Source: Thermoflexus sp. | GTDB lineage: Bacteria; Chloroflexota; Anaerolineae; Thermoflexales; Thermoflexaceae | Reading direction: 5' to 3' | NCBI RefSeq assembly: GCF_042408815.1 | Contig: NZ_JBHOQR010000005.1 | Span: 3,828 to 67,827, forward strand | DNA: 64,000 nucleotides | Shown: positions 1 through 64,000 of the stretch, one piece after another | Position numbering within the stretch: position 1 is the stretch's first letter | How the letters are laid out: each line of letters starts with the position of its first letter | The notes under the pieces: generated by a model | Databases searched by the model: none | The model's input: the letters and a program-made list of their open reading frames with translations, nothing else | What the model was told of the DNA's origin: nothing | Translations under genes and position numbers: made by a program

Positions 1-1495
1 GCCCGTCGTGGTGGTCCTCGGCCACGTGGATCATGGGAAGACCACCCTGCTGGACGCCATCCGCCGCACGAATGTGGCGGCCCAGGAGGTGGGGCAGATC
101 ACGCAGCGGATCGGCGCCTATCAGGTGGAATACAACGGGCGGAAGATCACCTTCCTGGATACGCCGGGCCACGAGGCGTTCACCCAGATGCGGGCCCGGG
201 GCGCCCAGGTGACCGATATCGCTGTCCTGGTGGTGGCCGCCGATGATGGGGTGATGCCCCAGACCCGCGAGGCGCTGGCCCACGCCCGGGCCGCCCGATT
301 GCCGGTGATCGTGGCCCTCAACAAGATCGATAAGCCCACCGCCAACGTGGAGCGCGTGATGAGCCAGCTCTCGGAGCTCGGCCTGGTTCCCCAGGAATAC
401 GGTGGGGACACCATCGTGGTGAAGGTCTCGGCCAAGCAGCGCATCGGCATCGAGGATCTCCTGGAGGCGATCCTGTTAGTGGCGGAGACCCGGGAGATCA
501 AAGCCAATCCAGATCGCCCGGCGATGGGCACGGTGATCGACGCCCGAGTGGATAAGCGAGGGCCGGTGGCCACCCTGCTGGTGCAGAACGGCACTCTCAA
601 ACAGGGAGACATGATCGTCGCCGGTGCCACTTACGGTCGGGTCCGCGCTATGTTTGACGACCGGGGCCGTCCCTTGAAGAAGGCACTCCCCTCCACGCCG
701 GTGGAGGTCCTGGGGCTCTCGGATGTGCCGGAGGCAGGAGACTTCTTCGAGGTGGTGGAAAACGAGCGCCAGGCCCGGGAACTGGCGGAGCGGCGGGCGG
801 CCGAGCGCCAGCGACAACGCCAGGTCCGGCGGATGAGCCTGGAAGACCTTTACCGCCGCATGCAGTCGGGAAAGGTTCGCGAATTCAATGTCATCGTCAA
901 GACGGACGTCCAAGGATCCATTGAGCCGATCATCAGCCTCTTGCAGCGGCTGGTGGAGAAGCACGCCCGGGATCAGCTCCAACTGAACGTCCTCCACGCC
1001 GATGCCGGCGAGGTCAGCGTCTCGGATGTCACCCTGGCGGCCGCCTCCGACGCCATCATCATCGGATTCAACGTCCCGGTGGATGCGGCGGCGAAGCGGC
1101 TGGCGGAGAGCGAGGGGGTGGATATCCGGCTTTACCATGTGATCTACCACATCGAGGAGGACCTGGAGAAGGCCCTGAAGGGCATGCTGGCCCCCGCCAT
1201 CCAGGAACGAATCCTGGGCCACGCCGAGGTCCGTCAGGTCTTCAAGGTGCGGGGGGGCCAGGTGGCGGGCTGTTACGTCCGGGATGGCGAGATCCGGCGG
1301 AACGCCCTGGTGCGGGTCCTGCGGGGCGGCCAGAAGATCCACGAAGGCCGTATCGCCTCCCTCAAGCGTTACAAGGACGATGTCACCGAGGTCCGCGCGG
1401 GCTACGAATGCGGGATCGGACTGGAGGGATTCCACGATTTCGCCCCAGGGGATGTCCTGGAGTGCTTCATCCGGGAGGAAATCGCAGCGGCATAG
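1..1495 (+). CDS. infB: Translation initiation factor IF-2, C-terminal ~495 aa (5' end lies outside window)
   Basis: Reading frame open to window edge; GTPase motifs [24 protein letters not shown]; IF-2 C-terminal domains; stop at 1493-1495. Confidence 0.95.
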
Positions 1496-1608
1496 CGGGC
1501 CCCAGTTGGCCGAACTTCCAGATGGGGGGGAGAGACGGATCGGGCCCCCAGCCCGGTGAGCCGCGGGGAGGGAAACCCCCAAGGCCGGATCGCCCGGGGG
1601 ACCCTTTC

Positions 1609-1637
1609 TTGTTTCCCCCCTAGAGGCATGCTATAAT
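1609..1637 (+). promoter_or_regulatory. Sigma70-type promoter with extended -10, upstream of greA leader
   Basis: TTGTTT(1609-1614), 17-nt spacer, TGcTATAAT(1629-1637); AT-rich hexamer in otherwise GC-rich DNA. Confidence 0.5.
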
Positions 1638-1688
1638 GGGGACGCTATCCGGAGGATGACCGGGATCAAGCGACAAGTTTCAACAAAC

Positions 1689-1720
1689 AGGGCGCCTGAA
1701 CGGGCGCTCTTTCTGTTTAT
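1689..1720 (+). terminator. Intrinsic terminator-like hairpin inside greA leader
   Basis: 8-bp stem 1689-1696/1703-1710 (one G-U pair), 6-nt loop, then TTCTGTTTAT; sits between the promoter at 1609-1637 and the greA ATG. Confidence 0.5.
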
Positions 1721-1773
1721 CATCTTGCTGTCCATGGGATATCGCCGCGAAAACTATACTCTTGCGAGGACCT

Positions 1774-2247
1774 ATGAGCGAGCAACCGATCTATCTAACC
1801 CGTGAGGGTTATCAGAAACTCCTCGAAGAGCTGGAGTATCTCCGTACAGTCCGGCGCCAGGAGATCGCCAAGCGACTGAACCTGGCGATGGACGAAGGCA
1901 ATTATGATGAAAACGCCGAATACGAGGCCGCCAAGACGGAGCAGGCGTTTGTGGAAGGCCGCATCATGATGCTGGAGTCCATGCTCCGCCGGGCGGTGAT
2001 CATTGAGGAAACCAAAGGCCCTAAAACCTTCGTCACCCTGGGGAGCTGGGTGACCATTCAGGAGGAGGGCAGCTCCACCCCAGAGCGCTATCAGGTGGTC
2101 GGCTCGGCCGAGGCGGACCCCGCTCGAGGCCGGATCTCCAATGAGTCCCCACTGGGGCAGGCGCTCCTGGGGCGCCAGGTGGGGGATGTGATCACCGTCA
2201 ACGCCCCAGATGGGGTTCTGCGTTTCCGCATCCTCCGCATCGAATAG
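1774..2247 (+). CDS. greA: Transcription elongation factor GreA
   Basis: MSEQPIYLTREGYQKLLEELEYLR... N-terminal coiled coil plus C-terminal GreA/GreB domain; GAGGA RBS 4 nt before ATG 1774 (track ORF starts at upstream TTG 1762). Confidence 0.9.
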   Translation: MSEQPIYLTREGYQKLLEELEYLRTVRRQEIAKRLNLAMDEGNYDENAEYEAAKTEQAFVEGRIMMLESMLRRAVIIEETKGPKTFVTLGSWVTIQEEGSSTPERYQVVGSAEADPARGRISNESPLGQALLGRQVGDVITVNAPDGVLRFRILRIE

Positions 2248-2257
2248 GTTTCCGACA

Positions 2258-3775
2258 ATGGCCCTCTTTCGAGAGATTGTCCGCCGCCGTCTGGAAAAGG
2301 TCGCCCGCCTCCGGGCCCAGGGCATCGATCCGTATCCGCCGCGTTCGCGGCGCACCCACACCAGCGCGCAGGCGATCCGAGCCTTTCAGGCTGTCGAGGC
2401 CGGCGAGGAAACCGTGGAGGCGGTAGTCGCCGGGCGCCTCACGGCGATCCGGGTAATGGGGAAAGTGACCTTCGCAGACCTCCACGACGGTGACGGTCGT
2501 CTCCAGCTGTTCCTCCGCTACGATGACTTGGGCGAGGAGCGTTATCGTTTCTTCCAGGAATTTTTCGACCTGGGCGATTTCATCGAGGCGGAAGGAACAA
2601 TGATGCGCACCCGGACCGGGGAGATCTCCCTGCGGGTTCGGGATTTCCGCATGCTGGCCAAGGCGATCTACCCGCCCCCCTCCCGCTGGCACGGCCTGAA
2701 GGATGTGGAGACTCGTTACCGGCGTCGCTACCTGGACCTGATGATGAACCCGGAGGTTCGGGAGATCTTCCGCACCCGCGCAGCCCTCGTCCGAGCCATA
2801 CGGACCTTCCTGGACGAACGGGGGTTCATCGAAGTGGAGACGCCGATCCTGCAGCCGATTTACGGCGGGGCCTCCGCTCGCCCCTTCGTGACTTATCACA
2901 ACGAGCTAAAGCAGCAACTCTACCTGCGGATCAGCTTTGAGCTCTACCTCAAGCGCCTGCTCGTGGGGATGTTCGAGCGGGTATATGAGATCGGCCGCGA
3001 TTTCCGCAACGAGGGGATTTCCTTCAAGCACAATCCGGAATTCACTCAGATGGAATGCTACGTGGCCTACGCCGATTATGAGGAGATGATGCGACTGACG
3101 GAGGAGCTGATCGCCTTCGCCGCCGATCGGGTGCTGGGGCGCCGCACTCTGGTTTACCAGGGCCACGAGATCGATCTCAATCCGCCTTGGCGCCGCCTCC
3201 CCCTCCGGGAGGCCATCCTGGAGTTCGCGGGGATCGACATCGCTCAGTATCCCACCCGCGAATCCCTGGCCGCCGTGATGGCAGCCCGCGGCATCGAGGT
3301 CGACCCTCGCGCCAGCCGGGGCAAGCTGATCGATGCCCTGATCTCGAAGTTCGTAGAGCCCCATCTCATCCAGCCGACTTTCGTCTATGATTACCCTCGG
3401 GAGATCTCGCCCCTGGCCAAGGCCCGCCCAGACGATCCGGAGACGGTGGAACGTTTCGAGGGATTCATCGGAGGCATGGAGATCTGCAATGCCTTCACAG
3501 AGCTGAACGACCCGCTGGATCAGGAGCAACGGTTCCTGGAACAGGGACGGGCGCGCGAGGCTGGAGATGAGGAGGCGCACCCAATGGATGAGGACTACCT
3601 GGATGCGATGCGCTACGGGATGCCTCCGAACGGAGGCCTGGGGGTGGGAATCGACCGTCTGACCATGCTCTTCACGGACCGGCGTTCGATCCGGGAGGTG
3701 ATCCTGTTCCCGCACCTTCGGCCCCGGGAGCGCCGTCAGGAGGAGGCCGAACTGGAGGAACTGGCCGAAGGTTAA
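2258..3775 (+). CDS. lysS: Lysine--tRNA ligase, class II
   Basis: OB-fold N-domain plus class II motifs (DFRNEGIS..HNPEFT.MECY, GGLGVGIDRL); ATG 2258 lies 10 nt after greA stop. Confidence 0.95.
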   Translation: MALFREIVRRRLEKVARLRAQGIDPYPPRSRRTHTSAQAIRAFQAVEAGEETVEAVVAGRLTAIRVMGKVTFADLHDGDGRLQLFLRYDDLGEERYRFFQEFFDLGDFIEAEGTMMRTRTGEISLRVRDFRMLAKAIYPPPSRWHGLKDVETRYRRRYLDLMMNPEVREIFRTRAALVRAIRTFLDERGFIEVETPILQPIYGGASARPFVTYHNELKQQLYLRISFELYLKRLLVGMFERVYEIGRDFRNEGISFKHNPEFTQMECYVAYADYEEMMRLTEELIAFAADRVLGRRTLVYQGHEIDLNPPWRRLPLREAILEFAGIDIAQYPTRESLAAVMAARGIEVDPRASRGKLIDALISKFVEPHLIQPTFVYDYPREISPLAKARPDDPETVERFEGFIGGMEICNAFTELNDPLDQEQRFLEQGRAREAGDEEAHPMDEDYLDAMRYGMPPNGGLGVGIDRLTMLFTDRRSIREVILFPHLRPRERRQEEAELEELAEG

Positions 3776-3992
3776 CGCACGAGAGGGCGTTCCCCCAGAC
3801 CGGCTGCGATCGCGGCTGGACCTGCACTGTAGGCCCTGAATGATGGAAGGCGGGAAAACTCTTCCCCCCTCCCGCGGGGGAGATCAATGCTATTATTCTC
3901 CCGCAGGCCATTGAGGGGTGCTGGGGAGAATCAAAGAAGGATGAGGGAACGTCTGCCACAAAGATGCGCCGCCGATCCCTGAGGGGGCCGCG

Positions 3993-4505
3993 ATGAGTCC
4001 GCTGGAAAACCATCGTTCCGCCCGCTTTGTGGCCGATACGATGCTCGGCCGCTTGGCCAAGTGGTTGCGGATCTTGGGTTACGATACCCACTACGATCCC
4101 TCCCTCGATGACGACGCCCTGTTGCGCATCGCCCAGACGGAGGATCGCATCCTGCTCACCCGGGATCATGCCCTGGCTCGCCGGGCAGGACCCCATGCGT
4201 TCTTGGTAGACCACGAGGACCTCATTCAGCAGCTGCGGGCCATCCGGGAGCAGTTCGGGGAGCCTGCAGACGTCCCGTTCTCCCGCTGCCCGGTGTGCAA
4301 CACCCGCCTGACCCCCGTCCCACGGGAAGCAGTGGCCTCCTGTGTCCCGGCTTTCGTCTGGCGGCAGTATGAACGTTTCCACCGTTGCCCGGAATGCGGC
4401 CGCGTGTATTGGCCCGGCACGCATTTTGAGCGGATGCGGTCCGTGCTGAAAGCCCTGGAGATCCATGACCTCGGGCTCGATGATGGCCGAGGTCTCAGAG
4501 CCTGA
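3993..4505 (+). CDS. Mut7-C/DUF82 family PIN-like RNase domain protein with C-terminal zinc ribbon
   Basis: N-terminal DTMLGRLAKWLRILGYD signature, then CPVCN...CPECGRVYW zinc ribbon, 170 aa. Confidence 0.7.
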   Translation: MSPLENHRSARFVADTMLGRLAKWLRILGYDTHYDPSLDDDALLRIAQTEDRILLTRDHALARRAGPHAFLVDHEDLIQQLRAIREQFGEPADVPFSRCPVCNTRLTPVPREAVASCVPAFVWRQYERFHRCPECGRVYWPGTHFERMRSVLKALEIHDLGLDDGRGLRA

Positions 4506-4518
4506 CTTCAGATCTCCC

Positions 4519-5310
4519 ATGCGGGCGGGCGAGGGAAGGGGCTTCCCGCTCTTGGTTTTATTCGGAAAAGGGGAAGCCACGCTCATCCTAACGGCGGCGT
4601 GGGTAGCCGCTGGCCACCCATCCCCGGGGCCCTGGCTGCTAGGGGCATGGCTGCTCACGGAAGCCGGATGGCCAGCGCTGCGCCGGCTGTTGCTCGAACG
4701 TTATGGAGAGGGCAGGCACCTCTCCTCAGACCTCCCCCCATTTTCCCTGCCCTATCTCCGCTCCGATAGCCCGGCGGATCTCTTCCTTCGAACGATCGGG
4801 CAGCTGGTCCGGGAGATCCGGACGCGGGCCCGGGGAGATCCAGAATTCCTGGCCACCCTAGGGACAGCACTCGCTGCCCTCGGAATCGGGATCGGGCTAG
4901 TGGGGGGCATCGGGGCATGGTTGACCCTTGGGGTTGGGGTCTCTCTCCTCCTTGGGCGGCGTCTGGGCCATCCGGGGATCGGGGAGGGAATCTGGCGGTG
5001 GGTCTTCGGCGCCTTTCCCTGGTGGTTGGGGCTGGCCGGTGGGAGCCCCTCAGCGCCCGCCCTGGTGGCGGGGATCCTAATCGGCCTGGCCTGGGTGGGG
5101 TTTCCATATCCGGCAGTCGGATGGGTCGCTTGGCCCTTGTGGGTCGCCTGGGCCGTGGCCCTGAGTCATGGACCCGGAGCTTATGGCCTGGCACTCATCG
5201 GTCTACTGCTTCAGGAAGATCGGGTCTGCCGTTCCCGTCGCGCCCAAGGAATCCTGTGGGCTCTCGCGCTGATCCTTACCATCTGGATCGTGCGGACGCT
5301 TCCGGCTTAG
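4519..5310 (+). CDS. Multi-pass membrane protein, unknown function
   Basis: G/A/L/W-rich hydrophobic helices over ~260 aa; no family recognised; start uncertain (4465-4519). Confidence 0.45.
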   Translation: MRAGEGRGFPLLVLFGKGEATLILTAAWVAAGHPSPGPWLLGAWLLTEAGWPALRRLLLERYGEGRHLSSDLPPFSLPYLRSDSPADLFLRTIGQLVREIRTRARGDPEFLATLGTALAALGIGIGLVGGIGAWLTLGVGVSLLLGRRLGHPGIGEGIWRWVFGAFPWWLGLAGGSPSAPALVAGILIGLAWVGFPYPAVGWVAWPLWVAWAVALSHGPGAYGLALIGLLLQEDRVCRSRRAQGILWALALILTIWIVRTLPA

Positions 5311-5345
5311 AGAGTTCGGAAGGGCTTCCGCCCTAGCCTTCCGCC

Positions 5346-6746
5346 TCAAACTCGAACACGCTCCCAGGCTCCGCCGATGAACCGCCATGCGAACAGCAAC
5401 GCCCGCACCGCGAAATCCGCCAGCATGCCCAGCCAGGCGCCGGGCAGCCCCCAGCCCAGCCCATAGGCGAGGAGGATCGCGATGGGAAGACGAACGACCC
5501 AGATGGATGTGGCCGTGACCAACAGCGTGTAACGGGTATCCCCGGCCCCTCGCAACGCGCCGGAGAACACAAAGCTGACCGCCATGGCCGGCTGGATCAG
5601 CGCGGTGATCCGCAGGGCCGCCGCGCCCTGAGCGATGACCTCCGGATCTTCGGTGAACAGATTCACCAGCAAGGGCCCCCCCAGGGCCAGGGCTAGCCCC
5701 ATCGTTCCCATCAGGGCCAGCGCCAAGAGGAGGGCAATGAACGTCGCCTTTCTCCCCGCTTCCGGTTGTCGCGCGCCCAGGGCCTGGCCTGTCAGGGTGG
5801 AAGCGGCCACGGCGAATCCCCATCCGGGAAGGAAGGAAAGGGACATCACCCGCAGCCCGATCTGATGGGCAGCATACGCGGCCGTCCCCAGGGCAGTGAT
5901 CACGCCGGTTAGATTCAGCAGAGCCAGCTGCAGCAGCAATTGTTCCGCTCCCGCCGGCAGCCCAACCCGGAGGATGCGCTGCAGCACCTCCCCTTCGAGC
6001 CTTAACCCGCGATGCGGTAGGACCAGACGGGCGGTTCCCCGCCACAACCGCACCCCGACCAGCACTGCCCCCAGGGTCCGGGCCAGGGCCGTCGCTATGC
6101 CCAATCCGACGATGCCCAGATGAAAGGGACTCCATGGGCCGGATAGAATCCATGCCAGCGCGGCATTGGCGAAGACCACCACCGCCCAGATGCGCATCGG
6201 GGTAAGCGTGTCCCCGGCGCCCCGGAGCGCGGCGTTGCCCACGAAGAGGACAGCTATGGCTGGGAAGGAGAGGGCCACGATGTTCAGATAGGCCCGGGCG
6301 GCGGTGCCCACCGCTGGCTCCGCGCCCAGGGCGGCGAACAGCCAGGCTCCGCCGATCCCTGCGAGCCCCATCCCGGCCAGCCCGAGGGCTCCCGCGCCGA
6401 GCAGCGCCTGGAGGGTGATCCGGCCGGCCTGATCCCGATCGCCGGCGCCGACGGCGCGGGCTACCAGAGCCGTGGCCCCTACCCCAACGGCGCCGAAGAA
6501 GACCGCCACCAGGTTCGTGAGCTGGCCACTCAACCCCACGGCGGCCAGGGCGATGGTTCCCAGATGCCCAGCGAGGTAGGCATCGGTCCAGTCCACCACA
6601 ATGTTCAACAGTTGCTCCAGGACCGCCGGCCAGGCCAACCCGAGCACGACCTTCAGCGTCATGGTCCAGGGGGCCGGAACGCCCCGATGGACACGGCGAG
6701 CAATCCCAAGCCCAGCCGGGGCGCGTCGGATTTCACGGAACGGCAT
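5346..6746 (-). CDS. MATE family efflux transporter
   Basis: 12-TM-like profile with MATE N-terminal pattern (LAWPAVLEQLLN..TDAYLAGHLG). ATG 6746 chosen because the 155 upstream codons of the track ORF are Arg/Gly/Pro-rich and overlap the neighbouring SH3 gene. Confidence 0.85.
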   Translation of the reverse strand: MPFREIRRAPAGLGIARRVHRGVPAPWTMTLKVVLGLAWPAVLEQLLNIVVDWTDAYLAGHLGTIALAAVGLSGQLTNLVAVFFGAVGVGATALVARAVGAGDRDQAGRITLQALLGAGALGLAGMGLAGIGGAWLFAALGAEPAVGTAARAYLNIVALSFPAIAVLFVGNAALRGAGDTLTPMRIWAVVVFANAALAWILSGPWSPFHLGIVGLGIATALARTLGAVLVGVRLWRGTARLVLPHRGLRLEGEVLQRILRVGLPAGAEQLLLQLALLNLTGVITALGTAAYAAHQIGLRVMSLSFLPGWGFAVAASTLTGQALGARQPEAGRKATFIALLLALALMGTMGLALALGGPLLVNLFTEDPEVIAQGAAALRITALIQPAMAVSFVFSGALRGAGDTRYTLLVTATSIWVVRLPIAILLAYGLGWGLPGAWLGMLADFAVRALLFAWRFIGGAWERVRV

Positions 6747-6781
6747 GGCCCTACTCCCTTCGGATGCCGTAGCAGGGGACG

Positions 6782-7294
6782 CTATGGCCCATAGGACGGT
6801 GTGAGATAGGCGCCCGCCGCCCAGCCCCGTTCTCCGGTCCGTGGATCCTCCAGCTGCCACCAGGTCAATCCATCCGCTTCCTCCGGGCCACCGACCACCC
6901 GCATGATTGTCCCTTCGGGAAGAAATCGGATCCGCTCCGCCTGCAGACTGGGAGCCCGACGGAAACTCAGCCCCTGCTCGCCGGCCCCGCTCACCTTTAC
7001 GAAGATTCCCACCTGGACAGCGGCGGGGAGGGTCGGCGTGGGCGTAGGCGCCGGAGGAGTGGGGCTGGGGCGTGGAGAGGGGGTCCATGTCGGCCGCGGC
7101 GTGGCGGTGGGCGGGCCGCTCAGCGCGCCCGCCATGGATCGCTGGAGCTGCCAGAACCCTCCCCCACAGATCAGCAGCGCCGCGAGGAGGGCGCCGAAAA
7201 ACAGCAACCATTCCGAGGCCCGCAACTCGCCCTCCCCCGGGCGGGGACGCACACGGATCGGCCGCTGCATCGATCCTCCCTCAGCGATGGGCAT
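6782..7294 (-). CDS. Membrane-anchored SH3b (SH3_3-like) domain protein with Pro/Thr linker
   Basis: TM anchor (WLLFFGALLAALLICGGGFW), linker TPRPTWTPSPRPSPTPPAPTPTPT, C-terminal SH3b-like block (GLTWWQLEDPRTGERGWAAGAYL); start 7294 or 7270. Confidence 0.7.
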   Translation of the reverse strand: MPIAEGGSMQRPIRVRPRPGEGELRASEWLLFFGALLAALLICGGGFWQLQRSMAGALSGPPTATPRPTWTPSPRPSPTPPAPTPTPTLPAAVQVGIFVKVSGAGEQGLSFRRAPSLQAERIRFLPEGTIMRVVGGPEEADGLTWWQLEDPRTGERGWAAGAYLTPSYGP

Positions 7295-7442
7295 GATCAA
7301 TCGTCTCCATTCTACGCCGAACCGAGAGGATAGCCCGTTCCAGCCTCGTCCGGTGGAACCGGAAACGGTTTCCACCGCGGCCTCCGGCAGTTCAGGCCAA
7401 AGGGGGCAAGGGCGTTGCCGACCTCCTGGTTGAGGATCGGGG

Positions 7443-7640
7443 ATGATCCCATCCTTGGACGCCAGCGCCATGGTGAAGCGCTATTGGCGGGAAGCAGGGA
7501 GCGATGCGGTGGTGCGCCCCACAGAGGCGACTGATCTTGTGGGCACTACCGCCATCACGTATCCCGTGGGGGGAAATGGCGTCGGCCCTGGCCAGGGCCG
7601 TAGAGGTTTCCCCGAGAACAGGCCATGAACGCGGCGCCTT
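7443..7640 (+). pseudogene. Probable PIN-domain (VapC-like) toxin remnant, frameshifted and 3'-truncated
   Basis: N-terminus MIPSLDASAMVKRYWREAGSDAVV resembles the VapC N-terminal catalytic-Asp segment. The +1 frame continues ..WGEMASALARAVE.. after ~7560. The remainder runs antisense into the M23 gene. Confidence 0.35.
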
Positions 7641-8857
7641 TACTCGACCCCTTCCACCCACTGGCGCGGATCAACGGGGATGCCTCGCACTCGGATTTCC
7701 CAATGCAGGTGGGCACCGGTGGAGAGACCGGTGTTCCCCACATAGCCCAGCAAATCCCCCGCCTTCACCCGCTGCCCGGTTTGAACAGCCACCGCGCTGA
7801 GGTGCCAGTAACCGCTACATACCCCCCAGCCGTGTCGCAGGATCACAGCGTTGCCCCGCACAACCAGCGGCCCGGCGAAGGCGACCACGCCGTCGGCCGG
7901 CGCATAAACCGATGTCCCGACGGTTCCCCGCAGGTCCAGGCCCTCATGGTAACTGGTGTAAGGCCCCCCATTATACGAACGCCGGGTGCCAAAGGGAGAG
8001 GTCACCTCGGGGTTCGCCACCGGATACCGGAAGGGGCCGCTCCAGCGCCGCTCGGGCTCGAAGGGCGTGCAGGCGGCCAGCACCTTCTCCTGCTCCTCCC
8101 GAATCCGCCGGGGGTCGAGGAGACTCTGGCGATCCGGCGGCAGGCGGATCGCTTCCCGCCCATAAGGCCCGGCGGCCACCCGCACCTGGAGGTGGACGCG
8201 CACCGTCTGACCGTCGGAGCGGCGGGCGGTGAGGGCCAGGGGATATACTCCGGGGGCCTGCATCGCCGGCACGGCCAGCAGCCCTTCCCCGCCCTCCGCC
8301 GTCGGCGCCAGGGGATAGTTCACGCCCAGAAAGGCCGCCTCCAGTGCCGCCGGTTCAGAGAGGCGAACGCGCACCGGGAACACCCGTCCCTGGATCGCTG
8401 GAGCGGCGCCCACCTCGATCTCCACAAACGGCGAGGGCCAGACAGTGGAAGCGCCCGGGGCTTCCTCTGGGACCCGAAGGACCTGTCCGGCGAAAATCCA
8501 GTTGGGGCTGTTCAGATTGTTCAAGGCCATCAGGCGCGCCACTGTAGTGCCATAGCGCAACGCGATGCGATACAGGGTCTCCCCGGGTTGAACAATATGA
8601 ATCCGTCCAGGGGAAGGGGCGGAGGCGCCGGCGGGGATGAGGAGAACCTGTCCCACATAGATCAGGTTGGGATTGGTCAGGCCGTTGGCCGCCTCGATCT
8701 CCGACACGGTGGTCCCGAAGCGCGCTGCGATGCGGGTGAGGGTATCTCCGGGTTGCACGGTGTAGCGGACCGGCTCCTGAGCGAGGGCGGGCCGAGCCAA
8801 CGCGAGGCTCAAAGCCAGCCCCATCCGGATTCCCCAGCCTCCTCGCGCCATGTCCAA
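7640..8857 (-). CDS. Secreted LysM-LysM-M23 family metallopeptidase
   Basis: Signal peptide (ALARPALAQEP), two LysM repeats (YTVQPGDTLTRIAARFG..., HIVQPGETLYRIALRYG...), M23 motifs HEGLDL and GLSTGAHLHWEI. Confidence 0.9.
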   Translation of the reverse strand: MDMARGGWGIRMGLALSLALARPALAQEPVRYTVQPGDTLTRIAARFGTTVSEIEAANGLTNPNLIYVGQVLLIPAGASAPSPGRIHIVQPGETLYRIALRYGTTVARLMALNNLNSPNWIFAGQVLRVPEEAPGASTVWPSPFVEIEVGAAPAIQGRVFPVRVRLSEPAALEAAFLGVNYPLAPTAEGGEGLLAVPAMQAPGVYPLALTARRSDGQTVRVHLQVRVAAGPYGREAIRLPPDRQSLLDPRRIREEQEKVLAACTPFEPERRWSGPFRYPVANPEVTSPFGTRRSYNGGPYTSYHEGLDLRGTVGTSVYAPADGVVAFAGPLVVRGNAVILRHGWGVCSGYWHLSAVAVQTGQRVKAGDLLGYVGNTGLSTGAHLHWEIRVRGIPVDPRQWVEGVE

Positions 8858-9195
8858 ACCTCCCCGATCCGGGCGTGGGTCAGCAAACCGACGGGACCTT
8901 CAATCAGGTAGCGGGCTGGGCGCGGGGGGATATACACCCGGAAGGGACGAGCTTCCACCGCGTGGACGATCCGCCCGGCCTCATCCAGCCAGATGGCGGC
9001 GATGGGAAAGAACACGAAGAACATATGGATGGCGGTTTCCCACCGGCCGGCTCGCGGGAACACGAAGAAGAGACCTTCTTCCTCCATCCGGAGGCGGAAC
9101 ATCCATCCGCGTCCGCGGCACCACCACGAGCGGCAGGGCCGCAGCCGGGCCAGCAGCCGTCCGTCCGGGTCATAGAGAAGAATCCGCATGGCCAT
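8809..9195 (-). CDS. DUF192 domain protein
   Basis: 128 aa with a DUF192-like core (..LFFVFPRAGRWETAIHMFFVFFPIAAIWLDEAGRIV..); short overlaps with both neighbours. Confidence 0.65.
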   Translation of the reverse strand: MAMRILLYDPDGRLLARLRPCRSWWCRGRGWMFRLRMEEEGLFFVFPRAGRWETAIHMFFVFFPIAAIWLDEAGRIVHAVEARPFRVYIPPRPARYLIEGPVGLLTHARIGEVWTWREEAGESGWGWL

Positions 9196-10651
9196 CGGGC
9201 GCGCCTGGGGAAGCTGCCTGCTTCACCTGAGCCCACAACGCCTCCATTTCTTCCGGCGAGAGCTCCTGGAGCCGCCGGCCCTGCGCGGCGACAATGGCCT
9301 CCATCTGACGGAACCGGCGCGCGAAGCGGGCGTTGGCCTCCCGCAAGGCCGCCTCCGGATCGATCCCCCAGTGCCGGGCGAGCTGCGCCAGGGTGAAGAG
9401 CAGATCCCCAAACTCCGCCGCCCGATGGACCAGATCCGCCGCGGCGGCGATCTCTCGCAGCTCCTCCTGGAGCTTCTCAAGCACCCCCTCGGCGTCCGAC
9501 CAGTCGAACTTCAACCGGGCAGCCCGCTCGCCATAGGCTGCCGCCTGGGCCAGGGCGGGTAGGCCCTTCGGTACCCCATCCAGGATCGAGGCGGCCTGGC
9601 CCTGCTCCGCTTTCTCCTGCTGCTTGATCTGCTCCCAGTTCTCCAACACCTGCCGGACGCTGGTGACCCGCAGATCGCCGAACACGTGGGGATGGCGGCG
9701 GCGGATCTTCTCATTCACATGGGCGATGACCTCCGCCATCGAGAACTCCCCGCTTTCGACTGCGATCTGGCTATGGAAAACGATCTGCAGCAGGAGATCC
9801 CCCAGCTCCTCCTTCAGGCGGCCGGGATCATCCGCGTCCAGCGCCTCCAGGACCTCATAGGCCTCCTCTAGTAGGTTGGCGCGCAAGCTCTGGTGGGTCT
9901 GTTCCCGATCCCAGGGACAACCCTCGGGGGAACGGAGATGGGCGATGGTATCTTGGAACGTCTCGAAGGCGCCCGGCCGGGCCAGGGGCGGCACATACAG
10001 GGCGGTGAGCGGGGTGAAATCCGAGCGATGGTCCAGCTGATACAGCGGGAAGGTAACCTGCCGGGCCTCTGGAAGCCCCGCGGCGTCGATCAGCGTCACG
10101 GGATGCTCCGGAGGATACTGATTCATCAGGGTGAGCTTGAGATCGGCGGCCACCGTCCGGCTGTCCACCTGGGCGATCAGGGCCGGGCGATCGGGATTTA
10201 GCGGGGGATGATATCGCTCGGCCAGCTCAAAGGCGTCCGCGATCTGGAGGCCGTCCAGCGCGTCCAGGCCCAGGAGCTCCAGGGCGGTTTCGATGAAGCT
10301 GAGGCCGTGAACGATCCGGATGGGGATGCCGGCCCCGGCGGCCAGAGCGCGGATCCGGGCCACGGTCGCTTCCCCCACGAAGGGCGAGCCGGGCACCGCG
10401 TAGCAGACGCCCTCCGGCCGCCGGCCCAGCTCCAGGACCGTGTGGGCGATCCGCTCGTAGACCGCCTCCAGGTTCTCCGCTTCCGCGTAGACCGCATCGA
10501 AGTCGTAAACCACCAGATGAGGCGGCAGCGCCGCCACTGCCGGATGCCGCCGGGTCCGCACATAGATCTCCCGAAGCCCCTCCAGAACCTCCATCGTCTC
10601 CCGGGTCCAGTATCGAGGATCCCCGGGGCCCAAACCCATGATGATGATCAC
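9170..10651 (-). CDS. mazG: MazG nucleoside triphosphate pyrophosphohydrolase fused to N-terminal tetrapyrrole-methylase-like domain (YabN-type)
   Basis: N-terminus IIIMGLGPGDP (TP_methylase-like); C-terminal tandem MazG EExxE motifs (LLEEAYEVLEA, KLQEELREIAAA). Confidence 0.85.
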   Translation of the reverse strand: MIIIMGLGPGDPRYWTRETMEVLEGLREIYVRTRRHPAVAALPPHLVVYDFDAVYAEAENLEAVYERIAHTVLELGRRPEGVCYAVPGSPFVGEATVARIRALAAGAGIPIRIVHGLSFIETALELLGLDALDGLQIADAFELAERYHPPLNPDRPALIAQVDSRTVAADLKLTLMNQYPPEHPVTLIDAAGLPEARQVTFPLYQLDHRSDFTPLTALYVPPLARPGAFETFQDTIAHLRSPEGCPWDREQTHQSLRANLLEEAYEVLEALDADDPGRLKEELGDLLLQIVFHSQIAVESGEFSMAEVIAHVNEKIRRRHPHVFGDLRVTSVRQVLENWEQIKQQEKAEQGQAASILDGVPKGLPALAQAAAYGERAARLKFDWSDAEGVLEKLQEELREIAAAADLVHRAAEFGDLLFTLAQLARHWGIDPEAALREANARFARRFRQMEAIVAAQGRRLQELSPEEMEALWAQVKQAASPGAPDGHADSSL

Positions 10652-10675
10652 GCCCCATCCTCCCGGGAAAAGAGA

Positions 10676-12040
10676 TCAGATGGGCGCCGCCCGATCCTCC
10701 AGCGGATGGGCTATGGTCCGGGGAAGATACCAGCCCACCGTCCGGTTGGCGCGCGTGAGATACGCGCGAGCGACCCGTTGCACGTCCTCGGGGGTCACCT
10801 GGCCCAGGCGCTCCAGATAGGTCTCGAACCAGGTGTAATCCGCGAAGATCTCACTCCAGCCATACCAGAAGCCCTGGTTGGTCACCGACTCGCTGCTGTA
10901 AGCGAAGTCGGCGCGAGCCTGCTTGAGGGCCTTCGCGAACTCCTCCGGGCGGATGGGCTCGGATTGCAGACGCTGGATCTCGGCATCGATGATCGCCTCC
11001 GCCTCTTCCGGATGCCGGCCGGGCTGCAGGGTCACCGTGAGGCTGTAAAGGAAGGGGTCCACGGTGGGGATCAGGCTGCTTCCCACTTCAGCGGCGATCT
11101 GCGTCTCCACCAGGGCCCGGTAAAGCCGCGAGGTCTTATTGGACGTGCCGCCGCTGAAGCTGAGGGAACCCGAACCGGCTAGCACGGCGTTCAGGATCAC
11201 CAGGGGCATAAAGTCCGGATGGCTCGCCTCCGGGGCGTGATACGCGATCTCCAGGTAAGCGGTGTTCCCTTCCCCCTCCACGACCACCCGGCGTTCCCCC
11301 CGCTGGGGGGGCTCCGTCACCCGCAGGCGAGGGATCTCCAGGGCCGGGCGGATGCGACTGAAAGCCCGCTCAATGACCCGCAACGCCTCGGGGATGCGGA
11401 AATCCCCCACCGCCACCGCGATGGCATTGTTGGGCGCGTAATAAGTCCGGTAATGACGGTAGAGATCCTCCCGCGACATAGTCTGGAGATCCCCCGGCCA
11501 TCCGATGACCTCGTGGCCGTAAGGATGGGCCTGGAAGGCGAGGGCCTGCACCTGCTCGCTTAACAGGAAAAGGGGATGGTTCTCCGCCCCGTGCCGTTCG
11601 GAGAGGATCACCGTGCGCTCCGCCTCCACCTCCTTCGGGTGGAAGAGGGCCTTCGTCATCCGATCGGCCTCGATCTCCGGGGCGATGGTCCACCGATCGG
11701 AGGGCAAGGTCTCGAAATAAGCAGTGAAATCCAGCCAGGTCATCCCATTCCAGGCCCCCCCCTCCCGGGAGATTAGACGGTCCAGCGTCCCCTTCGGATA
11801 GGTGGGGGTGCCCTTGAAGAGCATATGCTCCACCCAATGGGAGATCCCGGTGAGGCCGGTGGGCTCATCCCGGCTCCCCACCCGATACCAGACCCAGAAG
11901 GTGACCACCGGGGCATGGTGCTGCTCTTTCAGCACCACCGTCAGCCCATTGTCCAGCGCCGTTTTCAGAAAACCGTCCCGGCGAACCGGACGGAACCGTC
12001 GGGAGATCCGGGAAGCCGATCGCCGCGTCATTGCCTTCAC
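10676..12040 (-). CDS. M16 (pitrilysin/insulinase) family zinc peptidase
   Basis: Inverted zinc motif HWVEH in GISHWVEHMLFKGT, ~450 aa two-domain layout; start GTG 12040 or ATG 12031. Confidence 0.9.
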   Translation of the reverse strand: MKAMTRRSASRISRRFRPVRRDGFLKTALDNGLTVVLKEQHHAPVVTFWVWYRVGSRDEPTGLTGISHWVEHMLFKGTPTYPKGTLDRLISREGGAWNGMTWLDFTAYFETLPSDRWTIAPEIEADRMTKALFHPKEVEAERTVILSERHGAENHPLFLLSEQVQALAFQAHPYGHEVIGWPGDLQTMSREDLYRHYRTYYAPNNAIAVAVGDFRIPEALRVIERAFSRIRPALEIPRLRVTEPPQRGERRVVVEGEGNTAYLEIAYHAPEASHPDFMPLVILNAVLAGSGSLSFSGGTSNKTSRLYRALVETQIAAEVGSSLIPTVDPFLYSLTVTLQPGRHPEEAEAIIDAEIQRLQSEPIRPEEFAKALKQARADFAYSSESVTNQGFWYGWSEIFADYTWFETYLERLGQVTPEDVQRVARAYLTRANRTVGWYLPRTIAHPLEDRAAPI

Positions 12041-12276
12041 CTCAACAGATGAGGCAGCAGGAAAGCCAGGGCCATCTGGCCGCCGAGGAGGAGCGCGGCC
12101 AGAATGCCAATGCGGCGCAGATCCCGCCGCACATAGGAGTAATCATAATTCGCCAGGCTGGATGCCGGCCGTCGGGACGAAGCCGGCAAAGCGGACACCG
12201 GGATCTCCCGGGCCGGGGCCGGAACCGCCCGGACCGGGGTGGAAGGGGTGGATCGCACCCGTCGTTTCTTGGCCAT
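12037..12276 (-). CDS. Small membrane protein (79 aa), hypothetical
   Basis: Basic N-terminus plus one C-terminal TM helix (IGILAALLLGGQMALAFLL); stop overlaps the M16 start (GTGA). Confidence 0.45.
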   Translation of the reverse strand: MAKKRRVRSTPSTPVRAVPAPAREIPVSALPASSRRPASSLANYDYSYVRRDLRRIGILAALLLGGQMALAFLLPHLLR

Positions 12277-12404
12277 TGGGTTCCCCTCCCGTCAGGAAGG
12301 TCATTGTCTATGCGGACAGTCCGAACGTCTCCTCCCGCCTCGAGACGGCGGGGGGAGAAGGGAAGAGCCCGGGGGCAGAGCGGCTCGCCGGATCCCGCCC
12401 GGTG

Positions 12405-13970
12405 TCAGCGGGCGATCTCCACCGCTCGGGTCTCCCGGATCACGGTGACCTTGATCTGCCCGGGATACTGCATAGTCTCCTCGATCTTGCGGGCGATCTC
12501 CCGGGACATCCGGATGATGGCGAGGTCATCCACCTCCTCGGGCTTCACGATGATGCGGATCTCCCGGCCGGCCTGAATGGCGTAGCATTCAGCGACGCCG
12601 GGATAGGAGCGGGCCAGGTTCTCCAGATCCTGGATCCGCTTGAGATACATCTCCAAGGTCTCCCGGCGGGCGCCGGGCCGGGCGCCGGAGATGGCATCGG
12701 CGGCCTCGACGATCACCGCCTCGATGCACTCCTGCGGGACCTCGTGGTGGTGACTGGCGATGCAATTGACCACCTTGGGCGGCGCCCCATAGCGTCGGGC
12801 CAGCTCCGCGCCGATCAGGGCGTGGGTGCCCTCCACCTGATGGTCTACGGCCTTCCCGATGTCATGCAACAGCCCACCCATCCGGGCGATCCGCACATCG
12901 GCGCCCAGCTCCGCAGCGATCATCCCGGCCAGCCAGGCCACCTCGACCGCGTGATGCAACTGGTTCTGACCGTAACTGGTTCGGAACTTCAAACGGCCCA
13001 GGAGGCGGATGAGCTCGGGATGCAGGCCGGTGACCCCTGCCGCGGCCGCGGCCTGCTGGCCTTCTTCCCAGATGATCCGCTCCACCTCCTCTCGAGCCTC
13101 GGCCACCACCTTCTCGATCCGCGCCGGATGGATCCGCCCGTCCTGGATCAGGCGGGTGAGGGCGACGCGGGCGATCTCCCGGCGCACCGGGTCATGGGAA
13201 GAGAGGGTGATGGCCTCTGGGGTGTCATCCACAATGATCTCCACCCCGGTGATCTTCTCCAGGGCCCGGATGTTCCGACCGTTCCGTCCGATGATGCGCC
13301 CTTTCATCTCATCGTTCGGCAGGGGCACCACCGAGACGGTCAATTCAGCGACCTGCTCGCTGGCGATGCGCTGGATGGCGGTGGCAATGATCTCGCGGGC
13401 GCGCTCCTCCGCCTGAATCCGGGCCTCAGCCTCGATCTGGCGGTAAAGGCGTGCCATATCCTCCCGCGCCTCTTTTTCCACCATCTCCAGCAGGGCCTGA
13501 CGGGCCTGCTCGACGGTCATCCCGGCGACCTGCTCCAGGGCGGCCCGACGCTCCTCCTCAAAGCGGCTGATCGCCGCCTGCAGCTGAGCGCTCTGGCGAT
13601 CCAGCTCCGCCTGACGCTCATTCAAACGGCGCTCCTGCTTCTCCAGCCGTTCCGCCCGGCGATCCAGCTCTTCCCGTCGATGACGCAGACGCTCTTCTTC
13701 CTTGCGGAGGTCAGCCCGCCACCGGCGTAGCTCCGATTCGGTCGCCTCCCGAAGGCGAAGGGCTTCATCTTTGGCCTGGAGAAGAAGCTCCGCCGCCTGT
13801 TGTTTGGCTTCCTCGAGCAGCCGTTGGGATTCCTGCCGGGCGGCTTCGATCTCGCTCCGGAGCTGTTCTCGAACCCGTTGCTGGACCAGTCGCTTTCCTA
13901 GGAACCATCCCAGCGCACCGCCGCCAATGACTCCCATTGCGGCCAGTGGGATAAGGATCAGCCAGTCCAT
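12405..13970 (-). CDS. rny: Ribonuclease Y
   Basis: N-terminal TM helix, long coiled coil, KH domain ([15 protein letters not shown]), HD domain (LLHDIGKA). Confidence 0.95.
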
Positions 13971-14064
13971 GACGCATCCTGTCTGAGTTGAGATGCGGGA
14001 AAACCCCTGCTTCTGGAGATCTGGAGCGACCGGCCCCCAGCACCCCCATCGGACCTGCGCTGAC

Positions 14065-14700
14065 TTAATCCTCCGGATCCTCCCCCTCCTCCTGCCCTAG
14101 GGTTCGAAGGATCTCCCCCACCAGCTCCCCATCGAACCCCCGGCGGATGAGGTATCCAGCCAGGCGCCGCCGGAAGGTGCGGGGATCCAGACCTTGCCAC
14201 CTCCGGGCCCGTTCCCGGGCCAGGCGCAGGGCGAGGGCGCGTTCATCAGGAGAGGTCTCCTGGAGGACCTCCCGGATGATGGCAAGGGGAACGCCTTTGC
14301 GCCGGAGCTCGGCCTGGAGGGCCCGGCGGCTACGCGGCCGGAACGCTGTCCGACTCTCCACCCAGAACCGGGCGAAGGCCCGATCATCTACCAGCCCCAC
14401 GCGCCGGAGCCGTTCCAGCTCCGCTTCCACAGTCTGAGCATCGAAGCCCTTCCGGCGCAGGTAGTCAGCGACCTCTCGTTCGCTGCGGGGGCGATAACTC
14501 AGGAACCGGAGGGCGAGCTCATGGGCCTGTTCCCGGAGATCTCGCTCCAGGAGCTGGCCGATCTCCTCATCGGTGAGCACCTGGCCCGGGCGCAGCCGCG
14601 CGGCCTCCACAGCCGTCAGCTGGAACGCCCGGTGGCCATCCAGATAAACGGCCACACGGCCGCTTTTCAGCGCTCGCAAACCGGTGATCCGACCGCCCAT
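14065..14700 (-). CDS. recX: Recombination regulator RecX
   Basis: Repeated three-helix RecX pattern ([22 protein letters not shown]), immediately downstream of recA. Confidence 0.85.
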
Positions 14701-14783
14701 GAAGCCTCTGGGCGAAGAGAAATCCCTGGCGGGGAAGCGGGTCTCGTCTTCCTGGCCGGCGATCCCCGAGCTCCTCCGGCCGG

Positions 14784-15845
14784 TTATTCGGCCTCCAGGA
14801 TGGGAACGGCCTCCTCGGCGCCCTCCGCGCTCACCCCCAGGCGTTTGAGGGAGGCCGCACGGGCGGCGTTTTCCCGGATCTGGCGCTCCAGCTCCTCCAG
14901 TAATTCCGGATGGGCTTTCAGGAACTCACGGGCGTTCTCCCGGCCCTGCCCCAGGCGGGTGTCTCCATACAGAAAGAAAGTGCCCCGCTTGGTGACCAGC
15001 CCCAGCTCGGTCGCCAGATCCAGGATATCCCCGGCCTTGCTGATCCCCTCATTGTAGAGGATATCGAACTCCGCCTCGCGGAAGGGCGGAGCCACCTTGT
15101 TCTTCGTCACCCGAACCCGGACCCGGCTGCCGATGATCTCGCCGCCCGCTTTCAGGTTCTGCAGGCGACGGATCTCCAGGCGGACCGAGGCGTAGAACTT
15201 GAGGGCCATGCCGCCGGTGGTGGTCTCTGGGTTGCCGAACATCGTGCCGATCTTCATCCGCAGCTGGTTGGTGAAGAGCATCGCCGTGTTGGACTGGCGG
15301 ATGGCCCCAGCAAGCTTGCGCAGGGCCTGGCTCATCAGGCGCGCCTGGAGCCCCACGTGGGCGTCGCCCATCTCCCCCTCGATCTCCGCCCGTGGCACCA
15401 GCGCGGCCACCGAGTCCACCACCACGACATCCACGGCCCCGCTGCGAATCAGGGTCTCCGCAATCTCCAGGGCCTGCTCCCCGGTGTCCGGCTGCGCCAC
15501 ATACAGGTTATCGACATCCACGCCGCATCGCGCGGCATACTGGGGATCGAGGGCATGCTCCATGTCGATGAAGGCCGCGATCCCACCTCGCCTCTGAGCC
15601 TCCGCGATGACATGAAGGCAGAGGGTCGTCTTCCCGGAGGCTTCCGGGCCGTAGATCTCGGTAATCCGCCCTCGGGGGATCCCCCCTACGCCTAAGGCCA
15701 GATCCAGGGCCAGGGAGCCTGTGGGGATCACGTCCACCGGCTGCTGTGCCGCCTCCCCCAGGCGCATGATCGTTCCTTCCCCAAATCGTTTCGTCAGCGT
15801 TAACACCGCGGTCTCCAGGGCCTTTCGCCGCGCGTCGTTCCCCAT
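14784..15845 (-). CDS. recA: Recombinase RecA
   Basis: Full-length RecA: Walker [11 protein letters not shown]1/L2 regions, 353 aa, no intein. Confidence 0.98.
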
Positions 15846-15928
15846 CGCTCACCTCTCTCCACAGGCTGGGTCCGCAGACCGGTCGCCTCTCAGGACATCA
15901 TCCGATGGATACCCCATGCTTTAAACAT

Positions 15929-15957
15929 AGTTTACGTTTGGAGAGTCCAGCATGCAA
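15929..15957 (-). promoter_or_regulatory. Candidate recA promoter with a palindrome overlapping the -10
   Basis: Minus strand TTGCAT(15957-15952), 17-nt spacer, TAAACT(15934-15929); perfect palindrome TAAAC-ATA-GTTTA at 15922-15934. Confidence 0.4.
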
Positions 15958-16127
15958 ACCTGTGCAGGGAACTCCACCGGCTTTGCCCCATCGGGCTCCA
16001 ACCAGGAAGATAGAACATCCCCTCACGGGGGTTCGGACGGGAAGGCTTTGGGATGGGGAGCTCCGGCTTCTGCAAATCCCGGCGAACCGGACTAAGATGA
16101 AGAAGCCAGCTCGTAGAGGGGAAAGGC

Positions 16128-17321
16128 ATGGTGCGAGTTCCCCGCTTGGTGCTGTTCTTGGTCGCCTTCGCGGCGCTCATTTATGTCACGGAGCGGTTGT
16201 GGCAGCTGTTCACCATGTTCGCCGACCTGGTCCGCATGCTGGCCCTGGCCTGGCTGCTGGCCTACGTGCTGCATCCTCTGGTGGCCTGGCTGGATCGCGG
16301 GCCGTTCCCCGAGCCATGGCTGGAGGGCCTGATCCGGCGGGGGGCACCTCTATGGCTTCGCGTCCTCACGCGCTTCCGGATCCCCTACCCCATCGGGGCC
16401 ACGCTGGTTTACATCGGCCTGCTCGCAGCGATCCTGATCGGCCTGCTGCTGGGAGTGCCCCTGCTGGTTCCCCAGGCCCTGGAGCTCACGACGCTGCTCG
16501 CTTCCTATTTTCAGAAGGCGCCGGAGATCCTGGTGGAGCTCCAGCGGGATCTGGCCGCGCGCTTCAACGTCCCGGTGGAATCCCTGGCGATCCTTCCCTC
16601 CCGGGAAGCCTGGCAGGATCTGGCGCGGCTGGGGGCCGGGTGGGTGCTCCCCATCCTGGTGGAAACCGCGCGGCGGATCGGGGGCGGGCTGGTGGAATTC
16701 CTGCTGATCTTGGCCTTGAGCTATTATACGATGTTGGACTGGCACAACCTTTCCCGGCAGATCCTCGCGCTGATCCCACCGGCGTATCACGATGAGATCC
16801 GGGCGACCGCGGCGATCCTGGATCGCACCTTCGGGGGCTTCCTCCGAGGGCAATTGCTGATCGCGCTGATCAACGGGCTGGTGACCTGGGGGGTGATGGT
16901 GGCCTTCGGCGCCCCTTTTGCTGGCCTGATCGCCTTGCTCGCGGGGCTGGTCATCCTGATCCCTCTCATCGGAGCGCCCATCGCCCTCTGGGGGCCTCCG
17001 CTCACCCTATGGCTCCGGGGGGAGTGGAGCGCCGGGCTCTGGATGTGGATCGTCCTGCTGATCTACCAGCAGGTCCTTTTTCATCTCCTAGTCCCTCGCA
17101 TGCTGGGGGAGGCCACCGGGTTGCCCCCTTTACTGACGCTGATCGCCGTTCTCGTGGGAGTGCGCCTCCTCGGCTTCTGGGGATTCATCTTCGCCATCCC
17201 AATAGCCGGCGCCGGATACAGCCTGGCATTTCTGCTGCTGACCTCCCGGAGCGCTTCTACCCGAGCGCCGGAGCCGTCCGCGGGATCACCGTCCATTGAT
17301 CCGATCGAAGATCGTAAATGA
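16128..17321 (+). CDS. AI-2E family transporter (PerM/UPF0118)
   Basis: ~8 TM helices with an AI-2E-like layout and conserved central/C-terminal blocks (FLRGQLLIALINGL.., PLIGAPIALW). Confidence 0.85.
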   Translation: MVRVPRLVLFLVAFAALIYVTERLWQLFTMFADLVRMLALAWLLAYVLHPLVAWLDRGPFPEPWLEGLIRRGAPLWLRVLTRFRIPYPIGATLVYIGLLAAILIGLLLGVPLLVPQALELTTLLASYFQKAPEILVELQRDLAARFNVPVESLAILPSREAWQDLARLGAGWVLPILVETARRIGGGLVEFLLILALSYYTMLDWHNLSRQILALIPPAYHDEIRATAAILDRTFGGFLRGQLLIALINGLVTWGVMVAFGAPFAGLIALLAGLVILIPLIGAPIALWGPPLTLWLRGEWSAGLWMWIVLLIYQQVLFHLLVPRMLGEATGLPPLLTLIAVLVGVRLLGFWGFIFAIPIAGAGYSLAFLLLTSRSASTRAPEPSAGSPSIDPIEDRK

Positions 17322-17484
17322 GATCGAAGACCATTCCATCGGCGGTGCGCGCCCGGAATGCCAGCGTCTCCGGGGTTCGCCAGCGATGGAGGATCTCCGC
17401 CACCGCCTTCTCCGTTCCCTCCCATTCGAAAGATTCCGGTCGCTCCGGATAAGTCGATCCAGCGTAGCAACGCACCTTGGCCAT
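17257..17484 (-). CDS. Hypothetical small protein (~75 aa)
   Basis: Non-low-complexity ORF MAKVRCYAGSTYPERPESFEWEG...; no family recognised; 3' end overlaps the convergent AI-2E gene by 65 nt. Confidence 0.4.
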   Translation of the reverse strand: MAKVRCYAGSTYPERPESFEWEGTEKAVAEILHRWRTPETLAFRARTADGMVFDLIYDLRSDQWTVIPRTAPALG

Positions 17485-17704
17485 GGCGGTCCTCCTGGTC
17501 AAAACGATTCCGGAGAAAGGGGGCGCCGAAAACCATCTCGGGTCTCAGAAGGCGATTCGCCGTTGCGCTCGGAAAGCATGCCGGCCCGGGAACTTCCCGG
17601 GCCCGCCCATCGTTATTTTAAATCGGGCCCGGAGTCTTCGGGCTGAAATCGAGCGATGACCCCAATGCTCTTCCTCACCTCTCTGGAAGAAAAGGAGCGT
17701 TCCG

Positions 17705-18592
17705 ATGAGCATGAAAACGAAGATCGGGATGATCGGCATCGGGATGATCGGATGGCTGGCCGCATGTCAGATGGGCCACCCATCCCTCCCTTCCACGCCG
17801 ACGGCTTCGCCGGTCCCTCCTCAGCAGGCGCCTACGCTGACCTTTACGCCCACGCCCCCCACCCTTCAGGGGCCCTTCACGGTGGTCCTAGTTCCGCCCA
17901 CGGATCAGCTGAATGTGCGCGCTGGGCCAGGGCCCGATCAGCCGATCCTGACAACGTTGCCCCCGAACGCTTCCGGCCTGTTCCTCACGGGAAAGGAGGA
18001 GACCGTTGCGGGCGCCCGCTGGGTGGAGGTCCGCCTTCCCGACGGACGGATCGGCTGGGTGAACGCGATGTTCCTCACCCAAGAGGTGTCCCTCCAGGCG
18101 TTCTGCGCGGACCCCCAGGTAAACGCGTTGCTGGACCGGCTGGAGGCGGCCATCCGGGGGCGAGACGGCCCGGCGCTTGCGGCGCTGATCAGTCCCATCC
18201 ATGGGCTGCGCATTCACGTCAGCCGCATCAGCGATCCCGTCCTGATCCGACCGGAGCAGGCGGCCACCCTCTTCACCGATGAGACGCCCATCCGCTGGGG
18301 TGTTCATCCGGCCAGCGCCATGGAGATCGTGGGTCCCTTTCGGCAAGCCGTGCTGCCGGATCTCCTGGACGTCATCGGTCGCCCCCACGAACGGCACTGC
18401 GGCCTGCTGGTGCCTCCGGTCACTTATCAGCCGGCCTGGCCGGAATCTTATCAAGGGTTCCAATTTTATAGCCTGCACCGGCCAGGCACCCCGGGCAATG
18501 AGCTGGACTGGCGAACCTGGGTCGTGGGCATTGCATATATAAACGGTCATCCCTATGTGGCCGTGCTTATGCAATTTTTCTGGGAGCCTTAG
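17705..18592 (+). CDS. Lipoprotein with Pro/Thr linker and SH3b-like domain
   Basis: Lipobox GWLAAC, linker PTASPVPPQQAPTLTFTPTPP, SH3b-like block (LNVRAGPGPDQPIL...ARWVEVRLPDGRIGWVNAMFL). Confidence 0.7.
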   Translation: MSMKTKIGMIGIGMIGWLAACQMGHPSLPSTPTASPVPPQQAPTLTFTPTPPTLQGPFTVVLVPPTDQLNVRAGPGPDQPILTTLPPNASGLFLTGKEETVAGARWVEVRLPDGRIGWVNAMFLTQEVSLQAFCADPQVNALLDRLEAAIRGRDGPALAALISPIHGLRIHVSRISDPVLIRPEQAATLFTDETPIRWGVHPASAMEIVGPFRQAVLPDLLDVIGRPHERHCGLLVPPVTYQPAWPESYQGFQFYSLHRPGTPGNELDWRTWVVGIAYINGHPYVAVLMQFFWEP

Positions 18593-18700
18593 GGGTCTCC
18601 CCCTGAACTTTCCTGTTTGCTTTCGCCTTTCCTGTCGGATACACTCGTTGAGAACCATCCCACACTGGCTTCCCCCAATCCTTGGGAGCGAGCATGGGCC

Positions 18701-21700
18701 ATGGGGATCTCCTGGGGACGATCGAGAGCCGCCACAGGGTTTTCCCGACGCCGGTGGCGGACGCTGCTCGCGCTGGCGCTGGGGATCGGCCTTCTGGCCC
18801 TCTTGGGGCTGGCGTGGCGAGGCATGGCGGCGGTGGCCCGCCCGCAGCCGGAGAGCTCCTCGATCTGCTTTTACATTGATCCTCTCGATAGCCGGGTCCG
18901 GTGCGCTCCTCGTTTCTTCTCTCAAGCCGCCACCACCATCACCGATCGGGTTTCCCTTCGCCTCCAGGCTCTGGTCGCCGGACCGACGGCCGAGGAACGG
19001 GCGGCTGGATGGTGGTCCCCCCTGCCCTCGGGAGCGCGTTTGGCCAGTTTCCAGTGGTCCGGTCATGGGCTCACGCTCTACCTGGAGCTGCCTGCCTCTT
19101 ATCTGGAGCGGACCGGCGGGACGGAGCCGATGCTCAATCCGTGGACCATCGATCAGGCGGCTTATCTCTTTCTACGGCATCTGGAGCCCTTCGGGGTGCA
19201 AAACGTGCAGTTGATGGCCCGGAACCCCCAGGATGGTCGATTTTATGCCCTCTCCTGGTTCCTCCGAGAACCCCCGCCGGTCAATAAACCCACTGAGCTT
19301 GCGCGGGCGAGGGGGGAGCCTCTGGCCCCTATGAGCGCTGCCGGCCAGCCCCCTGCCTACAGCCGCCCTCAAGCTCAGGGGTTCCTGAGCGGAAAGGCCG
19401 TTTATCTGAGCGCGGGCCACGGCTGGTACTGGTATGCGCCGGGCAGTCGCTGGTTGACTCAGCGGGGGAACACCAATGGGCTGGTGGAAGATCTGAACAA
19501 TGCGGAGACTGTCAACCAGTTCCTGATCCAGTATCTCTTTAACGCGGGGGCCGATGTCTGGCCAGTTCGAGAACGGGATATGAACCCCTGGGAAGGGATC
19601 GCGGACAATGATAACCCTCAGGTGTATCAGGAGCAGGGCTCCTGGTCCCCGGGCACCCTACCGGGCTATAACGGCGGCACCTACCGCACGACTCTGACAG
19701 CTCTGGGGGCGGTCACCGCCCAGGCCGTCTGGACCCTCATGCCGCCCCGGGACGGCATCTATGCCGTGTACGTCTGGTATACGAGTGGCTCGAACCGGAG
19801 CACTGACGCACAGTTCCTGATCGAGCATGCCGGGGGCCGCAGTGAGGTCCGGATCAACCAGCAGGGGCACGGCTACACTTGGCGCTATCTGGGCTCCTTC
19901 CCCTTCCGCGGCGGGCAGCCTGCCCGGGTGATCCTCACCAACCGGACCGATCGTCCGGAGAACCTGAACCGCGTGGTGGTGGCAGACGCCGTTCGAATCG
20001 GTGGGGGGATGGGCACCGTAACCGGGGATGGGCCCCCGCCCAGCCCCGGGCCGAGCGGGCGACCGCGCTGGGAGGAAGCCGCCCGCTACTGGGCGAAATA
20101 CCAGGGGGCTCCGTCCTCGGTCTACGATCCTTTCCAATGCTCCACTTATAGCGCATGCGGAGATTTGATCGATGACGTAACCGCTCGCCCCCGTTATGCG
20201 GAGTGGGAGCGAGAGCCCTTCGATGATCCGGTTTACTTCTCGTTCCACACGAACGCTTATAATGGGACCCTGCGAGGGACGGAATCGTATGTTTATGACA
20301 ACAGCGATCCGAACTACCGGCGAACGCCGGGAAGCTTGGAGCTCCAGGATGCGATCCACACCCAAGTGATCCAGGATATCCGGGCCGGCTGGGATCCGAA
20401 CTGGATTGACCGGGGGAAGAAACAGGCCAACCTGGGGGAATTGCGCCTCCTTTCGACGATGCCCGGTGTTCTCCTGGAAGCGGCGTTCCATGACAACCCG
20501 CAGGACGCCGCCGCGCTCAAGGATCCTCGCTTCGCTATGCTGGTGGCCCGGGCGATCTACAAGGGGATCGTGCGCTATTACGCGCAGCGGGATGGCCGCT
20601 CCCCAGTCTTCCTGCCGGAGCCTCCCCAGGCTCCGGTGGCCCGTCAAACAGGGCCAGGCCAGGTAACGCTTTCCTGGCAACCTTCGCCCAGCGATGGCGG
20701 TGTGCTCCTGGGCCATCCGGCCACGGCCTACAAGGTTTATACCAGCACCGACGGATTCGCCTGGGGGGATGGGATTCTCGTTAACGGTACCTCCTATATG
20801 CTTTCCGGTCTGCCCGAGGGCACGACGCTCTTCTTCCGCGTGACCGGCCTGAACGCGGGCGGCGAATCCTTCCCTACCCCGGTCGTCGGGGTGCGGGTTG
20901 GGCCATGGGGCGCGCCCCGGCTGCTCCTCGTGGACGGCTTCGATCGGCTGGACGGGGCGATGCGGCCGACAGAGGATCTGGGGGGAAGCCTGGGGATAGT
21001 GACGCGGATGCCGATCGCCCGAATGAACGCCTTCGATGCGCTGGCCCATGTAGGCCGCGCCCTCGCAATGCCCTTCGATGGGGCGACCGATGAGGCCGTC
21101 TCCGGCGGGTCCATCGGCCTGGAGGGCTATCCCATTGTCCTGTGGCTGCTGGGCGAGGAGGGATTCTCGGAACCGACCCTGGACGACGGAGCCCGGGCCC
21201 GGTTACGCAGCTTTCTGGCGAACGGCGGGCGGCTGATCCTCAGCGGGTCCAACGTGGGCCAGGATCTCCATCAGCGGGATCCGGGCTTTCTAACCGATGC
21301 CCTCCGGACAGGCTTCGTCGCCGACGACGCCGGGACCCGGACCGTCCGCCCAGTTTCGGGAGGCCTGCTGGACGGGATTGGGGATCTGACTCTGGATGAT
21401 GGAACGATGGGGAGCCACCGGGTTACCACGCCGGATGTGCTCGCCCCCGGGCGAGACGCGCAGGCTCTCATGCAGTATCCGGATGGGCAGGCGGCGGCGA
21501 CGTTCTATGGCGCGCCATGCCCACAGGTGGCTGTCTTTGGGTTCCCTCTGGAAAGCGCCTGGCCGATAGCGGCGCGCGCGGCCCTCCTCTCTCGATTGCT
21601 GGACGCGATGATCCAATGTGGAGCGCCCCCCGAGACCACGATCACGACCCCTGCCCCCAATGCCTTGCTGAACCAGGTCCCGGTGATCGCTGGAACCGCT

Positions 21701-22729
21701 TCCCCTTCGGACATCACAGGGGTTCAGGTGGCGCTTCAGCGGACAGCGGATCAGCAATGGTGGACGGGGAATGGATGGGGCGCGGGGCTGGTCTGGCTAA
21801 CCGCCACCGGGCGGCTTTCCTGGTCCTGGACGCCCCCATCCGATCTGGCGGATGGAACCTATGGCGTGCTGGCGCGGGCGGTGCGGGGGACGACGGTGGA
21901 TCCCACACCGGCGGCGGTCACCTTCACGCTGGATCGAACACCCCCCGGGGTGCCGACGCTGATCACCCCCACGGTCACCGCCACGTATACGCCGCCCATT
22001 CGCTTCGAGTGGGCACCGACCGGATCGGAGCCTCCCGCCGGGTACGTGCTCATCCTCAACAGCGCCCGCTTCACCGTGACGGCGACCAGTTTCATGGCCA
22101 ATCTGGTCCCCGGGGAGTATCAGTGGACGGTTGCCGCCTTCGACGCCGCGGGCAACCTCTCCAGCACACCGCCGCCCGTGCGGTTCTATGTCAGCCCGGG
22201 CGCTCGGGGATCCACACTGTATCTACCTCTGATCCTGCGGGGAGCGGAGACGACGCCGCCTCCACCGCCGGCCTGTGAGGAACGGCTGCGCAATGGAGGG
22301 TTCGAAGCCGATCTAACAGGGACCTGGGAGATCCTGAACCCGGGCGCTCCCATCGCGCGGATTCAGAGCCCGGTCTATGAAGGGCAGTGGGCCGTCCGCT
22401 TGGGCGATCTCCAGGCGACCTCCGCCTCTTACGCCACTCTCTGGCAGCGAGTGACCCTGGATGGCACCCGGGCCACCCTGACCTTGTGGCGTCTCCCGCA
22501 GATCCGGGATAGCGGAGATCGCTTCTACATCGGTTTCCGGAACGCACGCAATGAGTGGGTGCCTCTGCTGGTGGATCAGGCGAACACCGGGACATGGGGG
22601 CAAGTGAGCCTGGACCTGACGCCATATGTGGGGCAGATCATTACGCTGACGATCGGCGTTTACAATGATGGGAGGGGATTGGGGAGCGCGGCCGTTGTGG
22701 ATGGGGTGAGCCTGGAGGTTTGTCGTTAA
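18701..22729 (+). CDS. Giant (~1340 aa) membrane-anchored N-acetylmuramoyl-L-alanine amidase (Amidase_3) multi-domain protein
   Basis: TM anchor, GerM-like segment, split Amidase_3 motifs (YLSAGHGWYW; FSFHTNAYNGT..GTESYVY; LLEAAFHDNPQDA), FN3-like (VTLSWQPSP..YKVYTS), Ig-like repeats, C-terminal NGGFE module; ATG 18701 chosen. Confidence 0.85.
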   Translation: MGISWGRSRAATGFSRRRWRTLLALALGIGLLALLGLAWRGMAAVARPQPESSSICFYIDPLDSRVRCAPRFFSQAATTITDRVSLRLQALVAGPTAEERAAGWWSPLPSGARLASFQWSGHGLTLYLELPASYLERTGGTEPMLNPWTIDQAAYLFLRHLEPFGVQNVQLMARNPQDGRFYALSWFLREPPPVNKPTELARARGEPLAPMSAAGQPPAYSRPQAQGFLSGKAVYLSAGHGWYWYAPGSRWLTQRGNTNGLVEDLNNAETVNQFLIQYLFNAGADVWPVRERDMNPWEGIADNDNPQVYQEQGSWSPGTLPGYNGGTYRTTLTALGAVTAQAVWTLMPPRDGIYAVYVWYTSGSNRSTDAQFLIEHAGGRSEVRINQQGHGYTWRYLGSFPFRGGQPARVILTNRTDRPENLNRVVVADAVRIGGGMGTVTGDGPPPSPGPSGRPRWEEAARYWAKYQGAPSSVYDPFQCSTYSACGDLIDDVTARPRYAEWEREPFDDPVYFSFHTNAYNGTLRGTESYVYDNSDPNYRRTPGSLELQDAIHTQVIQDIRAGWDPNWIDRGKKQANLGELRLLSTMPGVLLEAAFHDNPQDAAALKDPRFAMLVARAIYKGIVRYYAQRDGRSPVFLPEPPQAPVARQTGPGQVTLSWQPSPSDGGVLLGHPATAYKVYTSTDGFAWGDGILVNGTSYMLSGLPEGTTLFFRVTGLNAGGESFPTPVVGVRVGPWGAPRLLLVDGFDRLDGAMRPTEDLGGSLGIVTRMPIARMNAFDALAHVGRALAMPFDGATDEAVSGGSIGLEGYPIVLWLLGEEGFSEPTLDDGARARLRSFLANGGRLILSGSNVGQDLHQRDPGFLTDALRTGFVADDAGTRTVRPVSGGLLDGIGDLTLDDGTMGSHRVTTPDVLAPGRDAQALMQYPDGQAAATFYGAPCPQVAVFGFPLESAWPIAARAALLSRLLDAMIQCGAPPETTITTPAPNALLNQVPVIAGTASPSDITGVQVALQRTADQQWWTGNGWGAGLVWLTATGRLSWSWTPPSDLADGTYGVLARAVRGTTVDPTPAAVTFTLDRTPPGVPTLITPTVTATYTPPIRFEWAPTGSEPPAGYVLILNSARFTVTATSFMANLVPGEYQWTVAAFDAAGNLSSTPPPVRFYVSPGARGSTLYLPLILRGAETTPPPPPACEERLRNGGFEADLTGTWEILNPGAPIARIQSPVYEGQWAVRLGDLQATSASYATLWQRVTLDGTRATLTLWRLPQIRDSGDRFYIGFRNARNEWVPLLVDQANTGTWGQVSLDLTPYVGQIITLTIGVYNDGRGLGSAAVVDGVSLEVCR

Positions 22730-22750
22730 AAGAAAAGGGTGGGATGCTCG

Positions 22751-23764
22751 ATGCGAGCACAAACGATGTGGTTGTTGATCCTTCTGAGCGCACTGGGGAT
22801 CGCCATGCTGGTCACGCCGGTGGCCCGGGCGGTCGCCTTCCGGATCGGGATGGTGGACCATCCCGCCCCGCGCAAGCTTCACACCCGGCCGATCCCCTTG
22901 CTGGGTGGCCTCGCGCTCTACCTCGCGGTCCTGATCGCCTTGTTGGTGCTGGAGGATCGTTATAACCTTCCTCAGCTGGCGGGGATCCTGATTGGGGCCA
23001 CAGCGGTTTCCTTTCTGGGGATCTGGGATGACCGGTGGGGGCTTCGGCCTCTGATCAAGCTCAGCGGGCAGATCCTCGTCGCCGGGGTTGTGATGGCCAC
23101 CGGCGTCATGGTTTCCCTCTTCCCGTGGCCGATTCTAAACCTCCTGATCACTTTGCTCTGGCTGGTGGGGATTACGAACGCCTTTAACCTGATTGACAAC
23201 ATGGATGGCCTCTCGGGTGGGATCGGCGCGGTTTCCGCAGCCTTCTTCCTGCTTCTGGCGGCCCTGAACGGCCAGTATCTGGTGGGTGCCCTTTCGGCCG
23301 CTGTGCTGGGCGCCTGCATTGGCTTCCTGCGCTACAACTTCAACCCGGCTTCGATTTTCATGGGGGACGCTGGCAGCCTCTTTCTGGGTTTCCTGATGGC
23401 CGTGCTGGGGATTAAACTGCGCTTCCCCAATCATGCCGCCTTTGTCACCTGGATGGTTCCGGTGCTAGTGCTGGGGATCCCCATCTTCGACACCGCCCTG
23501 GTGATCGTCTCGCGGTTGCGCCGGGGCCTGAACCCGCTCACCACCCCGGGGAAAGATCATCTCTCCCATCGGCTGGTGCGGGCTGGGATGACCCATCGGG
23601 AGGCGGTGCTCCTCCTCTATCTAGCCCAGGCCGCGCTGGGGGCCCTGGCGCTGTTTGTGTCGATGGCCGGGATGCTGGAAAGCTATCTGATCGGGGCCTT
23701 CGTGGGGGGGCTGGCGCTCTGGGCCCTCTGGCGTCTGGAACGACCACCCTTCTGGGGGAGGTAG
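22751..23764 (+). CDS. Glycosyltransferase family 4 polyprenyl-phosphate sugar-1-phosphate transferase (MraY/WecA/TagO-like)
   Basis: Multi-TM protein with signature ITNAFNLIDNMDGLSGG and FMGDAGSLFLGF. Confidence 0.85.
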   Translation: MRAQTMWLLILLSALGIAMLVTPVARAVAFRIGMVDHPAPRKLHTRPIPLLGGLALYLAVLIALLVLEDRYNLPQLAGILIGATAVSFLGIWDDRWGLRPLIKLSGQILVAGVVMATGVMVSLFPWPILNLLITLLWLVGITNAFNLIDNMDGLSGGIGAVSAAFFLLLAALNGQYLVGALSAAVLGACIGFLRYNFNPASIFMGDAGSLFLGFLMAVLGIKLRFPNHAAFVTWMVPVLVLGIPIFDTALVIVSRLRRGLNPLTTPGKDHLSHRLVRAGMTHREAVLLLYLAQAALGALALFVSMAGMLESYLIGAFVGGLALWALWRLERPPFWGR

Positions 23765-23848
23765 CCCGGCAACCTATCCGGGGCTCCGCCCACGGACATC
23801 TTACCCATCCGATTCCAACGACGCTCCATCGAAATCGGCGAGAAGAGC

Positions 23849-24280
23849 ATGGGGAAGAAATGGCTTATGGGGATGGCGGGAGCCTTACTCGCGCTGGGGT
23901 TGTGCATCGGGCTGGCCCAATTTCGGCCTGCGGCCCGTCCCCATCTATCCCTTCCCGCCGTAACGGCGCGGGTGATTCTGATCACCCGCCTTCCAACGCC
24001 GAGCCCTCCCCCCTCGTTTTTACCCTCACCTTCACCCTCCCCCACCCGGGCACCGCGGGCCCAGCGAATGGTGATTACAGGAACGGGAGGCATCGGCCTG
24101 CGGCTGCGAAAAGGGCCGGGGCTTCTCTACCCTGTCGTCACGATTCTGGAGGAAGGGACATTCCTCCGGGCATTCCCGGACTCTGTCGAGGCGGATGGCC
24201 TGCGCTGGCGTTGGGTCCAGACGGAGGATGGGGCTTTCGAGGGCTGGGTAGCGGAATCCTATCTGGCCCCCGCGGAATAG
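23849..24280 (+). CDS. Membrane-anchored SH3b domain protein with Pro/Ser/Thr linker
   Basis: TM anchor (MAGALLALGLCIGLA), linker PTPSPPPSFLPSPSPSPT, SH3b-like block (GLRLRKGPGLLYPV..DGLRWRWVQTEDGAFEGWV). Confidence 0.7.
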   Translation: MGKKWLMGMAGALLALGLCIGLAQFRPAARPHLSLPAVTARVILITRLPTPSPPPSFLPSPSPSPTRAPRAQRMVITGTGGIGLRLRKGPGLLYPVVTILEEGTFLRAFPDSVEADGLRWRWVQTEDGAFEGWVAESYLAPAE

Positions 24281-24334
24281 TGCCTCATGCGGCGGCGAGC
24301 CAACCGCTCGCGAGGTGGGGGCTGCTATAGGCCG

Positions 24335-24364
24335 CCCTCCTCCTGCGAACACTGGGGAGGAGGG
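24335..24364. terminator. Hairpin between convergent SH3b gene and hpf
   Basis: Perfect 9-bp stem CCCTCCTCC/GGAGGAGGG (24335-24343/24356-24364), followed on + strand by TTTAT. Confidence 0.6.
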
Positions 24365-24365
24365 T

Positions 24366-24905
24366 TTATCCCAGCTCCGGCTGGATCAGCCCGTAGTTGC
24401 CATCCCGCCGTCGGTAGACCAGGTTGATGCTGGCCGTTTCTGGATTGTAGAAAATAAAGAAATCGTGGCCCAGGAGCTCCATCTGCTCGATGGCCTCCTC
24501 CGGTGTCATGGCCGTGATCTCGAACCGCTTGATCTTCACAATACGTCCCGCAGGGCTGCTGGTTTCCCCGAGGGAAGCGGACTCCAGCGACTCCGCGCGG
24601 ATCCGTCCTTCCCGACGCCCTTTGAAGCGCTCAATCCGCCGCTCCATTTTATCCACCACGAGGTCGATCGCCGCCAACAGGTCAGCGTGACGTTCCTCGG
24701 CGCGCAGGAGGATACCCGGGGTCATCCGCAGTGTAAGCTGAGCGATCTGACGCTGATCCCGGCTTCGGGTGTTCTCCTGGGCCAGCTCCAGCTCGGCCTG
24801 AGAGATGGTGGGCAGAAATCGCTCCAGGCGCGCGATTCGCTTCCGAGCATATGTTTCAATCTGATCGGTGATCTCGAGGTTCCGCCCCCGAATAATGAGC
24901 TCCAT
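24366..24905 (-). CDS. hpf: Ribosome hibernation promoting factor, long form
   Basis: N-terminal RaiA/HPF domain (MELIIRGRNLEITDQIETYARKRI) plus C-terminal dimerisation domain (HDFFIFYNPETASINLVYRRRDGNYGLI). Confidence 0.9.
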   Translation of the reverse strand: MELIIRGRNLEITDQIETYARKRIARLERFLPTISQAELELAQENTRSRDQRQIAQLTLRMTPGILLRAEERHADLLAAIDLVVDKMERRIERFKGRREGRIRAESLESASLGETSSPAGRIVKIKRFEITAMTPEEAIEQMELLGHDFFIFYNPETASINLVYRRRDGNYGLIQPELG

Positions 24906-25037
24906 AGCCTTCCTCCGACGTAGATGGAACTGGAGGGCTATCGCTGACCTTCTCCGAGTGGACCCGGGCCGGCCTGAGCTCCCAACCGGGCCTTTATTTT
25001 ATTCATGAGGCCTGCGGGAAAAGCGCGACCGCTCGGC

Positions 25038-25769
25038 CTAACAATCCTCCTGTTGAAGGATCACGCGGGCCAGAGTGAACCCCCAGACCGATCGCGCCCC
25101 TGCCTGATAGAGGGCTGCCGCGCAGGCCTCCAGCGTCGCCCCGCTGGTGCACACATCGTCCACCACGACGATCCGCTTCCCCGATACCCAGCGGGGATCC
25201 GCCATGAAAGCCCCGCGCACATTCTCCCGACGGGCGTTCTGATCCAGCCCAACCTGAGAGGGAGTAGACCGGATCCGATGCAACGCTTGGAGGCAGAACG
25301 GAACCGCCACGCCCTCCGCCAGAGCCCGGGCCAGCATGGCGGCCTGATTGTATCCCCGCTGACGCTGGCGCGCCCTGGAGGCGGGGACCGGAACCAGCAA
25401 GTCAGCCTCCATCGCGAAGCGGGCCCATCCTTCCACCATCCCCACTCCCAGAGCCTGGGCGAGACGATACCGCCCATGGAATTTTAGCCGATGCAGTGCC
25501 CGCCGGATGGGGCCCGAATAAAGGTAACAGGAGCGGACGCCATCCAGCTGCAGGGGCGCCTTTTTACAACGGGGGCAGTGGGCTCCCCTGGACCATGGGA
25601 GGCCACATCGGAAACAGACGGGGGGTGCCAGCGGGCTCATCGCGGCCCCACAGGTTGGGCACCAGGGCCAGCCAGGACGCCCACATCCGGCACAACGAGG
25701 GGGAAACAGGAGGTCGAGCGCCTCCTCCCTCAGGCGAGCAATCCACCAGGAGAAGCGAAACGAGGACAA
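25038..25769 (-). CDS. comF: ComF family protein (ComFC-type phosphoribosyltransferase-like)
   Basis: N-terminal CxxC..CxxC zinc finger (CAGCG..CPTCG), C-terminal PRT motif IVVVDDVCTSGATL. Confidence 0.8.
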   Translation of the reverse strand: MSSFRFSWWIARLREEALDLLFPPRCAGCGRPGWPWCPTCGAAMSPLAPPVCFRCGLPWSRGAHCPRCKKAPLQLDGVRSCYLYSGPIRRALHRLKFHGRYRLAQALGVGMVEGWARFAMEADLLVPVPASRARQRQRGYNQAAMLARALAEGVAVPFCLQALHRIRSTPSQVGLDQNARRENVRGAFMADPRWVSGKRIVVVDDVCTSGATLEACAAALYQAGARSVWGFTLARVILQQEDC

Positions 25770-25794
25770 GGGATCCCCGACCGTTCTGAGAAAT

Positions 25795-26754
25795 TCAACG
25801 CAGGAATCCGCCGCTGAACTGTTTGATCACGATCAACACGGCCGGCCCCAGAAGGACGACAAACATGGCCGGGAAGATCAGGAAGACCAGCGGGAAGAGC
25901 ATCTTGATCGGGGCTTGTCGGGCCAATTCCTCCGCCCGCTGCCGGCGGCGCAGGCGCATCTGATCTGCCTGGATGTGAAGCACCTTGGCGATGCTGACTC
26001 CCAGCTGCTCTGCCTGAATGATCGCGGCCACAAACGTGGTCATCTCCGGTAGATCCACGCGGGCCGCCATATCCCGCAGCGCGTCCTTCCGGGAGCGCCC
26101 GAGGGCGATTTCCTGGAGCACCCGGGCGAAGGCTTTCCCCAGCTCGTTGTTCCATCGCTCCGCCACCCGCTGCATGGCCGCATCGAACCCCAGCCCGGCC
26201 TCTACGCAGATCACCAGCAGGTCCAGGGCGTCCGGGAGTGTTTTCAGGATCTCCTTCTTACGCCGGGCGATCTGTTGATTGAGCCAGAGCATCGGGTAAT
26301 AGAAGCCCAGTCCGCCGATAGCCAGGCTCAGGGCCCATCGTTGGAGGGCCGGAGCGCGCAGCAGCAGCACATAGATCAGGCCGAAAAGGAAGAAGCCGGC
26401 CATGATCCGCAGCCCAAAGAACTCCGCCGCCCCCAGACGGACCGGGTTGCCTGCCAGCTCCAGCCGGCGCCGCGTGTCCTCAATGATCGATTGAGGCGTG
26501 AAGCGGCTGATGAATTCCGCGATCTGACGGAGAATAGGGACAATCACCCTTTGGGTGAAGGGAATCGAAAGCTCGACCTCCTCCAGTGTCACTGGCACAT
26601 CCCGGGCAGCGAACTCCGCCAGACGGGCCTGGAGCACCTCTTCCTCACGGGGAGCGCCCAAGCCAATCACCAGGGCCACGGCGATCACCCCTACAGCCAG
26701 AATCCCCAGGACCAGAACCAGACTCAACATCTCCTTATACCTCGATCTGGACAA
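25795..26754 (-). CDS. tadC: Tad pilus platform protein TadC (T2SSF domain)
   Basis: N-terminal TM, T2SSF-type core (LPDALDLLVICVEAGLGFDAAM), C-terminal TM pair; downstream of tadB. Confidence 0.85.
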   Translation of the reverse strand: MSRSRYKEMLSLVLVLGILAVGVIAVALVIGLGAPREEEVLQARLAEFAARDVPVTLEEVELSIPFTQRVIVPILRQIAEFISRFTPQSIIEDTRRRLELAGNPVRLGAAEFFGLRIMAGFFLFGLIYVLLLRAPALQRWALSLAIGGLGFYYPMLWLNQQIARRKKEILKTLPDALDLLVICVEAGLGFDAAMQRVAERWNNELGKAFARVLQEIALGRSRKDALRDMAARVDLPEMTTFVAAIIQAEQLGVSIAKVLHIQADQMRLRRRQRAEELARQAPIKMLFPLVFLIFPAMFVVLLGPAVLIVIKQFSGGFLR

Positions 26755-27706
26755 TCCGTCGGATTACGAAGTAGCCGATCAGCATCATCACCGCTGTGCA
26801 GGCGACCATGAAGTAGCCTAGGATTCCACTGTTGAAGAAATTCAGCATATAGTTTCGGTTGATCCCAAACAGGACAAGGCCCAGCAAAATCGGGAGGACC
26901 ATCAACACATACCCGCTGAGGGTTTGCTGGGCCGTCAAGGCTCGGATTTCCCCCTTGATCCGCACCCGCTCCCGAATGGTGAAACTGATGGTATCCAGGA
27001 TCTCCGCCAGATTTCCTCCTATCTCGCGATGGATTAAGATCGCTGTGACCAGCATCTCCAGGTCATCGCTGTGCACTCGACGCAGCATGTTCTGGAGCGC
27101 CTGGTCGAGGGAGAGACCCAGCTGTTGCTCTTTCACCACCCGATCGAACTCAGTGGAGATCGGCGGAGGAAGCTCGCGGGCGACGGCCTCCATGGCCTGA
27201 AGAATGCTGTAGCCGGCGCGCAACCCATTGACCATCAGATTGATGGCATCGCCGAGCTGGGCATTGAAGGCCTGGAGCCGTCGTCGCTGCCGCCATGCGA
27301 CATAGAAGCGCGGCGCAAAGAAGCCCGCGATCAGACCCAGCATGGCCAGAGGAAGGAACCGGAAGAACAGCTGGGCCAAGAGGAGCCCTATCATCGCCGT
27401 CAGGATCTGGATGACCAGGAACTCTCCCGGTGTGACCTTCAGATCGGCCCGGGCCAGCTGAAGCCGCAGATCCTCCGCGAACCCCCGCCCGGCAATGGCC
27501 CGATTCAAGCTTTCGCTGAACGGCATCGTCCGGCGAGGAGGGGTTGGGCGAGACGGCCCCTCACCCCGACGCCCTGGACGAGGAGCGGCATATCGCTCCA
27601 GCCGCTCCACGACAACTTCCTCCTCTTCCCCGCCAAAGATATAGAGAAGCAAAAGGATGAGGATCAGAATCCCTCCTCCGACCAGCACATACGTTTGCCA
27701 GGCCAT
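26735..27706 (-). CDS. tadB: Tad pilus platform protein TadB (T2SSF domain)
   Basis: T2SSF-type core (LGDAINLMVNGLRAGYSILQAM); ATG 27706 (MAWQTYVL..) chosen; overlaps tadC start. Confidence 0.85.
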   Translation of the reverse strand: MAWQTYVLVGGGILILILLLLYIFGGEEEEVVVERLERYAAPRPGRRGEGPSRPTPPRRTMPFSESLNRAIAGRGFAEDLRLQLARADLKVTPGEFLVIQILTAMIGLLLAQLFFRFLPLAMLGLIAGFFAPRFYVAWRQRRRLQAFNAQLGDAINLMVNGLRAGYSILQAMEAVARELPPPISTEFDRVVKEQQLGLSLDQALQNMLRRVHSDDLEMLVTAILIHREIGGNLAEILDTISFTIRERVRIKGEIRALTAQQTLSGYVLMVLPILLGLVLFGINRNYMLNFFNSGILGYFMVACTAVMMLIGYFVIRRIVQIEV

Positions 27707-27812
27707 AGCTTCCCCCTGCATCTTTACATTTCCCACGGCCCGGAGGGATCGGGGAAGGGGAGAAGAGCCATCCCCTTCTGGAATCCGGGCCAGCCGGCAC
27801 AAGAACCGGTCG

Positions 27813-29213
27813 CTACCTTCGCCCGGCGCCGAAAATCGAGGGCGGCAGCCGGATGCCGGCTGCCTCTAAGCGGTCCATAAAGCGGGGGCGGATCCCAGTT
27901 GGGAGCAGGCGGCCAACGATCTTTCCACCTTCCATCCCGTATTGCTCGAACTTGAACAGCTCCGTGGTGGTGATCACCTCTCCTTCCAGCCCCTGGATCT
28001 CTGTGACCGAGATGATCTTACGGGAACCATCCCGCATGCGCGCCGTCTGGACGATCAGGTCGATCGCCATCGCGATCTGCTCCCGGATCGCCCGGTGGGG
28101 CAGATCCGTCCCCGCCATCAACACCATGTTCTCCAGACGGGCCAGGGCATCGCGGGGGCTGTTGGCGTGGATGGTGGTCATGGAGCCCTCATGGCCAGTG
28201 TTCATCGCCTGGAGCATATCAAAGGCCTCGCCGCCACGGCACTCGCCGACGATGATCCGATCCGGACGCATCCGCAGGGCGTTGATCACCAGATCCCGCA
28301 TGGTGATCTCGCCCTTCCCCTCAATATTGGGCGGGCGGGTTTCCAAAGTCACCACATGCTCCTGGCGCAGCTGCAGCTCCGCTGCGTTCTCAATCGTGAT
28401 GATCCGCTCCCCCTCCGGGATAAATCCGGAGAGGATGTTCAGCAATGTCGTCTTCCCGGAGCCGGTCCCGCCGGACACCACGATGTTGATCTTCGCCTGA
28501 ACGCAGGCCTTGAGGAACTCCATCACCTCGGGCGTGGCCGAGCCCAGGCGGATCAGGTCGTCCACCGTAAGCGGCGTACGGTAGAACTTTCGGATGGTCA
28601 CCACCGGGCCGATGAGGGAGATGGGCGGGATCACAATATTCACACGGGATCCGTCCGGCAACCGGGCATCCACGTAAGGCATGCTCTCATCCACCCGACG
28701 CCCCAGGGGGGCGACGATGCGCTCGATGATGCGCATTAAGTGCTCCTCATCCTCGAAGACCACATTCGTCCGCTCAATCTTCCCGTTGCGCTCGATGTAG
28801 ACCTTCTTGGGGCCGTTCACCATGATCTCGGTGATGGAGTCATCTTTCAGCAGGGGCTCCAGGGGGCCGAAGCCCAGGATCTCAGCGACGATCTGCTCAA
28901 AGAGCCGCTGTCGCTCCAGGCGACTGAGGACGATGTGATCCTCCATCAGAACAGCATCGAACTTCTCCTCGATCATCGCCCGCAACTCGTCTGTGCGGGA
29001 GAAATCGAGAGTAGGCTCCAGTTCCGAGAGAAGCTTCGCCTGGATACGGCTCTTGAGGTCCACATATGCGTCCCGCATCCCCCCCGTCGTAGGGAGCGGA
29101 CGACGGGGAGGGGCAGATGAGGGCTCAGGAGTCGGGACGGCGCGCGCCGGCTCAGGGTTCGGGGGAGTCGAGGGAGAGGGCTGGGCGCCCTGAATTCGCT
29201 TTAAGAGAGACAT
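27813..29213 (-). CDS. cpaF: Tad pilus secretion ATPase CpaF/TadA
   Basis: T2SSE ATPase: Walker A SGGTGSGKTT, Walker B/Asp box RIIVGECRGGEA, His box; disordered P/S-rich N-terminus. Confidence 0.95.
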   Translation of the reverse strand: MSLLKRIQGAQPSPSTPPNPEPARAVPTPEPSSAPPRRPLPTTGGMRDAYVDLKSRIQAKLLSELEPTLDFSRTDELRAMIEEKFDAVLMEDHIVLSRLERQRLFEQIVAEILGFGPLEPLLKDDSITEIMVNGPKKVYIERNGKIERTNVVFEDEEHLMRIIERIVAPLGRRVDESMPYVDARLPDGSRVNIVIPPISLIGPVVTIRKFYRTPLTVDDLIRLGSATPEVMEFLKACVQAKINIVVSGGTGSGKTTLLNILSGFIPEGERIITIENAAELQLRQEHVVTLETRPPNIEGKGEITMRDLVINALRMRPDRIIVGECRGGEAFDMLQAMNTGHEGSMTTIHANSPRDALARLENMVLMAGTDLPHRAIREQIAMAIDLIVQTARMRDGSRKIISVTEIQGLEGEVITTTELFKFEQYGMEGGKIVGRLLPTGIRPRFMDRLEAAGIRLPPSIFGAGRR

Positions 29214-29264
29214 CGCTCCACCTCCTTAACGTTTCCTCCATGGTGGGAGAGCCCCTGCCCACTT

Positions 29265-30467
29265 TCAACGACTGCTCCGCTTTCGCGCCTCCTCGACCTC
29301 CTGAGGGGCGAACAGCGTCTCTTCGACCCGCCCGGCCAGCTGGAGGATCGCCTGAGCAATCGGTTTGGATCGCTGGGCCACCAATGGGGCCCCTTTATTG
29401 ATGGAGCTCAGGACGGTGATCTCATCCCAGGGGATCTGAGCGCTCACCGGATGCTTGAGGGCCTGCTCCACCATCTCCGCGGTGATCCCGAAGCGGCGAT
29501 CCATCTTGTTCATGATCATTCGAGTCTTCTGCGGTGGGTAGTTCAACTGGGTAATGACATCAAAGAACAGGCGAGCGTTCTTGATCGTCGGCACATCGGG
29601 GGTCACCACCAGCACGATCTGTTCTGCCTCGTCCAGGATCAGCAGCGTGGCATCCGTGAGCTGGGTGGCGGTGTCAATCACCACGATATCGAAGAGGGTT
29701 CGGGCCATGTGCAGGATCCGCCTCATCGCATCGGCGGTCACATACTCCGCCAGCTCCGGACGTGGGGGGGCCAGGAGCACTTTCAGCCCGGAGGCATGGG
29801 ACACCAGGGAGAGGGTGAAGGCCTCCGGATCCATCTCCTCCAGCTGGGCCAGGTCCGCAATGCTACGGGGCCCCTGCAAATTCAGGAACACCCCGATGTC
29901 TCCAAAGGGCAGGGAGGCGTCGATCAGGACCACACGGCGCTCTGGCTTTTGCAAAGCCACGGCAAGGTTCACGGCGATGAGCGTGGTGCCTACTCCTCCC
30001 TTGGGGCTGTAAACCGCCACGACCTTCCCTTGAGCGCCACGCCCACCTCCGGGCAACGGACCCGTTGGGGGCAGCACTGGCGGCGGCCGGCGCATCCGAT
30101 GGACCCGACGAACGGTGGCCACCAGCTCGTCGGCCGAGAAGGGTTTGGAGAGAAAGTCTCGAGCTCCGGCCAGCATCGCCCGCCGCAGATAGTCCGCATC
30201 GCTCTGAACCGACATCATCACCACCTGGGTGAGGGGCGCCACCTCCATAATTTGCTCCACCGCCGCGATCCCGCTCATCCCCGGTAGGTTGATGTCCAGC
30301 AGGACGACATCCGGCTGAAGGTCCCGGGCCAGCCGGATCCCCTCCTCCGCGCTGGCTGCGCTGCCCACCACCTCAATGTCCGGCTCAAACATGAGGAGCT
30401 TCTTCAAATTCTCTCGCGTCTCGCGGACATCGTCCACGATCAACACACGAATCCGCGCGTCCGCCAT
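29265..30467 (-). CDS. cpaE: CheY-like receiver domain fused to CpaE/TadZ-type ParA/MinD ATPase
   Basis: REC residues present (VDD, LLDINLPGMSG, MMSV, SKPF); CpaE-like P-loop SPKGGVGTT; ATG 30467 (MADARIRV..) chosen. Confidence 0.85.
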   Translation of the reverse strand: MADARIRVLIVDDVRETRENLKKLLMFEPDIEVVGSAASAEEGIRLARDLQPDVVLLDINLPGMSGIAAVEQIMEVAPLTQVVMMSVQSDADYLRRAMLAGARDFLSKPFSADELVATVRRVHRMRRPPPVLPPTGPLPGGGRGAQGKVVAVYSPKGGVGTTLIAVNLAVALQKPERRVVLIDASLPFGDIGVFLNLQGPRSIADLAQLEEMDPEAFTLSLVSHASGLKVLLAPPRPELAEYVTADAMRRILHMARTLFDIVVIDTATQLTDATLLILDEAEQIVLVVTPDVPTIKNARLFFDVITQLNYPPQKTRMIMNKMDRRFGITAEMVEQALKHPVSAQIPWDEITVLSSINKGAPLVAQRSKPIAQAILQLAGRVEETLFAPQEVEEARKRSSR

Positions 30468-30538
30468 CGGATCTCCTCGACGGGCACAGTCTGGAATGCC
30501 TAAACCGATCGGAGGCCCACCCTTGTCCCACCCGGAGC

Positions 30539-31549
30539 TCAGCGGCATGGCTCCCGGGCGAATTGATCGGGACAGCCTGGCGTGTTATCTCGAGCCAAGC
30601 CGAAGCGTCCCGGAGGCGGAAGCGTGATCCCGATCCGCTGGATCAGCCAGCCCAACGTCACTGGATCTGTCCGCACCAGCTGGTTGTCTGTCGGATTGCG
30701 CAAGGCCAGATCTATCACGGCCCCCGATTCCCGTAGCCACTGCAGGATCAAGGCGTCCTGAGGTTCCACCAGCAGCGTGATATATTGTTGACGCGGCATG
30801 GGCGTGGGCGTCGGTGTGGGCCCAGGAGCGGGGGTCGGTCCGGGGGTTGGAGCGGGGCGGCGAGGCGACTCGAAAGGCCCCACGGAAAGAACTTCCACGT
30901 TCTGGAGGACCAGCTGGCTGACTGGGAAGATCGTCTGCTGGTCCGGCTTCACCACAGCGGCCTGAGCGGCAGCCCCGGGCTCCACCCCCAGAGCTTTCAG
31001 CCGGCTGAAAAGATCCTCATCCAGGATCTGAGGATAAAACTCTCCCTCCGCCGCCTGCTTAACGGGAACAAACCGGAACGTCACCAGGACATCCACCCGA
31101 TCTCCAGGCGCCAAGTTGAAGGCCACCGCGCCCGCCTCATCCACCGGGATGGGGAAGGCCACTTTACCGGGTGGCACGAAGAAGCTGGCCTCGGATCCCC
31201 GCCGTCCCACCTCCGCAGGCTGGACCGTCAGATCCTCCGGCACGATGGGCTTCTGTCGGGGGATATCCACCCGCGCCACCTTCCCGATCACCGCCTTGGG
31301 ATCGGTAAAGGCGCCTTCTGGAAGAACCTCCACCGGCCATCCCCGCAGCGTCACATCCGATTCGCTGATCACGGCGCCACGAGGGATGTTCTGTGCGGCA
31401 ATCACAATGGATTGCAGGAAGGGCGGCGTAGGGGTGGCCGTTGGAGCAGGCCCCGCCGCAAAGCGCGGCAACAGCCATAGCGCCGCTCCCATCAAGACCA
31501 GGATCAGCAGGATCAGCAGCAACAGCGTCCGATTTCTGCGCCGGCGCAT
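30539..31549 (-). CDS. cpaB: Flp pilus assembly protein CpaB/RcpC family
   Basis: N-terminal TM anchor, SAF-like segment (IVIAAQNIPRGAVISESDVTLRGWP), RcpC-like C-terminal part with a Pro/Thr insert. Confidence 0.85.
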   Translation of the reverse strand: MRRRRNRTLLLLILLILVLMGAALWLLPRFAAGPAPTATPTPPFLQSIVIAAQNIPRGAVISESDVTLRGWPVEVLPEGAFTDPKAVIGKVARVDIPRQKPIVPEDLTVQPAEVGRRGSEASFFVPPGKVAFPIPVDEAGAVAFNLAPGDRVDVLVTFRFVPVKQAAEGEFYPQILDEDLFSRLKALGVEPGAAAQAAVVKPDQQTIFPVSQLVLQNVEVLSVGPFESPRRPAPTPGPTPAPGPTPTPTPMPRQQYITLLVEPQDALILQWLRESGAVIDLALRNPTDNQLVRTDPVTLGWLIQRIGITLPPPGRFGLARDNTPGCPDQFAREPCR

Positions 31550-31675
31550 TTCCCGCCTCCCGTGGATAATCTCCCGCGCTCGCCTCGAGCGGATGGCTCC
31601 AGACTGGTTCCACCGCAGGCCTGATCTCCACCCGGCACCGCTCCTGGAAGACAGAAGCTTTTCCGGTTATCGTCT

Positions 31676-31703
31676 ATTATATGCCTTTTCCAATCTTTCG
31701 GAA
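31676..31703 (-). promoter_or_regulatory. Candidate promoter for the cpaB-cpaE-cpaF-tadB-tadC operon
   Basis: Minus strand TTCCGA(31703-31698), 16-nt spacer, TATAAT(31681-31676); ~125-nt leader to the cpaB ATG. Confidence 0.35.
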
Positions 31704-31804
31704 TCGGCGCTGGGCCTCCGGGGTCAGGCTTTCCGGGTCATGCCTCTGTAGATGGCCAACAAGGAGCGGGCTTGATGGGATGGGGAAGCCCTCCCTTGAA
31801 AACA

Positions 31805-32350
31805 TCATCCTGAGGGATCTCCCCTTCGCCCGCGGGACCGCCGGTGCCATGCCAGCCAAACTGCCAGCAGCGCCAATCCCCCTCCGGCCACCGGCCCCCA
31901 CAACGCTCCCCCTGTCTGCGGCAACCGAGCCGCGTCCAGACGCGGCGGAACGGTTCCCGGCACAGGGCTGTGCAATTCCCCCGACGGGGGTGGCGGTGGC
32001 GGAGGAGGAGCAAGAGTCCCCGTGGCCACCGGGGTCGGGGATGGCATAGGGGTATACGTCGCCGTAGGCCCAGGGGGCAACGGAGTAGGCGTTAGACCGG
32101 GTGTGGGAAACCCAGAACCCGTGGGCGTCGCCGTCGGCATGGGCGTCCCGGTCGGCGTGTCCGTCGGGGTCGCCAGCGGAGTGGCCGAAGCAGTCAGGGT
32201 CAGAGTCGGAATAGGCGTGGGCGTCCAGGTCGGCGGCGGCGTAGGCGTGGGGCCGGGGGTCGGGAATTGCGCCCCGGCCGGCCGGACTTGGCTCCCCACC
32301 ACCCCCAGGATCAGCACGCTTCGCAGGCTGCTCCAGAGGAGTCTCCGCAT
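31805..32350 (-). CDS. LPXTG-type cell-wall-anchored Pro/Thr-rich stalk protein
   Basis: Signal peptide (..QVRPAGAQ), ~130-aa P/T-rich region, LPQTGG followed by a TM helix and basic tail HRRSRGRRG; this frame preferred over overlapping ORFs on those grounds. Confidence 0.7.
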   Translation of the reverse strand: MRRLLWSSLRSVLILGVVGSQVRPAGAQFPTPGPTPTPPPTWTPTPIPTLTLTASATPLATPTDTPTGTPMPTATPTGSGFPTPGLTPTPLPPGPTATYTPMPSPTPVATGTLAPPPPPPPPSGELHSPVPGTVPPRLDAARLPQTGGALWGPVAGGGLALLAVWLAWHRRSRGRRGDPSG

Positions 32351-32434
32351 GGGAACCTCGAATCAAACGGACGGCGCGTCCGAGACTGTTCGGTCGCGGT
32401 GGGCCCGACGGCATCGCCTGCAAGTTTGGAAAGC

Positions 32435-32462
32435 ATTATATCGCATTTCGATTCACCAGGAA
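32435..32462 (-). promoter_or_regulatory. Candidate promoter for the LPXTG gene
   Basis: Minus strand TTCCTG(32462-32457), 16-nt spacer, TATAAT(32440-32435). Confidence 0.3.
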
Positions 32463-32580
32463 GGTCATCCGGCAAGGGGATCGCTTTCCCCGCGTTCGAA
32501 AACGAAAGAGGGGTTCGGCCACCGCGCGTCCCTTCTCGAATTGAGTCCTGGCACCTCGATCTATCGGATGGCCGAGGAGC

Positions 32581-35500
32581 TCATGGGCCGCGCAGGACCA
32601 GCGGGAGGAACATTCGGAAGCTCCACCCGATCCATACTTCAAGGGTCTCGTTATTGCCCTCGTTGACCTCCATCACACAACCCCGTGCCGGATCCCCTAA
32701 CCCGGGAACCGGCGCATCCACCATCGCCTGCAAACGGGAGATCGAGATCGCCTCAGTGGTCGTGTAGACGAAGGTCTGGGAGAGGCTTTCCCCGGGAGCC
32801 AATCGCTGGGCAGGGATGCTGAAATAGCGGCTGGCGGCAGGGTTCCCATTGATCTTCAAGCCGATCAGCATCCACCACGGCGCGCAGCCCAGGGTGCCGC
32901 TGAGCGGACGGGCGGTTCCAGGGCCAATGTTGGTCACCCTCAATGTAAATGTAAGCGTTCGAGTAGGGTTGTCTTCCTGATACTGAATCGAATCCGGCAA
33001 GATGGCGGCCGTGAGATCCGGCCCGGCCAGGGCGGTGACGTCGGAGGCCTGGAAGACATCCATCAGGGGAACGCCGGCCGTCCCGAAGGAGCGGGCAATG
33101 ACCGTGTTGGTGAAGGCGACCACGTCGGAGAGATTGGCGGAGACGCTGATTTGAGCCTTCTGGACGAAGGAAACCGTGGCCCGCGGGCCCAGGGCGGGCA
33201 GCGTGATCACTGCCTGCCCCCACCCGACGGGCAGGTCCACGAAAGCAATCCATGGCCACCCGGTCAGCGTGTCGGTAATCCGAACATCCGTGACCGTCAC
33301 CCACCCGGTATTGGTGACCGTGACTGTGTAATAAAGTACATCTCCGATATCCGCCTGACTCCGGCCATCGGTTTTGGAGATCTCGAGAGCGTAGGGCTGA
33401 CGCACCAGGTGGGCAACACTCCCAAGCGGAATCGGGATCGCACCGGAGAGGGCCGCGGTGGCGGTGAGCCACACGCCATCGGCAATGAAAGCGGGATCCG
33501 TGATCCGCACGGTCCAGGTGAGGGCGGCAGCCATCCCCGCGCTTAGGCCGGGCAGGTCCCAGCGGAAGGTTGGCCATGGGTCCGTGAGCACCGAACCCAT
33601 GGAGACCTGCACGCCATTGGGAATCGGGACGATCGGGCTGGGAAGCTGGCCGAAGATCTCCAAAGCCCCACTGGCTGCCGACGCCGTGTTCGTCACTCGA
33701 AGCGTATAGGTGAGCAACGCCCCCGGGGAAACGATACTCCCGGCAGGCGGAAGAGCGCCGAGCGTGCCGGTCAGCGCCGCCACCGGATGGATAACTGGGT
33801 TGCTGGCAAGCGAGCCGAACTCATCGGTTTGCAACACGGCCTGGTTCTGGATCTCGCCACCTCCTGCGGATACGGTGACGGCGAAGGAGAACGTCAGAAT
33901 CCCGCCCGGGGCAAGGGAGGCAATTTCCCCCAGCCATCCATTGGAGGCGACCGTCCACGAGAGGCCCCCGGAAGCGGAAGCGGAGCCTCCCACATAAGCG
34001 GTTCCGGTAGGGAAGAGATCGACCAGACGGAGGCCGTGCAGAGTGGCGCCACTGTCGTTCGTCAGGACAACCGTGTAGGTGATCCGATCTCCCGGCCGCA
34101 CCGAGCTTCCTCCCGGGGGCATGGCTTGCTTCAACCAGGTGGGTGGCCTGTCTGGGACCTCATAGCGCAGATCGGCCCGGAGCAAGGAAGGCGCCGTGAG
34201 GGGGTTTGTGGTGCTGAGCGCCACTTCATACTGTAAGGATTGAACATAGAGATTGAGGGGAATGGAGAGCGTAACCGCCCCCGTCTCAGTGAGCGGTGTC
34301 CATGCGCTCCAATCACTCCAGGGGAAGCCATCCTGGCTCTGGGATCGAATACGAACTGCGGCGTCTGTTCCGGGCGGGCGCATGAACTGAAGATCCAGAG
34401 TCAACAACAGCCGTCGCTGATCCAGATGGAAGGGCGGGGCCAGATAGTGCCCATTGGATACGAAGAGGCCTGCTCCCTCCGCGCTCAGGCGGCCGGCGTT
34501 GATATGGGTCAGCGGAATGTTGGCATACCGGCCTCCGATCACATAAACCCAACCATCCGGCAACACCACCATGGCATGGGCGCTGCGAGGCGGCGTGATC
34601 AGGCTGGTCGCCGTCCAAGTGATGACCTCCCCCGTGTCCGCGAGCACACCCGCTCGCACATCCCGGCTGGCATCGCTGAAGTTGCTCTGTAGCCCTCCAC
34701 TAGTCAGTAAGAGACCGCGATAACCAATGGCGGCCAGTTCCACCAGATTGTTATCCAGGAGCGCCGTGCGCGTGAAGGGTCCAAGGAGCGTCCCGTCCCC
34801 CAGAGGCGCGAACCAGACCTCGAACAGAGGCAGGCTGCTCGTCCCGGTCATTCCTCCGATCACATAAAGAGCACCCTGCTCGGCGACCGCTGCGTGCCGC
34901 CACAGGGGATAGGGAAGCGTCCACGAAAGGACTTGCCAATGGGTGATCTGACCCGTGACCGGGTCAGGCCGCGCCGCATAGATGAGGTCACGAACCTGGA
35001 AGCCCTCTGAAATCCCCCCCAACACATAGATCCATCCACCCCATGCGACAACCGCCATGTTCGTCAGGCTGATGGGCAGAGAAGCCGTCGTCGTGAACGG
35101 CCCCAGGGAGCCGTCCGGCTGGATCCGGGCGTAGACCACCATCCGCTGCGGCGCCCCCGGGGCGATGGCCGGCTGGTTTTGCCCGCCGATCACATAGAGA
35201 AAGTTGTTCACCACCACCGCCCCCCCATATGCGATCCCGGAAGGGAAGAAGTCCGCGAGGTTTGTCGAAACCGTCACCCAGGGAGTGAGATCATGATCGG
35301 AGCGGACGGTGGCCGATTGCACAAGGAATGGGCCTGCGATCATGTCGTTGCTCGAGGCCAATCCTCCCATGACATAGAGGCGGCTCGCCGTATAGACGGC
35401 CATATGACCCCAACGGGGGATCAAGCCAGCCGTTACCACCGTGGTGATCCACTCTCCACTCAGCCCGGCCCGAAGGAGGGAGACGGCGCCATCTCCCATA

Positions 35501-35730
35501 TTCGCCAGCCCGGTACGGAGGAACTCTCCCGCGCTGAAATCGGCCCAGGTGGTCTGAGAGAGGGTCTGGACGCCCGCCTCAACCCGGCGGCCCATAGACA
35601 GAAGGAGAACAAGAAATCCCACCCCTCCCAGGAGAAGCCCCGCCACAACCCGATGCCAACCTCTGCGCATTCCCATACCCCGGATCCTGGGTGGAGAGAT
35701 CGAGATCGGACTCGCCGGAAGCCTCCTCAT
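32581..35730 (-). CDS. Large (1049 aa) membrane-anchored Kelch beta-propeller / DUF11-CARDB repeat protein
   Basis: TM anchor; at least 5 Kelch-like blades (RLYVMGG, FLYVIGG, WIYVLGG, ALYVIGG, WVYVIGG); DUF11/CARDB-like repeats (ITYTVVLTNDSG, LTYTLRVTNTAS, LYYTVTVTNTGW, LTFTLRVTNIGPG); C-terminus ..MFLPLVLRGP; ATG overlaps the tadG stop (ATGA). Confidence 0.8.
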   Translation of the reverse strand: MRRLPASPISISPPRIRGMGMRRGWHRVVAGLLLGGVGFLVLLLSMGRRVEAGVQTLSQTTWADFSAGEFLRTGLANMGDGAVSLLRAGLSGEWITTVVTAGLIPRWGHMAVYTASRLYVMGGLASSNDMIAGPFLVQSATVRSDHDLTPWVTVSTNLADFFPSGIAYGGAVVVNNFLYVIGGQNQPAIAPGAPQRMVVYARIQPDGSLGPFTTTASLPISLTNMAVVAWGGWIYVLGGISEGFQVRDLIYAARPDPVTGQITHWQVLSWTLPYPLWRHAAVAEQGALYVIGGMTGTSSLPLFEVWFAPLGDGTLLGPFTRTALLDNNLVELAAIGYRGLLLTSGGLQSNFSDASRDVRAGVLADTGEVITWTATSLITPPRSAHAMVVLPDGWVYVIGGRYANIPLTHINAGRLSAEGAGLFVSNGHYLAPPFHLDQRRLLLTLDLQFMRPPGTDAAVRIRSQSQDGFPWSDWSAWTPLTETGAVTLSIPLNLYVQSLQYEVALSTTNPLTAPSLLRADLRYEVPDRPPTWLKQAMPPGGSSVRPGDRITYTVVLTNDSGATLHGLRLVDLFPTGTAYVGGSASASGGLSWTVASNGWLGEIASLAPGGILTFSFAVTVSAGGGEIQNQAVLQTDEFGSLASNPVIHPVAALTGTLGALPPAGSIVSPGALLTYTLRVTNTASAASGALEIFGQLPSPIVPIPNGVQVSMGSVLTDPWPTFRWDLPGLSAGMAAALTWTVRITDPAFIADGVWLTATAALSGAIPIPLGSVAHLVRQPYALEISKTDGRSQADIGDVLYYTVTVTNTGWVTVTDVRITDTLTGWPWIAFVDLPVGWGQAVITLPALGPRATVSFVQKAQISVSANLSDVVAFTNTVIARSFGTAGVPLMDVFQASDVTALAGPDLTAAILPDSIQYQEDNPTRTLTFTLRVTNIGPGTARPLSGTLGCAPWWMLIGLKINGNPAASRYFSIPAQRLAPGESLSQTFVYTTTEAISISRLQAMVDAPVPGLGDPARGCVMEVNEGNNETLEVWIGWSFRMFLPLVLRGP

Positions 35731-37037
35731 CGGAACAGGAAGAGTTGAGGAGGGGTGGTCGGGCAGGCGTTATCGTTATAGGTCAGCTGGAAGTTTGCCC
35801 CGGAGACATCGACTTCGTAGCCGAAGATGGCGCCGTTCCCGGTGAACCCCTGGCTGCCCGAGAGGTTCACCAGACCGTTCGGGGCGTAGATCAGGCCTTC
35901 CCATGCGATCCGGGAATACGAGAGCTGGATCGCCCCGTTGTTGGTGTCATTCGAGGTCGAGAAGAACAGGAGCTGCCCCTTGCCATCGGGCTCCTTGTAG
36001 AATCCTTTAAAGTAAGCCTGATCGTTGTTCGAACTCGTAGACTTGATCGATCCATTGGTGACGACAGTGATGGTGACCGTCCCCCCACCCTGGATCGTGA
36101 CATCGCCGTTGACCACGTAGAGCCCATCGCAAAGTTTATAGGAGCCCCCACCGTTGCTCCCGGGGGAGGGGCAGGAGCCGCTGGATTTCAGGGTGATGGA
36201 ACCGTTGAAATAATACCGCCGGCTGGAATCGACCTGGTTCCATTTCGCGCCACCGGGCAGGAAGTCCTCATACCGGTAGAACGGCGGCATCGGGATGTAG
36301 CTGCCCTGCTGGGTGGTCTGGCATGTCCCGTTTCCTTTCTTCTGAGTCACGTAATCGCAGACCCCGTTGATATACATTTGCTGGCTGATGTTAATATCGG
36401 CGTTGGAATGGATGTTGCCGTTGACCACCCCAGCCTGGCCGCCGCCAGTGGCCTTGAGCACGTTGGGCTGGCAGTTGCCGGTACACCCCGCAAAAATCGC
36501 CCAGCCATTGCAAGAAACCGGAGGCTGATAGACGGCCACCGCCTGGGCGCTCACCCGCAGGTTCGCCTGGCCGATCACTTGCGCGATGAAGGCCGAGAAG
36601 GGATTCCAGACCACCACGCGAATCCCCTTGACCTCTTGGGTGCCGATCTTCGCCGGCACGAAACCACCACCGACCGGACTGAGGACATTCCCATCCGCGT
36701 CGGTGTAGAAGATCTCGATATTGTTGTTATAAGCGTCTCCCGGTTGACCCGAGGTGTCGGGAATGCCGTGGGCCTCCACCGCAGCGTTCACCGCCTGCCG
36801 CAAGGATGCCTCCGGGCAGCCATACCCATGGGGATTACTGCACCATGGCTGGGGGTTCCAGAGAAAGCGGGCCCCGGTCAGGGCCCCAGCGTCCGCCCCG
36901 TTCTGAGCCCGTCGGCGCTGGCCGTAGGCATTGCTGCCATCCAGGGCCAGGGCCGTAAGGGCCAGAAGGCCGATGAAGGCGATCGCGATGAGCACCAGTG
37001 CCTGTCCACGATTCCACCCTTTCATCCTTCCACCCAT
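35727..37037 (-). CDS. tadG: TadG-like pilus assembly protein (Tad N-terminal domain)
   Basis: N-terminus MKGWNRGQALVLIAIAFIGLLALTALALDGSNAY.. matches the TadG-like N-terminal pattern; AGGAGG RBS 6 nt before ATG 37037. Confidence 0.8.
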   Translation of the reverse strand: MGGRMKGWNRGQALVLIAIAFIGLLALTALALDGSNAYGQRRRAQNGADAGALTGARFLWNPQPWCSNPHGYGCPEASLRQAVNAAVEAHGIPDTSGQPGDAYNNNIEIFYTDADGNVLSPVGGGFVPAKIGTQEVKGIRVVVWNPFSAFIAQVIGQANLRVSAQAVAVYQPPVSCNGWAIFAGCTGNCQPNVLKATGGGQAGVVNGNIHSNADINISQQMYINGVCDYVTQKKGNGTCQTTQQGSYIPMPPFYRYEDFLPGGAKWNQVDSSRRYYFNGSITLKSSGSCPSPGSNGGGSYKLCDGLYVVNGDVTIQGGGTVTITVVTNGSIKSTSSNNDQAYFKGFYKEPDGKGQLLFFSTSNDTNNGAIQLSYSRIAWEGLIYAPNGLVNLSGSQGFTGNGAIFGYEVDVSGANFQLTYNDNACPTTPPQLFLFR

Positions 37038-37069
37038 GGGAGCGCCTCCTGATCGGTCCGCATCACACC

Positions 37070-37558
37070 TTATGGGCACGCTCCGGATCCATGGTTGAGG
37101 GCCCGCTGCACCGCATAAGCCCGCAGCCTCACCTCCGGGCCGAACACCACCTGCATCACAGGCGTGATCATCGTAAATGAATATGAGGTGGAAACCGTGA
37201 TCGGCGTGCCGAAGCAGATCTGTCCCGGATTGTTCGGCATGATCACGATCGTGACCCGGTAGGGATCCAGAGGAGTTCCGGGCGTGTGCTGGATCGCGAT
37301 GAACGTTCGATCGTAAGCGTTATTGGGGGTCGCGCATGAAGGCCCGTCGGCCGCGCTGATGCAGCGCGGATTCATCGCCGCGTAGAGCGCTCCCTCGCCC
37401 GCCGCATCCTGGATCGCCACCCACGCCATATACATCCGGCCCAGATCCAGCACCCCGGTGAGCAACAGCAACAACACGGTGGCCGCCAGAGCGAACTCCA
37501 CCAGGCTCTGGCCGCGCTGGCGATGATCATGAAAGCAGTGATTCCAGCCGGATCCCAC
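37070..37558 (-). CDS. tadE: TadE-like pseudopilin
   Basis: ..RQRGQSLVEFALAATVLLLLLTGVLDLGRMY.. TadE N-terminal pattern; GTG start assumed. Confidence 0.75.
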   Translation of the reverse strand: MGSGWNHCFHDHRQRGQSLVEFALAATVLLLLLTGVLDLGRMYMAWVAIQDAAGEGALYAAMNPRCISAADGPSCATPNNAYDRTFIAIQHTPGTPLDPYRVTIVIMPNNPGQICFGTPITVSTSYSFTMITPVMQVVFGPEVRLRAYAVQRALNHGSGACP

Positions 37559-37576
37559 TGTCCTCTCCCCCCGCGC

Positions 37577-38137
37577 TCACGGCTTGGGCATGGCGATCCC
37601 GCTGATCGGAACCACGGAGCGCATCCCGGCGAAACGGAGCGGGAGGTTCGATACAAAGGGCCGGATCAGAGGGGTGGCCGCGCTCACCTGGGATTGAACG
37701 TCCACATAGACCAGGTCGTTCAGGGCCAGGACATCTGTAGTAGGCAGCCCGATCTGCGCCGGATCCGAAGAGCACCTGCCCAAGGGAAGGAAGGATCCAC
37801 TCCCATCGGGACGACGATACTCCACCGTGATCGTCACCTGGCTCCGAGGCGTCAACGCCAATGTCCCATAAGCCCGGTTCAGGACCTCGTTGCACTCGGC
37901 GATGGTCACCTTCCCGCGATCCGCATCATTGCTCCGATGGATGGTTACGGCGGCCGCTCGCAACGCTTCCCGCGCCGCGTTGGAGACCTCGGTGTAGATG
38001 AAGAGGACCCGTCCGAACTCCATGATGCCCAGCATGAACAGCAACAGCACCGGGAAGACCAGGGCGAACTCCACCAGGCCCTGCCCACGATTCCTGGATC
38101 CCCTCCACGATCGTCTCGCCAGCCCCCGGAAAGTCAT
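37577..38137 (-). CDS. tadE: TadE-like pseudopilin
   Basis: ..SRNRGQGLVEFALVFPVLLLFMLGIMEFGRVLF.. TadE N-terminal pattern. Confidence 0.8.
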   Translation of the reverse strand: MTFRGLARRSWRGSRNRGQGLVEFALVFPVLLLFMLGIMEFGRVLFIYTEVSNAAREALRAAAVTIHRSNDADRGKVTIAECNEVLNRAYGTLALTPRSQVTITVEYRRPDGSGSFLPLGRCSSDPAQIGLPTTDVLALNDLVYVDVQSQVSAATPLIRPFVSNLPLRFAGMRSVVPISGIAMPKP

Positions 38138-38226
38138 AAATCTCTTACCTCCTTTGAGGAAACCGCCTCGCCCGGCGGGGAGGTTACGGGTCCCGTTCTT
38201 CCCGCCTCTACCGGACCCTCGGGCTA

Positions 38227-38254
38227 TTGACGGTTTGAGAAATTTTAATATAAT
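38227..38254 (+). promoter_or_regulatory. Near-consensus sigma70 promoter for the plus-strand tad operon
   Basis: TTGACG(38227-38232), 16-nt spacer, TATAAT(38249-38254), in a 190-bp AT-rich divergent spacer. Confidence 0.55.
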
Positions 38255-38328
38255 GTGGAGGGAGAAGGGGCGAAAGAAGGTATATTTATAAACCGTTTTC
38301 GAGGGCCTTTAGGATACGGGAGGGATCG

Positions 38329-38931
38329 ATGCGTCGATGGACATGGAGAGGACGGAGAGCCCAGAGCATCGTGGAGCTAGCGATCCTGCTGCCCCTCTTC
38401 CTGATCCTCATCGCCGGCCTAACCGAACTGGGGTTCGCGATCGCTGCATATCTTTCTCTCCAGGATGCCGTGCGGGAGGCCGCCCGCTTCGGGGCCGACG
38501 GCGATCCTTGTCTGTATGCCGATCATCAGGAGGATCCCCGAGACCCTGGCGCCGTTTGCGACAGTGACCTGTTCATGACCCCGGTTTCCCAACGCTTCGA
38601 TGAAGCCTTCCGTCCATACACGATGAACGCGAGCCTGGGGGACGATCTGGTGATCTCCGCCTTCGGCATCCGACAGGACGGCACGCTGGCCTGGCGGCTC
38701 CCCCGCAATGCCCCTAACGGGTGGTCCCGTTTCCGCAATCGGAGCTCCCGGGTCACGGATGCGGCGATCGCCGCCCAGATCGGCCACTCCCCCAGCAAAG
38801 GGGTACTGGTGGTGGAGGCGTATTACCACTACCGCCAGCGTCTGGGCCTGTTCACCTGGGCGTTCCCGGAAATCATCCCGATGTATGCATCGGCCTGGAT
38901 GCCGCTGCCTTCGGTGGATCCGATGGAATGA
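38329..38931 (+). CDS. tadE: TadE-like pseudopilin
   Basis: ..RGRRAQSIVELAILLPLFLILIAGLTELGFAI.. TadE N-terminal pattern. Confidence 0.8.
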   Translation: MRRWTWRGRRAQSIVELAILLPLFLILIAGLTELGFAIAAYLSLQDAVREAARFGADGDPCLYADHQEDPRDPGAVCDSDLFMTPVSQRFDEAFRPYTMNASLGDDLVISAFGIRQDGTLAWRLPRNAPNGWSRFRNRSSRVTDAAIAAQIGHSPSKGVLVVEAYYHYRQRLGLFTWAFPEIIPMYASAWMPLPSVDPME

Positions 38932-38990
38932 ACGAGGCGCAGGTCGGCAGGGCTTCTCCGGCGCCCCAAGGGAGATCAGGAGGTGGAGCT

Positions 38991-40502
38991 ATGCGCCGCC
39001 GCGGGCAGATTGTGGTTCTCTTTGCCTTGATGCTGGTGGGGCTGCTGGCCCTGGCCGGCCTGGCGATGGATGGCGCCCGCCTCTATGCTGCCCGACACCG
39101 CCTGCAGCACGCCCTGGATGGAGCGGCCCTGGCCGGCTCCAACCAGTTCCGCGTCGGCCGCACCCTTGCCGATATCCAGCAGGCCGCCCGGGATTTCCTG
39201 ACCGCTCAGGGCTTCGATGTGGCCACCATCCGGGTCTATACATGCGATGACCCAGGCCCTTACGCCGCGGAGCTCTGCACCACTCCCCGTCGCAAGCTGG
39301 TGCGCGTCGAAGCCGAGGTCGTCGTCCCTATGACCTTCATGCGGGTGGTGGGTTGGTCGAGCGCGCGGCTCTCCGGCTCCGCGACCGGAGAGGCAGCCTC
39401 CGTCGATCTGGTGCTGATCATTGACAACTCGGAGTCAATGGCTTATGACACCCGGATGGTGCTCACTCAGGGTAACCCCATCGTCTGCATTCCCACGGAC
39501 TCCCCCAACCCCAATCCGGAATGCCCCAAACCCCAGAAGCCGCACTTCTGCAACCCCCATGATATCTGCGAGCCTTTCCGCTCCGTGCGCCAGGCGGCTC
39601 GCGAGTTCGCCGAGCGGATGTATTACCCCTACGATCGCGTAGCTGTGGTCTCCTTCGACCGTCAAGCCCGCCTGCTGGTGGATCTCAACGGGGGGACGAG
39701 CCTCGCCACTGTTCAGAACGCGATCCAGAGCATCCAGGTTTACGACCCCGCCCAGAACGCCCAAACTGCGAAATGCGCCGGGATGGATTGCACCTCTGGA
39801 AATTGCCGTCCGGTTTCTGTGCTGGTGCCGGGGCCAGACACTGACCCACGCCCATGCCCCAGTAGCAACGTCCAAGGAGCTCTCCGCTTGGCCTACAATA
39901 TCCTGGCCACCCAAGGACGGCCAGCGGAGACCGGCGCCCTTTGGGCCATCGTGATGCTGAGTGACGCCGCGGCCAACGCCACGGATCCCTCTCCAAGCTC
40001 GCCGGATCCGGTAGCGAGGGACTTCGGGCTCTGCCCTCGCTACAACCCACCCCCCAGCTGGGGTGCGCCCACCTGGTACTGGGGGGATCCGGGGTACCGT
40101 CCGTTTTGTCAGGATGGCGACTTCGAAACGCGTCATCCCCCATCTGATCCCCGATATGATGCGGAGGACGCCGCGCTCGATATGGTGGATGTGCTCCGAG
40201 AGGCCAACATCGTGGTCTTCTCCATTGGCTATGGCAGCGGAATGCACAACCTGAACGTACGCCCGGGCCAGGGACGGGATCCAGACGTTGGGGAGAAGTT
40301 CATGCGCTACTTGGCCGACAGCACCGATGGCAACAATCAGGCGGACTGCCTGCAGAGCGGAAGCGACTGGTTCAGCCCAGGGGCGGTCTGGAAGCCGCAG
40401 GGGCAGTCATGCAGCAACTATTTCTACGCCCCGGACGCTGCAACGCTGCAGCAGATCTTCCGTGAGATCGCCCGCCGGATTTTCACCCGTTTGAATCGAT
40501 AG
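38991..40502 (+). CDS. tadG: TadG-like N-terminal domain fused to von Willebrand factor A domain
   Basis: MRRRGQIVVLFALMLVGLLALAGLAMDGARLY.. (Tad N-terminus); MIDAS motif DLVLIIDNSESM; GGAGG RBS before ATG 38991. Confidence 0.85.
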   Translation: MRRRGQIVVLFALMLVGLLALAGLAMDGARLYAARHRLQHALDGAALAGSNQFRVGRTLADIQQAARDFLTAQGFDVATIRVYTCDDPGPYAAELCTTPRRKLVRVEAEVVVPMTFMRVVGWSSARLSGSATGEAASVDLVLIIDNSESMAYDTRMVLTQGNPIVCIPTDSPNPNPECPKPQKPHFCNPHDICEPFRSVRQAAREFAERMYYPYDRVAVVSFDRQARLLVDLNGGTSLATVQNAIQSIQVYDPAQNAQTAKCAGMDCTSGNCRPVSVLVPGPDTDPRPCPSSNVQGALRLAYNILATQGRPAETGALWAIVMLSDAAANATDPSPSSPDPVARDFGLCPRYNPPPSWGAPTWYWGDPGYRPFCQDGDFETRHPPSDPRYDAEDAALDMVDVLREANIVVFSIGYGSGMHNLNVRPGQGRDPDVGEKFMRYLADSTDGNNQADCLQSGSDWFSPGAVWKPQGQSCSNYFYAPDAATLQQIFREIARRIFTRLNR

Positions 40503-40538
40503 ACGGGTTTTCCGTCGCATGGCTGAGGAGGGGGAATC

Positions 40539-41429
40539 ATGCGCCGAATGGCCCAAGGGACGCTGGAGTTCGCCGTGGCCCTGCCGATCTTTCTCCTTCT
40601 GGTTTTCATGGTTATCGAGCTGGCCCGGGTGTTCTACGCGTGGGCGACCATCGAGAATAATGCCCGGGCGGCGGCCCGCTATCTCTCCACCGGGCAATAC
40701 GACCCGGCCTTCTGCCTCAGCGGCTGCGCCGATGAGGCGGATCGGGAACAGGCTCGGCTCCGGGCCGGCCTGGAACGAGGTCGGGAGATCCTTTACGGCC
40801 TCCTGATCACGCAGTTCGGAGAGCAAGCCGGGGGGCCGGGCTCCGATGCCCCAGGTTTCTATGGGGTCACGATCTGCAGCAGCCGGCCGGGCTTTGAGTT
40901 CGATCCGGCTACGCTGCGCTGCGTCCCAGGGAACGATGCCGGGGGCCCTGGGGATCGGGTCGTGGTGGTGGTCCGCCACAACCATATGATCATCACCCCC
41001 CTCCTCCGGCCCATTGTGGCCTATATCCCCCTGATCGCCCGCCGCGAGGTGATCAACGAGCGCTTCCGGACCGTCCGCCTGTTGGGGCTGCCGCCGGAGA
41101 TCCCGACGGTCGTGCCGCCGCCGACGCCTACGTTCACGCCGGCTCCCACGGATACCCCCACGCCCCCGCCGCCGCCGACGGCTACGCCGACGCCAACAGC
41201 TACCTTCACGCCCACGCCCACTCGCACCCCGACGCCGACGGTGTGCCCGCCCGGGGTTTGCACCCCCACCCCCACTCCTACACCCACCCGTACCTGGACG
41301 CCCACGCCGACTCCTACCCGCACGCCCACCCGTACCCCGACGCCAGTGTGGACGCCCACCCGCACGCCCACCCGCACCCCGACGTCCACGCCGACGATGA
41401 CGCCCACGCCGGGTGGCTTTGACGGGTGA
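40539..41429 (+). CDS. tadE: TadE-like pseudopilin with ~110-aa C-terminal Pro/Thr-rich tail
   Basis: [33 protein letters not shown].. then [28 protein letters not shown]...[11 protein letters not shown]. Confidence 0.75.
41110..41415 (+). repeat. Low-complexity Pro/Thr(-Arg) codon repeat within the tadE-like CDS
   Basis: Iterated ACG/ACC-CCN(-CGC) units encoding TPTPTRTP; it also creates a spurious Arg/Gly-rich antisense ORF. Confidence 0.8.
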
Positions 41430-41457
41430 ACAGAGCGAAAGAGAGGAGGAGTCAAAG

Positions 41458-42609
41458 ATGCAAAGGGGGAGGGTCGTCCGGCTTATGGGACTCATTCTAA
41501 TAGGACTGGGGCTTCTGGGCGCCCTGATCGGACGCGGGAGCGCCCAGACCCTTCCGCCCCCGCCCCCTCCTCCATGGCCGGCTCCTCCTGCCCCGGCGCC
41601 GGGGATGTATGCTGCTGAGACGCCTCCCAACGCCCGATGGCAGACCATGACCATCGGCATCGCGGATCCGGGAAACCCCTATCTCCCGATCACCCGGGAA
41701 AACCGGGTTGAGAATGCCACCGTGAGCTCCCTGCGCCTTGGGTTTGGAGGGCTCACATTCCCGGAGCTGATCACCCGTGTGGAGGCCTGGGCAGAGCCTC
41801 AGGATGGCAGCATCACCTGGACGGTGGAACCCACTGGGGTGGTGTTCTATAATGTGCAGCCGACTCATACCCTCTTCGCCTCCTGGGTCACCACGGCCTA
41901 CGCCCGATATGAGCCGCCGGAATACGAGATCACCGTTGGGACCATCGGGCGGGAGGGCTTTGATTTCGCCACCGGGATGGCGGTGCAATTGCCCGCGGGC
42001 GTCTATACGGTTACCTATGCCCGGATCGTCTCCACCAGCCACGAGGGGTTGAGCCCTTTTCCCCTTTACGTGCCCGGAGGCCTCGTCTGGCCGATGGCGC
42101 GCTTCACCACCACCCCAGAGAGCCGGGCATGGGTCACATATACCTTCCGCCTGGGGGATCTGCGGAATCGATCGGAAGCCACGCTCCCGGATCTGATCCC
42201 CCTCACCCTGACCTTGCGGATCCATAGGGGAAGCACTCAGGTGAACGCATGGATCCGCAATGCGGGCGCCGCCGCGGTCCCATCACGGGTCGGCGGCTTT
42301 CTGGTCGCTTTGCAGCAACGCGCCCCTGGCGATCCCCCGGCCAGCCCGACGGACGGCGGGGGGTTCGAGACGTGGATGCAGGGACCCACCGGTGTGTGGC
42401 TTCCTCCTTTGAGCCCCGGCCACGAGGTTCTGATCACGGGAACCGCCTCGCTCCAGCCCGGTCGATGCCTGTTCCTGAACGTGGATGTGGATCCCTTCGG
42501 GGAAAGCCCTCTGACCGGGCGGGTCTGGGAGGCCCGGGAGGACAACAACGTGGCCGGGATCTGCCCACACGTCCTCTTCCTCCCTCTGATCCTGCGCAGT
42601 CCTCCGTAA
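41458..42609 (+). CDS. Secreted/anchored protein with C-terminal CARDB-like domain, unknown function
   Basis: N-terminal signal/anchor (LMGLILIGLGLLGALIGRGSAQ), poly-Pro, C-terminal CARDB-like block (PDLIPLTLTL..NAGAAAV...EAREDNN), ends ..LFLPLILRSPP; GAGGAGGA RBS. Confidence 0.65.
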   Translation: MQRGRVVRLMGLILIGLGLLGALIGRGSAQTLPPPPPPPWPAPPAPAPGMYAAETPPNARWQTMTIGIADPGNPYLPITRENRVENATVSSLRLGFGGLTFPELITRVEAWAEPQDGSITWTVEPTGVVFYNVQPTHTLFASWVTTAYARYEPPEYEITVGTIGREGFDFATGMAVQLPAGVYTVTYARIVSTSHEGLSPFPLYVPGGLVWPMARFTTTPESRAWVTYTFRLGDLRNRSEATLPDLIPLTLTLRIHRGSTQVNAWIRNAGAAAVPSRVGGFLVALQQRAPGDPPASPTDGGGFETWMQGPTGVWLPPLSPGHEVLITGTASLQPGRCLFLNVDVDPFGESPLTGRVWEAREDNNVAGICPHVLFLPLILRSPP

Positions 42610-42699
42610 ATTCTCCCGCCTGCCCTCGCCTCCAGTAAAATCAACAACCGGGAAGGGACCTCCCGGACGGCACGCCGGAACAGGGAACCGGAGGCATGG

Positions 42700-44223
42700 A
42701 TGATCCGCCGGTGGGAACGCGGGATGATCGGATTCGGGGTGGCGTTGCTGGTCGCCTGCCTGGCCCGGCCGGTGATGGTGACCGTCATCGCGGACGGCCA
42801 GCGCCGCATCCTCTATGCCCGCGGTCCAACGGTCCGAGAGGCGCTGGCCCAGGCAGGCATCCTCCTCGGGGATCTGGATCGGGTTACGCCGCCGGAGAAC
42901 CTGCCCATTCGCCCCGGGATGGTGATCACGGTCACCCGTATCACCCAGACCCTGGAGGTACAGGAGGTCCCGATCCCGTTCCCCCGACAGATCCTGAAGG
43001 ACGCCCGGCTGGCTCCCGGGGAAAACCGCCTGATCCGCCGGGGCGAACCCGGCGTCGAACGGGTGACCGTCCGGATCACATGGGCCGATGGCCAACCGGT
43101 GGAGCGCCAGGAGATCCACCGGGAACGCCTGCGGGATCCGGTTCCCGAGATCGTGGCGGTCAGCTTGCTGGGCGAGGTGGTCTCTATGCCGATCTCCGGC
43201 ACGCTGGTCTTCCTGGCCCATCGAGACGCATGGCGCGTCGCTGGGGAAACGACCCGGATCCTGCCGCTCACGAACCTAGGGGATCTGGACGGACGGATCT
43301 TCACGTTGTCTCCCGATGGCGGCCTCCTCCTGTTCTCCCGCTCCCCCCTGACATCCCCCCGCCCGCTCCTGAACACCCTCTGGGGGCTGAACCTCCGCGC
43401 CGATCCGCCACGCCCGCAGCCAGCCGGGCTGGAAAACGTGCTCTGGCTGGAATGGTCCCCCCGGGGGGATCGTCTGGCCTTTGCCACTGGGGAGCCGAGC
43501 CCCGGGCCGCCAGGCTGGCGGGCGCATAACGACCTCTGGATTGGCCGATGGACAAACGGACGGATTGAAGCCCGCCAGGTGCTGACGCCGACCGCTGGCG
43601 GCCCTTACGGATGGTGGGGCATGGCCTGGGCCTGGTCTCCGGATGGCCGCCGTCTGGCCTTCGGGCGCACGGATGGGATCGGGATGCTGGATCTGGGGAG
43701 CCTACAAGTGACCATCCTGCTCACCTTCCCGGTTTATGAAACCCGGAGCGCCTGGGCCTGGGTGCCCGCCCTCGCCTGGTCCCCGGATGGCCGATACCTC
43801 GCTGCCCTCGTTCATGGCCCTCCCCGCTCCGGAGAGCCCCCCGAGCAATCCACCCGCTTTGATCTCTGGATCCTGGCCGTGGATGCCGGATGGGCGCGCC
43901 CGTTGATCGAGGATGTCGGGATATGGGCGGGCGTGCTCTGGAGCGACCAGGGCCTCTTTTTCGGCCAGGCCCATCAGCCCGAGGCCGGGGACGCTTCCCG
44001 TTATGACCTCTACTGGGCCGATCACGATGGGAGCGATCGACGGCGCTTATTCCCGCCAGAGGGGGAGATTGGCTTCGGCGGCCAGCCCGATATGCGCTGG
44101 GGACCCGACGGGCGAAGCCTCCTGGTGCGCTATCAGGGGGACCTCTACCGGATTGCCCTCCCTTCCGGCCGGATCGATCGCCTCACCGCTCGGGGGGACA
44201 TCGCGGCGATGGCATGGCGCTGA
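42700..44223 (+). CDS. Membrane-anchored DUF348-G5 domain protein fused to WD40-like (TolB/PD40-type) beta-propeller
   Basis: TM anchor; DUF348-like (VTVIADGQRRILYARGPTVREAL); G5 (LAPGENRLIRRGEPGVERVTVRITWADGQPVE); repeated WSPDGRxLAF/WGPDGRSL propeller blades. Confidence 0.8.
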   Translation: MIRRWERGMIGFGVALLVACLARPVMVTVIADGQRRILYARGPTVREALAQAGILLGDLDRVTPPENLPIRPGMVITVTRITQTLEVQEVPIPFPRQILKDARLAPGENRLIRRGEPGVERVTVRITWADGQPVERQEIHRERLRDPVPEIVAVSLLGEVVSMPISGTLVFLAHRDAWRVAGETTRILPLTNLGDLDGRIFTLSPDGGLLLFSRSPLTSPRPLLNTLWGLNLRADPPRPQPAGLENVLWLEWSPRGDRLAFATGEPSPGPPGWRAHNDLWIGRWTNGRIEARQVLTPTAGGPYGWWGMAWAWSPDGRRLAFGRTDGIGMLDLGSLQVTILLTFPVYETRSAWAWVPALAWSPDGRYLAALVHGPPRSGEPPEQSTRFDLWILAVDAGWARPLIEDVGIWAGVLWSDQGLFFGQAHQPEAGDASRYDLYWADHDGSDRRRLFPPEGEIGFGGQPDMRWGPDGRSLLVRYQGDLYRIALPSGRIDRLTARGDIAAMAWR

Positions 44224-44284
44224 AGGCCGGGTTCCCTGTGGAGACAGCTCCTTCCACCGTTCGGAGCGGACGGCCATGGCCTGT

Positions 44285-45136
44285 TTATGGATCCATCCCG
44301 ATCCGGAATCCGGGATTTTCATTCGCCGGGGGAATCCGGGTGAAGCGAGGGCCTGTTACCGCCTGCCCGGCCGGGGTCTGTCGCCTCCGAAAATCTGCTG
44401 GAGCAGAGAGGGGATAGAGGTAGCGGTGGGGGATGGCAGGGAAGTCGGCGTAAACCCCGCGTCGCTCCGGCGGCAGCAACGCCGCGATCTGTGCCATCAG
44501 CTCATCCGTCGCCTCCCGCAGCGCCTCCCGGCTCCGCTCCTCGGGGATTTCCACCCGGAAAGGCGGGCCGAAAACCACCCGCACCGGTGTGCGCCGGAGC
44601 CGGCGGATATTGAACTTGAAGCGATCGGTTCCATCCACGCCCACCGGCACGATCGGGGCGCCCGTGCGCCAGGCCAGGTAGACAGCTCCCTCTTTCCCCG
44701 GGATCAGCGCGCCGGTGGGGCTGCGAGTGCCCTCCGGGGCGATAAGCAACACCCCGCCCATCCGAAGCACTTCCAGGGCGGTCTGGACGGCCCGGCGATC
44801 GACCTCCCCCCGTCGGACCGGGAAGGCATCGAAGGCGGTGACCAGGGGGCCCAGCACGACATCGCGGAAGACCTCGGCCTTGGCCATGGGGAGCACCTTG
44901 CGCCGTAGGAGGCTGACCACCAGCACTGGATCCAGGAAGCTGATGTGATTGATGGCCAGGATCACAGGCCCAGCGGGGGGGATATTCTCCAGCCCCACGA
45001 CCTCCAGGCGCAGCACCAGCCGGTAAGCGAGATGAAGCAAGAAGGTCAGGAAGCGGCGCAGCCACGAGTGCCGATGGACCCGCGTGGCCGTCGCCCAGCG
45101 GGAAGCCCGTTGGAATACCTGTCCCGTTTCCGTCAT
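44285..45136 (-). CDS. plsC: 1-acyl-sn-glycerol-3-phosphate acyltransferase
   Basis: HX4D motif NHISFLD and PEGTRS block; ATG 45136 (MTETGQV..) chosen. Confidence 0.85.
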   Translation of the reverse strand: MTETGQVFQRASRWATATRVHRHSWLRRFLTFLLHLAYRLVLRLEVVGLENIPPAGPVILAINHISFLDPVLVVSLLRRKVLPMAKAEVFRDVVLGPLVTAFDAFPVRRGEVDRRAVQTALEVLRMGGVLLIAPEGTRSPTGALIPGKEGAVYLAWRTGAPIVPVGVDGTDRFKFNIRRLRRTPVRVVFGPPFRVEIPEERSREALREATDELMAQIAALLPPERRGVYADFPAIPHRYLYPLSAPADFRRRQTPAGQAVTGPRFTRIPPANENPGFRIGMDP

Positions 45137-45238
45137 ATCCTGGCCGCTGAATCCAGATCGTAGAATGCCGGCAGAAATCAAAAATTGAGGAACGCAGCGG
45201 GTTTCCCCGCTGCGCAACCCCTGATGCGATCGGTATTC

Positions 45239-46330
45239 TCAGCGCGTCGCCATCTCTTCCTCCGCTAGCCGGCGGGTCTGATCATCCAGGATCAGCGCAT
45301 CGATGAGGGGATCCAGATCGCCATCCAGAATCTCCTGTAAGCGATACAGGGAGAGATTGATCCGGTGATCCGTGACCCGATTCTGAGGGAAGTTATAGGT
45401 ACGGATCTTCTCGGCCCGCTCCGCAGTCCCCACCTGGAGGCGGCGAGCCTGGCTGACCTCCGCCTCTCGTTTCCGGCGCTCCCGCTCATACAGACGGGCC
45501 CGCAAGATGGCCAACGCCCGCTGCTTGTTCTGGAACTGGGAGCGTTCATCCTGGCATGAGACCACAATCCCGGTGGGAATATGGGTGATGCGCACCGCCG
45601 TTTCGTTCTTCTGCATGTGCTGCCCACCCGCTGTGCCCGCCCGGAAGGTTTCGATGATCAGGTCCTTGGGATCGATCTGCACCTCCACCTCATCCATCTC
45701 GGGGAGCACTGCAACCGTCGCCGTGCTGGTGTGGATGCGGCCCGAGGCCTCCGTAACGGGCACCCGCTGGACCCGATGGACACCGCTCTCATATTTGAGG
45801 CGGGAATAAGCACCGCGGCCGCGGATCAGGAAGATGACCTCCTTAAAGCCGCCCAGGCCGGTCTCGTTGGCGCTGAGGAGCTCCACCTCCCAACCTTTCC
45901 GCTCCGCGTAACGGGTATACATCCGGAAAAGATCAGCGGCAAACAGGGCGGCCTCTTCTCCACCCGCCCCCGCGCGGATCTCCATAATGACGTTCTTTTC
46001 ATCGTTCGGATCGCGGGGGAGCAGGAGGCGCCGGAGCTGCTGCTCAAGGCGCTCCTGCTCCTCGGAGAGGCGCTCGGCCTCCTCCTGGGCGAGGGCGGCC
46101 AGCTCTTCGTCCTCCGTGGTTTCCAGCAACTGCCGCGCCTCTTCCAGCTGTCGACGCACCGCCTGATAGCGGCGGAAGGTTTCCACAATGGGCTCCAGCT
46201 CCTCCCGCTCCTGGCTGAGGATCCGGAGCCGGGAGATATCCGCCGCCACGGCCGGGTCGGCCAGCATCGCGGTCAGCTCTTCATAGCGCCGTTCAACGGC
46301 TTCCAGTTTCTCCAGCCATCGCCGTTCCAT
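45239..46330 (-). CDS. prfA: Peptide chain release factor 1
   Basis: RF1-type tripeptide PVT ([14 protein letters not shown]) and GGQ motif ([23 protein letters not shown]); ATG 46330. Confidence 0.95.
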
Positions 46331-46379
46331 CGGGAATTCACCGGACAACCGTTGTGCGAAAGACCAGCAGGATCGGATG

Positions 46380-47213
46380 TCACGCAGTTCCGATTCCCTG
46401 TTCGCCCCCATTCTCGATCCCCAGGCGGATCAGCGCGTTCCGGGCCGCTTCCCGGGTGGCTTCCCGCTTGCTGGCCCCCTGACCTTCCCCCACGACCTCA
46501 TCGCCGATCAGCACCTGAACCGTGAAACGGGCTGCGTGGGGGGGGCCTTCCACCGCCACCACCCGATAGACAGGGGTCTTCCCCCGGACAGCCTGGCTCC
46601 AGTGCTGCAGGCGTCCTTTCGGATCATGCCACTCCAGATCCCGCATGGCCTGATCGATGGCCGCGGGGAGCAACTGGCCCATCAGGCGTTCGGCTGCCGG
46701 CAGCCCCCCATCCAGATACAGAGCGCCCAGGAGCGCCTCGAAGGCATCCGCCAGAACCGAGGGACGGACCCGCGCGCTTTCCGCCTCCCCCTTCCCGAGG
46801 CGGAGCCACCGGCCCAGCTCCAGCTCCTCCGCCCATGCGGCCAGCCGCTCCCCCCGGATTAGGACGGTGCGCAACTCCGTCAGGCGTCCCTCCGACCAGC
46901 CTGGAAATCGACGGAACAGCTCCGTGCTGACCACCAGCTGAAGGACCGCATCGCCCAGAAATTCCAGGCGCTCGTTATCCCGGACCCCCTCCTCCGGGTG
47001 CTCATTCACATAGGACCGATGGGTGAGGGCTTCCATGAGAAGGGCCCGATCTCGGAAGGACCAGCCCAGGCGTTTCTCCAGGAGCCGAAAAGGGTCTTCC
47101 TCGGAAGGGGAAGCGTGGGGTGAAGGGAGGGGCGAACCGCGAGGCGCGGGTTCCGGCTGCTTTCCCGGACGATGCCCCCAGATATGCCCGATCCGAACCC
47201 ACCAGTTCCCCAT
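46380..47213 (-). CDS. rnc: Ribonuclease III
   Basis: Signature [12 protein letters not shown]-terminal dsRBD ([24 protein letters not shown]); ATG 47213 chosen because the track ORF extension runs through the tRNA gene. Confidence 0.9.
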
Positions 47214-47313
47214 CGCAAATTTCCCTCGCAAGGAAGGATAAAAGCTCGAGGACCTCCCCCCCATCCCCTCCTCAACGCGGGAAAGGGGTCGGGGGTTAGG
47301 TCTGAGAACCCCC

Positions 47314-47348
47314 ACAAAACAAAGGGGGCAGATCCGTGATCTGCCCCC
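47314..47348 (-). terminator. Intrinsic terminator downstream of tRNA-Gly
   Basis: Minus strand GGGGGCAGATC-ACG-GATCTGCCCCC (47348-47324) followed by TTTGTTTTGT. Confidence 0.8.
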
Positions 47349-47349
47349 A

Positions 47350-47425
47350 TGGAGCGGGCGACGGGACTCGAACCCGCGGCCTTTGGCTTGGGAAGCCAAC
47401 GCTCTACCACCTGAGCTACGCCCGC
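47350..47425 (-). tRNA. tRNA-Gly (anticodon CCC), CCA encoded
   Basis: Reverse complement folds as a cloverleaf: acceptor GCGGGCG/CGCCCGC, D-arm GCTC..GAGC, anticodon loop TTCCCAA, T-arm GCGGGTTCGAGTCCCGT, 3' CCA. Confidence 0.95.
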
Positions 47426-47439
47426 CCGCTCTATATAAC

Positions 47440-47468
47440 AATTTAGCGGGTCCGAGCTCCGCTGTCAA
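47440..47468 (-). promoter_or_regulatory. Candidate promoter of tRNA-Gly
   Basis: Minus strand TTGACA(47468-47463), 17-nt spacer, TAAATT(47445-47440), ~14 nt before the tRNA 5' end. Confidence 0.5.
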
Positions 47469-47475
47469 ATCTCCC

Positions 47476-47520
47476 CCTCACCCCGACCCTTCCTCGGATA
47501 GGGGAGGGGTCGGGGCGGGG
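47476..47520 (-). terminator. GC-rich hairpin downstream of the DUF2892 gene
   Basis: Arms CCCCGACCC/GGGTCGGGG with flanking extensions, 8 nt after the stop at 47528; weak T-tract (ATTTG). Confidence 0.45.
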
Positions 47521-47527
47521 TAGGACC

Positions 47528-47725
47528 TCAGCGCTTCGTCCGAAAGCCCAGCAACGCGTAGAGCGGGCACCAGCCCACCAGAGAGGTCAGGATGAAGATC
47601 ACACCGACGACACTGAGGATGACGCCCAAGATATTGAAGTGGAGGACGAAGGCGGAGAGCAGGATAAACACCACGGCCACGATGAGCCGCACGACCCGAT
47701 CCCAGCTGGCCATATTCACCATCAT
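47528..47725 (-). CDS. DUF2892 (YgaP-like) small membrane protein
   Basis: 65 aa, D-R-x-V-R..two TM helices..GWCPLYALLG pattern typical of DUF2892. Confidence 0.7.
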   Translation of the reverse strand: MMVNMASWDRVVRLIVAVVFILLSAFVLHFNILGVILSVVGVIFILTSLVGWCPLYALLGFRTKR

Positions 47726-47776
47726 GGTTTCACCTCCCGCAAGAGATCGAACGGAATCCCCCTGAACCTCACCAGC

Positions 47777-48523
47777 TCACTCCGCCTCATCCTCATCATG
47801 AGGATGAGGGTGACGCGCATGGGCTCCGGCAAGGGCATGGCGCATATGCTCCCAGGCCGCTCGGGCCCGCGCCATCGCCTCCGGATCCATCACCTTCATC
47901 AGCTCGTTGATGAAATAGCCCTCCGGCACCGCCCCCTCGATGTGAAGGACCTCGTTGATCACCGTTCGGGGGACGCCGTAGACGCCGTAGTAATCCGCCA
48001 GCTCCGGGAACTCCATCGCCTCCACCATATCCGCCCGAATCCACGGGCTCTCCATCGCCGCCTGATGAGCCATCCGCACCATCCGCGGGCAATAGGGGCA
48101 TGTCGGCGTGACGAAGACCTGGATGTGAACAGGCGTCTGGAGCTGGGCCAGGCGCTTGCGGCTGGAGGGCGAGAGACCGGAGTCCCGCGCGCCGACCATT
48201 CGGATATCCTCGATCAGGGAGCCGAACTCATAGCCGGACGGGATCCCGAAGTAGCGAATGCCATAGTCCCGATCCCCCTCGATCACGACCGCAGGCGCCT
48301 TGTCGATGCCATAGCGCTCGGCTACCTCCCGATCGGTGATCCGGTTGTAGACCTCCGCTGTGATCCGATCCGACAGGGAGGCAACCTCCTCGATCAGCTG
48401 CTGTGTCTCGCGGCAATATACACAATCGATATGCTGGATGAAAACCAGAAGCCGGACTGGGTTCTTCAGATCTGTCAGCAGGCGTCGGACTTCCTCACGG
48501 GTGTGCGCATCCAGCAACGCCAT
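47777..48523 (-). CDS. Protein disulfide oxidoreductase (two thioredoxin folds, glutaredoxin-like/AhpF-N-like)
   Basis: Two CxxC sites (CVYC, CPYC) in tandem thioredoxin-like units, YGVYGVPRTVIN block; ATG 48523 with GGAGGAGG RBS. The upstream part of the track ORF overlaps tmRNA and was rejected. Confidence 0.8.
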   Translation of the reverse strand: MALLDAHTREEVRRLLTDLKNPVRLLVFIQHIDCVYCRETQQLIEEVASLSDRITAEVYNRITDREVAERYGIDKAPAVVIEGDRDYGIRYFGIPSGYEFGSLIEDIRMVGARDSGLSPSSRKRLAQLQTPVHIQVFVTPTCPYCPRMVRMAHQAAMESPWIRADMVEAMEFPELADYYGVYGVPRTVINEVLHIEGAVPEGYFINELMKVMDPEAMARARAAWEHMRHALAGAHARHPHPHDEDEAE

Positions 48524-48778
48524 ACGGACCTCCTCCTGGGGTGAGAGGGTTTCGGGCTCGATCCGCCGGCCTCCTCCTGGGAGCCTGGAGGGGGTGGGCG
48601 AAAACCCACCCCCTCTCCCCAGTCGGAGGGCCCGATGGCGCGGACCGTTGCCCCTCACTTCCCTTAGATGCAGAGGGCTGGTTGAGGTGACAAATCCGCC
48701 TTCGCCTTGCGAAGAGAGAAGGGGGCGGAGCGAGCATTTCCCCAGAAGCTGGATGTGCGATATAATAAAAGTGCCCGA

Positions 48779-49162
48779 GGGGGCGAAAAGGGCTCGACGG
48801 GGGAGGCAGATCGTCGGCGGCAGGTCGGGGCCGCTCGGACCCCGTGAACAACCCGAGCAAACAATAAGTGCCAACCGCGATTACGCGGCTCTCCCGCTGG
48901 CCGCCTAAGCCAGCGTGAGGGGACGGTCCCCCGCTGAGGGGACCCGCTCGACCGGACCCATCGCCGACGGGGCCGGATCGGGTGTGACAAAGTCGGCGTG
49001 CGGCGGCCAGGCGCCCCGGAAGGCCGCCTAAGCCTAAGGGGCTGGCCGGCCGGAGACCTTGCCGGTGGGAGGACCGGCCGGCGAGAGGGAAAAACCGGAT
49101 ACGCCTGTAGGCGCCGGCGATCGAATCTTCCGGACGCGGGTTCGATTCCCGCCGCCTCCACC
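48779..49162 (+). ncRNA. ssrA: tmRNA (SsrA), tag peptide ANRDYAALPLAA
   Basis: 5' GGGGGCGAAAAGGGCTCGACGGGG pairs with 3' ..GGACGCGGGTTCGATTCCCGCCGCCTCCACC (G3-U pair, T-arm). Tag ORF GCC..GCC TAA at 48870-48908. TATAAT at 48761-48766. Confidence 0.92.
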
Positions 49163-49271
49163 TGTGCGGAAGTGGGCGGGGTCCTGGAGTGGGCCTCGCC
49201 CACTTCCCGTTTATAAGGCCGGGGACCTGCGCACGGGGGTTCAATATTTTCCCGCGCCGACAGGGCGTGCC

Positions 49272-50447
49272 ATGGGAGTCACGGATTACTATGTCTGGCG
49301 GGAATTCGAGGATCGCATCGGCGGAGAGCGGATCCGCTGGGCGGGGAAGCCAGGCCTGGAGATCTGGAGCCATGTCGATCCGGGTGTGGCCCTCATCGCC
49401 CAGGTGATGGAGATCGGCCCCGAGGATCACGTCCTTGATTTGAACTGCGGGGTGGGATGGTTGGGGGTGCTGGCCGCCCGACGTACAACCGGTCGGATCA
49501 TCCTGGCCAGCGACCACGGCCTGGCGGTGGAAGCTGCTCGGCGCACGATGGCGATGAACGGCTTGGAGGGGCGCGCCCGGATCTTCCATGGCGATGGCTA
49601 TCCCCTCCTGGAGCCCGGGTCTTTTGATGTGGTTCTTTTGAACATCCCCAAGGGCAAGGAGGTAGCGCAACGCCTGGTGCGCCTCGCGGCATGGGCGCTG
49701 AAGCCTGGGGGACGGCTCTATCTGGCCGGGCCGAAGCGAGGCGGCGTAGACAGCATCATCGCTTACGCCCGGGATCTCTTCGGTCGGGCTCCAGTATGGG
49801 CGTATGGAAGCGGCTATCGAGTGGCGGTGGCCTCCCGCCCGGCTCACCTGGAGATCGAGCCTCCCGGAGATGATTTCGTGGAACGGGAGGCGGTCGTTCG
49901 GGGCCGCCCATGGCGCTTCATCACTCGCCCTGGCCTGTTCTCGTGGTCTGCCCTGGATGAGGGAACCCGTCATCTCATCGAACAGATGGAGATCCGCCCC
50001 GCGGATCACGTTCTGGATCTGGGATGCGGATATGGGATCGTAGGGGTGATCGCCGGCCACGAAGCGCGGGAAGGTCGAGTGGTGATGGTGGATATCAGTG
50101 CGGCGGCCCTGGAGGCGAGCCGCCGCACTCTGGCCCTTTATTCCCTGCCTCACGTGGAAGTCCGTCTCAGTGACGTCATCGATGGCGTGCGGGGAGAACT
50201 GTTCGATGTCGTGGTGACCAATCCGCCGATCCACCAAGGCTTCGGAGTCGAACGGGAAGTCGCCACACAATTCGTATATGATGCTCCTTCTGTGTTGCGC
50301 CCTGGAGGGCGGCTCTATCTGGTTGGGGCGGTGGTGCTGCCTTATCGCACGATCATTGAGCGGGTCTTTGGAAACGTGGAGATCCTGTTCGATGATCGCC
50401 ATTATCGGGTGTATCGGGCACTCCACATGCCCCGCCGGCTTCGATAG
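49272..50447 (+). CDS. Two-domain class I SAM-dependent rRNA (guanine-N2) methyltransferase, RsmC/RlmG-like
   Basis: SAM-binding LDLNCGVG and LDLGCGYG; catalytic VVTNPPIHQG in the C-terminal domain; ATG 49272 chosen (upstream part overlaps tmRNA). Confidence 0.8.
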   Translation: MGVTDYYVWREFEDRIGGERIRWAGKPGLEIWSHVDPGVALIAQVMEIGPEDHVLDLNCGVGWLGVLAARRTTGRIILASDHGLAVEAARRTMAMNGLEGRARIFHGDGYPLLEPGSFDVVLLNIPKGKEVAQRLVRLAAWALKPGGRLYLAGPKRGGVDSIIAYARDLFGRAPVWAYGSGYRVAVASRPAHLEIEPPGDDFVEREAVVRGRPWRFITRPGLFSWSALDEGTRHLIEQMEIRPADHVLDLGCGYGIVGVIAGHEAREGRVVMVDISAAALEASRRTLALYSLPHVEVRLSDVIDGVRGELFDVVVTNPPIHQGFGVEREVATQFVYDAPSVLRPGGRLYLVGAVVLPYRTIIERVFGNVEILFDDRHYRVYRALHMPRRLR

Positions 50448-50587
50448 CTGGCGCGGTTGGCCGTTCCCCCGATTCCGATAGCCCTCCCCGGCCTCTCTAT
50501 CCGATGCCGGAAGTCGGAACCGCGCCCGCTCCAGCGCCCCCGGTCCAAAGGGCTTCCCCAAAATCTGGGAACGACCGCGGCATCCCA

Positions 50588-50617
50588 TTGACAGCCCTTC
50601 ATTCGAAACGGTATAAT
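50588..50617 (+). promoter_or_regulatory. Consensus sigma70 promoter upstream of rpsU
   Basis: TTGACA(50588-50593), 18-nt spacer, TATAAT(50612-50617). Confidence 0.65.
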
Positions 50618-50656
50618 GGGCTGAAGAACTCTATACCCAGAAAGGGGGTGGGGACA

Positions 50657-50869
50657 TTGGCCCGCGTGATCATTGAGGAGGGGGAGTCCTTCGAGTCGGC
50701 CCTCAAGCGATTCAACAAGCAGATCCAGGCCGACAAGTTGCTATCGGAGCTGCGGCGCCGGCGCTACTATGAGCCGCCCAGTGTGATCCGCAAGCGCAAA
50801 AAGGCGGCCAAGCTGCGCAAAAGCCGGCGCACGACTTTGAAGGCCCTGCGAGCGGCTGGTTTGCTGTAA
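50657..50869 (+). CDS. rpsU: 30S ribosomal protein S21
   Basis: (M)ARVIIEEGESFESALKRFNKQIQADKLLSELRRRRYYEPPS..; TTG start 50657 after a GGGGGTGGGG RBS-like tract. Confidence 0.9.
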   Translation: MARVIIEEGESFESALKRFNKQIQADKLLSELRRRRYYEPPSVIRKRKKAAKLRKSRRTTLKALRAAGLL

Positions 50870-50893
50870 GCGCGGCAAGGTAGACAAACAAAA

Positions 50894-50924
50894 GGGTGGG
50901 GATCGCCGAAGGCGATCCCCACCC
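50894..50924. terminator. Perfect 14-bp hairpin between convergent rpsU and a small membrane gene
   Basis: GGGTGGGGATCGCC-GAA-GGCGATCCCCACCC; the minus-strand reading is followed by TTTTGTTTGT. Confidence 0.7.
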
Positions 50925-50996
50925 GAGAATCTCGCGAGTTGCTCGAAGGGCGGATCGAGCTATCTCTCCCAGCTCGAACCTGACCTCTGAACACCC

Positions 50997-51191
50997 TCAA
51001 GGGAGCATCTCCGTCTTCAGCACGGCGTCCAGCACGATCATCGCGGCCAGCGCCAGAGGCACCGCAGTGCCCAGATGATAGAGCCATCCATATTTCGCAG
51101 GCGGGATCGCATAAAGCGCCAGGGCGCACAGCTCCAGCGCGATCCCGATGATGAGGCCACCGATGACGACAGCAACCCGTTTGGCCAGCAT
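50997..51191 (-). CDS. Small two-TM membrane protein (64 aa), hypothetical
   Basis: Two hydrophobic helices (VAVVIGGLIIGIALELCALALY; LGTAVPLALAAMIVLDAVL); terminator directly downstream. Confidence 0.4.
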   Translation of the reverse strand: MLAKRVAVVIGGLIIGIALELCALALYAIPPAKYGWLYHLGTAVPLALAAMIVLDAVLKTEMLP

Positions 51192-51496
51192 CCCCGATCT
51201 CCTCCTGCCTCAGCGTTCTCCGGCTATTCAAATGGAGGCAACCGAACCTGGTATAGGCCCGATGAGCCGCCCCTCTCTGCTCCCTGCTCCGTGGGGCCTC
51301 TCGACCTCACCGCTATCCGAAGCCCTCGCACGGGCGAATGAGGGAGCCGCCAGAGACTCCCCGCGGCCGATCTTTCTTGAACGGTGTAAATTCTAATCCC
51401 CCCATGAACGCTCGTCAATGCAACCCGTGGAAAATGAAGAGCCCGCGGGAGAAAAAAGAGAGCGGGTCGTTTCATCGCCTGCCCCGCTCCGCCGGC

Positions 51497-51778
51497 TCAG
51501 AACCACCCCATGAGAAGCGCCCGGAGAAACTGCCCCGCCAGTTCGATCAACAGGATCGCCACCAGGGGGCTGAAATCCAGCCCGCCCACCGGGGGGAGGT
51601 AGCGCCGCAGGGGATTCAACACGGGCTCCACCGCGCTCGCCAGGAGGCGTCGGGCTGGATGCCACGGATCGAGGCCGATCCAGGAGGCGAACACATAAAA
51701 CACAATCAGAAGCACGTAGAGATTGACCAGGGCATCGATCAGGGAGCTCAGCATTCCAGGCATGGTCGCTTTCCTCAA
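51497..51778 (-). CDS. yggT: YggT family membrane protein
   Basis: ..[45 protein letters not shown].. typical YggT pattern. Confidence 0.8.
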
Positions 51779-51844
51779 GGAAATTCGCGGGGCCGTGATA
51801 ATGGCTCCCGTCCTCCAGGCCCTCTACGGGAAGGGCAACGAGCG

Positions 51845-52588
51845 TCATGACGAGGGACGCTCGCCGAAAATCGCCCGCCCCAGGCGGACCATGGTTGCGC
51901 CCTCTTCGATGGCCACCTCGAAATCGTCGGTCATGCCCATGGAGAGATGCTCCCAGGAGCCCTGGGGGAACCGCGCAGCCAGCGCGTCCCGCAGCGTTCG
52001 GAGCCGGCGAAACACCGGTCGGACCGCTTCGGGATCGGGGGCGATGGGCGCGACGGTCATCAACCCGAGGACCTCCAGGCCGGGCTGATCCAGGATCCGG
52101 GCGACCGCCTCGAAGAAAGCCTCCCGCTGAGCCGCATCGTCCTCCCAGCGATCCAGAGGGAAGCCGTATTTGCTCGCCTCGCCGGAGACATTGCACTCCA
52201 GCAGGATCCTCGCCCGTTGCCCCCTCTCCCCCGCCAGCCGGCTGAGCCTCTCCGCCAGCGGCACCGAGTCAACGGAATGGATCACGTCGAACAGGCTCAG
52301 GGCCCGCCGGGCCTTCCGCCGTTGCAGATGGCCGACCATATGCCATCGGATCGCCACCGCGCCGCCCAGCATGGCCTGCACCTGCGGGATTTTCCCCTCC
52401 GCTTCCTCCACCCGGTTCTCCCCGAAGATCCGCAGCCCACAGGCATACGCTTCCAGGATCCGCTCCGGCGGCACTGTCTTGGTCACGGCCACCACGGTGA
52501 TCTCCCCCGGATCCCGGCCAGCCCGACGAGCTGCGCGCGTGATCCGTTCCTGAACCTGTTCCCAGCGCTCCGCGATGGAGGAGTTCAT
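51845..52588 (-). CDS. yggS: YggS family pyridoxal-phosphate homeostasis protein
   Basis: VAVTKT (PLP lysine), [42 protein letters not shown]. Confidence 0.9.
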
Positions 52589-52698
52589 CCTCGAGAAGCC
52601 ACCCGGATGGATTTCGAGCGGATGCGGTTGGGCTCGAAGCGAGCCGGCGGAGTGGGTCGCCGCGGGCGATCCGGTTCCCCCTCAAACCCTGGGGATCC

Positions 52699-54159
52699 TC
52701 ACCCCTTGATCACTGCAATCGGCCGGAGCCGGGCGACCTTCTTGGCGATCCCCGCGTGATGGACCACCTCGACCACGCGGCTGACGTCCTTGTAAGCTCG
52801 CGGAGCCTCCTCGGCCAGCCCGGCCATGGAGCCGGCGCGGACGACGATGCCCTGGCTTTCCAGTTCGGCCTTGAGCTTCTCGCCGCGGATCTCCCGCTTG
52901 GCCTGGGCACGGCTCATGACACGGCCGGCCCCGTGGCAGGTGCTTCCGAAGGTCTGGGCCATAGACCCGGGCGTCCCCAGTAACACATACGACGCCGTGC
53001 CCATCGAGCCGGGGATCAGAACCGGCTGCCCGATATCCACGTATTTCTTCGGCAGCCCTGGGGAGCCCGGACCCCAGGCGCGGGTGGCCCCCTTCCGATG
53101 GACGCACACAGTCATCCGTTGGCCGTCGATCTCGTGGGTTTCGATCTTACCCATGTTATGGGCGATGTCGTAGACCTGCCAGACGTCGTGGGCGATGCCC
53201 TTCGGCTGGAGGACCTCCTCAAAGCTCTTGCGGATGTAGTGAGCCAGGATCTGGCGATTGCAGAAGGCGAAGTTCGCCGCGCAGGCCATCGCCTTCAGGT
53301 AATCCTGCCCCTCCGGGCTATCGATGGGCGCGCACATCAGCTCCTTGTCGGGCAGCTTGATGCCGTACTTATGGATCACCCGCTCGAAGCGCTGGAGGTA
53401 ATCGGTACAGATCTGGTGGCCGAAGCCGCGGGAGCCGCAATGGATCTGGACGGCGACCTGCCCCTCGAAGAGCCCCATTCGCTCCGCGCCCACTGGATCA
53501 AAGATCTCATCCACCACATCCACCTCGATGAAGTGGTTCCCGGCGCCCAGGGTGCCCAGCTGATCCTTCCCCCGCTCTTTGGCCTTAGGGGTAGCCTTGT
53601 CCGGATCCGCGTTGGGCATGCAGCCGAATTCCTCAGTGTGCTCCAGATCCTCGGGCCGGGCGTAGCCGTGGCGCAGCGCCCAGCGGGCTCCCTCCGCCAG
53701 CACTTCGTCCAGTTGCCGCGCCGTCAGGGGGACATGCCCTTCGGAGCCCACCCCGCTGGGGCAGTTGGAATAGATCCGCGACGCCAGCTCCGCCAGATGT
53801 GGCGCGATCTGTTCGTAGGTCAAATTGGTCGCCAGCAGCCGCACGCCGCAGTTGATGTCATAGCCTACCGCGCCGGGAGAGATAATTCCTCCCGGCACCT
53901 TGCTGGCCATTACGCCACCCACGGGCATCCCATAGCCTTGATGGACATCCGGCATGACCACCACATAACCCACCAAACCCGGTAGCGAGGCCACATTCAC
54001 CGCCTGATGCACCGACAGGTCCCCCAGGGCATCCTCCAGCAGCTCCTCGTCCGCGTAGATGCGGACGGGGACATTCATCCGCGGGTCGAACGAGGTGGGC
54101 AGTTCCCAGAGATACTCATGGATCCGTCGGAAATCTTGTTTCCGGATCTCCCGCGCCAT
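52699..54159 (-). CDS. rtcB: RNA ligase RtcB
   Basis: RtcB blocks [38 protein letters not shown]; ATG 54159 with GAGGAGGGAG RBS. Confidence 0.95.
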
Positions 54160-54170
54160 GATCTCCCTCC

Positions 54171-54614
54171 TCACACATCGAACACCAGCTCTACCCAGTA
54201 ACGCCCATCCTCCTGCCGGATCGCCACATTATGATAGGTCACCGCCTTTATATATTTTCGCATCTCCCGGGTCCGTTCTCCATAAGCAGTCGCGCGAAGG
54301 CGACCGAGGGAATCCGGATCCCCGGGATCCGGCGGGCGGAGCTCATGGAGCTCAAACCGCTTGAAAGCCAAGTGCTCCCGCTCCGTGTGGTAGACCAGCT
54401 CGTTCAACCAGGCCACCAGCAATCCCTCAAGGCTGGCCGCCTCCACCTCAATTTCCCGCCGCTCGGACTCTCCCAGGGCATCCAGGTCAACCAGCAGGCT
54501 ATACATCCCCATCGCCGCGTTCGCGAACAGCTCCGGCAGCGTCCGCCCATAGGCTCGGATGGCCCAGTCCGCCGTGTGGGGGATCTCCTCAAAGGGGATT
54601 CCAACGCTGGACAT
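54171..54614 (-). CDS. Archease (RtcB activator)
   Basis: 147 aa, [16 protein letters not shown]...[26 protein letters not shown] matches the archease termini; stop abuts rtcB. Confidence 0.85.
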
Positions 54615-54741
54615 ATGCCCCGTTCCTCCCGCGGTCGATTTCCTAAGAGAAAGCCGCACGCTGGAACAACGAACCCAGAGCCTGTCATTCGCGGTTCCTG
54701 TTCGTAGATGGCCTCCACCCGGCCATCGGCACGGCCTTCGC

Positions 54742-55791
54742 TCAGGGAACCACCTGGATCTCGGGCGCTCCCTCCAGACGGCCGATGGCCCAGGCTGATT
54801 CGCCGGCCTCCGCCATCCGGGCGCAGAAGGCCTCCGCATCGGCCGGAGCGAAGGCCAGCAGCAGCCCTCCGGAGGTCTGGGGATCATACAGCAAGGCCTC
54901 CGTGATCTCATCGATCGAGGGCTCCAGACGCACGTGCGGTCGGTAGAACTCCCGGTTCCGCCAGAGGCCTCCGGCGAAGGCCTCCGCCTCCGCGCAGCGC
55001 CGCGCGCCCCGCATCCAGGGGAGCCGGCGAGCCTCCAGGACCGCCCCCACCCCGGAGGCCTCCACCATCTCCCACACATGGCCCAGCAGCCCGAACCCGG
55101 TCACATCCGTGGCGGCGTGGGCGTTGCATTTCACCGCCAGCCGGGCGGCCGTCTTGTTCAGCCGCATCATCCATGCCATCGCCTCTTCGATCTCCTCCGG
55201 CCAGGCCAGATCCCGCTTAAGGGCGGTGGTGATCACCCCGCTCCCCAGCGGCTTCGTCAGGACCAGGACATCCCCCGCCCGGGCCCCGGATTTCCGCAGG
55301 ATCCGTTGCGGATGCGCCACGCCCGTGACCACCAGACCGAACTTCGGCTCGCGGTCGGTGACCGTATGGCCGCCGAGAACAACCCCGCCCGCCTCGGCCA
55401 CCTTATCCGCCGCCCCCTTTAGGATCCGAACCAGGATCTCCAGATCCAGGCTGTCCGGAAACGCCACCAGATTGAGGGCGAAACGGACCTCCCCGCCCAT
55501 GGCGTAGATATCGCTCATCGCGTTGGCCGCAGCGATGGCGCCATAGGCGTATGGGTCATCCACCACCGGCGGGAAAAAGTCGGCGCTCTGGACGAGGGCC
55601 GTCTCCTCGTCCAGCTGATAGACGGCCGCATCATCCGGCGCCTCGATCCCGATCAGGACCGCCGGATGGGGCAGGGGCGGGATTTCCTCGTGGAGCCGGC
55701 GCAGCACGTGCGCCAGGGCCTCCGGGGCCATCTTGCTGGCTCAACCTGCGCACGAAGCCAGCGCCGTCAGGCGAATCGTCTTATTGTCCAC
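54742..55791 (-). CDS. selD: Selenide, water dikinase SelD with in-frame TGA (predicted selenocysteine) at 55741-55743
   Basis: Track ORF starts at 55731. The 20 codons upstream read (V/M)DNKTIRLTALASCAG-TGA-ASK and align with the E. coli SelD N-terminus ..IRLT....GAGCGCK (Cys17 position = TGA). GTG 55791 has an AGGAG RBS. Confidence 0.85.
55692..55723 (-). promoter_or_regulatory. Candidate SECIS-like stem-loop downstream of the selD TGA
   Basis: mRNA GGAGGCCCUGGCGCA-CGUGC-UGCGCCGGCUCC: perfect 6-bp upper stem, interrupted lower stem, begins 17 nt 3' of the UGA. Confidence 0.35.
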
Positions 55792-55891
55792 CGATCGGCT
55801 CCTGAAGGATCTGGAGGAACGCTGAGCAGGAGCTCGCAGGCATTGCCCTGGAAAAGTATAACCTGGAATCGAGCGGCCGTTCCGCCCGAGT

Positions 55892-56707
55892 TCACACCCT
55901 TGTGATCCGGGTCCCCCGGATCCGTGGGGGATCCCGCAAGGCATCCCGGAGCGCCCCGGGGCGTCGCCCGGAGAAGATCCAGACCTCAAGCTCGGGATCC
56001 CGTTCCACCCAGCGCAGGGCCATTTCCAGCTTGGCACGCATCCCCCCGGTGACATCGATCCCCCGGGATGCGCCGACCGCGCCCTGGATCTCTCGGAACC
56101 CTTCTGGGGTCAAATGGGGGATCACCTGATGTCCATCCGGCCCATCCGCGAGGACGCCGGCCACATCCCCCACCAGCAAAACGCGGGTGGGCCGAAGGGA
56201 TTCCAGGAGCGCGTCGAACACCTGCTCAGTGGACAGGATCGCCGCTCCCCGTTCCCGATCGAAGACCACATCGCCCCCCGTCAGGGGGATGAGGCCGACC
56301 TCCCAGGCCCGCTGGAAGGCCCGGACTTCAAAGGCCGCCGGGCGCCCTCCGGCCGCCTCCGCGACGGCGGAGGGTGGGATGCTGAGGGTCGGCAAGCCGG
56401 CAGCATGGAAGGCCCGACGGACCTGCATGTGGAGCTCCGCTGCCGCGAGGGCCACCTCGGCGAACCCCCACCAGTCCTCTAGCCGGGAGATCCCCTCGTG
56501 GATACGGGTGCGGGCAGCTGCGGCGTGGCCGAAGGATCCACTGCCATGGCCCACCAGGATCCGCAACCCCGGGCGTTCCGTCATCGCTTCGCGGATCTCC
56601 TTCGCCAGCCGGCGGATGACCCGGAGGCGAGCCCGTCGCTCCCGGCGCTTATCCGTGATCAGCGAGCCGCCCAGCTTGATGAAAACCCGTTCGCCGGAAT
56701 CCCGCAT
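55892..56707 (-). CDS. Amino-acid-kinase family protein, probable isopentenyl phosphate kinase
   Basis: FIKLGGSLITDK and VGHGSGSFGH motifs, ~270 aa, as in IPK/FomA-type kinases. Confidence 0.6.
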   Translation of the reverse strand: MRDSGERVFIKLGGSLITDKRRERRARLRVIRRLAKEIREAMTERPGLRILVGHGSGSFGHAAAARTRIHEGISRLEDWWGFAEVALAAAELHMQVRRAFHAAGLPTLSIPPSAVAEAAGGRPAAFEVRAFQRAWEVGLIPLTGGDVVFDRERGAAILSTEQVFDALLESLRPTRVLLVGDVAGVLADGPDGHQVIPHLTPEGFREIQGAVGASRGIDVTGGMRAKLEMALRWVERDPELEVWIFSGRRPGALRDALRDPPRIRGTRITRV

Positions 56708-56743
56708 CGCCCTTCCCCTCCAGGATCCAACGGCCTGCCCGAT

Positions 56744-57799
56744 CTACTCCAGCCGATGGAGGCGGCGGACGTTCGCGATGAGCCCTTCCACTGAAGGCTC
56801 ATCGGTCCGAGGGGGCGGACCCAGAGGGTCCACGACCTCTTCATGGCCCAGCCAGAGGCGGAACGCGGCCAGCACCCCATAGGCCAGGGCGTCCCGATGG
56901 TATCCGCCCTCCAGCACAAAGACCAGGCGCCCCTGGCAGAGGGTGTCCGCCAGCTCCGTGAGCCGCCGGGTCAAGGCCGCAAACCCAGAGACCGTCATGG
57001 TCAACCCTCCCAGAGGATCCCCCCAGTGAGGATCATAGCCGGCGGAGACCAGCAGGATCTCCGGTTCGAAGCGGCGGGCAGCCGGGGCGATCACCGCCTC
57101 GAAAATCCGTTCGAACCCCCGATCCCCCACGCCCATCGGCAGGGGGAGATTGATCGTAGCCCCTTCCCCGGGCCCCGCCCCGATCTCCCGCCAGTGCCCG
57201 GTCCCCGGATAGATCCCCCACTGATGAGTGGACAGATAGAGAACGGAGGGATCCGTATAGAAGATGGCCTGGGTGCCATTGCCGTGGTGGAGATCGAAGT
57301 CCACGATCATCACCCGGCGAGCCCCCAGCTCCTCCCGGGCGAAGCGAGCGCCCAGGGCGATGTTGTTGAAAATACAGAAGCCCTCGCCGTGATCAGGGAA
57401 GGCGTGATGGCCCGGAGGGCGGACCAGGGCGAAGGCCCGGCCGGCCCGGCCTTCCCAGACAGCGGCGACGGCGGTCTCGACAGCCCCGGCCGCTCGCAGC
57501 GCCGCCTCAAAAGAGCGTGGAGTCACATACGTTTCATCGCCCGGGAAATTCAGGCCACCCCCGCCGCGTTCCGCCAGACGGCGCACCCGCTCCACGTAGT
57601 TGGCCTGATGCACCCGGTTGAGCCGCTGCAGGGGGATCGGCTCAACCGGAAGCGCCATGGTCTGGTCCAGAATGCCGTGGGCTCGCAGGACGTCGAGGAT
57701 CCGCTCCAGGCGATCGCGGCGCTCAACATGTTGGGGATCATCATGCTCCAGGAAGATCGGATCGAAGGCATAGGCGACCACCATCGCGCCCTCCGGCAT
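56744..57799 (-). CDS. Histone deacetylase family (HDAC/AcuC-like) amidohydrolase
   Basis: RPPGHHA, DFDLHHGNGTQ, SAGYDPHWGDPLG, EGGY motifs. Confidence 0.85.
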   Translation of the reverse strand: MPEGAMVVAYAFDPIFLEHDDPQHVERRDRLERILDVLRAHGILDQTMALPVEPIPLQRLNRVHQANYVERVRRLAERGGGGLNFPGDETYVTPRSFEAALRAAGAVETAVAAVWEGRAGRAFALVRPPGHHAFPDHGEGFCIFNNIALGARFAREELGARRVMIVDFDLHHGNGTQAIFYTDPSVLYLSTHQWGIYPGTGHWREIGAGPGEGATINLPLPMGVGDRGFERIFEAVIAPAARRFEPEILLVSAGYDPHWGDPLGGLTMTVSGFAALTRRLTELADTLCQGRLVFVLEGGYHRDALAYGVLAAFRLWLGHEEVVDPLGPPPRTDEPSVEGLIANVRRLHRLE

Positions 57800-57984
57800 G
57801 CGGGCTTCCTGAGAGGAGTTTAGCGGGGATCAAGCGACGAGGCCATTCCGGGGAAGTGAGAAGGGGCGATGGGTTTTGCTTCCCCCTACGAGGTGGGGAT
57901 GGTGGAGCGCCCTATGGGGCCATGACCCCACCCGTGAAAGCGCCCTCTGAAAAGCTTGCTTTCGGGCGAACAGATGCTCAGTTT

Positions 57985-58947
57985 TCAGGCCGCCCTGGAC
58001 TCGCTCAGTGGGGGAGGATCCCCATCCGGTTCCGGGTTTTGCGCGAGGAAGGCCAGGAGCTCCTCCCGATAGGGCATAGAGGGCTGCGCGCCGTAACGGG
58101 TTACGCTGAGAGCGCCCGCAGCATTCGCCCAGCGCAGGGCCTCGGCCACGGATCGCCCCTCCCAGAGCGCCGCCGCCAGTGCCCCGTTGAAGGCGTCCCC
58201 CGCCGCCACCGTATCGACCACGGGCACCCGATAGGAGGACACCCAGCGCACTTCATGGCGATCCGCATACACACATCCTCGTTCCCCCAGGGTGATCACC
58301 ACATGCGCACACCCTTTCCCCACCAGGATCCGGGCGGCCTCTTCGATCGCCCGGGTATCATCCAGGGAGAACCCCACCAGCCCCTCCGCCTCCACCTCGT
58401 TCGGCGTCAGCCAGGTACACCATGGGTAGATCTCCTCCGGCAGCGGCGTCACCGGCGCAGGGTTCAGGATCACCGTCACCCCAGCCCGCGCCGCCTGCTC
58501 GGCCGCCCGCATCACTGCCTCTAGGGGCACCTCCAGCTGCAGCAGCAGCACTCGGGCTTCCGGCAGCCACTGCTCCAGCCGGGTCAACTCCGTGGCCCCC
58601 ACCCGGCCGTTCGCTCCTGGGATCACCACGATAGCATTCTGCCCTCCCTCCTCCACCACAATCAATGCCGTCCCAGAGCTGGTTTCGGGATCGATGGTCA
58701 CTCCCTCCACATCCACTCCAGCCCCCGCCAGCGCCTGCCGGAGCGCGGGGCCGAACACATCATTCCCTACTCGGCCGATCATCCGGGTAGGGACCTGTAG
58801 CCGCGCCGCCGCCACCGCCTGATTGGCACCTTTCCCTCCAGGAGCGGTGAAAAACCGATGACCCCGCAGCGTCTCCCCCGGTCGGGGAAATCGCGGGGCC
58901 ACCGCCACCAGATCCATATTGATGCTCCCCAGCACCAGGACGCTCAT
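57985..58947 (-). CDS. rbsK: Ribokinase
   Basis: VLGSINMDL, GGKGANQAVAAARL, C-terminal DTVAAGDAFNGAL; ATG 58947 overlaps the rbsC stop (ATGA). Confidence 0.9.
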   Translation of the reverse strand: MSVLVLGSINMDLVAVAPRFPRPGETLRGHRFFTAPGGKGANQAVAAARLQVPTRMIGRVGNDVFGPALRQALAGAGVDVEGVTIDPETSSGTALIVVEEGGQNAIVVIPGANGRVGATELTRLEQWLPEARVLLLQLEVPLEAVMRAAEQAARAGVTVILNPAPVTPLPEEIYPWCTWLTPNEVEAEGLVGFSLDDTRAIEEAARILVGKGCAHVVITLGERGCVYADRHEVRWVSSYRVPVVDTVAAGDAFNGALAAALWEGRSVAEALRWANAAGALSVTRYGAQPSMPYREELLAFLAQNPEPDGDPPPLSESRAA

Positions 58948-59924
58948 GAAGTTCCCCTCGGGCGAACGGGTGTGGAAGGCACAGGCCATAGGCCCGTCTT
59001 CAGCAGTCGATCCAGGCCCACCGCGAAGATAAAGACAAGGCCTTTAATGATCTGCTGATGGTAGGAGGGAACCTCCAGCAGGTTCAGCCCGTTTCCGACC
59101 GTCCCCATCACCAGTGCCCCCACCAGGGTGCCGCTGACGCTGCCGTAGCCCCCGCTCAGGCTGGCGCCGCCCAGCACGGAAGCCGCGATGGCCTCCAGCT
59201 CCAGGCCGACGCCCACATTGGGCTGAGCAGACCAGAGGCGAGCTGTCAGCAGGATCCCGCCCAGCCCAGCTAGAAGACCGCTCATCCCATATACAACCCC
59301 TTTCACCCGCTTCACCCGAACACCGGATAGCCAGGCGAGATCCTCCCCACCACCTACGGCATACAGATGCAACCCCCATGGCGTGTGGTTCAACAGCAGG
59401 CTGACCCCCAGCGCCACCGCGCCCATCAGGAGGACCGGCATAGGGATCCCGAGCAAGTCCCCAGTGCCCAGGAAAGTGAACGCCTCCGGCAATCCGGAGA
59501 TGGGGTAACCCCTTGTATAGACGAGGGTCAACCCGCGGGCGATGGCCATAGTGGAGAGGGTAGCGATGAAGGGGACCAGCCGGCCGTAAACCACCAGCGC
59601 CCCATTCAGGAGACCGAGGGCCAGCCCGGCGACCAGCCCAGCGAGGATCGCCCCGCCAACTGGCCACCCGTTCCGAACCATCAATCCCGCCGTCATCGCC
59701 CCGGTGAAAGCGACCACCGATCCCACCGATAGATCAATCCCTCCACTGATAATCGTCAGGGTCATGCCCAGCGCGACCACCGCCAGGATGGAGGACTGAA
59801 GGGCCACGTTCAGCAAATTTGACGGAGTGAGAAACCGGGGAGTCATCAGGGTCAGGGTCATCCAGAGCGCCAAAAGAACCAGCACGCCGCTCCATCGCCC
59901 GAGGACATCACGCAGCCTGCCCAT
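58944..59924 (-). CDS. rbsC: Ribose/sugar ABC transporter permease
   Basis: RbsC-type BPD permease (FLTPSNLLNV.., GGIDLSVGS, GGASLSGG). Confidence 0.9.
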   Translation of the reverse strand: MGRLRDVLGRWSGVLVLLALWMTLTLMTPRFLTPSNLLNVALQSSILAVVALGMTLTIISGGIDLSVGSVVAFTGAMTAGLMVRNGWPVGGAILAGLVAGLALGLLNGALVVYGRLVPFIATLSTMAIARGLTLVYTRGYPISGLPEAFTFLGTGDLLGIPMPVLLMGAVALGVSLLLNHTPWGLHLYAVGGGEDLAWLSGVRVKRVKGVVYGMSGLLAGLGGILLTARLWSAQPNVGVGLELEAIAASVLGGASLSGGYGSVSGTLVGALVMGTVGNGLNLLEVPSYHQQIIKGLVFIFAVGLDRLLKTGLWPVPSTPVRPRGTS

Positions 59925-61413
59925 GCATCCCTCCCATTGCCAGCGCCAACACCCGATCCGCTGTGGCCTCCTCGCGTTTCAACTCCCCCACGATCCGCCC
60001 CTCTCGCATTACCAGGATCCGATCGCTGATGCCGAGGATCTCCGGGAGCTCCGAAGAGATCATCAGGATCGCCTTTCCCTCGCGGGCCAGGCGATCCATC
60101 AACGCGTGGATCTCGGCTTTGGCCCCCACATCGATCCCCCGCGTGGGCTCGTCCATGATCAGGATCCGGGGTTGCAGGAGAAGCCAGCGCGCGATCACCG
60201 CTTTCTGTTGGTTCCCGCCGGACAGATAGCGCACGGGCACGCCGGGGCGTGGCGGCCGGATATTCAGGTGGCGGATGTAGGGCTGGCTCACGGCATCCAG
60301 CTGTCGCCTGGAAAGCAAGCCCAGGGGAGCAATGCGGGGCAAAGCGGAGATGGCGATGTTCGATCGCAAAGCCATGCTCAGGAACAGGGCCTGAGCCTTG
60401 CGATCCTCTGGGATGAACGCCATCCCCAGCCGGATCGCCTCCACCGGGGAGCGGATGCGAACCGCCTTCCCCTCGACCCGGATCTCCCCGCGATCCACCG
60501 GGTCCAGGCCGAAGATGGCGCGCGCCACCTCCGTCCGGCCCGCCCCCACCAGGCCGGCCAGGCCTACGATCTCCCCCCGATGGACCTCGAACGAAACTTC
60601 ATGGAACACGCCCCCACGGGTGAGATCCCGGACCTCCAGGATCGCCTCCGCACCCGGGGTGGCGGTTTTCACGAACATCTCACCCATCTCCCGACCCACC
60701 ATCATTCGAACCACCGCCGCGGGCGTAACCTCGGCGATGGAGAAAGTCCCAATATGACGACCATCCCGCAAGATCGTGATCCGATCCGCGATCTGGAACA
60801 CCTCTTCCAGGCGATGGGAAATGAAGAGGACGGCCACCCCGCGCCCCTTCAGATCCCGCAACAGTCCGAACAGGCGATGGATCTCCCGATCGCTCAGCGC
60901 CGAGGTCGGCTCATCCATAATCAACAGGCGAGCCTTTTCAGAAAGCGCGCGGGCGATCTCCAGCATCTGGCGCTGGGCGAAGGGCAGGCTTCCCGCCGGA
61001 GCTTGAGGGTCCAGATCCAGGCCCAGCTCCCGCAGGATCTGGCGGGCCTGTTGCTCCATAGCCCGTCGATCTAGGCCTCCCCACGGGGTTCGGGGCTCCC
61101 GGCCCAGGAGCAAGTTCTGGGCCACCGTCAGGTTCGGGAGCAGACTGAGCTCCTGATGGATCACCGCAATCCCCAGCCGACGGGCGTGTCGGGGATCCAC
61201 GATCTCCACCGGCTGGCCCTGCCAGAAGATCCGCCCGGTGTCCCGCGGGATAGCTCCCGCCAGGATCCGGATGAGGGTGCTTTTCCCAGCACCGTTTTCC
61301 CCTACCAGACCATGGATTTCCCCCGGGAAAATCTCCAGGGTGACTCGATCGAGCGCCTGCACGCCCGGGAAAGCTTTGGAGATCCCCTCCGCTCGAAGCA
61401 AAGGCTCTCCCAT
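59908..61413 (-). CDS. rbsA: Ribose/sugar ABC transporter ATP-binding protein (duplicated ABC domains)
   Basis: Walker A GENGAGKST, signatures LSGGNQQK and tandem ABC cassettes, 501 aa. Confidence 0.95.
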   Translation of the reverse strand: MGEPLLRAEGISKAFPGVQALDRVTLEIFPGEIHGLVGENGAGKSTLIRILAGAIPRDTGRIFWQGQPVEIVDPRHARRLGIAVIHQELSLLPNLTVAQNLLLGREPRTPWGGLDRRAMEQQARQILRELGLDLDPQAPAGSLPFAQRQMLEIARALSEKARLLIMDEPTSALSDREIHRLFGLLRDLKGRGVAVLFISHRLEEVFQIADRITILRDGRHIGTFSIAEVTPAAVVRMMVGREMGEMFVKTATPGAEAILEVRDLTRGGVFHEVSFEVHRGEIVGLAGLVGAGRTEVARAIFGLDPVDRGEIRVEGKAVRIRSPVEAIRLGMAFIPEDRKAQALFLSMALRSNIAISALPRIAPLGLLSRRQLDAVSQPYIRHLNIRPPRPGVPVRYLSGGNQQKAVIARWLLLQPRILIMDEPTRGIDVGAKAEIHALMDRLAREGKAILMISSELPEILGISDRILVMREGRIVGELKREEATADRVLALAMGGMHGQAA

Positions 61414-61496
61414 CTGGGTCTCCCTTTCCGAGATGTTCCCCGGTTATCGGGGGTTATCTTGGCGCCGATGGAGAGGAGCTCTGCCGCTGGGCTTCT

Positions 61497-61576
61497 GGGG
61501 CCTGGGGGCTCCAAAGGCGCCCCCAGGCCCCATCCCGCATCGGGGAGAGGCCATCCGCGTCCCTGACAAGGGACGC
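61497..61576 (-). promoter_or_regulatory. Two intercistronic GC-rich stem-loops between rbsB and rbsA
   Basis: 13-bp stem GGGGCCTGGGGGC/GCCCCCAGGCCCC (61497-61531) and 8-bp stem GCGTCCCT/AGGGACGC (61557-61576) in the 190-nt rbsB-rbsA gap. Confidence 0.5.
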
Positions 61577-61604
61577 ACTTCCTCAGCGCTCCTCTTCCGC
61601 CCGG

Positions 61605-62555
61605 TTACTTCACCGTCTCCTTGGTCACCAGGGAAAGCGGGACCGGGATGAACTTCTCCACCTTCTCGCCCCGCAGATACTTGACGGCCATCTCCACGGC
61701 GAGGCGACCCATCTCCGCCGGCTGCTGGGCCACGGTGGCCGCCAGCTTGCCTTCCTTCACTGCCTTCACCGCATCGTCGATCGCGTCGAAGCCCACAAAA
61801 ATGATCCCAGTGCGCCCGGCGGCCTCCGCTGCCTGGATCGCCCCAAGCACCATCTCGTCGTTGTGGGCGAAGACGCCATCGATCTGCGGCTGGGCCTGGA
61901 GGATGTTCTCAAACACCTGCAAGCCCTTCGCGCGATTGAAATCCGCGGGCTGGCGGGCGATCACCTCGAGGCCTGGACATTTCTCCTTCAGGTATTCGTT
62001 GAACCCCTTGCCCCGATCCCGGGCAGCCGAAGTGCCAGGGATGCCCTCCAGTTCCACCACCTTGCCCTTACCCTTCAGGGCCTGGCAAAGGAACTCCGCT
62101 GCCATCCGCCCGCCGGCGACGTTGTCCGAGGCGATATGGGAGACGATCTCCCCGCCCTCCGCCGCGCGGTCCACGGTGAAGACAGGGATTCCCGCCTGAT
62201 TGGCCTTCTGGATGCTGGGCACCACCGCTTTGGTGTCGGTGGGATTGATCAGCAGCGCGGAGACCTTCTTCTGGATCAGGTCTTCAATGTTGGCGGCTTC
62301 CTTCGCGGGGTCATCCTGAGCGTCGACCACGATCAACCGCACGCCATACTGAGCGGCGGCTTTCTCCGCCCCTTCCTTCAGCGTGACGAAGAAGGGATTG
62401 TTGAGCGTGGAGAGGGAAAGGCCCAGAACAACCTCCTGAGGCTGGGCGGCCGCGGGCGTGGCCGTTGCCCTTGGCGCTGCCGGCGTGGCGGGCGCGCACG
62501 CGCCGGCGATCAGAACCAGAACCATCAGCAGAGGCCAGAAGGAACGGATACGCAT
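61605..62555 (-). CDS. rbsB: Ribose ABC transporter substrate-binding lipoprotein
   Basis: Lipobox LIAGAC; periplasmic-binding-protein type I blocks (LGLSLSTLNNPFF, VFAHNDEMVLGA, VGFDAIDDA). Confidence 0.9.
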   Translation of the reverse strand: MRIRSFWPLLMVLVLIAGACAPATPAAPRATATPAAAQPQEVVLGLSLSTLNNPFFVTLKEGAEKAAAQYGVRLIVVDAQDDPAKEAANIEDLIQKKVSALLINPTDTKAVVPSIQKANQAGIPVFTVDRAAEGGEIVSHIASDNVAGGRMAAEFLCQALKGKGKVVELEGIPGTSAARDRGKGFNEYLKEKCPGLEVIARQPADFNRAKGLQVFENILQAQPQIDGVFAHNDEMVLGAIQAAEAAGRTGIIFVGFDAIDDAVKAVKEGKLAATVAQQPAEMGRLAVEMAVKYLRGEKVEKFIPVPLSLVTKETVK

Positions 62556-62667
62556 CGCTTCTCCTCCTTTTGTGAAGTTTGGACCTGCGCAAGGAAGCTC
62601 CAAGCGGGAAGGCTGGATGTCCCTCCTTGATTTCTCCTCTTTAACCGGAGGAGGGAAAGGCTCGTAT

Positions 62668-63669
62668 CTATTCCCGCCGCAGCGCCCGGTGAAGCAGCAG
62701 TGCCGCGGCGATCACACCCCCTTTGAATACCTGCTCATAAAAGGACGGGATGTTCAGCAGATTGATCCCGTTATTGAGCACCCCGATGATCAGCGCGCCG
62801 ATCAGCGTGCCCCCCAACCATCCCTCTCCACCGGTCAGGCGAGTCCCGCCGATGACCACCGCCGCGATGGCATCAAACTCGTAGCCAATCCCCAGGGTCG
62901 GCGGGGCAGAATCCAGACGGCCGATCAGGACCAGCCCGGCCAGAGCGGCCAGGAGCCCGCTCAGGCCATAGGTGATCACCAGATGTCGCCGGAGCGGGAT
63001 CCCGGCCGCCTGCGCTGCAGCCGGGTTGTTTCCGATGGCCAGCAGGTGCTCCCCAAAAACGGTGTAGCTCAACAGAAATCCTCCAAACCCAAACACCAGC
63101 GCCATCCCGAGAACCGGCACGGGCAGGGGCCCTACCCATCCCGCCCCCAGCCATCGAAAAGACTCGGGAAAGCCGGTGATCGGCCGCCCCTGGGTGTAGC
63201 TGAGGGCCAGCCCCCGGGCAACCGTCATCATCCCCAGCGTGGCGATGAAGGGCGGGATTCGCAAATAGGCCACAGCGGCTCCGCTCAGCATGCCCATCAG
63301 AGATCCCAGGATCAGCGCGCTGACCATTGCCAGCGCCGGCGACTGACCTGCTGTCACCAAGCTGGCCGCCACCACCCCTGTAAACGCCAGGACCGAGCCC
63401 ACGGAAAGATCGATCCCCCCGGTGAGGATTACCAGTGTCATCCCCACCGCGATGATGCCGTTGATAGAGGCCTGACGGACCACATTGATCAGGTTGCTTG
63501 GCGTCAGAAAACGCGGGGAGAGCACGCTCAGCACCAGACAAAGCATCCCCAACGTTAGAACCAGCCCCAGCCGTGTCCAGCGCTCCCGAGCCTCCCACGC
63601 CCCCAGACCCGACATCAGATTCGCAGGTTGCTCCAGCCTCCTCATCCGCTCCGCCGAAGGGTGATCCAT
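62668..63669 (-). CDS. Second sugar ABC transporter permease (RbsC-like)
   Basis: Paralogous to rbsC (FLTPSNLINV, GGIDLSVGS, GGTRLTGG); start 63669 or 63702. Confidence 0.85.
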   Translation of the reverse strand: MDHPSAERMRRLEQPANLMSGLGAWEARERWTRLGLVLTLGMLCLVLSVLSPRFLTPSNLINVVRQASINGIIAVGMTLVILTGGIDLSVGSVLAFTGVVAASLVTAGQSPALAMVSALILGSLMGMLSGAAVAYLRIPPFIATLGMMTVARGLALSYTQGRPITGFPESFRWLGAGWVGPLPVPVLGMALVFGFGGFLLSYTVFGEHLLAIGNNPAAAQAAGIPLRRHLVITYGLSGLLAALAGLVLIGRLDSAPPTLGIGYEFDAIAAVVIGGTRLTGGEGWLGGTLIGALIIGVLNNGINLLNIPSFYEQVFKGGVIAAALLLHRALRRE

Positions 63670-63727
63670 CCCTGCCCGCCTCGAAGAGAAAATGCCTGGC
63701 AAAGCCAGCGAAAAAACACACAGTCAC

Positions 63728-64000
63728 TTAAAAGATCACGCCCGACACCAAGATCACATTGGCATAAGGGGTGCATTCGCCGGTCCGGACCACCGCGCGC
63801 GCAGTCGCCGTCATCGCCTTGAAGACCTCATGGGGCACGTGCTCAAGGGGGATCGAGGCCAGTCGCTCCCGTAAGGCGGCATACAATGTGGGGCTGCGGT
63901 CCATCATCTCAACGGCCATAATCGCCTTCTCTACGTGAAGTTCCTCCAGGACTGCATCGAGGACATCCAGAAAAGGGGGGAGCCCCGGACGAACCGCCAG
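63728..64000 (-). CDS. rbsD: D-ribose pyranase RbsD (5' end outside window)
   Basis: C-terminus VVRTGECTPYANVILVSGVIF matches E. coli RbsD ..[21 protein letters not shown]; frame stays open to the window edge. Confidence 0.85.
   Translation of the reverse strand: MAVRPGLPPFLDVLDAVLEELHVEKAIMAVEMMDRSPTLYAALRERLASIPLEHVPHEVFKAMTATARAVVRTGECTPYANVILVSGVIF

Follow-up and report, generated by a model that had tools for sequence, protein, structure and literature searches.

The locus and its gene content

The locus described here belongs, by its sequence relationships, to a hot-spring Thermoflexus species (Chloroflexota, Anaerolineae lineage) and lies in a 64-kb stretch of DNA, hereafter the window. 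Its features are listed in Table 1.

Table 1. Genes and other features of the Thermoflexus tad locus, in order of position in the window.
Feature	Position	Strand	Gene call	Evidence and remarks
hpf	24366-24905			follows comFC
comFC	25038..25769	-		DZR_2 + Pribosyltran (Pfam)
tadC, platform protein	25795..26754	-	25795-26730, 311 aa	PF00482 T2SSF, E 2e-20 (Pfam)
tadB, second platform paralogue	26735..27802	-	26735-27721, 328 aa	PF00482 T2SSF, E 4.6e-21
cpaF/tadA, secretion ATPase	27813..29213	-		PF00437 T2SSE, E 1e-65
REC::cpaE	29265..30548	-	29265-30467, 400 aa	Response_reg, 98.9 bits, + ParA, AAA_31, CbiA
cpaB/rcpC	30539..31549	-		PF16976 RcpC, E 6e-15, + SAF
Sortase-substrate stalk protein (LPQTG)	31805..32350	-	181 aa	translation
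Kelch + DUF11 giant	32581..35730	-	32581-35676, 1031 aa	Pfam
TadG-like large pseudopilin, triplet A	35727..37079	-	35727-37037, 436 aa	PF13400 Tad, E 3e-9
TadE-like pseudopilin, triplet A	37070..37558	-		PF07811, E 3e-12; N-terminus RG/QSLVEFAL
TadE-like pseudopilin, triplet A	37577..38137	-		PF07811, E 4e-16; N-terminus RG/QGLVEFAL
Divergent spacer	38138..38328	.		191 bp, 52% GC vs ~63% locally; no flp gene inside
Sigma-70-like promoter	38227-38254	+		TTGACG-16-TATAAT, 11/12 positions match
TadE-like pseudopilin, triplet B	38329..38931	+		PF07811, E 2e-12; N-terminus RRA/QSIVELAIL
TadG::vWA large pseudopilin, triplet B	38991..40502	+	503 aa	PF13400, E 3e-12, + VWA, VWA_2
TadE-like with Pro/Thr tail, triplet B	40539..41429	+		PF07811, E 5e-12
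CARDB-fold secreted protein	41458..42609	+		no Pfam match; AF2 model
DUF348 + G5 + PD40 beta-propeller protein, membrane-anchored	42700..44223	+		Pfam

The original prediction, made from the DNA letters, was of a Tad (type IVc) pilus locus in a secretin-less organism, and the domain content confirms it: all five genes of the minus-strand core (cpaB, REC::cpaE, cpaF, tadB and tadC) were reproduced by Pfam. TadC is 91% identical to its counterpart in the Thermoflexus MAG L002 and 52-58% identical to those of other Anaerolineae; CpaF is 95% identical to that of the MAG Thermoflexus sp. DATMAC010000304. CpaB/RcpC, the translation of which contains a Pro/Thr-rich insert, is kept despite the lack of a secretin. 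REC::CpaE is a fusion of a canonical receiver domain with a TadZ/CpaE-type ParA/MinD ATPase (Pfam), and its TadZ_N score, 22 bits, is under the family cut-off. The DD pair, phospho-acceptor D, S and K of the receiver align with D12/D13/D57/T87/K109 of CheY and, by this alignment, the receiver is complete, with its residues intact.

The class-III-like N-terminus previously noticed on six proteins was found, in the form [GA]/Q-x-x-[VL]-[EL], in 6/6 pseudopilins, and the Pfam scan upholds the TadE or TadG assignment of each. These six proteins appear to form two TadE/TadE/TadG triplets, one on each side of the predicted AT-rich spacer, which was confirmed along with its promoter. The TadG of triplet A (N-terminus NRG/QALVLIAIAF) has a C-terminal domain with a weak match to DUF7305 (PF23981, E 5e-5). 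Triplet B starts with the TadE that opens the plus-strand operon, continues with TadG::vWA, a candidate tip adhesin, and ends with a TadE that carries a Pro/Thr tail of ~110 aa with the terminus PGGFDG; orthologues of this last protein are 370-381 aa long and terminate in PGGYDG. Rather than accessory novelties, TadE, TadG::vWA and TadE make up the canonical TadE/TadF/TadG minor-pilin set.

Surface proteins and the YLP-box tail

The LPXTG protein that had been predicted is present, but in a frame other than the one first given: the 248-aa ORF at 31677-32423 is an out-of-frame reading of Pro/Thr repeats. The 181-aa protein consists of a signal peptide, a Pro/Thr-rich stalk of ~110 aa, the LPQTG motif, a membrane helix and an Arg-rich tail, and scores 17.6 bits on the TIGR01167 LPXTG_anchor model (cut-off 15.9). 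Orthologues with LPETG or LPDTG occupy the equivalent position in L002, L084 and L086. The Kelch/DUF11 giant combines a secreted Kelch beta-propeller with DUF11/CLIPPER/CARDB repeats and ends in ...MFLPLVLRGP*; it scores 14.9 bits on the YLP-box model NF050076, the cut-off of which is 15.

The protein described from the DNA as CARDB-like has no match in Pfam or NCBIfam, and the description is borne out by an AF2 model (mean pLDDT 63) that comprises a low-confidence beta-sandwich, a C-terminal domain modelled at pLDDT 75-90 that matches the CARDB structure 3idu (probability 1.0, TMt 0.64-0.67), and the tail ...LFLPLILRSPP*, which is kept in all orthologues. Its homologues form only 12 clusters, and the named ones are all Thermoflexus or a MAG labelled Anaerolineae; by this distribution, the protein is Thermoflexus-specific.

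The Kelch/DUF11 and CARDB-fold proteins thus share a YLP-box-type tail, [FY]LPL[VI]LR, that fits the NCBI-curated models NF050076/NF053834 and is also found on diverse exoproteins, namely proteases, amylases and beta-helix proteins. Tail-bearing proteins are commoner near TadE/TadG (4 in 57 kb) than elsewhere (1 in 270 kb), and among 120 metagenome loci (585 kb) with proteins bearing this tail, none has Tad neighbours. The YLP-box appears to be a general, phylum-wide putative sorting tag that is not Tad-specific. Because the tag is general and already curated by NCBI, the export signals of the Kelch/DUF11 and CARDB-fold proteins give no tie to the pilus.

Conservation in Thermoflexus and related Chloroflexota

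Across Anaerolineae, the core operon is conserved together with the comFC and hpf genes that follow it: the order cpaB-REC::cpaE-cpaF-tadB-tadC-comFC is shared by L002-L009, and tadC-comFC-hpf is conserved in these loci and in L213. The co-conservation of the accessory genes with tad genes, on which the original prediction depended, was observed. The plus-strand operon is conserved genus-wide: wherever a Thermoflexus locus extends over their positions, it encodes the TadE/TadG-vWA/TadE-Pro/Thr triplet, the CARDB-fold protein and the G5-propeller protein (five loci for the last), and likewise the LPXTG protein, whose gene falls between cpaB and the pseudopilins. Some Thermoflexus species have the Kelch-TadG-TadE-TadE block (L002 and L082, each with a Kelch/DUF11 orthologue), and others lack it (L084-L087). 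The order in a distant relative, L208, is Flp-TadE-TadE-Kelch/DUF11(YLP tail)-RcpC-REC::CpaE-CpaF, with a full-length Kelch/DUF11 homologue of like architecture and tail (30% identity). Because this Tad operon also includes it, the Kelch/DUF11 protein is a recurrent component of such operons. TadG-vWA homologues lie immediately upstream of cpaB in L004 and L006.

The missing pilin, prepilin peptidase and secretin

The reported lack of Flp, A24 peptidase and secretin held over the whole window: there is no small ORF with G/xxxxE[YF] and no Flp-like hydrophobic small intergenic ORF in the 64 kb, tblastn with four Chloroflexota Flp sequences matched only TadE N-termini, the TadV motif GxGD[VI]K is absent, and neither Peptidase_A24 nor Secretin has a Pfam match among the ~55 likely-gene ORFs scanned. 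Neither flp nor tadV was found in the Thermoflexus DNA examined, which comprises the window and six related loci of 8-21 kb each. This absence had been considered non-canonical, which we do not uphold: it is normal in related Chloroflexota and in monoderm type IVc systems, for which secretin, RcpB and TadD are listed as missing in reviews (PMC6916266). The organism is without a secretin-gated outer membrane. Given that the lack of a fibre gene, a peptidase and an outer-membrane pore is normal for the group, there is no sign of a new machine.

The related loci suggest where the missing genes could be. Orphan flp genes occur in L211 and L212; L213 has flp and the core, without TadE/TadG genes; in the related Chloroflexota loci examined, L213 included, the 10 kb around the core contain no A24 peptidase, and TadV is linked only in L013, a more distant relative. 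Because flp heads the operon in L208 and L213 and the equivalent Thermoflexus position, the 191-bp spacer, is empty, Flp seems to have been lost or relocated in the genus. The fibre subunit, which the original prediction left as an enigma, would most simply be the product of an unlinked flp gene; given the orphan flp genes and the lack of a linked A24 peptidase in relatives, the likeliest arrangement would be that both Flp and TadV are encoded elsewhere in the genome.

Relationship to characterized Tad systems

CpaF/TadA, TadB with TadC, CpaE/TadZ, CpaB/RcpC and TadE/TadF/TadG-type minor pilins with the G/xxxxE processing site are shared with the Tad systems of Caulobacter crescentus (pilA-cpaA-F) and Aggregatibacter actinomycetemcomitans (flp-tadV-rcpCAB-tadZABCDEFG). 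Unlike these systems, the Thermoflexus locus lacks the secretin (RcpA/CpaC), RcpB and TadD, has no flp or tadV in the locus or the window, and contains two minor-pilin triplets, and the receiver of its CpaE is fully canonical, whereas that of TadZ is degenerate.

Within the phylum, Chloroflexales carry rcpC-tadZABC, tadEEG and flp, with pili visible by cryo-ET (PMC7332563), the Anaerolineales pilA-cpaB-cpaE-cpaF-tadB-tadC cluster is highly transcribed (PMC4877987), and a Tad cluster of Litorilinea aerophila has been described from the genome (bioRxiv 10.1101/2025.08.19.671072). The Thermoflexus locus resembles the described clusters in core order and in the lack of a secretin; L004-L009 and L213 show this core too, with comFC-hpf after it. 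The described clusters include flp, which the Thermoflexus locus does not; to the Chloroflexota plan it adds the divergent second pseudopilin operon, the Kelch/DUF11 protein, the LPXTG stalk and the genus-specific CARDB-fold protein. In the monoderms Bifidobacterium breve and Micrococcus luteus, type IVc pili are likewise built by secretin-free machinery, tadV of B. breve resides at a separate locus and the M. luteus system has duplicated components; however, both are reported without RcpC, which Thermoflexus retains, and have flp in the locus and no REC::CpaE fusion, the reverse of the Thermoflexus arrangement (PMC6916266).

The Kil system of Myxococcus xanthus has four KilL/M/N (TadE/F/G-like) 'Tip' complexes, and TadE/TadF/TadG trimers have been modelled as interchangeable tips; its major pilin KilP (mxan_5121), once overlooked, came to light when the whole genome was searched for Flp-like genes (PMC12075869). 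In gene content, the Thermoflexus locus is similar in its paralogous TadE/TadE/TadG triplets and large TadG-type proteins with variable C-terminal domains, but Kil belongs to a diderm predator, has a secretin and couples to a T3SS-like complex, and no sequence orthology between the Kil and Thermoflexus tips was found. The literature searched contains no functional study of the Thermoflexus architecture, as the original prediction had supposed.

Alternative interpretations

We consider the locus to be a real Tad (type IVc, Flp-type) adhesive-pilus assembly cluster, probably with an unlinked pilin and peptidase and two tip triplets. The empty flp position could instead mean that Thermoflexus lost Flp and that the Tad motor builds a short pseudopilus or fibre from TadE/TadG-type proteins, which would traverse the wall in the manner of a type II secretion pseudopilus, displaying or releasing the neighbouring surface proteins. 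The six pseudopilin genes, the long wall-spanning Pro/Thr tail of one TadE, the excess of tail-bearing proteins near TadE/TadG, and the absence of flp from all Thermoflexus loci, though homologous operons start with it, fit this scheme, which we nevertheless find very unlikely: relatives often carry orphan flp genes, the YLP-box tail is general, and no Tad system is known to function without a major pilin. We also think it quite unlikely that the pilus serves DNA uptake (competence), with a functional link between comFC and the core operon. This link is suggested by the start of comFC on the same strand 25 bp past tadC, by the retention of the pair in Anaerolineae at CpaF identities of 64-74%, as well as in L213, and by Micrococcus luteus, in which transformation requires Tad-type pili (Angelov 2015, as reported in PMC6916266). 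The Pfam scan, however, detected no comEA, comEC or dprA in the window, and the vWA, Kelch and Ig-like domains indicate adhesion. Furthermore, hpf always trails comFC, so that the two may be a conserved housekeeping block that the tad genes adjoin by chance; comF, hpf and prfB are also neighbours in Bacillus subtilis.

A further question is the extent of the system. The pilus genes might be limited to the core and the two triplets, with the Kelch/DUF11, LPXTG, CARDB-fold and G5-propeller genes unrelated and kept nearby, in less than the full 18 kb, by genus-level synteny. The restriction of the CARDB-fold protein to Thermoflexus agrees with this smaller extent, as do the generic export signals (Sec with a YLP-box or LPXTG), three other Kelch relatives without Tad context, and the G5 gene, which is last in its operon after a gap of 91 to ~380 bp and has no homologues near tad genes in the related loci compared outside the genus. 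We regard it as somewhat doubtful: in Thermoflexus and in the distant L208 alike, the Kelch/DUF11 gene is found between the pseudopilins and rcpC, the LPXTG gene keeps its place between cpaB and the pseudopilins in all Thermoflexus loci, and L004 and L006 encode, immediately upstream of TadE-TadG, one CARDB and one tail-bearing protein. The membership of the G5-propeller protein in the pilus system is uncertain.

A proposed Tad adhesive pilus with two tips

The domains identify CpaF as the ATPase and TadB with TadC as a two-paralogue platform. Under the adhesive-pilus interpretation, the fibre subunit would be an Flp of 48-60 aa, encoded, like the TadV prepilin peptidase, elsewhere in the genome. 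Because its phospho-receiver is complete, REC::CpaE would probably allow a histidine kinase encoded elsewhere to gate pilus assembly or placement. Each TadE/TadE/TadG triplet would prime pilus assembly and cap the fibre, so that, following the model for Myxococcus and other bacteria, the two triplets may provide two alternative adhesive tips. The Kelch/DUF11 and CARDB-fold proteins would exit via Sec, bearing the YLP-box C-terminal tag, whereas the Pro/Thr stalk protein would be anchored to the wall by sortase. To judge from synteny, the surface proteins, co-inherited with the pilus genes, would not be parts of the machine but would probably aid attachment or filament aggregation.

The Tad core operon and its probable regulation

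The window has a GC content of about 65%, and its genes at 25.8-44.2 kb constitute a bona fide Tad pilus locus of a type already on record for Chloroflexota (PMC7332563, PMC4877987, bioRxiv 10.1101/2025.08.19.671072). Pfam scans of the ORFs reproduced all the domain assignments of the original prediction. In the minus-strand core, which consists of cpaB, REC::cpaE, cpaF, tadB and tadC, neighboring genes either overlap or are separated by at most 51 bp. CpaF contains the PF00437 domain characteristic of the TadA/CpaF-family secretion ATPases (E 1e-65), TadB and TadC are an adjacent pair of platform paralogs, each with a T2SSF domain (PF00482), and CpaB combines the RcpC domain (PF16976) with SAF. 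REC::CpaE matches ParA, AAA_31 and CbiA, as expected of a TadZ/CpaE ATPase of the ParA/MinD type, and shows a partial match to TIGR03815 (CpaE_hom_Actino). The features of the window are collected in the table.

Features of the window
Feature	Position	Strand	Description
SH3_3 proteins	17705-18592 and 23849-24280		flanking the 1,370-aa amidase protein
Secreted 1,370-aa protein	18617-22729	plus	Golvesin_C, Amidase_3 (N-acetylmuramoyl-L-alanine amidase), fn3, Big_13
GT4 MraY/WecA-like transferase	22739-23764		flanking the 1,370-aa amidase protein
comFC and hpf	24366-25769	minus	following tadC
LPXTG gene	31805-32350	minus	181 aa; signal peptide, Pro/Thr stalk, LPQTG, membrane helix, Arg-rich tail
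Terminator-like hairpin	32368-32382	minus	with T-run
Kelch tail motif	32581-32610	minus	
Triplet A	35727-38137	minus	two TadE and TadG
Predicted promoter	38227-38254	plus	TTGACG-16-TATAAT; 11/12 positions match; inside the 191-bp divergent spacer
Triplet B	38329-41429	plus	TadE, TadG::vWA, TadE with Pro/Thr tail
383-aa CARDB-fold protein	41458-42609	plus	no Pfam match
CARDB-fold tail motif	42577-42609	plus	
tRNA	47353-47425	minus	Rfam
tmRNA	48779-49163	plus	Rfam, 139 bits

The N-terminus of CpaE in the window is a canonical REC domain (Response_reg, 98.9 bits), whereas TadZ_N is an atypical receiver, and the respective model scores below its cut-off. Aligned with what we take to be the CheY sequence and numbering, the receiver has kept the residues that match D12/D13 (acidic pair), D57 (phospho-acceptor Asp), T87 (Ser/Thr) and K109 (Lys). 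Through this complete receiver, phosphorylation probably acts on the assembly or the placement of the pilus. In a related Chloroflexota genome (locus L213), a histidine kinase of the HisKA_3 type and a REC-GerE regulator are encoded directly upstream of flp-rcpC-REC::cpaE (L213 positions 7923-9827); this pair is a candidate phosphorylation input to the CpaE receiver, and no pair of this type is encoded in the window. RcpC of P. aeruginosa is described in PMC12307814 as a periplasmic ring. By analogy, a similar ring of CpaB may guide the fiber through the multilayered Chloroflexota envelope.

Two sets of minor pilins

The minor pilins encoded in the window comprise four PF07811 and two PF13400 proteins, that is, members of the TadE/TadF/TadG group. 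The prediction of six proteins with a class III-like N-terminus holds for 6/6 pseudopilins, each of which starts with a basic leader, followed by a cleavage-site-like [GA]/Q-x-x-[VL]-[EL] sequence and a hydrophobic helix. Kil-type Tip systems are marked by at least two paralogous TadE/TadF/TadG triplets and by a predicted heterotrimer that has a helix bundle as its base and the TadG C-terminal domain as its apex. The first of these features is seen here: the proteins are organized in triplets A and B, on the two sides of a divergent spacer in which the predicted promoter was found in place. The TadG of triplet A consists of the Tad N-terminal domain and a region with a weak DUF7305 match. Neither TadG protein, used as a sequence query, has a meaningful match in the PDB, and Rfam detected no riboswitch or other known RNA at the Tad locus.

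Models of TadE/TadF/TadG "Tip" trimers exist for Myxococcus, Pseudomonas and other bacteria (PMC12075869); the window shares with Myxococcus the TadE/TadE/TadG grouping. By this analogy, we infer that triplets A and B serve as two alternative complexes for priming and for the tip, of which one would expose the vWA domain of TadG::vWA, and the other, the domain at the C-terminus of triplet A's TadG, the source of the weak DUF7305 match.

The TadE with the Pro/Thr tail, third pseudopilin in the plus-strand operon (40539-41429), carries a Pro/Thr-rich C-terminal extension of 110-190 aa in the window, Candidatus T. japonica (L082) and two Thermoflexus MAGs (L084, L086), which ends with PGG[FY]DG in all Thermoflexus orthologs. 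Pro/Thr inserts are present also in CpaB and the LPXTG protein.

Three layers of conservation

CpaF of the window shares 95% identity with its counterpart in a Thermoflexus sp. MAG and 64-74% identity with the homologs of other Anaerolineae; an identical 19.9-kb contig is present in the Logan assembly of SRR24490442. Comparison of the relative loci reveals three layers. The first layer, cpaB-REC::cpaE-cpaF-tadB-tadC followed on the same strand by comFC and hpf, is kept in every Anaerolineae locus examined (the window, L002-L009 and L213). The second layer is the plus-strand operon (TadE, TadG::vWA, TadE with the Pro/Thr tail, the CARDB-fold protein and the G5-propeller, whose domains are DUF348, G5 and PD40), which is found in every Thermoflexus locus that covers it; the LPXTG stalk gene adjoins cpaB in all Thermoflexus loci that reach the cpaB side. 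The third layer is block A, Kelch/DUF11-TadG-TadE-TadE, which is present in the window, the Thermoflexus locus L002 and Candidatus T. japonica, and is missing from L084-L087, Thermoflexus MAGs of greater divergence, in which the LPXTG gene and the plus-strand operon face each other directly. Given this patchy distribution, block A is a gain-or-loss module. In two other Anaerolineae (L004 and L006), the genes directly upstream of cpaB encode a CARDB protein, a tail-bearing secreted protein, a 200-aa protein, TadE and a TadG::vWA of about 730 aa.

Synteny of the accessory genes with the tad genes is borne out for the CARDB-fold, G5-propeller and LPXTG genes in the Thermoflexus loci that cover them. 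The G5-propeller is syntenic within the genus only, so that membership of this protein in the pilus system is uncertain. The view of the locus as a lineage-specific elaboration survives in part: the elaborations are the putative second tip module, the recurrent Kelch/DUF11 protein and the LPXTG stalk protein, and the absence of Flp, peptidase and secretin is typical of the group.

The presence of comFC next to tadC could be taken as evidence that the Tad pilus is a competence pilus. Because hpf accompanies comFC too, we retain this reading only at a low probability. In Bacillus subtilis, comF, hpf and prfB are also neighbors, with flagellar genes in between; in the window, the Tad locus stands between comFC-hpf and prfB. 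The comFC-hpf(-prfB) genes may be an old housekeeping block beside which surface-appendage loci sit.

Flp, prepilin peptidase and secretin

The reported absence of Flp, prepilin peptidase and secretin extends from the locus to the whole 64 kb. The Flp major pilin (PF04964; 45-80 aa; G/xxxxEY) is absent from the locus, the entire window and the other Thermoflexus loci fetched; none of the small ORFs across the 64 kb contains the G/xxxxE[YF] motif or a Flp-like hydrophobic profile, and tblastn of four Chloroflexota Flp queries against the window matched solely the TadE N-termini. Among the approximately 55 likely-gene ORFs scanned in the window, there was no match to Peptidase_A24 (TadV/CpaA) or Secretin, and accordingly no RcpA/CpaC secretin accompanied by TadD/RcpB. 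The TadV motif GxGD[VI]K does not occur in the window either, and the same scan detects TadV in many of the other loci that were fetched. The secretin, RcpB and TadD are all missing from monoderm type IVc systems (PMC6916266), so the lack of a secretin fits, as originally proposed, a monoderm envelope and is expected for a system of this type. Such absences are typical of the Chloroflexota relatives and hence are not the striking novelty that they were taken for.

In more distant Chloroflexota, flp belongs to the tad locus: L013 encodes three flp copies followed by tadV, and L017 and L024 also contain flp. In the lineage nearest to the window, flp and tad genes are scattered, with an orphan flp surrounded by housekeeping genes in L211, two copies in tandem in L212, and flp directly upstream of rcpC in L213, from the same genome as L212, where there is no TadE/TadG gene and no A24 peptidase within 10 kb. 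The Flp family of 48-49 aa retrieved with the query from L208, a 6.7-kb Chloroflexota contig, is extremely conserved: the best 120 of more than 7,997 matches in an index of 5.8 billion proteins are near-identical Chloroflexota Flps of this length, none of them named Thermoflexus.

The simplest reading is that the Flp and TadV of Thermoflexus are encoded elsewhere in the genome. This reading is suggested by the scattered flp genes of the relatives and has precedents: the prepilin peptidase of B. breve is encoded at a separate locus (PMC6916266), and KilP (mxan_5121), the true major pilin of Myxococcus, was overlooked until a genome-wide search for Flp-like genes (PMC12075869). Against it, the flp position of L208 and L213 corresponds here to the empty 191-bp spacer. 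That Thermoflexus truly lacks Flp nevertheless seems quite unlikely to us. The elaborate form of this idea, namely, that Flp was lost and a TadE/TadG-only fiber or wall-spanning pseudopilus, together with a secretin-less CpaB ring, presents the adjacent YLP-box (Kelch/DUF11, CARDB-fold) and LPXTG proteins at the surface, strikes us as a similarly long shot; if true, a Tad system would have been turned, in a monoderm-type cell, into a device for display or secretion.

Surface proteins and the YLP-box tail

The Kelch protein (1,031-1,049 aa; Kelch, DUF11/CLIPPER and CARDB domains) and the 383-aa protein both have Sec signal peptides. The model of the latter consists of a low-confidence N-terminal beta-sandwich, which yields generic fold matches, and a confident C-terminal CARDB-fold domain, the only reliable part. 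All named homologs of the 383-aa protein come from Thermoflexus (T. hugenholtzii, Candidatus T. japonica, Thermoflexus spp.) or from a MAG labelled Anaerolineae.

Both proteins end with [FL]FLPL[VI]LR plus 2-3 residues. This tail, with no membrane helix after the motif, is conserved in sequence and position in all orthologs, L208 and the unrelated L004 and L006 proteins. It was found in L002, L004, L006, L013, L082, L084, L086 and L208, as well as in 66 metagenome loci among L088-L207, and, among the fetched genome loci (L002-L087, L208), is confined to Chloroflexota. A scan of metagenomes for the tail-coding sequence yielded 124 matches in 120 loci, 66 of the 124 lying within five codons of the stop; the extended consensus is [YH]-R-[VI]-[YF]LPLVLR-N-x-stop. 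The carriers are unrelated exoproteins, including beta-helix, DUF11, PKD and CARDB proteins, C25/S8 proteases, an amylase and a 5'-nucleotidase, and none of the 120 loci (585 kb) contains Tad genes or TadE-like N-termini. Moreover, the tail already has two NCBIfam entries, NF050076 ("YLP-box putative sorting motif") and NF053834 ("ultrashort_CTERM"). The Kelch tail in the window scores 14.9 bits on NF050076 (cut-off 15) and the CARDB-fold tail, LFLPLILRSPP, is not reported by these models; the L084 CARDB-fold ortholog (13.1) and the L208 Kelch homolog (12.6) pass NF053834 (cut-off 10 bits). A literature search for the literal string returned no relevant paper. We therefore reject [FY]LPL[VI]LR as a Tad-specific cargo tag: the tail is general, and its carriers, the Kelch/DUF11 and 383-aa proteins included, are surface or secreted proteins of a generic kind.

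In Chloroflexota DNA chosen without regard to the tail, tail-bearing proteins are more common near TadE/TadG genes, with 4 in 57 kb versus 1 in 270 kb elsewhere (roughly p 0.004, or p = 0.02 with L004 and L006 counted as one). The closest non-Thermoflexus homolog of the Kelch region, P0014 (30% identity, full coverage), likewise combines Kelch with DUF11 and is encoded in L208 within the order Flp-TadE-TadE-Kelch/DUF11-RcpC-REC::CpaE-CpaF, an operon headed by a classical Flp (GQG/LVEYALILVLVA...). Thus, two distant lineages each encode a Kelch/DUF11 protein between the pseudopilin genes and rcpC; three Kelch relatives at a greater distance are encoded outside any Tad context. The tail enrichment and the L208 recurrence argue that the Kelch/DUF11 protein, at least, is functionally linked to the pilus.

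The LPXTG protein has the LPXTG-helix-basic tail arrangement (TIGR01167, 17.6 bits; cut-off 15.9), and no sortase gene was found in the window. A longer alternative ORF for this gene, 31677-32423, was rejected as an out-of-frame reading of Pro/Thr repeats. Between a TATAAT-like box near 32440 and the LPXTG gene, about 18 nt upstream of the start of the latter, a hairpin and T-run (CGGACGCGCCGTCCG TTTGATT) resemble a terminator; this element could be the Kelch gene terminator, an attenuator or a chance match.

Other genes of the window

The tmRNA and the tRNA, both outside the Tad locus, are the only Rfam matches in the window. The 697-aa minus-strand ORF 48495-50588, which has no Pfam match and overlaps the tmRNA, is probably not a real gene. 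Read from its far-upstream start, the RNase III ORF (46380-47468) overlaps the tRNA; hence, it probably begins further downstream. Next to comFC and hpf, on the side away from the Tad locus, the genes at 17705-24280 look like a cell-wall remodelling cluster.

Implications

In genome scans, a lack of flp, tadV and secretin genes is what one should expect in Chloroflexota and should not be taken as a novelty. To our knowledge, nearly everything known about the type IVc pili of Chloroflexota comes from lists of genes and a small number of micrographs, with no genetic study of any member. The Thermoflexus locus provides a compact, comparable example in which RcpC/CpaB is kept without a secretin, and it probably exemplifies phosphorylation-controlled assembly via the receiver fused to CpaE. 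Here, two putative tip-forming minor-pilin sets adjoin, with the block A set present or absent among close species, and two distant lineages encode a Kelch/DUF11 surface protein inside their Tad operons. Should the tip model prove correct, Thermoflexus would offer a simple system, with a single membrane, for understanding how Tad tips diversify adhesion.

Follow-up and report, generated by a model that had tools for sequence, protein, structure and literature searches.

A short peptide motif, the YLP-box, is shown here to be a phylum-wide tag of exported proteins of Chloroflexota. The window that we analysed, a stretch of 64,000 nucleotides from Thermoflexus sp. (Chloroflexota), holds two canonical C-terminal boxes, in Tad-locus proteins, and one internal box, in a giant amidase.

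The motif and its three carriers in the window

A search for [FY]LPL[IV]LR returned three copies, where the earlier note on this DNA had placed them. A six-frame scan of the whole window with LP[LIVM][IVLM][LMIVF][RK] hit the same three sites only, and the back-translated pattern, which matches the window 3 times, had 0 matches in 100 shuffles that preserve dinucleotides. This bears out the reported recurrence. A looser expression, run over the gene products of the window (approximately 17,900 residues), added a single weak internal match, YIPLIAR, in a TadE-like protein. Codon usage varies among the three copies (CTA/CTC, CCT/CCG, ATC/GTC and CGG/CGC), which indicates that conservation acts at the level of the protein and not of the DNA. 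As read from the translations, each of the three carriers opens with basic residues ahead of a hydrophobic stretch and is predicted to be exported by an N-terminal signal peptide, in agreement with the suggestion that they are exported or anchored.

The earlier note had considered the motif undescribed, but it already has a name. NCBIfam release 20 contains two models of the same motif, NF050076 (sort_motif_YLP) and NF053834 (ultrashort_CTERM), with the product name 'YLP-box putative sorting motif-containing protein' (NF050076.1 and NF053834.1). These models, 11 and 10 positions long, can be aligned with the Kelch and amidase boxes of the window, which score at the cutoffs, and with the canonical ...VYLPLVLRNYR* endings of other Chloroflexota. 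The Kelch box reaches 16.8 and 15.5 bits against NF050076 (cutoff 15) as a short peptide and 14.2 bits within a 59-aa context, while the amidase box reaches 15.3 bits against NF050076 and 14.8 bits against NF053834 (cutoff 10). The Phe-variant box of carrier 2 (below) is missed by both models, and RefSeq names the three carriers 'hypothetical protein' or 'amidase'. The NCBIfam entries give the name alone, without partner, mechanism or paper; a literature search found no paper or experimental data on the YLP-box, and no PDB chain carries the motif.

Carrier 1 (32581..35676, minus strand) is a 1031-aa predicted exported protein, identified by exact-sequence look-up as WP_376788967.1, a 'hypothetical protein'. 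Its predicted signal peptide or N-terminal anchor, MGMRRGWHRVVAGLLLGGVGFLVLLLSMGRRVEAG (35572..35676, minus strand), is read from the translation, and Pfam finds a Kelch beta-propeller, DUF11, DUF7507 and a CARDB-like domain. TadG/TadE-like genes lie just upstream, in the same direction. The protein ends in ...EVNEGNNETLEVWIGWSFRM-FLPLVLR-GP*, with the core at 32590..32610 (minus strand), 13 residues past the end of the CARDB match; Gly-Pro separates it from the stop codon (32581-32583). The motif is retained in the Kelch homologues P0058, P0038 and P0059.

Carrier 2 (41458..42609, plus strand) has 383 residues, of which the first are read from the translation as a predicted signal peptide, MQRGRVVRLMGLILIGLGLLGALIGRGSAQ (41458..41547, plus strand). 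It matches no family in Pfam or NCBIfam; the C-terminal domain forms a beta-sandwich whose ending is CARDB-like. The protein is a conserved member of an operon with the order TadE, TadG(VWA), TadE, carrier 2 gene, G5/DUF348, which is retained in a relative at 55% identity. It terminates in ...EAREDNNVAGICPHVL-FLPLILR-SPP*, the core (42577..42597, plus strand) standing three residues, Ser-Pro-Pro, ahead of the stop codon. The motif is present in 12/12 orthologues, down to 53% identity, and in an alignment of 13 orthologues L375, P376 and R380 are invariant, with variable flanks.

Carrier 3 (18701..22729, plus strand; WP_376788957.1) is a 1342-aa predicted exported N-acetylmuramoyl-L-alanine amidase, identified by domain search, translation and look-up. 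After a predicted signal peptide or signal-anchor (...RRRWRTLLALALGIGLLALLGLAWRGMAAVA; 18701..18838, plus strand; read from the translation), the order is Golvesin_C, Amidase_3, fn3, Ig-like, YLP-box, linker and CBM-like module. The internal box, YLPLILR (22220..22240, plus strand), is preceded by the last of the Ig-like domains, of Big_13 type, and followed by a Pro-rich linker, GAETTPPPPPA (22241..22273, plus strand), in the context ...GARGSTL-YLPLILR-GAETTPPPPPAC, 162 residues ahead of the stop. The motif is retained in the amidase relatives L035, P0049 and P0013-P0017, and in relatives (P0013-P0017, P0020) a similar short linker is found, in most of them rich in Pro. The C-terminal 'NGGFE' module (22274..22726, plus strand) is a Cys-bracketed jelly-roll, modelled by AlphaFold2 with pLDDT about 85-92 in its core. 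Foldseek gives target-normalised TM-scores of 0.67-0.73 to CBM16, CBM61 and CBM4/22 structures, so that the predicted fold resembles carbohydrate-binding modules.

Distribution, position and export

In reference genomes, 18/28 Chloroflexota matches lie 0-6 residues before the stop, against 0/91 in other taxa (Fisher p = 1.4e-14), and among unique metagenome matches 84/107 have a tail of 0-5 residues. These counts come from DNA search patterns that fixed parts of the motif and favoured high-GC codons, so their taxon coverage is incomplete. Tails end in R, RN, RNR, RNYR and similar, and 19 of the 84 short-tail metagenome copies have no residue after the Arg. Internal copies adjoin P/T-rich linkers or a CBM-like module, and a copy near the N-terminus is present in two loci (L028 and L133). 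The proposed bias towards the extreme C-terminus or Pro-rich linkers is thus found well outside the window. A signal-peptide-like N-terminus is present in 53/68 complete carriers, against 93/373 of the other ORFs in these loci (odds ratio 10.6, p = 1e-16), as expected of a genuine recurrent signal on exported proteins.

The Tad-locus setting, to which the earlier note had attached the motif, is incidental. The same strict motif occurs on unrelated proteins of many Chloroflexota, 86 carriers spanning 86 different Pfam families, among which are DUF11 (16), PKD (9), CARDB (5) and fn3 (5), together with propellers, beta-helices and cadherin-like domains. No conserved neighbour that would point to a sorting enzyme or receptor was found when 750 ORFs from 136 loci were clustered and 144 flanking ORFs searched with Pfam; only SARP/BTAD-type regulators and response regulators recur beside the carriers.

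The box and the preceding domain

The consensus is [G/P]-[Y/R/H]-[R/Q/K]-[V/I]-[Y/F]-L-P-L-[V/I]-L-R-[N/G]-(Y)-(R), and in the logo a Val-rich stretch leads to a turn with Gly or Pro at position -4 relative to the box. In both AlphaFold2 models the box lies outside the folded domains, at pLDDT <50, although the alignments are shallow (13 and 9 sequences), so that low pLDDT is weak evidence for disorder. In carrier 2 the last strand covers residues 365-368 and the box residues 374-380, with pLDDT <50 at 375-383. In a 270-aa query from the amidase, the box falls in a low-confidence segment (residues 96-117), within which its first half, residues 99-103, is drawn as a short strand that may pair with the last Ig strand.

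The terminal strand of the CARDB fold (PF07705) was rejected as an identity for the motif: the CARDB envelope ends before the box, the domain of carrier 2 ends at residue 368 in the model, and CARDB occurs in only 5/86 carriers. The E-x-x-E-[GD]-N-N ending noticed earlier is indeed present in two window carriers, 10-15 residues ahead of the box, but it is not part of the signal, and the motif is independent of CARDB. Random position, lack of bias and a CARDB strand, any of which the earlier note would have held against the motif, were all tested, and the motif stands.

The box could also be a structural element acting in cis, a terminal edge strand or hairpin that would cap the last beta-sandwich against aggregation with no partner in trans. 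A Pro and Arg residues at its flanks, both of which the box has, typically keep a beta-sheet from extending. The logo order (Val-rich stretch, turn at -4, box) would fit a hairpin packed on the preceding domain, the strand drawn in the amidase fragment points the same way, and most carriers have beta-rich last domains. However, a fold-specific cap would co-vary with the fold, whereas the box is near-invariant after at least 86 unrelated Pfam family types; it also has pLDDT <50 in both models, follows a PT-rich stalk in L125, occurs within N-terminal linkers, and is confined to one phylum although the same domains are found everywhere. We therefore regard this role as improbable, and of the three offered earlier (protease or transpeptidase site, complementing strand, structural cap) the cap is the least likely.

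Comparison with known targeting systems

We compared the YLP-box with the tripartite systems LPXTG/sortase, PEP-CTERM/exosortase, PGF-CTERM/archaeosortase, GlyGly-CTERM/rhombosortase and MYXO-CTERM/myxosortase. Like these, it is short and C-terminal, is shared by many otherwise unrelated surface proteins that one lineage exports through Sec, and occupies the same position in homologous domain arrays; with LPXTG it shares an invariant L-P. Unlike them, it has no membrane helix and no Arg cluster, as the earlier note had recognised, the whole signal being about 11 residues; it also occurs internally and has no known cognate enzyme. Only 1/119 C-terminal boxes has a PT-rich stalk ahead of it, unlike typical wall anchors.

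A covalent sorting signal, cleaved in or beside the box by a dedicated sortase- or exosortase-like peptidase or transpeptidase of Chloroflexota that joins the cargo to peptidoglycan, lipid or a sheath polymer, is unlikely. The short L-[V/I]-L-R end would then reproduce, in miniature, the hydrophobic segment and basic tail of classical signals. The invariant L-P pair, the C-terminal box on many signal-peptide proteins per genome and its classification as a sorting motif by NCBI curators, one of whose models is named 'ultrashort_CTERM', are consistent with this, as is the presence of known sorting domains at the equivalent position in distant homologues of the carriers' domain arrays from other phyla, where P0024 and P0027 end in MYXO-CTERM and P0062 in a T9SS Por_Secre_tail. 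Against it, the Pro is followed by no more than 3-4 hydrophobic residues, an Arg and a further 0-5 residues, which leaves no membrane-spanning segment, so that the box lacks the tripartite design by which known sorting systems are defined (bioRxiv 10.1101/2023.06.07.544157). No sortase, rhomboid or CPBP is among the 25 most frequent of 137 Pfam families in the 144 flanking ORFs, and cutting at internal or N-proximal copies would lose whole modules (the GHL10-like enzyme of L028; a 464-aa region of L078).

The box could also mark an endoproteolytic maturation or hinge site, at which a secreted or membrane protease separates modules or frees them from an N-terminal anchor. Internal boxes do sit at module boundaries beside flexible Pro/Thr linkers (the amidase, P0013-P0020, L132, L138 and L187), and in L028 and L133 the N-proximal box separates a signal-anchor with a P/S-rich stalk from the catalytic domain. 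Nevertheless, about 80% of copies have 0-5 residues past the Arg, where there is nothing to free, yet they are strictly conserved, which makes this reading rather implausible.

Chaperone-usher and CPR Pam donor strands are likewise hydrophobic segments of about 10 residues on Sec-exported proteins, and for CPR bacteria donor-strand assembly without an outer membrane, with membrane-anchored chaperones, has been proposed (bioRxiv 10.64898/2026.03.03.709456). The YLP-box might similarly insert as a beta-strand, completing the fold of a second subunit, and so build surface polymers or fix cargo to a pilus or sheath. About a third of boxes have an aromatic residue at -3, lengthening the alternating hydrophobics (-3, -1, L+1, L+3, L+5), two window carriers lie in Tad pseudopilin operons, and a weak resemblance to the PamT tip pilin is seen in small Gly-rich secreted proteins that have the box at their end. 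That similarity is far below threshold (28.6 bits, cutoff 240) and covers the signal peptide, however; no acceptor fold or chaperone was found, the carriers are mostly large enzymes or adhesins rather than pilins, and the central Pro disturbs regular strand hydrogen bonding. In addition, a related Thermoflexus lineage has a Tad locus without the Kelch/DUF11 block and its pseudopilin genes. A donor strand is thus very unlikely.

The beta-signal of outer-membrane proteins (BamA/BamD) and the T9SS C-terminal domain also place targeting information at the C-terminus of exported proteins. The former differs in its aromatic last residue and in being part of a barrel, the latter in forming a folded module, 70-80 residues long. 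Both depend on an outer membrane, whereas Chloroflexota have a multilayered envelope and are increasingly considered to possess no true outer membrane (PMC13319060; bioRxiv 10.1101/2025.08.19.671072).

Proposed role of the YLP-box

Our tentative preference, for which the case is nearly balanced, is that the YLP-box is a helix-less tag for surface sorting or retention that an envelope factor would read. The NCBIfam classification, the C-terminal bias within one phylum, the near-invariant sequence on unrelated carriers and the sorting domains at the equivalent position in distant homologues speak for such a tag. The N-terminal signal peptide, whose association with the box is statistical, would take the carrier out via Sec. 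The cargo would then fold outside the membrane, leaving the tag exposed as a tail after the last domain or at a linker boundary, as the AlphaFold2 models and the variety of preceding domains suggest. In the version that we favour, the extended hydrophobic peptide, with Arg at either side, would dock non-covalently in the groove of a receptor. A membrane sorting enzyme that cleaves and ligates the cargo is less favoured, because no transmembrane segment is present by which the substrate could be held and because the box may form the extreme end of the protein but is also found internally and near N-termini, beside flexible linkers. By such docking, one shared envelope component may read the tag and keep or place the cargo in the multilayered, outer-membrane-less envelope of Chloroflexota.

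Three copies of the YLP-box in the window

The YLP-box (peptide GYRVYLPLVLRNYR; motif type [FY]LPL[IV]LR) occurs in three proteins of the window, and translation reproduced exactly, and at the same places, the three motif strings reported in the earlier note. In the Kelch/DUF11 protein (32581-35676, minus strand) the box is C-terminal and reads ...WSFRM-FLPLVLR-GP* (32610-32590, minus strand), while the 383-aa protein (41458-42609, plus strand) ends in ...PHVL-FLPLILR-SPP* (42577-42597, plus strand). The amidase (18701-22729, plus strand) carries an internal copy, ...GSTL-YLPLILR-GAETTPPPPPAC (22220-22240, plus strand), 162 residues from the protein end. Exact-sequence look-up identified all three as RefSeq Thermoflexus sp. 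proteins: WP_376788967.1 (Kelch/DUF11) and WP_376788974.1 (383-aa), both annotated as 'hypothetical protein', and WP_376788957.1, an N-acetylmuramoyl-L-alanine amidase. The N-termini of the three carriers, read from the translation, have a basic region followed by a hydrophobic stretch, and are predicted to be signal peptides.

A six-frame search of the 64 kb with LP[LIVM][IVLM][LMIVF][RK] gave three matches only, which are the three boxes, and the back-translated DNA pattern matched 3 times in the window vs 0 in 100 shuffles. A looser expression, applied to the ~47 likely genes, added one weak internal match, YIPLIAR at residue 161 of a TadE-like protein (40539-41429, plus strand); this sole other motif-like string in the window genes is probably due to chance. 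The codons of the box vary among the three copies, which indicates selection at the peptide level; a DNA-level repeat as the source of the motif was rejected for the same reason.

The motif is already modelled by NCBI curators

The earlier note had presented the motif as an undescribed signal. Two very short models of NCBIfam release 20, each carrying the description 'YLP-box putative sorting motif-containing protein', cover it: NF050076.1 (sort_motif_YLP), with 11 positions and a cutoff of 15 bits, and NF053834.1 (ultrashort_CTERM), with 10 positions and a cutoff of 10 bits. The interpretation as a sorting-type signal was right in kind, but given the curators' existing models neither it nor the discovery of the motif is new. 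Full-text literature searching yielded no publication about a YLP-box in bacteria, so that the motif is known to curators but unpublished. A preprint cataloguing orphan C-terminal sorting signals makes no mention of Chloroflexota or YLP (bioRxiv 10.1101/2023.06.07.544157).

Against the NF050076 cutoff of 15 bits, the Kelch/DUF11 tail obtained 16.8 bits as a 20-mer, 15.5 as a 32-mer and 14.2 in a 59-aa context, and its membership is therefore borderline, reached yet context-dependent. The internal box of the amidase lies above the cutoff of 10 bits on NF053834 (14.8 and 13.9 bits), and obtained 15.3 and 14.4 bits on NF050076. Neither model matched the tail of the 383-aa protein, a Phe-variant (...CPHVLFLPLILRSPP); the Tyr-variant tail of its orthologue P0007 (...TVYLPLVLRGGP) obtained 13.6 bits on NF053834 (cutoff 10). 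The 383-aa protein is thus a YLP-box member by orthology and regular expression, not by HMM.

Conservation in homologues and the Tad locus

All 12 of the 12 homologues of the 383-aa protein, down to 53% identity, end in [FY]LP[LM][IV]xR plus 3-6 residues, with L375, P376 and R380 invariant; those with a source name belong to the Thermoflexus lineage or to Anaerolineae. Homologues of the Kelch protein end in ...GGYRVFLPLILRGP*, ...GGYSVFLPLILR* and ...AGFRVFLPLVLRNW*, and an exhaustive HMMER search with its C-terminal domain gave 11 matches, with the box kept in one orthologue. In relatives of the amidase the box is retained between the last Ig-like domain and the 'NGGFE' module, in the variants WLPLVTR, WLPLVMR, YLPLVLK, YLPLIFK and WLPVVVY. 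P0022 and P0023 have instead a degenerate box (LYMPLVKA, VYLPEIRA) after the 'NGGFE' module and before a PT-rich linker.

The Tad locus comprises TadB/C, CpaF, TadZ and CpaB (25795-31549, minus strand) and two pseudopilin sets (35727-38137, minus strand; 38721-41429, plus strand). The 383-aa gene is a conserved operon member behind TadE, TadG(VWA) and TadE, and is retained in a relative of the Thermoflexus lineage at 55% identity (comparison of the window with L241 and L242). This relative lacks the Kelch/DUF11 gene, a TadG-like gene and two TadE-like genes, which suggests that a second pseudopilin and adhesin block was gained or lost in a lineage-specific manner. Its otherwise syntenic Tad locus has a single 165-aa gene in place of the window block 32581-38137. 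A tie between the motif and the Tad locus was not borne out: since the relative's Tad locus is missing the Kelch/DUF11 gene and its pseudopilin set, the Tad setting describes these two carriers and not the motif.

Among listed matches, terminal boxes are confined to Chloroflexota, mostly on proteins predicted to be exported

A scan of one genome per GTDB species with the pattern TWYCTNCCNCTGRTYCTGCG gave at least 119 matches, which were called C-terminal when 0-6 residues separated the motif from the stop and the ORF extended for at least 50 codons upstream of it. Among the matches listed, the position was C-terminal in 18 of 28 from Chloroflexota vs 0 of 91 from other taxa (Fisher p = 1.4e-14), so that in this set C-terminal matches are restricted to Chloroflexota; the 18 come from Anaerolineae, Anaerolineales, Chloroflexia, Chloroflexaceae and unclassified Chloroflexota. 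The off-target matches fall in unrelated frames that are themselves conserved, such as those in Streptomyces and in one mycobacterial protein. In Streptomyces, at L003, L025, L027, L037 and some 20 further loci, the DNA pattern fits a conserved frame, ...PPIALFLPLILRRCVL...; its ORFs vary in length, many of them short, and resemble a conserved gene read in another frame. This frame has no relation to the Chloroflexota tag. Among 2.9 million viral contigs the pattern was seen only twice, in a spurious frame, and a phage link was rejected on this basis.

The C-terminal position, with tails of 2 and 3 residues in two of the window copies, also prevails in metagenomes, where an independent scan with [IVM]YLPL[IV]LR found 84 of 107 unique closed cases with 0-5 residues past the Arg: 0 (19 cases), 1 (11), 2 (27), 3 (24) and 5 (3). 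No tail at all, NR and NYR were the most frequent endings. A tail of 4 residues was never seen in these 84 cases (loci L121-L240).

A signal-peptide-like start, called by a heuristic on complete ORFs (by direct reading for the window carriers), was found in 53 of 68 complete C-terminal carriers (78%) vs 93 of 373 other ORFs of the same loci (25%), an odds ratio of 10.6. Carriers are often adjacent, with two or three within 8-14 kb in eleven loci (L014, L122, L128, L150, L153, L159, L160, L163, L170, L213 and L229).

An extended logo was built from 113 unique C-terminal instances, in which positions -1 to +6 are partly fixed by the search patterns and the outer positions alone are unbiased. It has Gly or Pro at -4, Tyr, Arg or His at -3 (aromatic in 36%), Arg, Gln or Lys at -2 (basic in 51%) and Val or Ile at -1, followed by Y/F-L-P-L-V/I-L-R and then mostly Asn or Gly, with NR and NYR again the commonest complete tails. 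With regard to the basic cluster that closes tripartite sorting domains, the end of the motif has one invariant Arg; a second Arg is common in the NR and NYR tails (21 of 84) and absent from the window tails GP and SPP.

The box lies outside the predicted folded domains

Pfam analysis of the C-terminal 330 residues in 86 non-redundant carriers gave 86 different families, among them DUF11 (16 carriers), PKD (9), CARDB (5) and fn3 (5), as well as LVIVD, beta-propellers, BNR, beta-helix and cadherin-like domains. The earlier note had set against its own proposal the reading that the motif is simply the last strand of the CARDB fold. This is ruled out, since CARDB is found in only 5 of the 86 carriers and the box lies outside the domain in both C-terminal window carriers. 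The CARDB match of the Kelch protein (1049-aa ORF) stops at residue 1028, 13 residues short of the box, which starts at 1041. In the AlphaFold2 model of the 383-aa protein (alignment of 13 sequences) the last strand of the beta-sandwich is predicted at 365-368 and the box falls at 374-380, with residues 375-383 at pLDDT < 50 and without secondary structure, compared with 80-90 for the domain. It is possible that the box acts in cis as a structural cap. Searching solved structures at E <= 10 gave none with the box.

In the model of the amidase C-terminus the box (Y102-R108) falls within a low-confidence segment, residues 96-117, which separates the Ig-like domain from a confidently predicted jelly-roll; Foldseek matched the latter to CBM16, CBM61 and CBM4/22 modules. 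This Cys-bracketed 'NGGFE' module (window 22274-22726) recurs 10-15 residues past an internal YLP-box in the homologues P0013-P0017 and P0020 and in the loci L135, L174, L176, L180 and L239. A wall-spanning stalk ahead of an anchor was rejected, being present in 1 of 119 copies.

Internal copies

Internal copies make up about one fifth of the metagenome matches, and the amidase copy fits this ~20% class. Some of them are due to chance, for example those in a NUDIX family (IYLPLILRPQYDG) and in a few membrane proteins. The convincing ones form three groups, in which the box is followed by a Pro/Thr-rich linker (e.g. RNYPPTPPTPTPT... or RNYPAAPTPTP...), by a CBM-like module 10-15 residues downstream, or, after an N-terminal signal-anchor and stalk, by a catalytic domain (L028, L133). 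The tails of internal copies (RNYP..., RNYT...) are similar to the free C-terminal tails, which suggests that internal copies may have arisen when extra modules were fused behind a C-terminal tag. A role of the box as a protease site at a hinge is also possible.

Repeats of ~370 bp are present in L208 (897-1263 and 3418-3789, 92% identity), and also in L217, L184, L219 and L237; they duplicate the 3' end of a YLP-box gene (...QAQAVYTTAPYLYTDFAPNRIYLPLILR*) along with the DNA downstream of it, and some copies are without a start codon. The mismatches of the L208 repeat are transitions in both directions and not adenine-specific, and a diversity-generating retroelement was rejected on these grounds.

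Search for a partner

The ORFs of 23 and then 136 loci (750 ORFs, 110 non-redundant groups) were clustered by all-against-all BLAST, which gave just three recurrent clusters of non-carriers: large SARP/BTAD-AAA regulators adjoining carriers in 9 of the 110 groups, response regulators in 6 and an unannotated cluster in 5. Pfam analysis of 144 flanking ORFs found no sortase, rhomboid or CPBP, and no PapD-like family, among the 25 most frequent of 137 families. Within this scope a syntenic sorting enzyme was rejected, as the two approaches gave regulators and two cohesin-domain neighbours only. Ten unannotated or nearby window proteins matched no YLP-box-named family and no candidate sorting enzyme in NCBIfam, and a window-encoded partner was likewise rejected. 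The partner, if there is any, would be encoded away from the carrier loci, as is usual for many-to-one sorting systems.

The window also encodes a tRNA-Gly(CCC) (47350-47425, minus strand) and a tmRNA (48779-49163, plus strand), whose tag peptide, ANRDYAALPLAA, is unrelated to the box, and a tmRNA-tag origin was rejected. Two long ORFs in this region, 47639-48544 and 48495-50588, match no family and are odd in composition; the second also runs across the tmRNA gene on the opposite strand, and both ORFs are probably spurious.

Discussion

The YLP-box is a near-invariant stretch of 11 residues, found in one phylum on unrelated proteins with signal peptides, where it lies outside the folded parts and in most cases at the terminus. 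This combination points to a common factor acting in trans, and argues for a sorting or retention tag. Tripartite sorting domains (LPXTG, PEP-CTERM, PGF-CTERM, GlyGly-CTERM and MYXO-CTERM), as defined in bioRxiv 10.1101/2023.06.07.544157, contain a membrane-spanning segment, whereas in the YLP-box L-P is followed by L-[V/I]-L, Arg and 0-5 residues; having no membrane helix, it does not fit the tripartite sortase-type design. In distant homologues, the domain arrays of the carriers end in MYXO-CTERM (P0024, P0027) or in a T9SS tail (P0062), and these tails at the equivalent position weakly support a functional equivalence with the YLP-box.

We favour non-covalent docking over cleavage and ligation because the box has no membrane helix, tolerates internal and N-proximal positions, and can form the last residues of the protein. 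The exposed, extended peptide would then dock to the common factor. A donor-strand role is also possible, for which the Pam pilus provides a precedent (bioRxiv 10.64898/2026.03.03.709456), together with a sub-threshold NCBIfam match between small Gly-rich carriers and PamT, the tip protein of the CPR pilus (28.6 bits for the two members tested, L185 and L130, far below the cutoff of 240). These small secreted proteins of 83-145 aa (L123, L130, L144, L157, L171, L185, L235 and L240) consist of a signal peptide, one or two Gly-rich units of the pattern 'Y.L.W.T.DGGG...GY.L.GT.GQ...GY.L.GGFW.G' and a YLP-box.

Chloroflexota are abundant filamentous bacteria with an unusual envelope. They are increasingly thought to have no outer membrane (PMC13319060; bioRxiv 10.1101/2025.08.19.671072). 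The YLP-box could represent a new class of surface display, in which an 11-residue, position-tolerant tag with neither helix nor folded anchor docks hundreds of exoproteins to a Chloroflexota-specific receptor in the envelope or sheath, or is ligated by a non-membrane enzyme, with internal copies serving as second attachment points rather than as relics; we consider this scenario rather unlikely.

An orphan tag present on many exoproteins per genome offers an experimental route to the surface retention of large hydrolases and adhesins. Used as bait, it could help to capture its receptor or enzyme; in metagenomes it could predict which proteins belong to the surface proteome, and it might also be of use as a very small tag for display in thermophilic hosts. 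In the window, the box flags the giant peptidoglycan amidase and the two 'hypothetical' proteins of the Tad locus as predicted envelope-targeted proteins.
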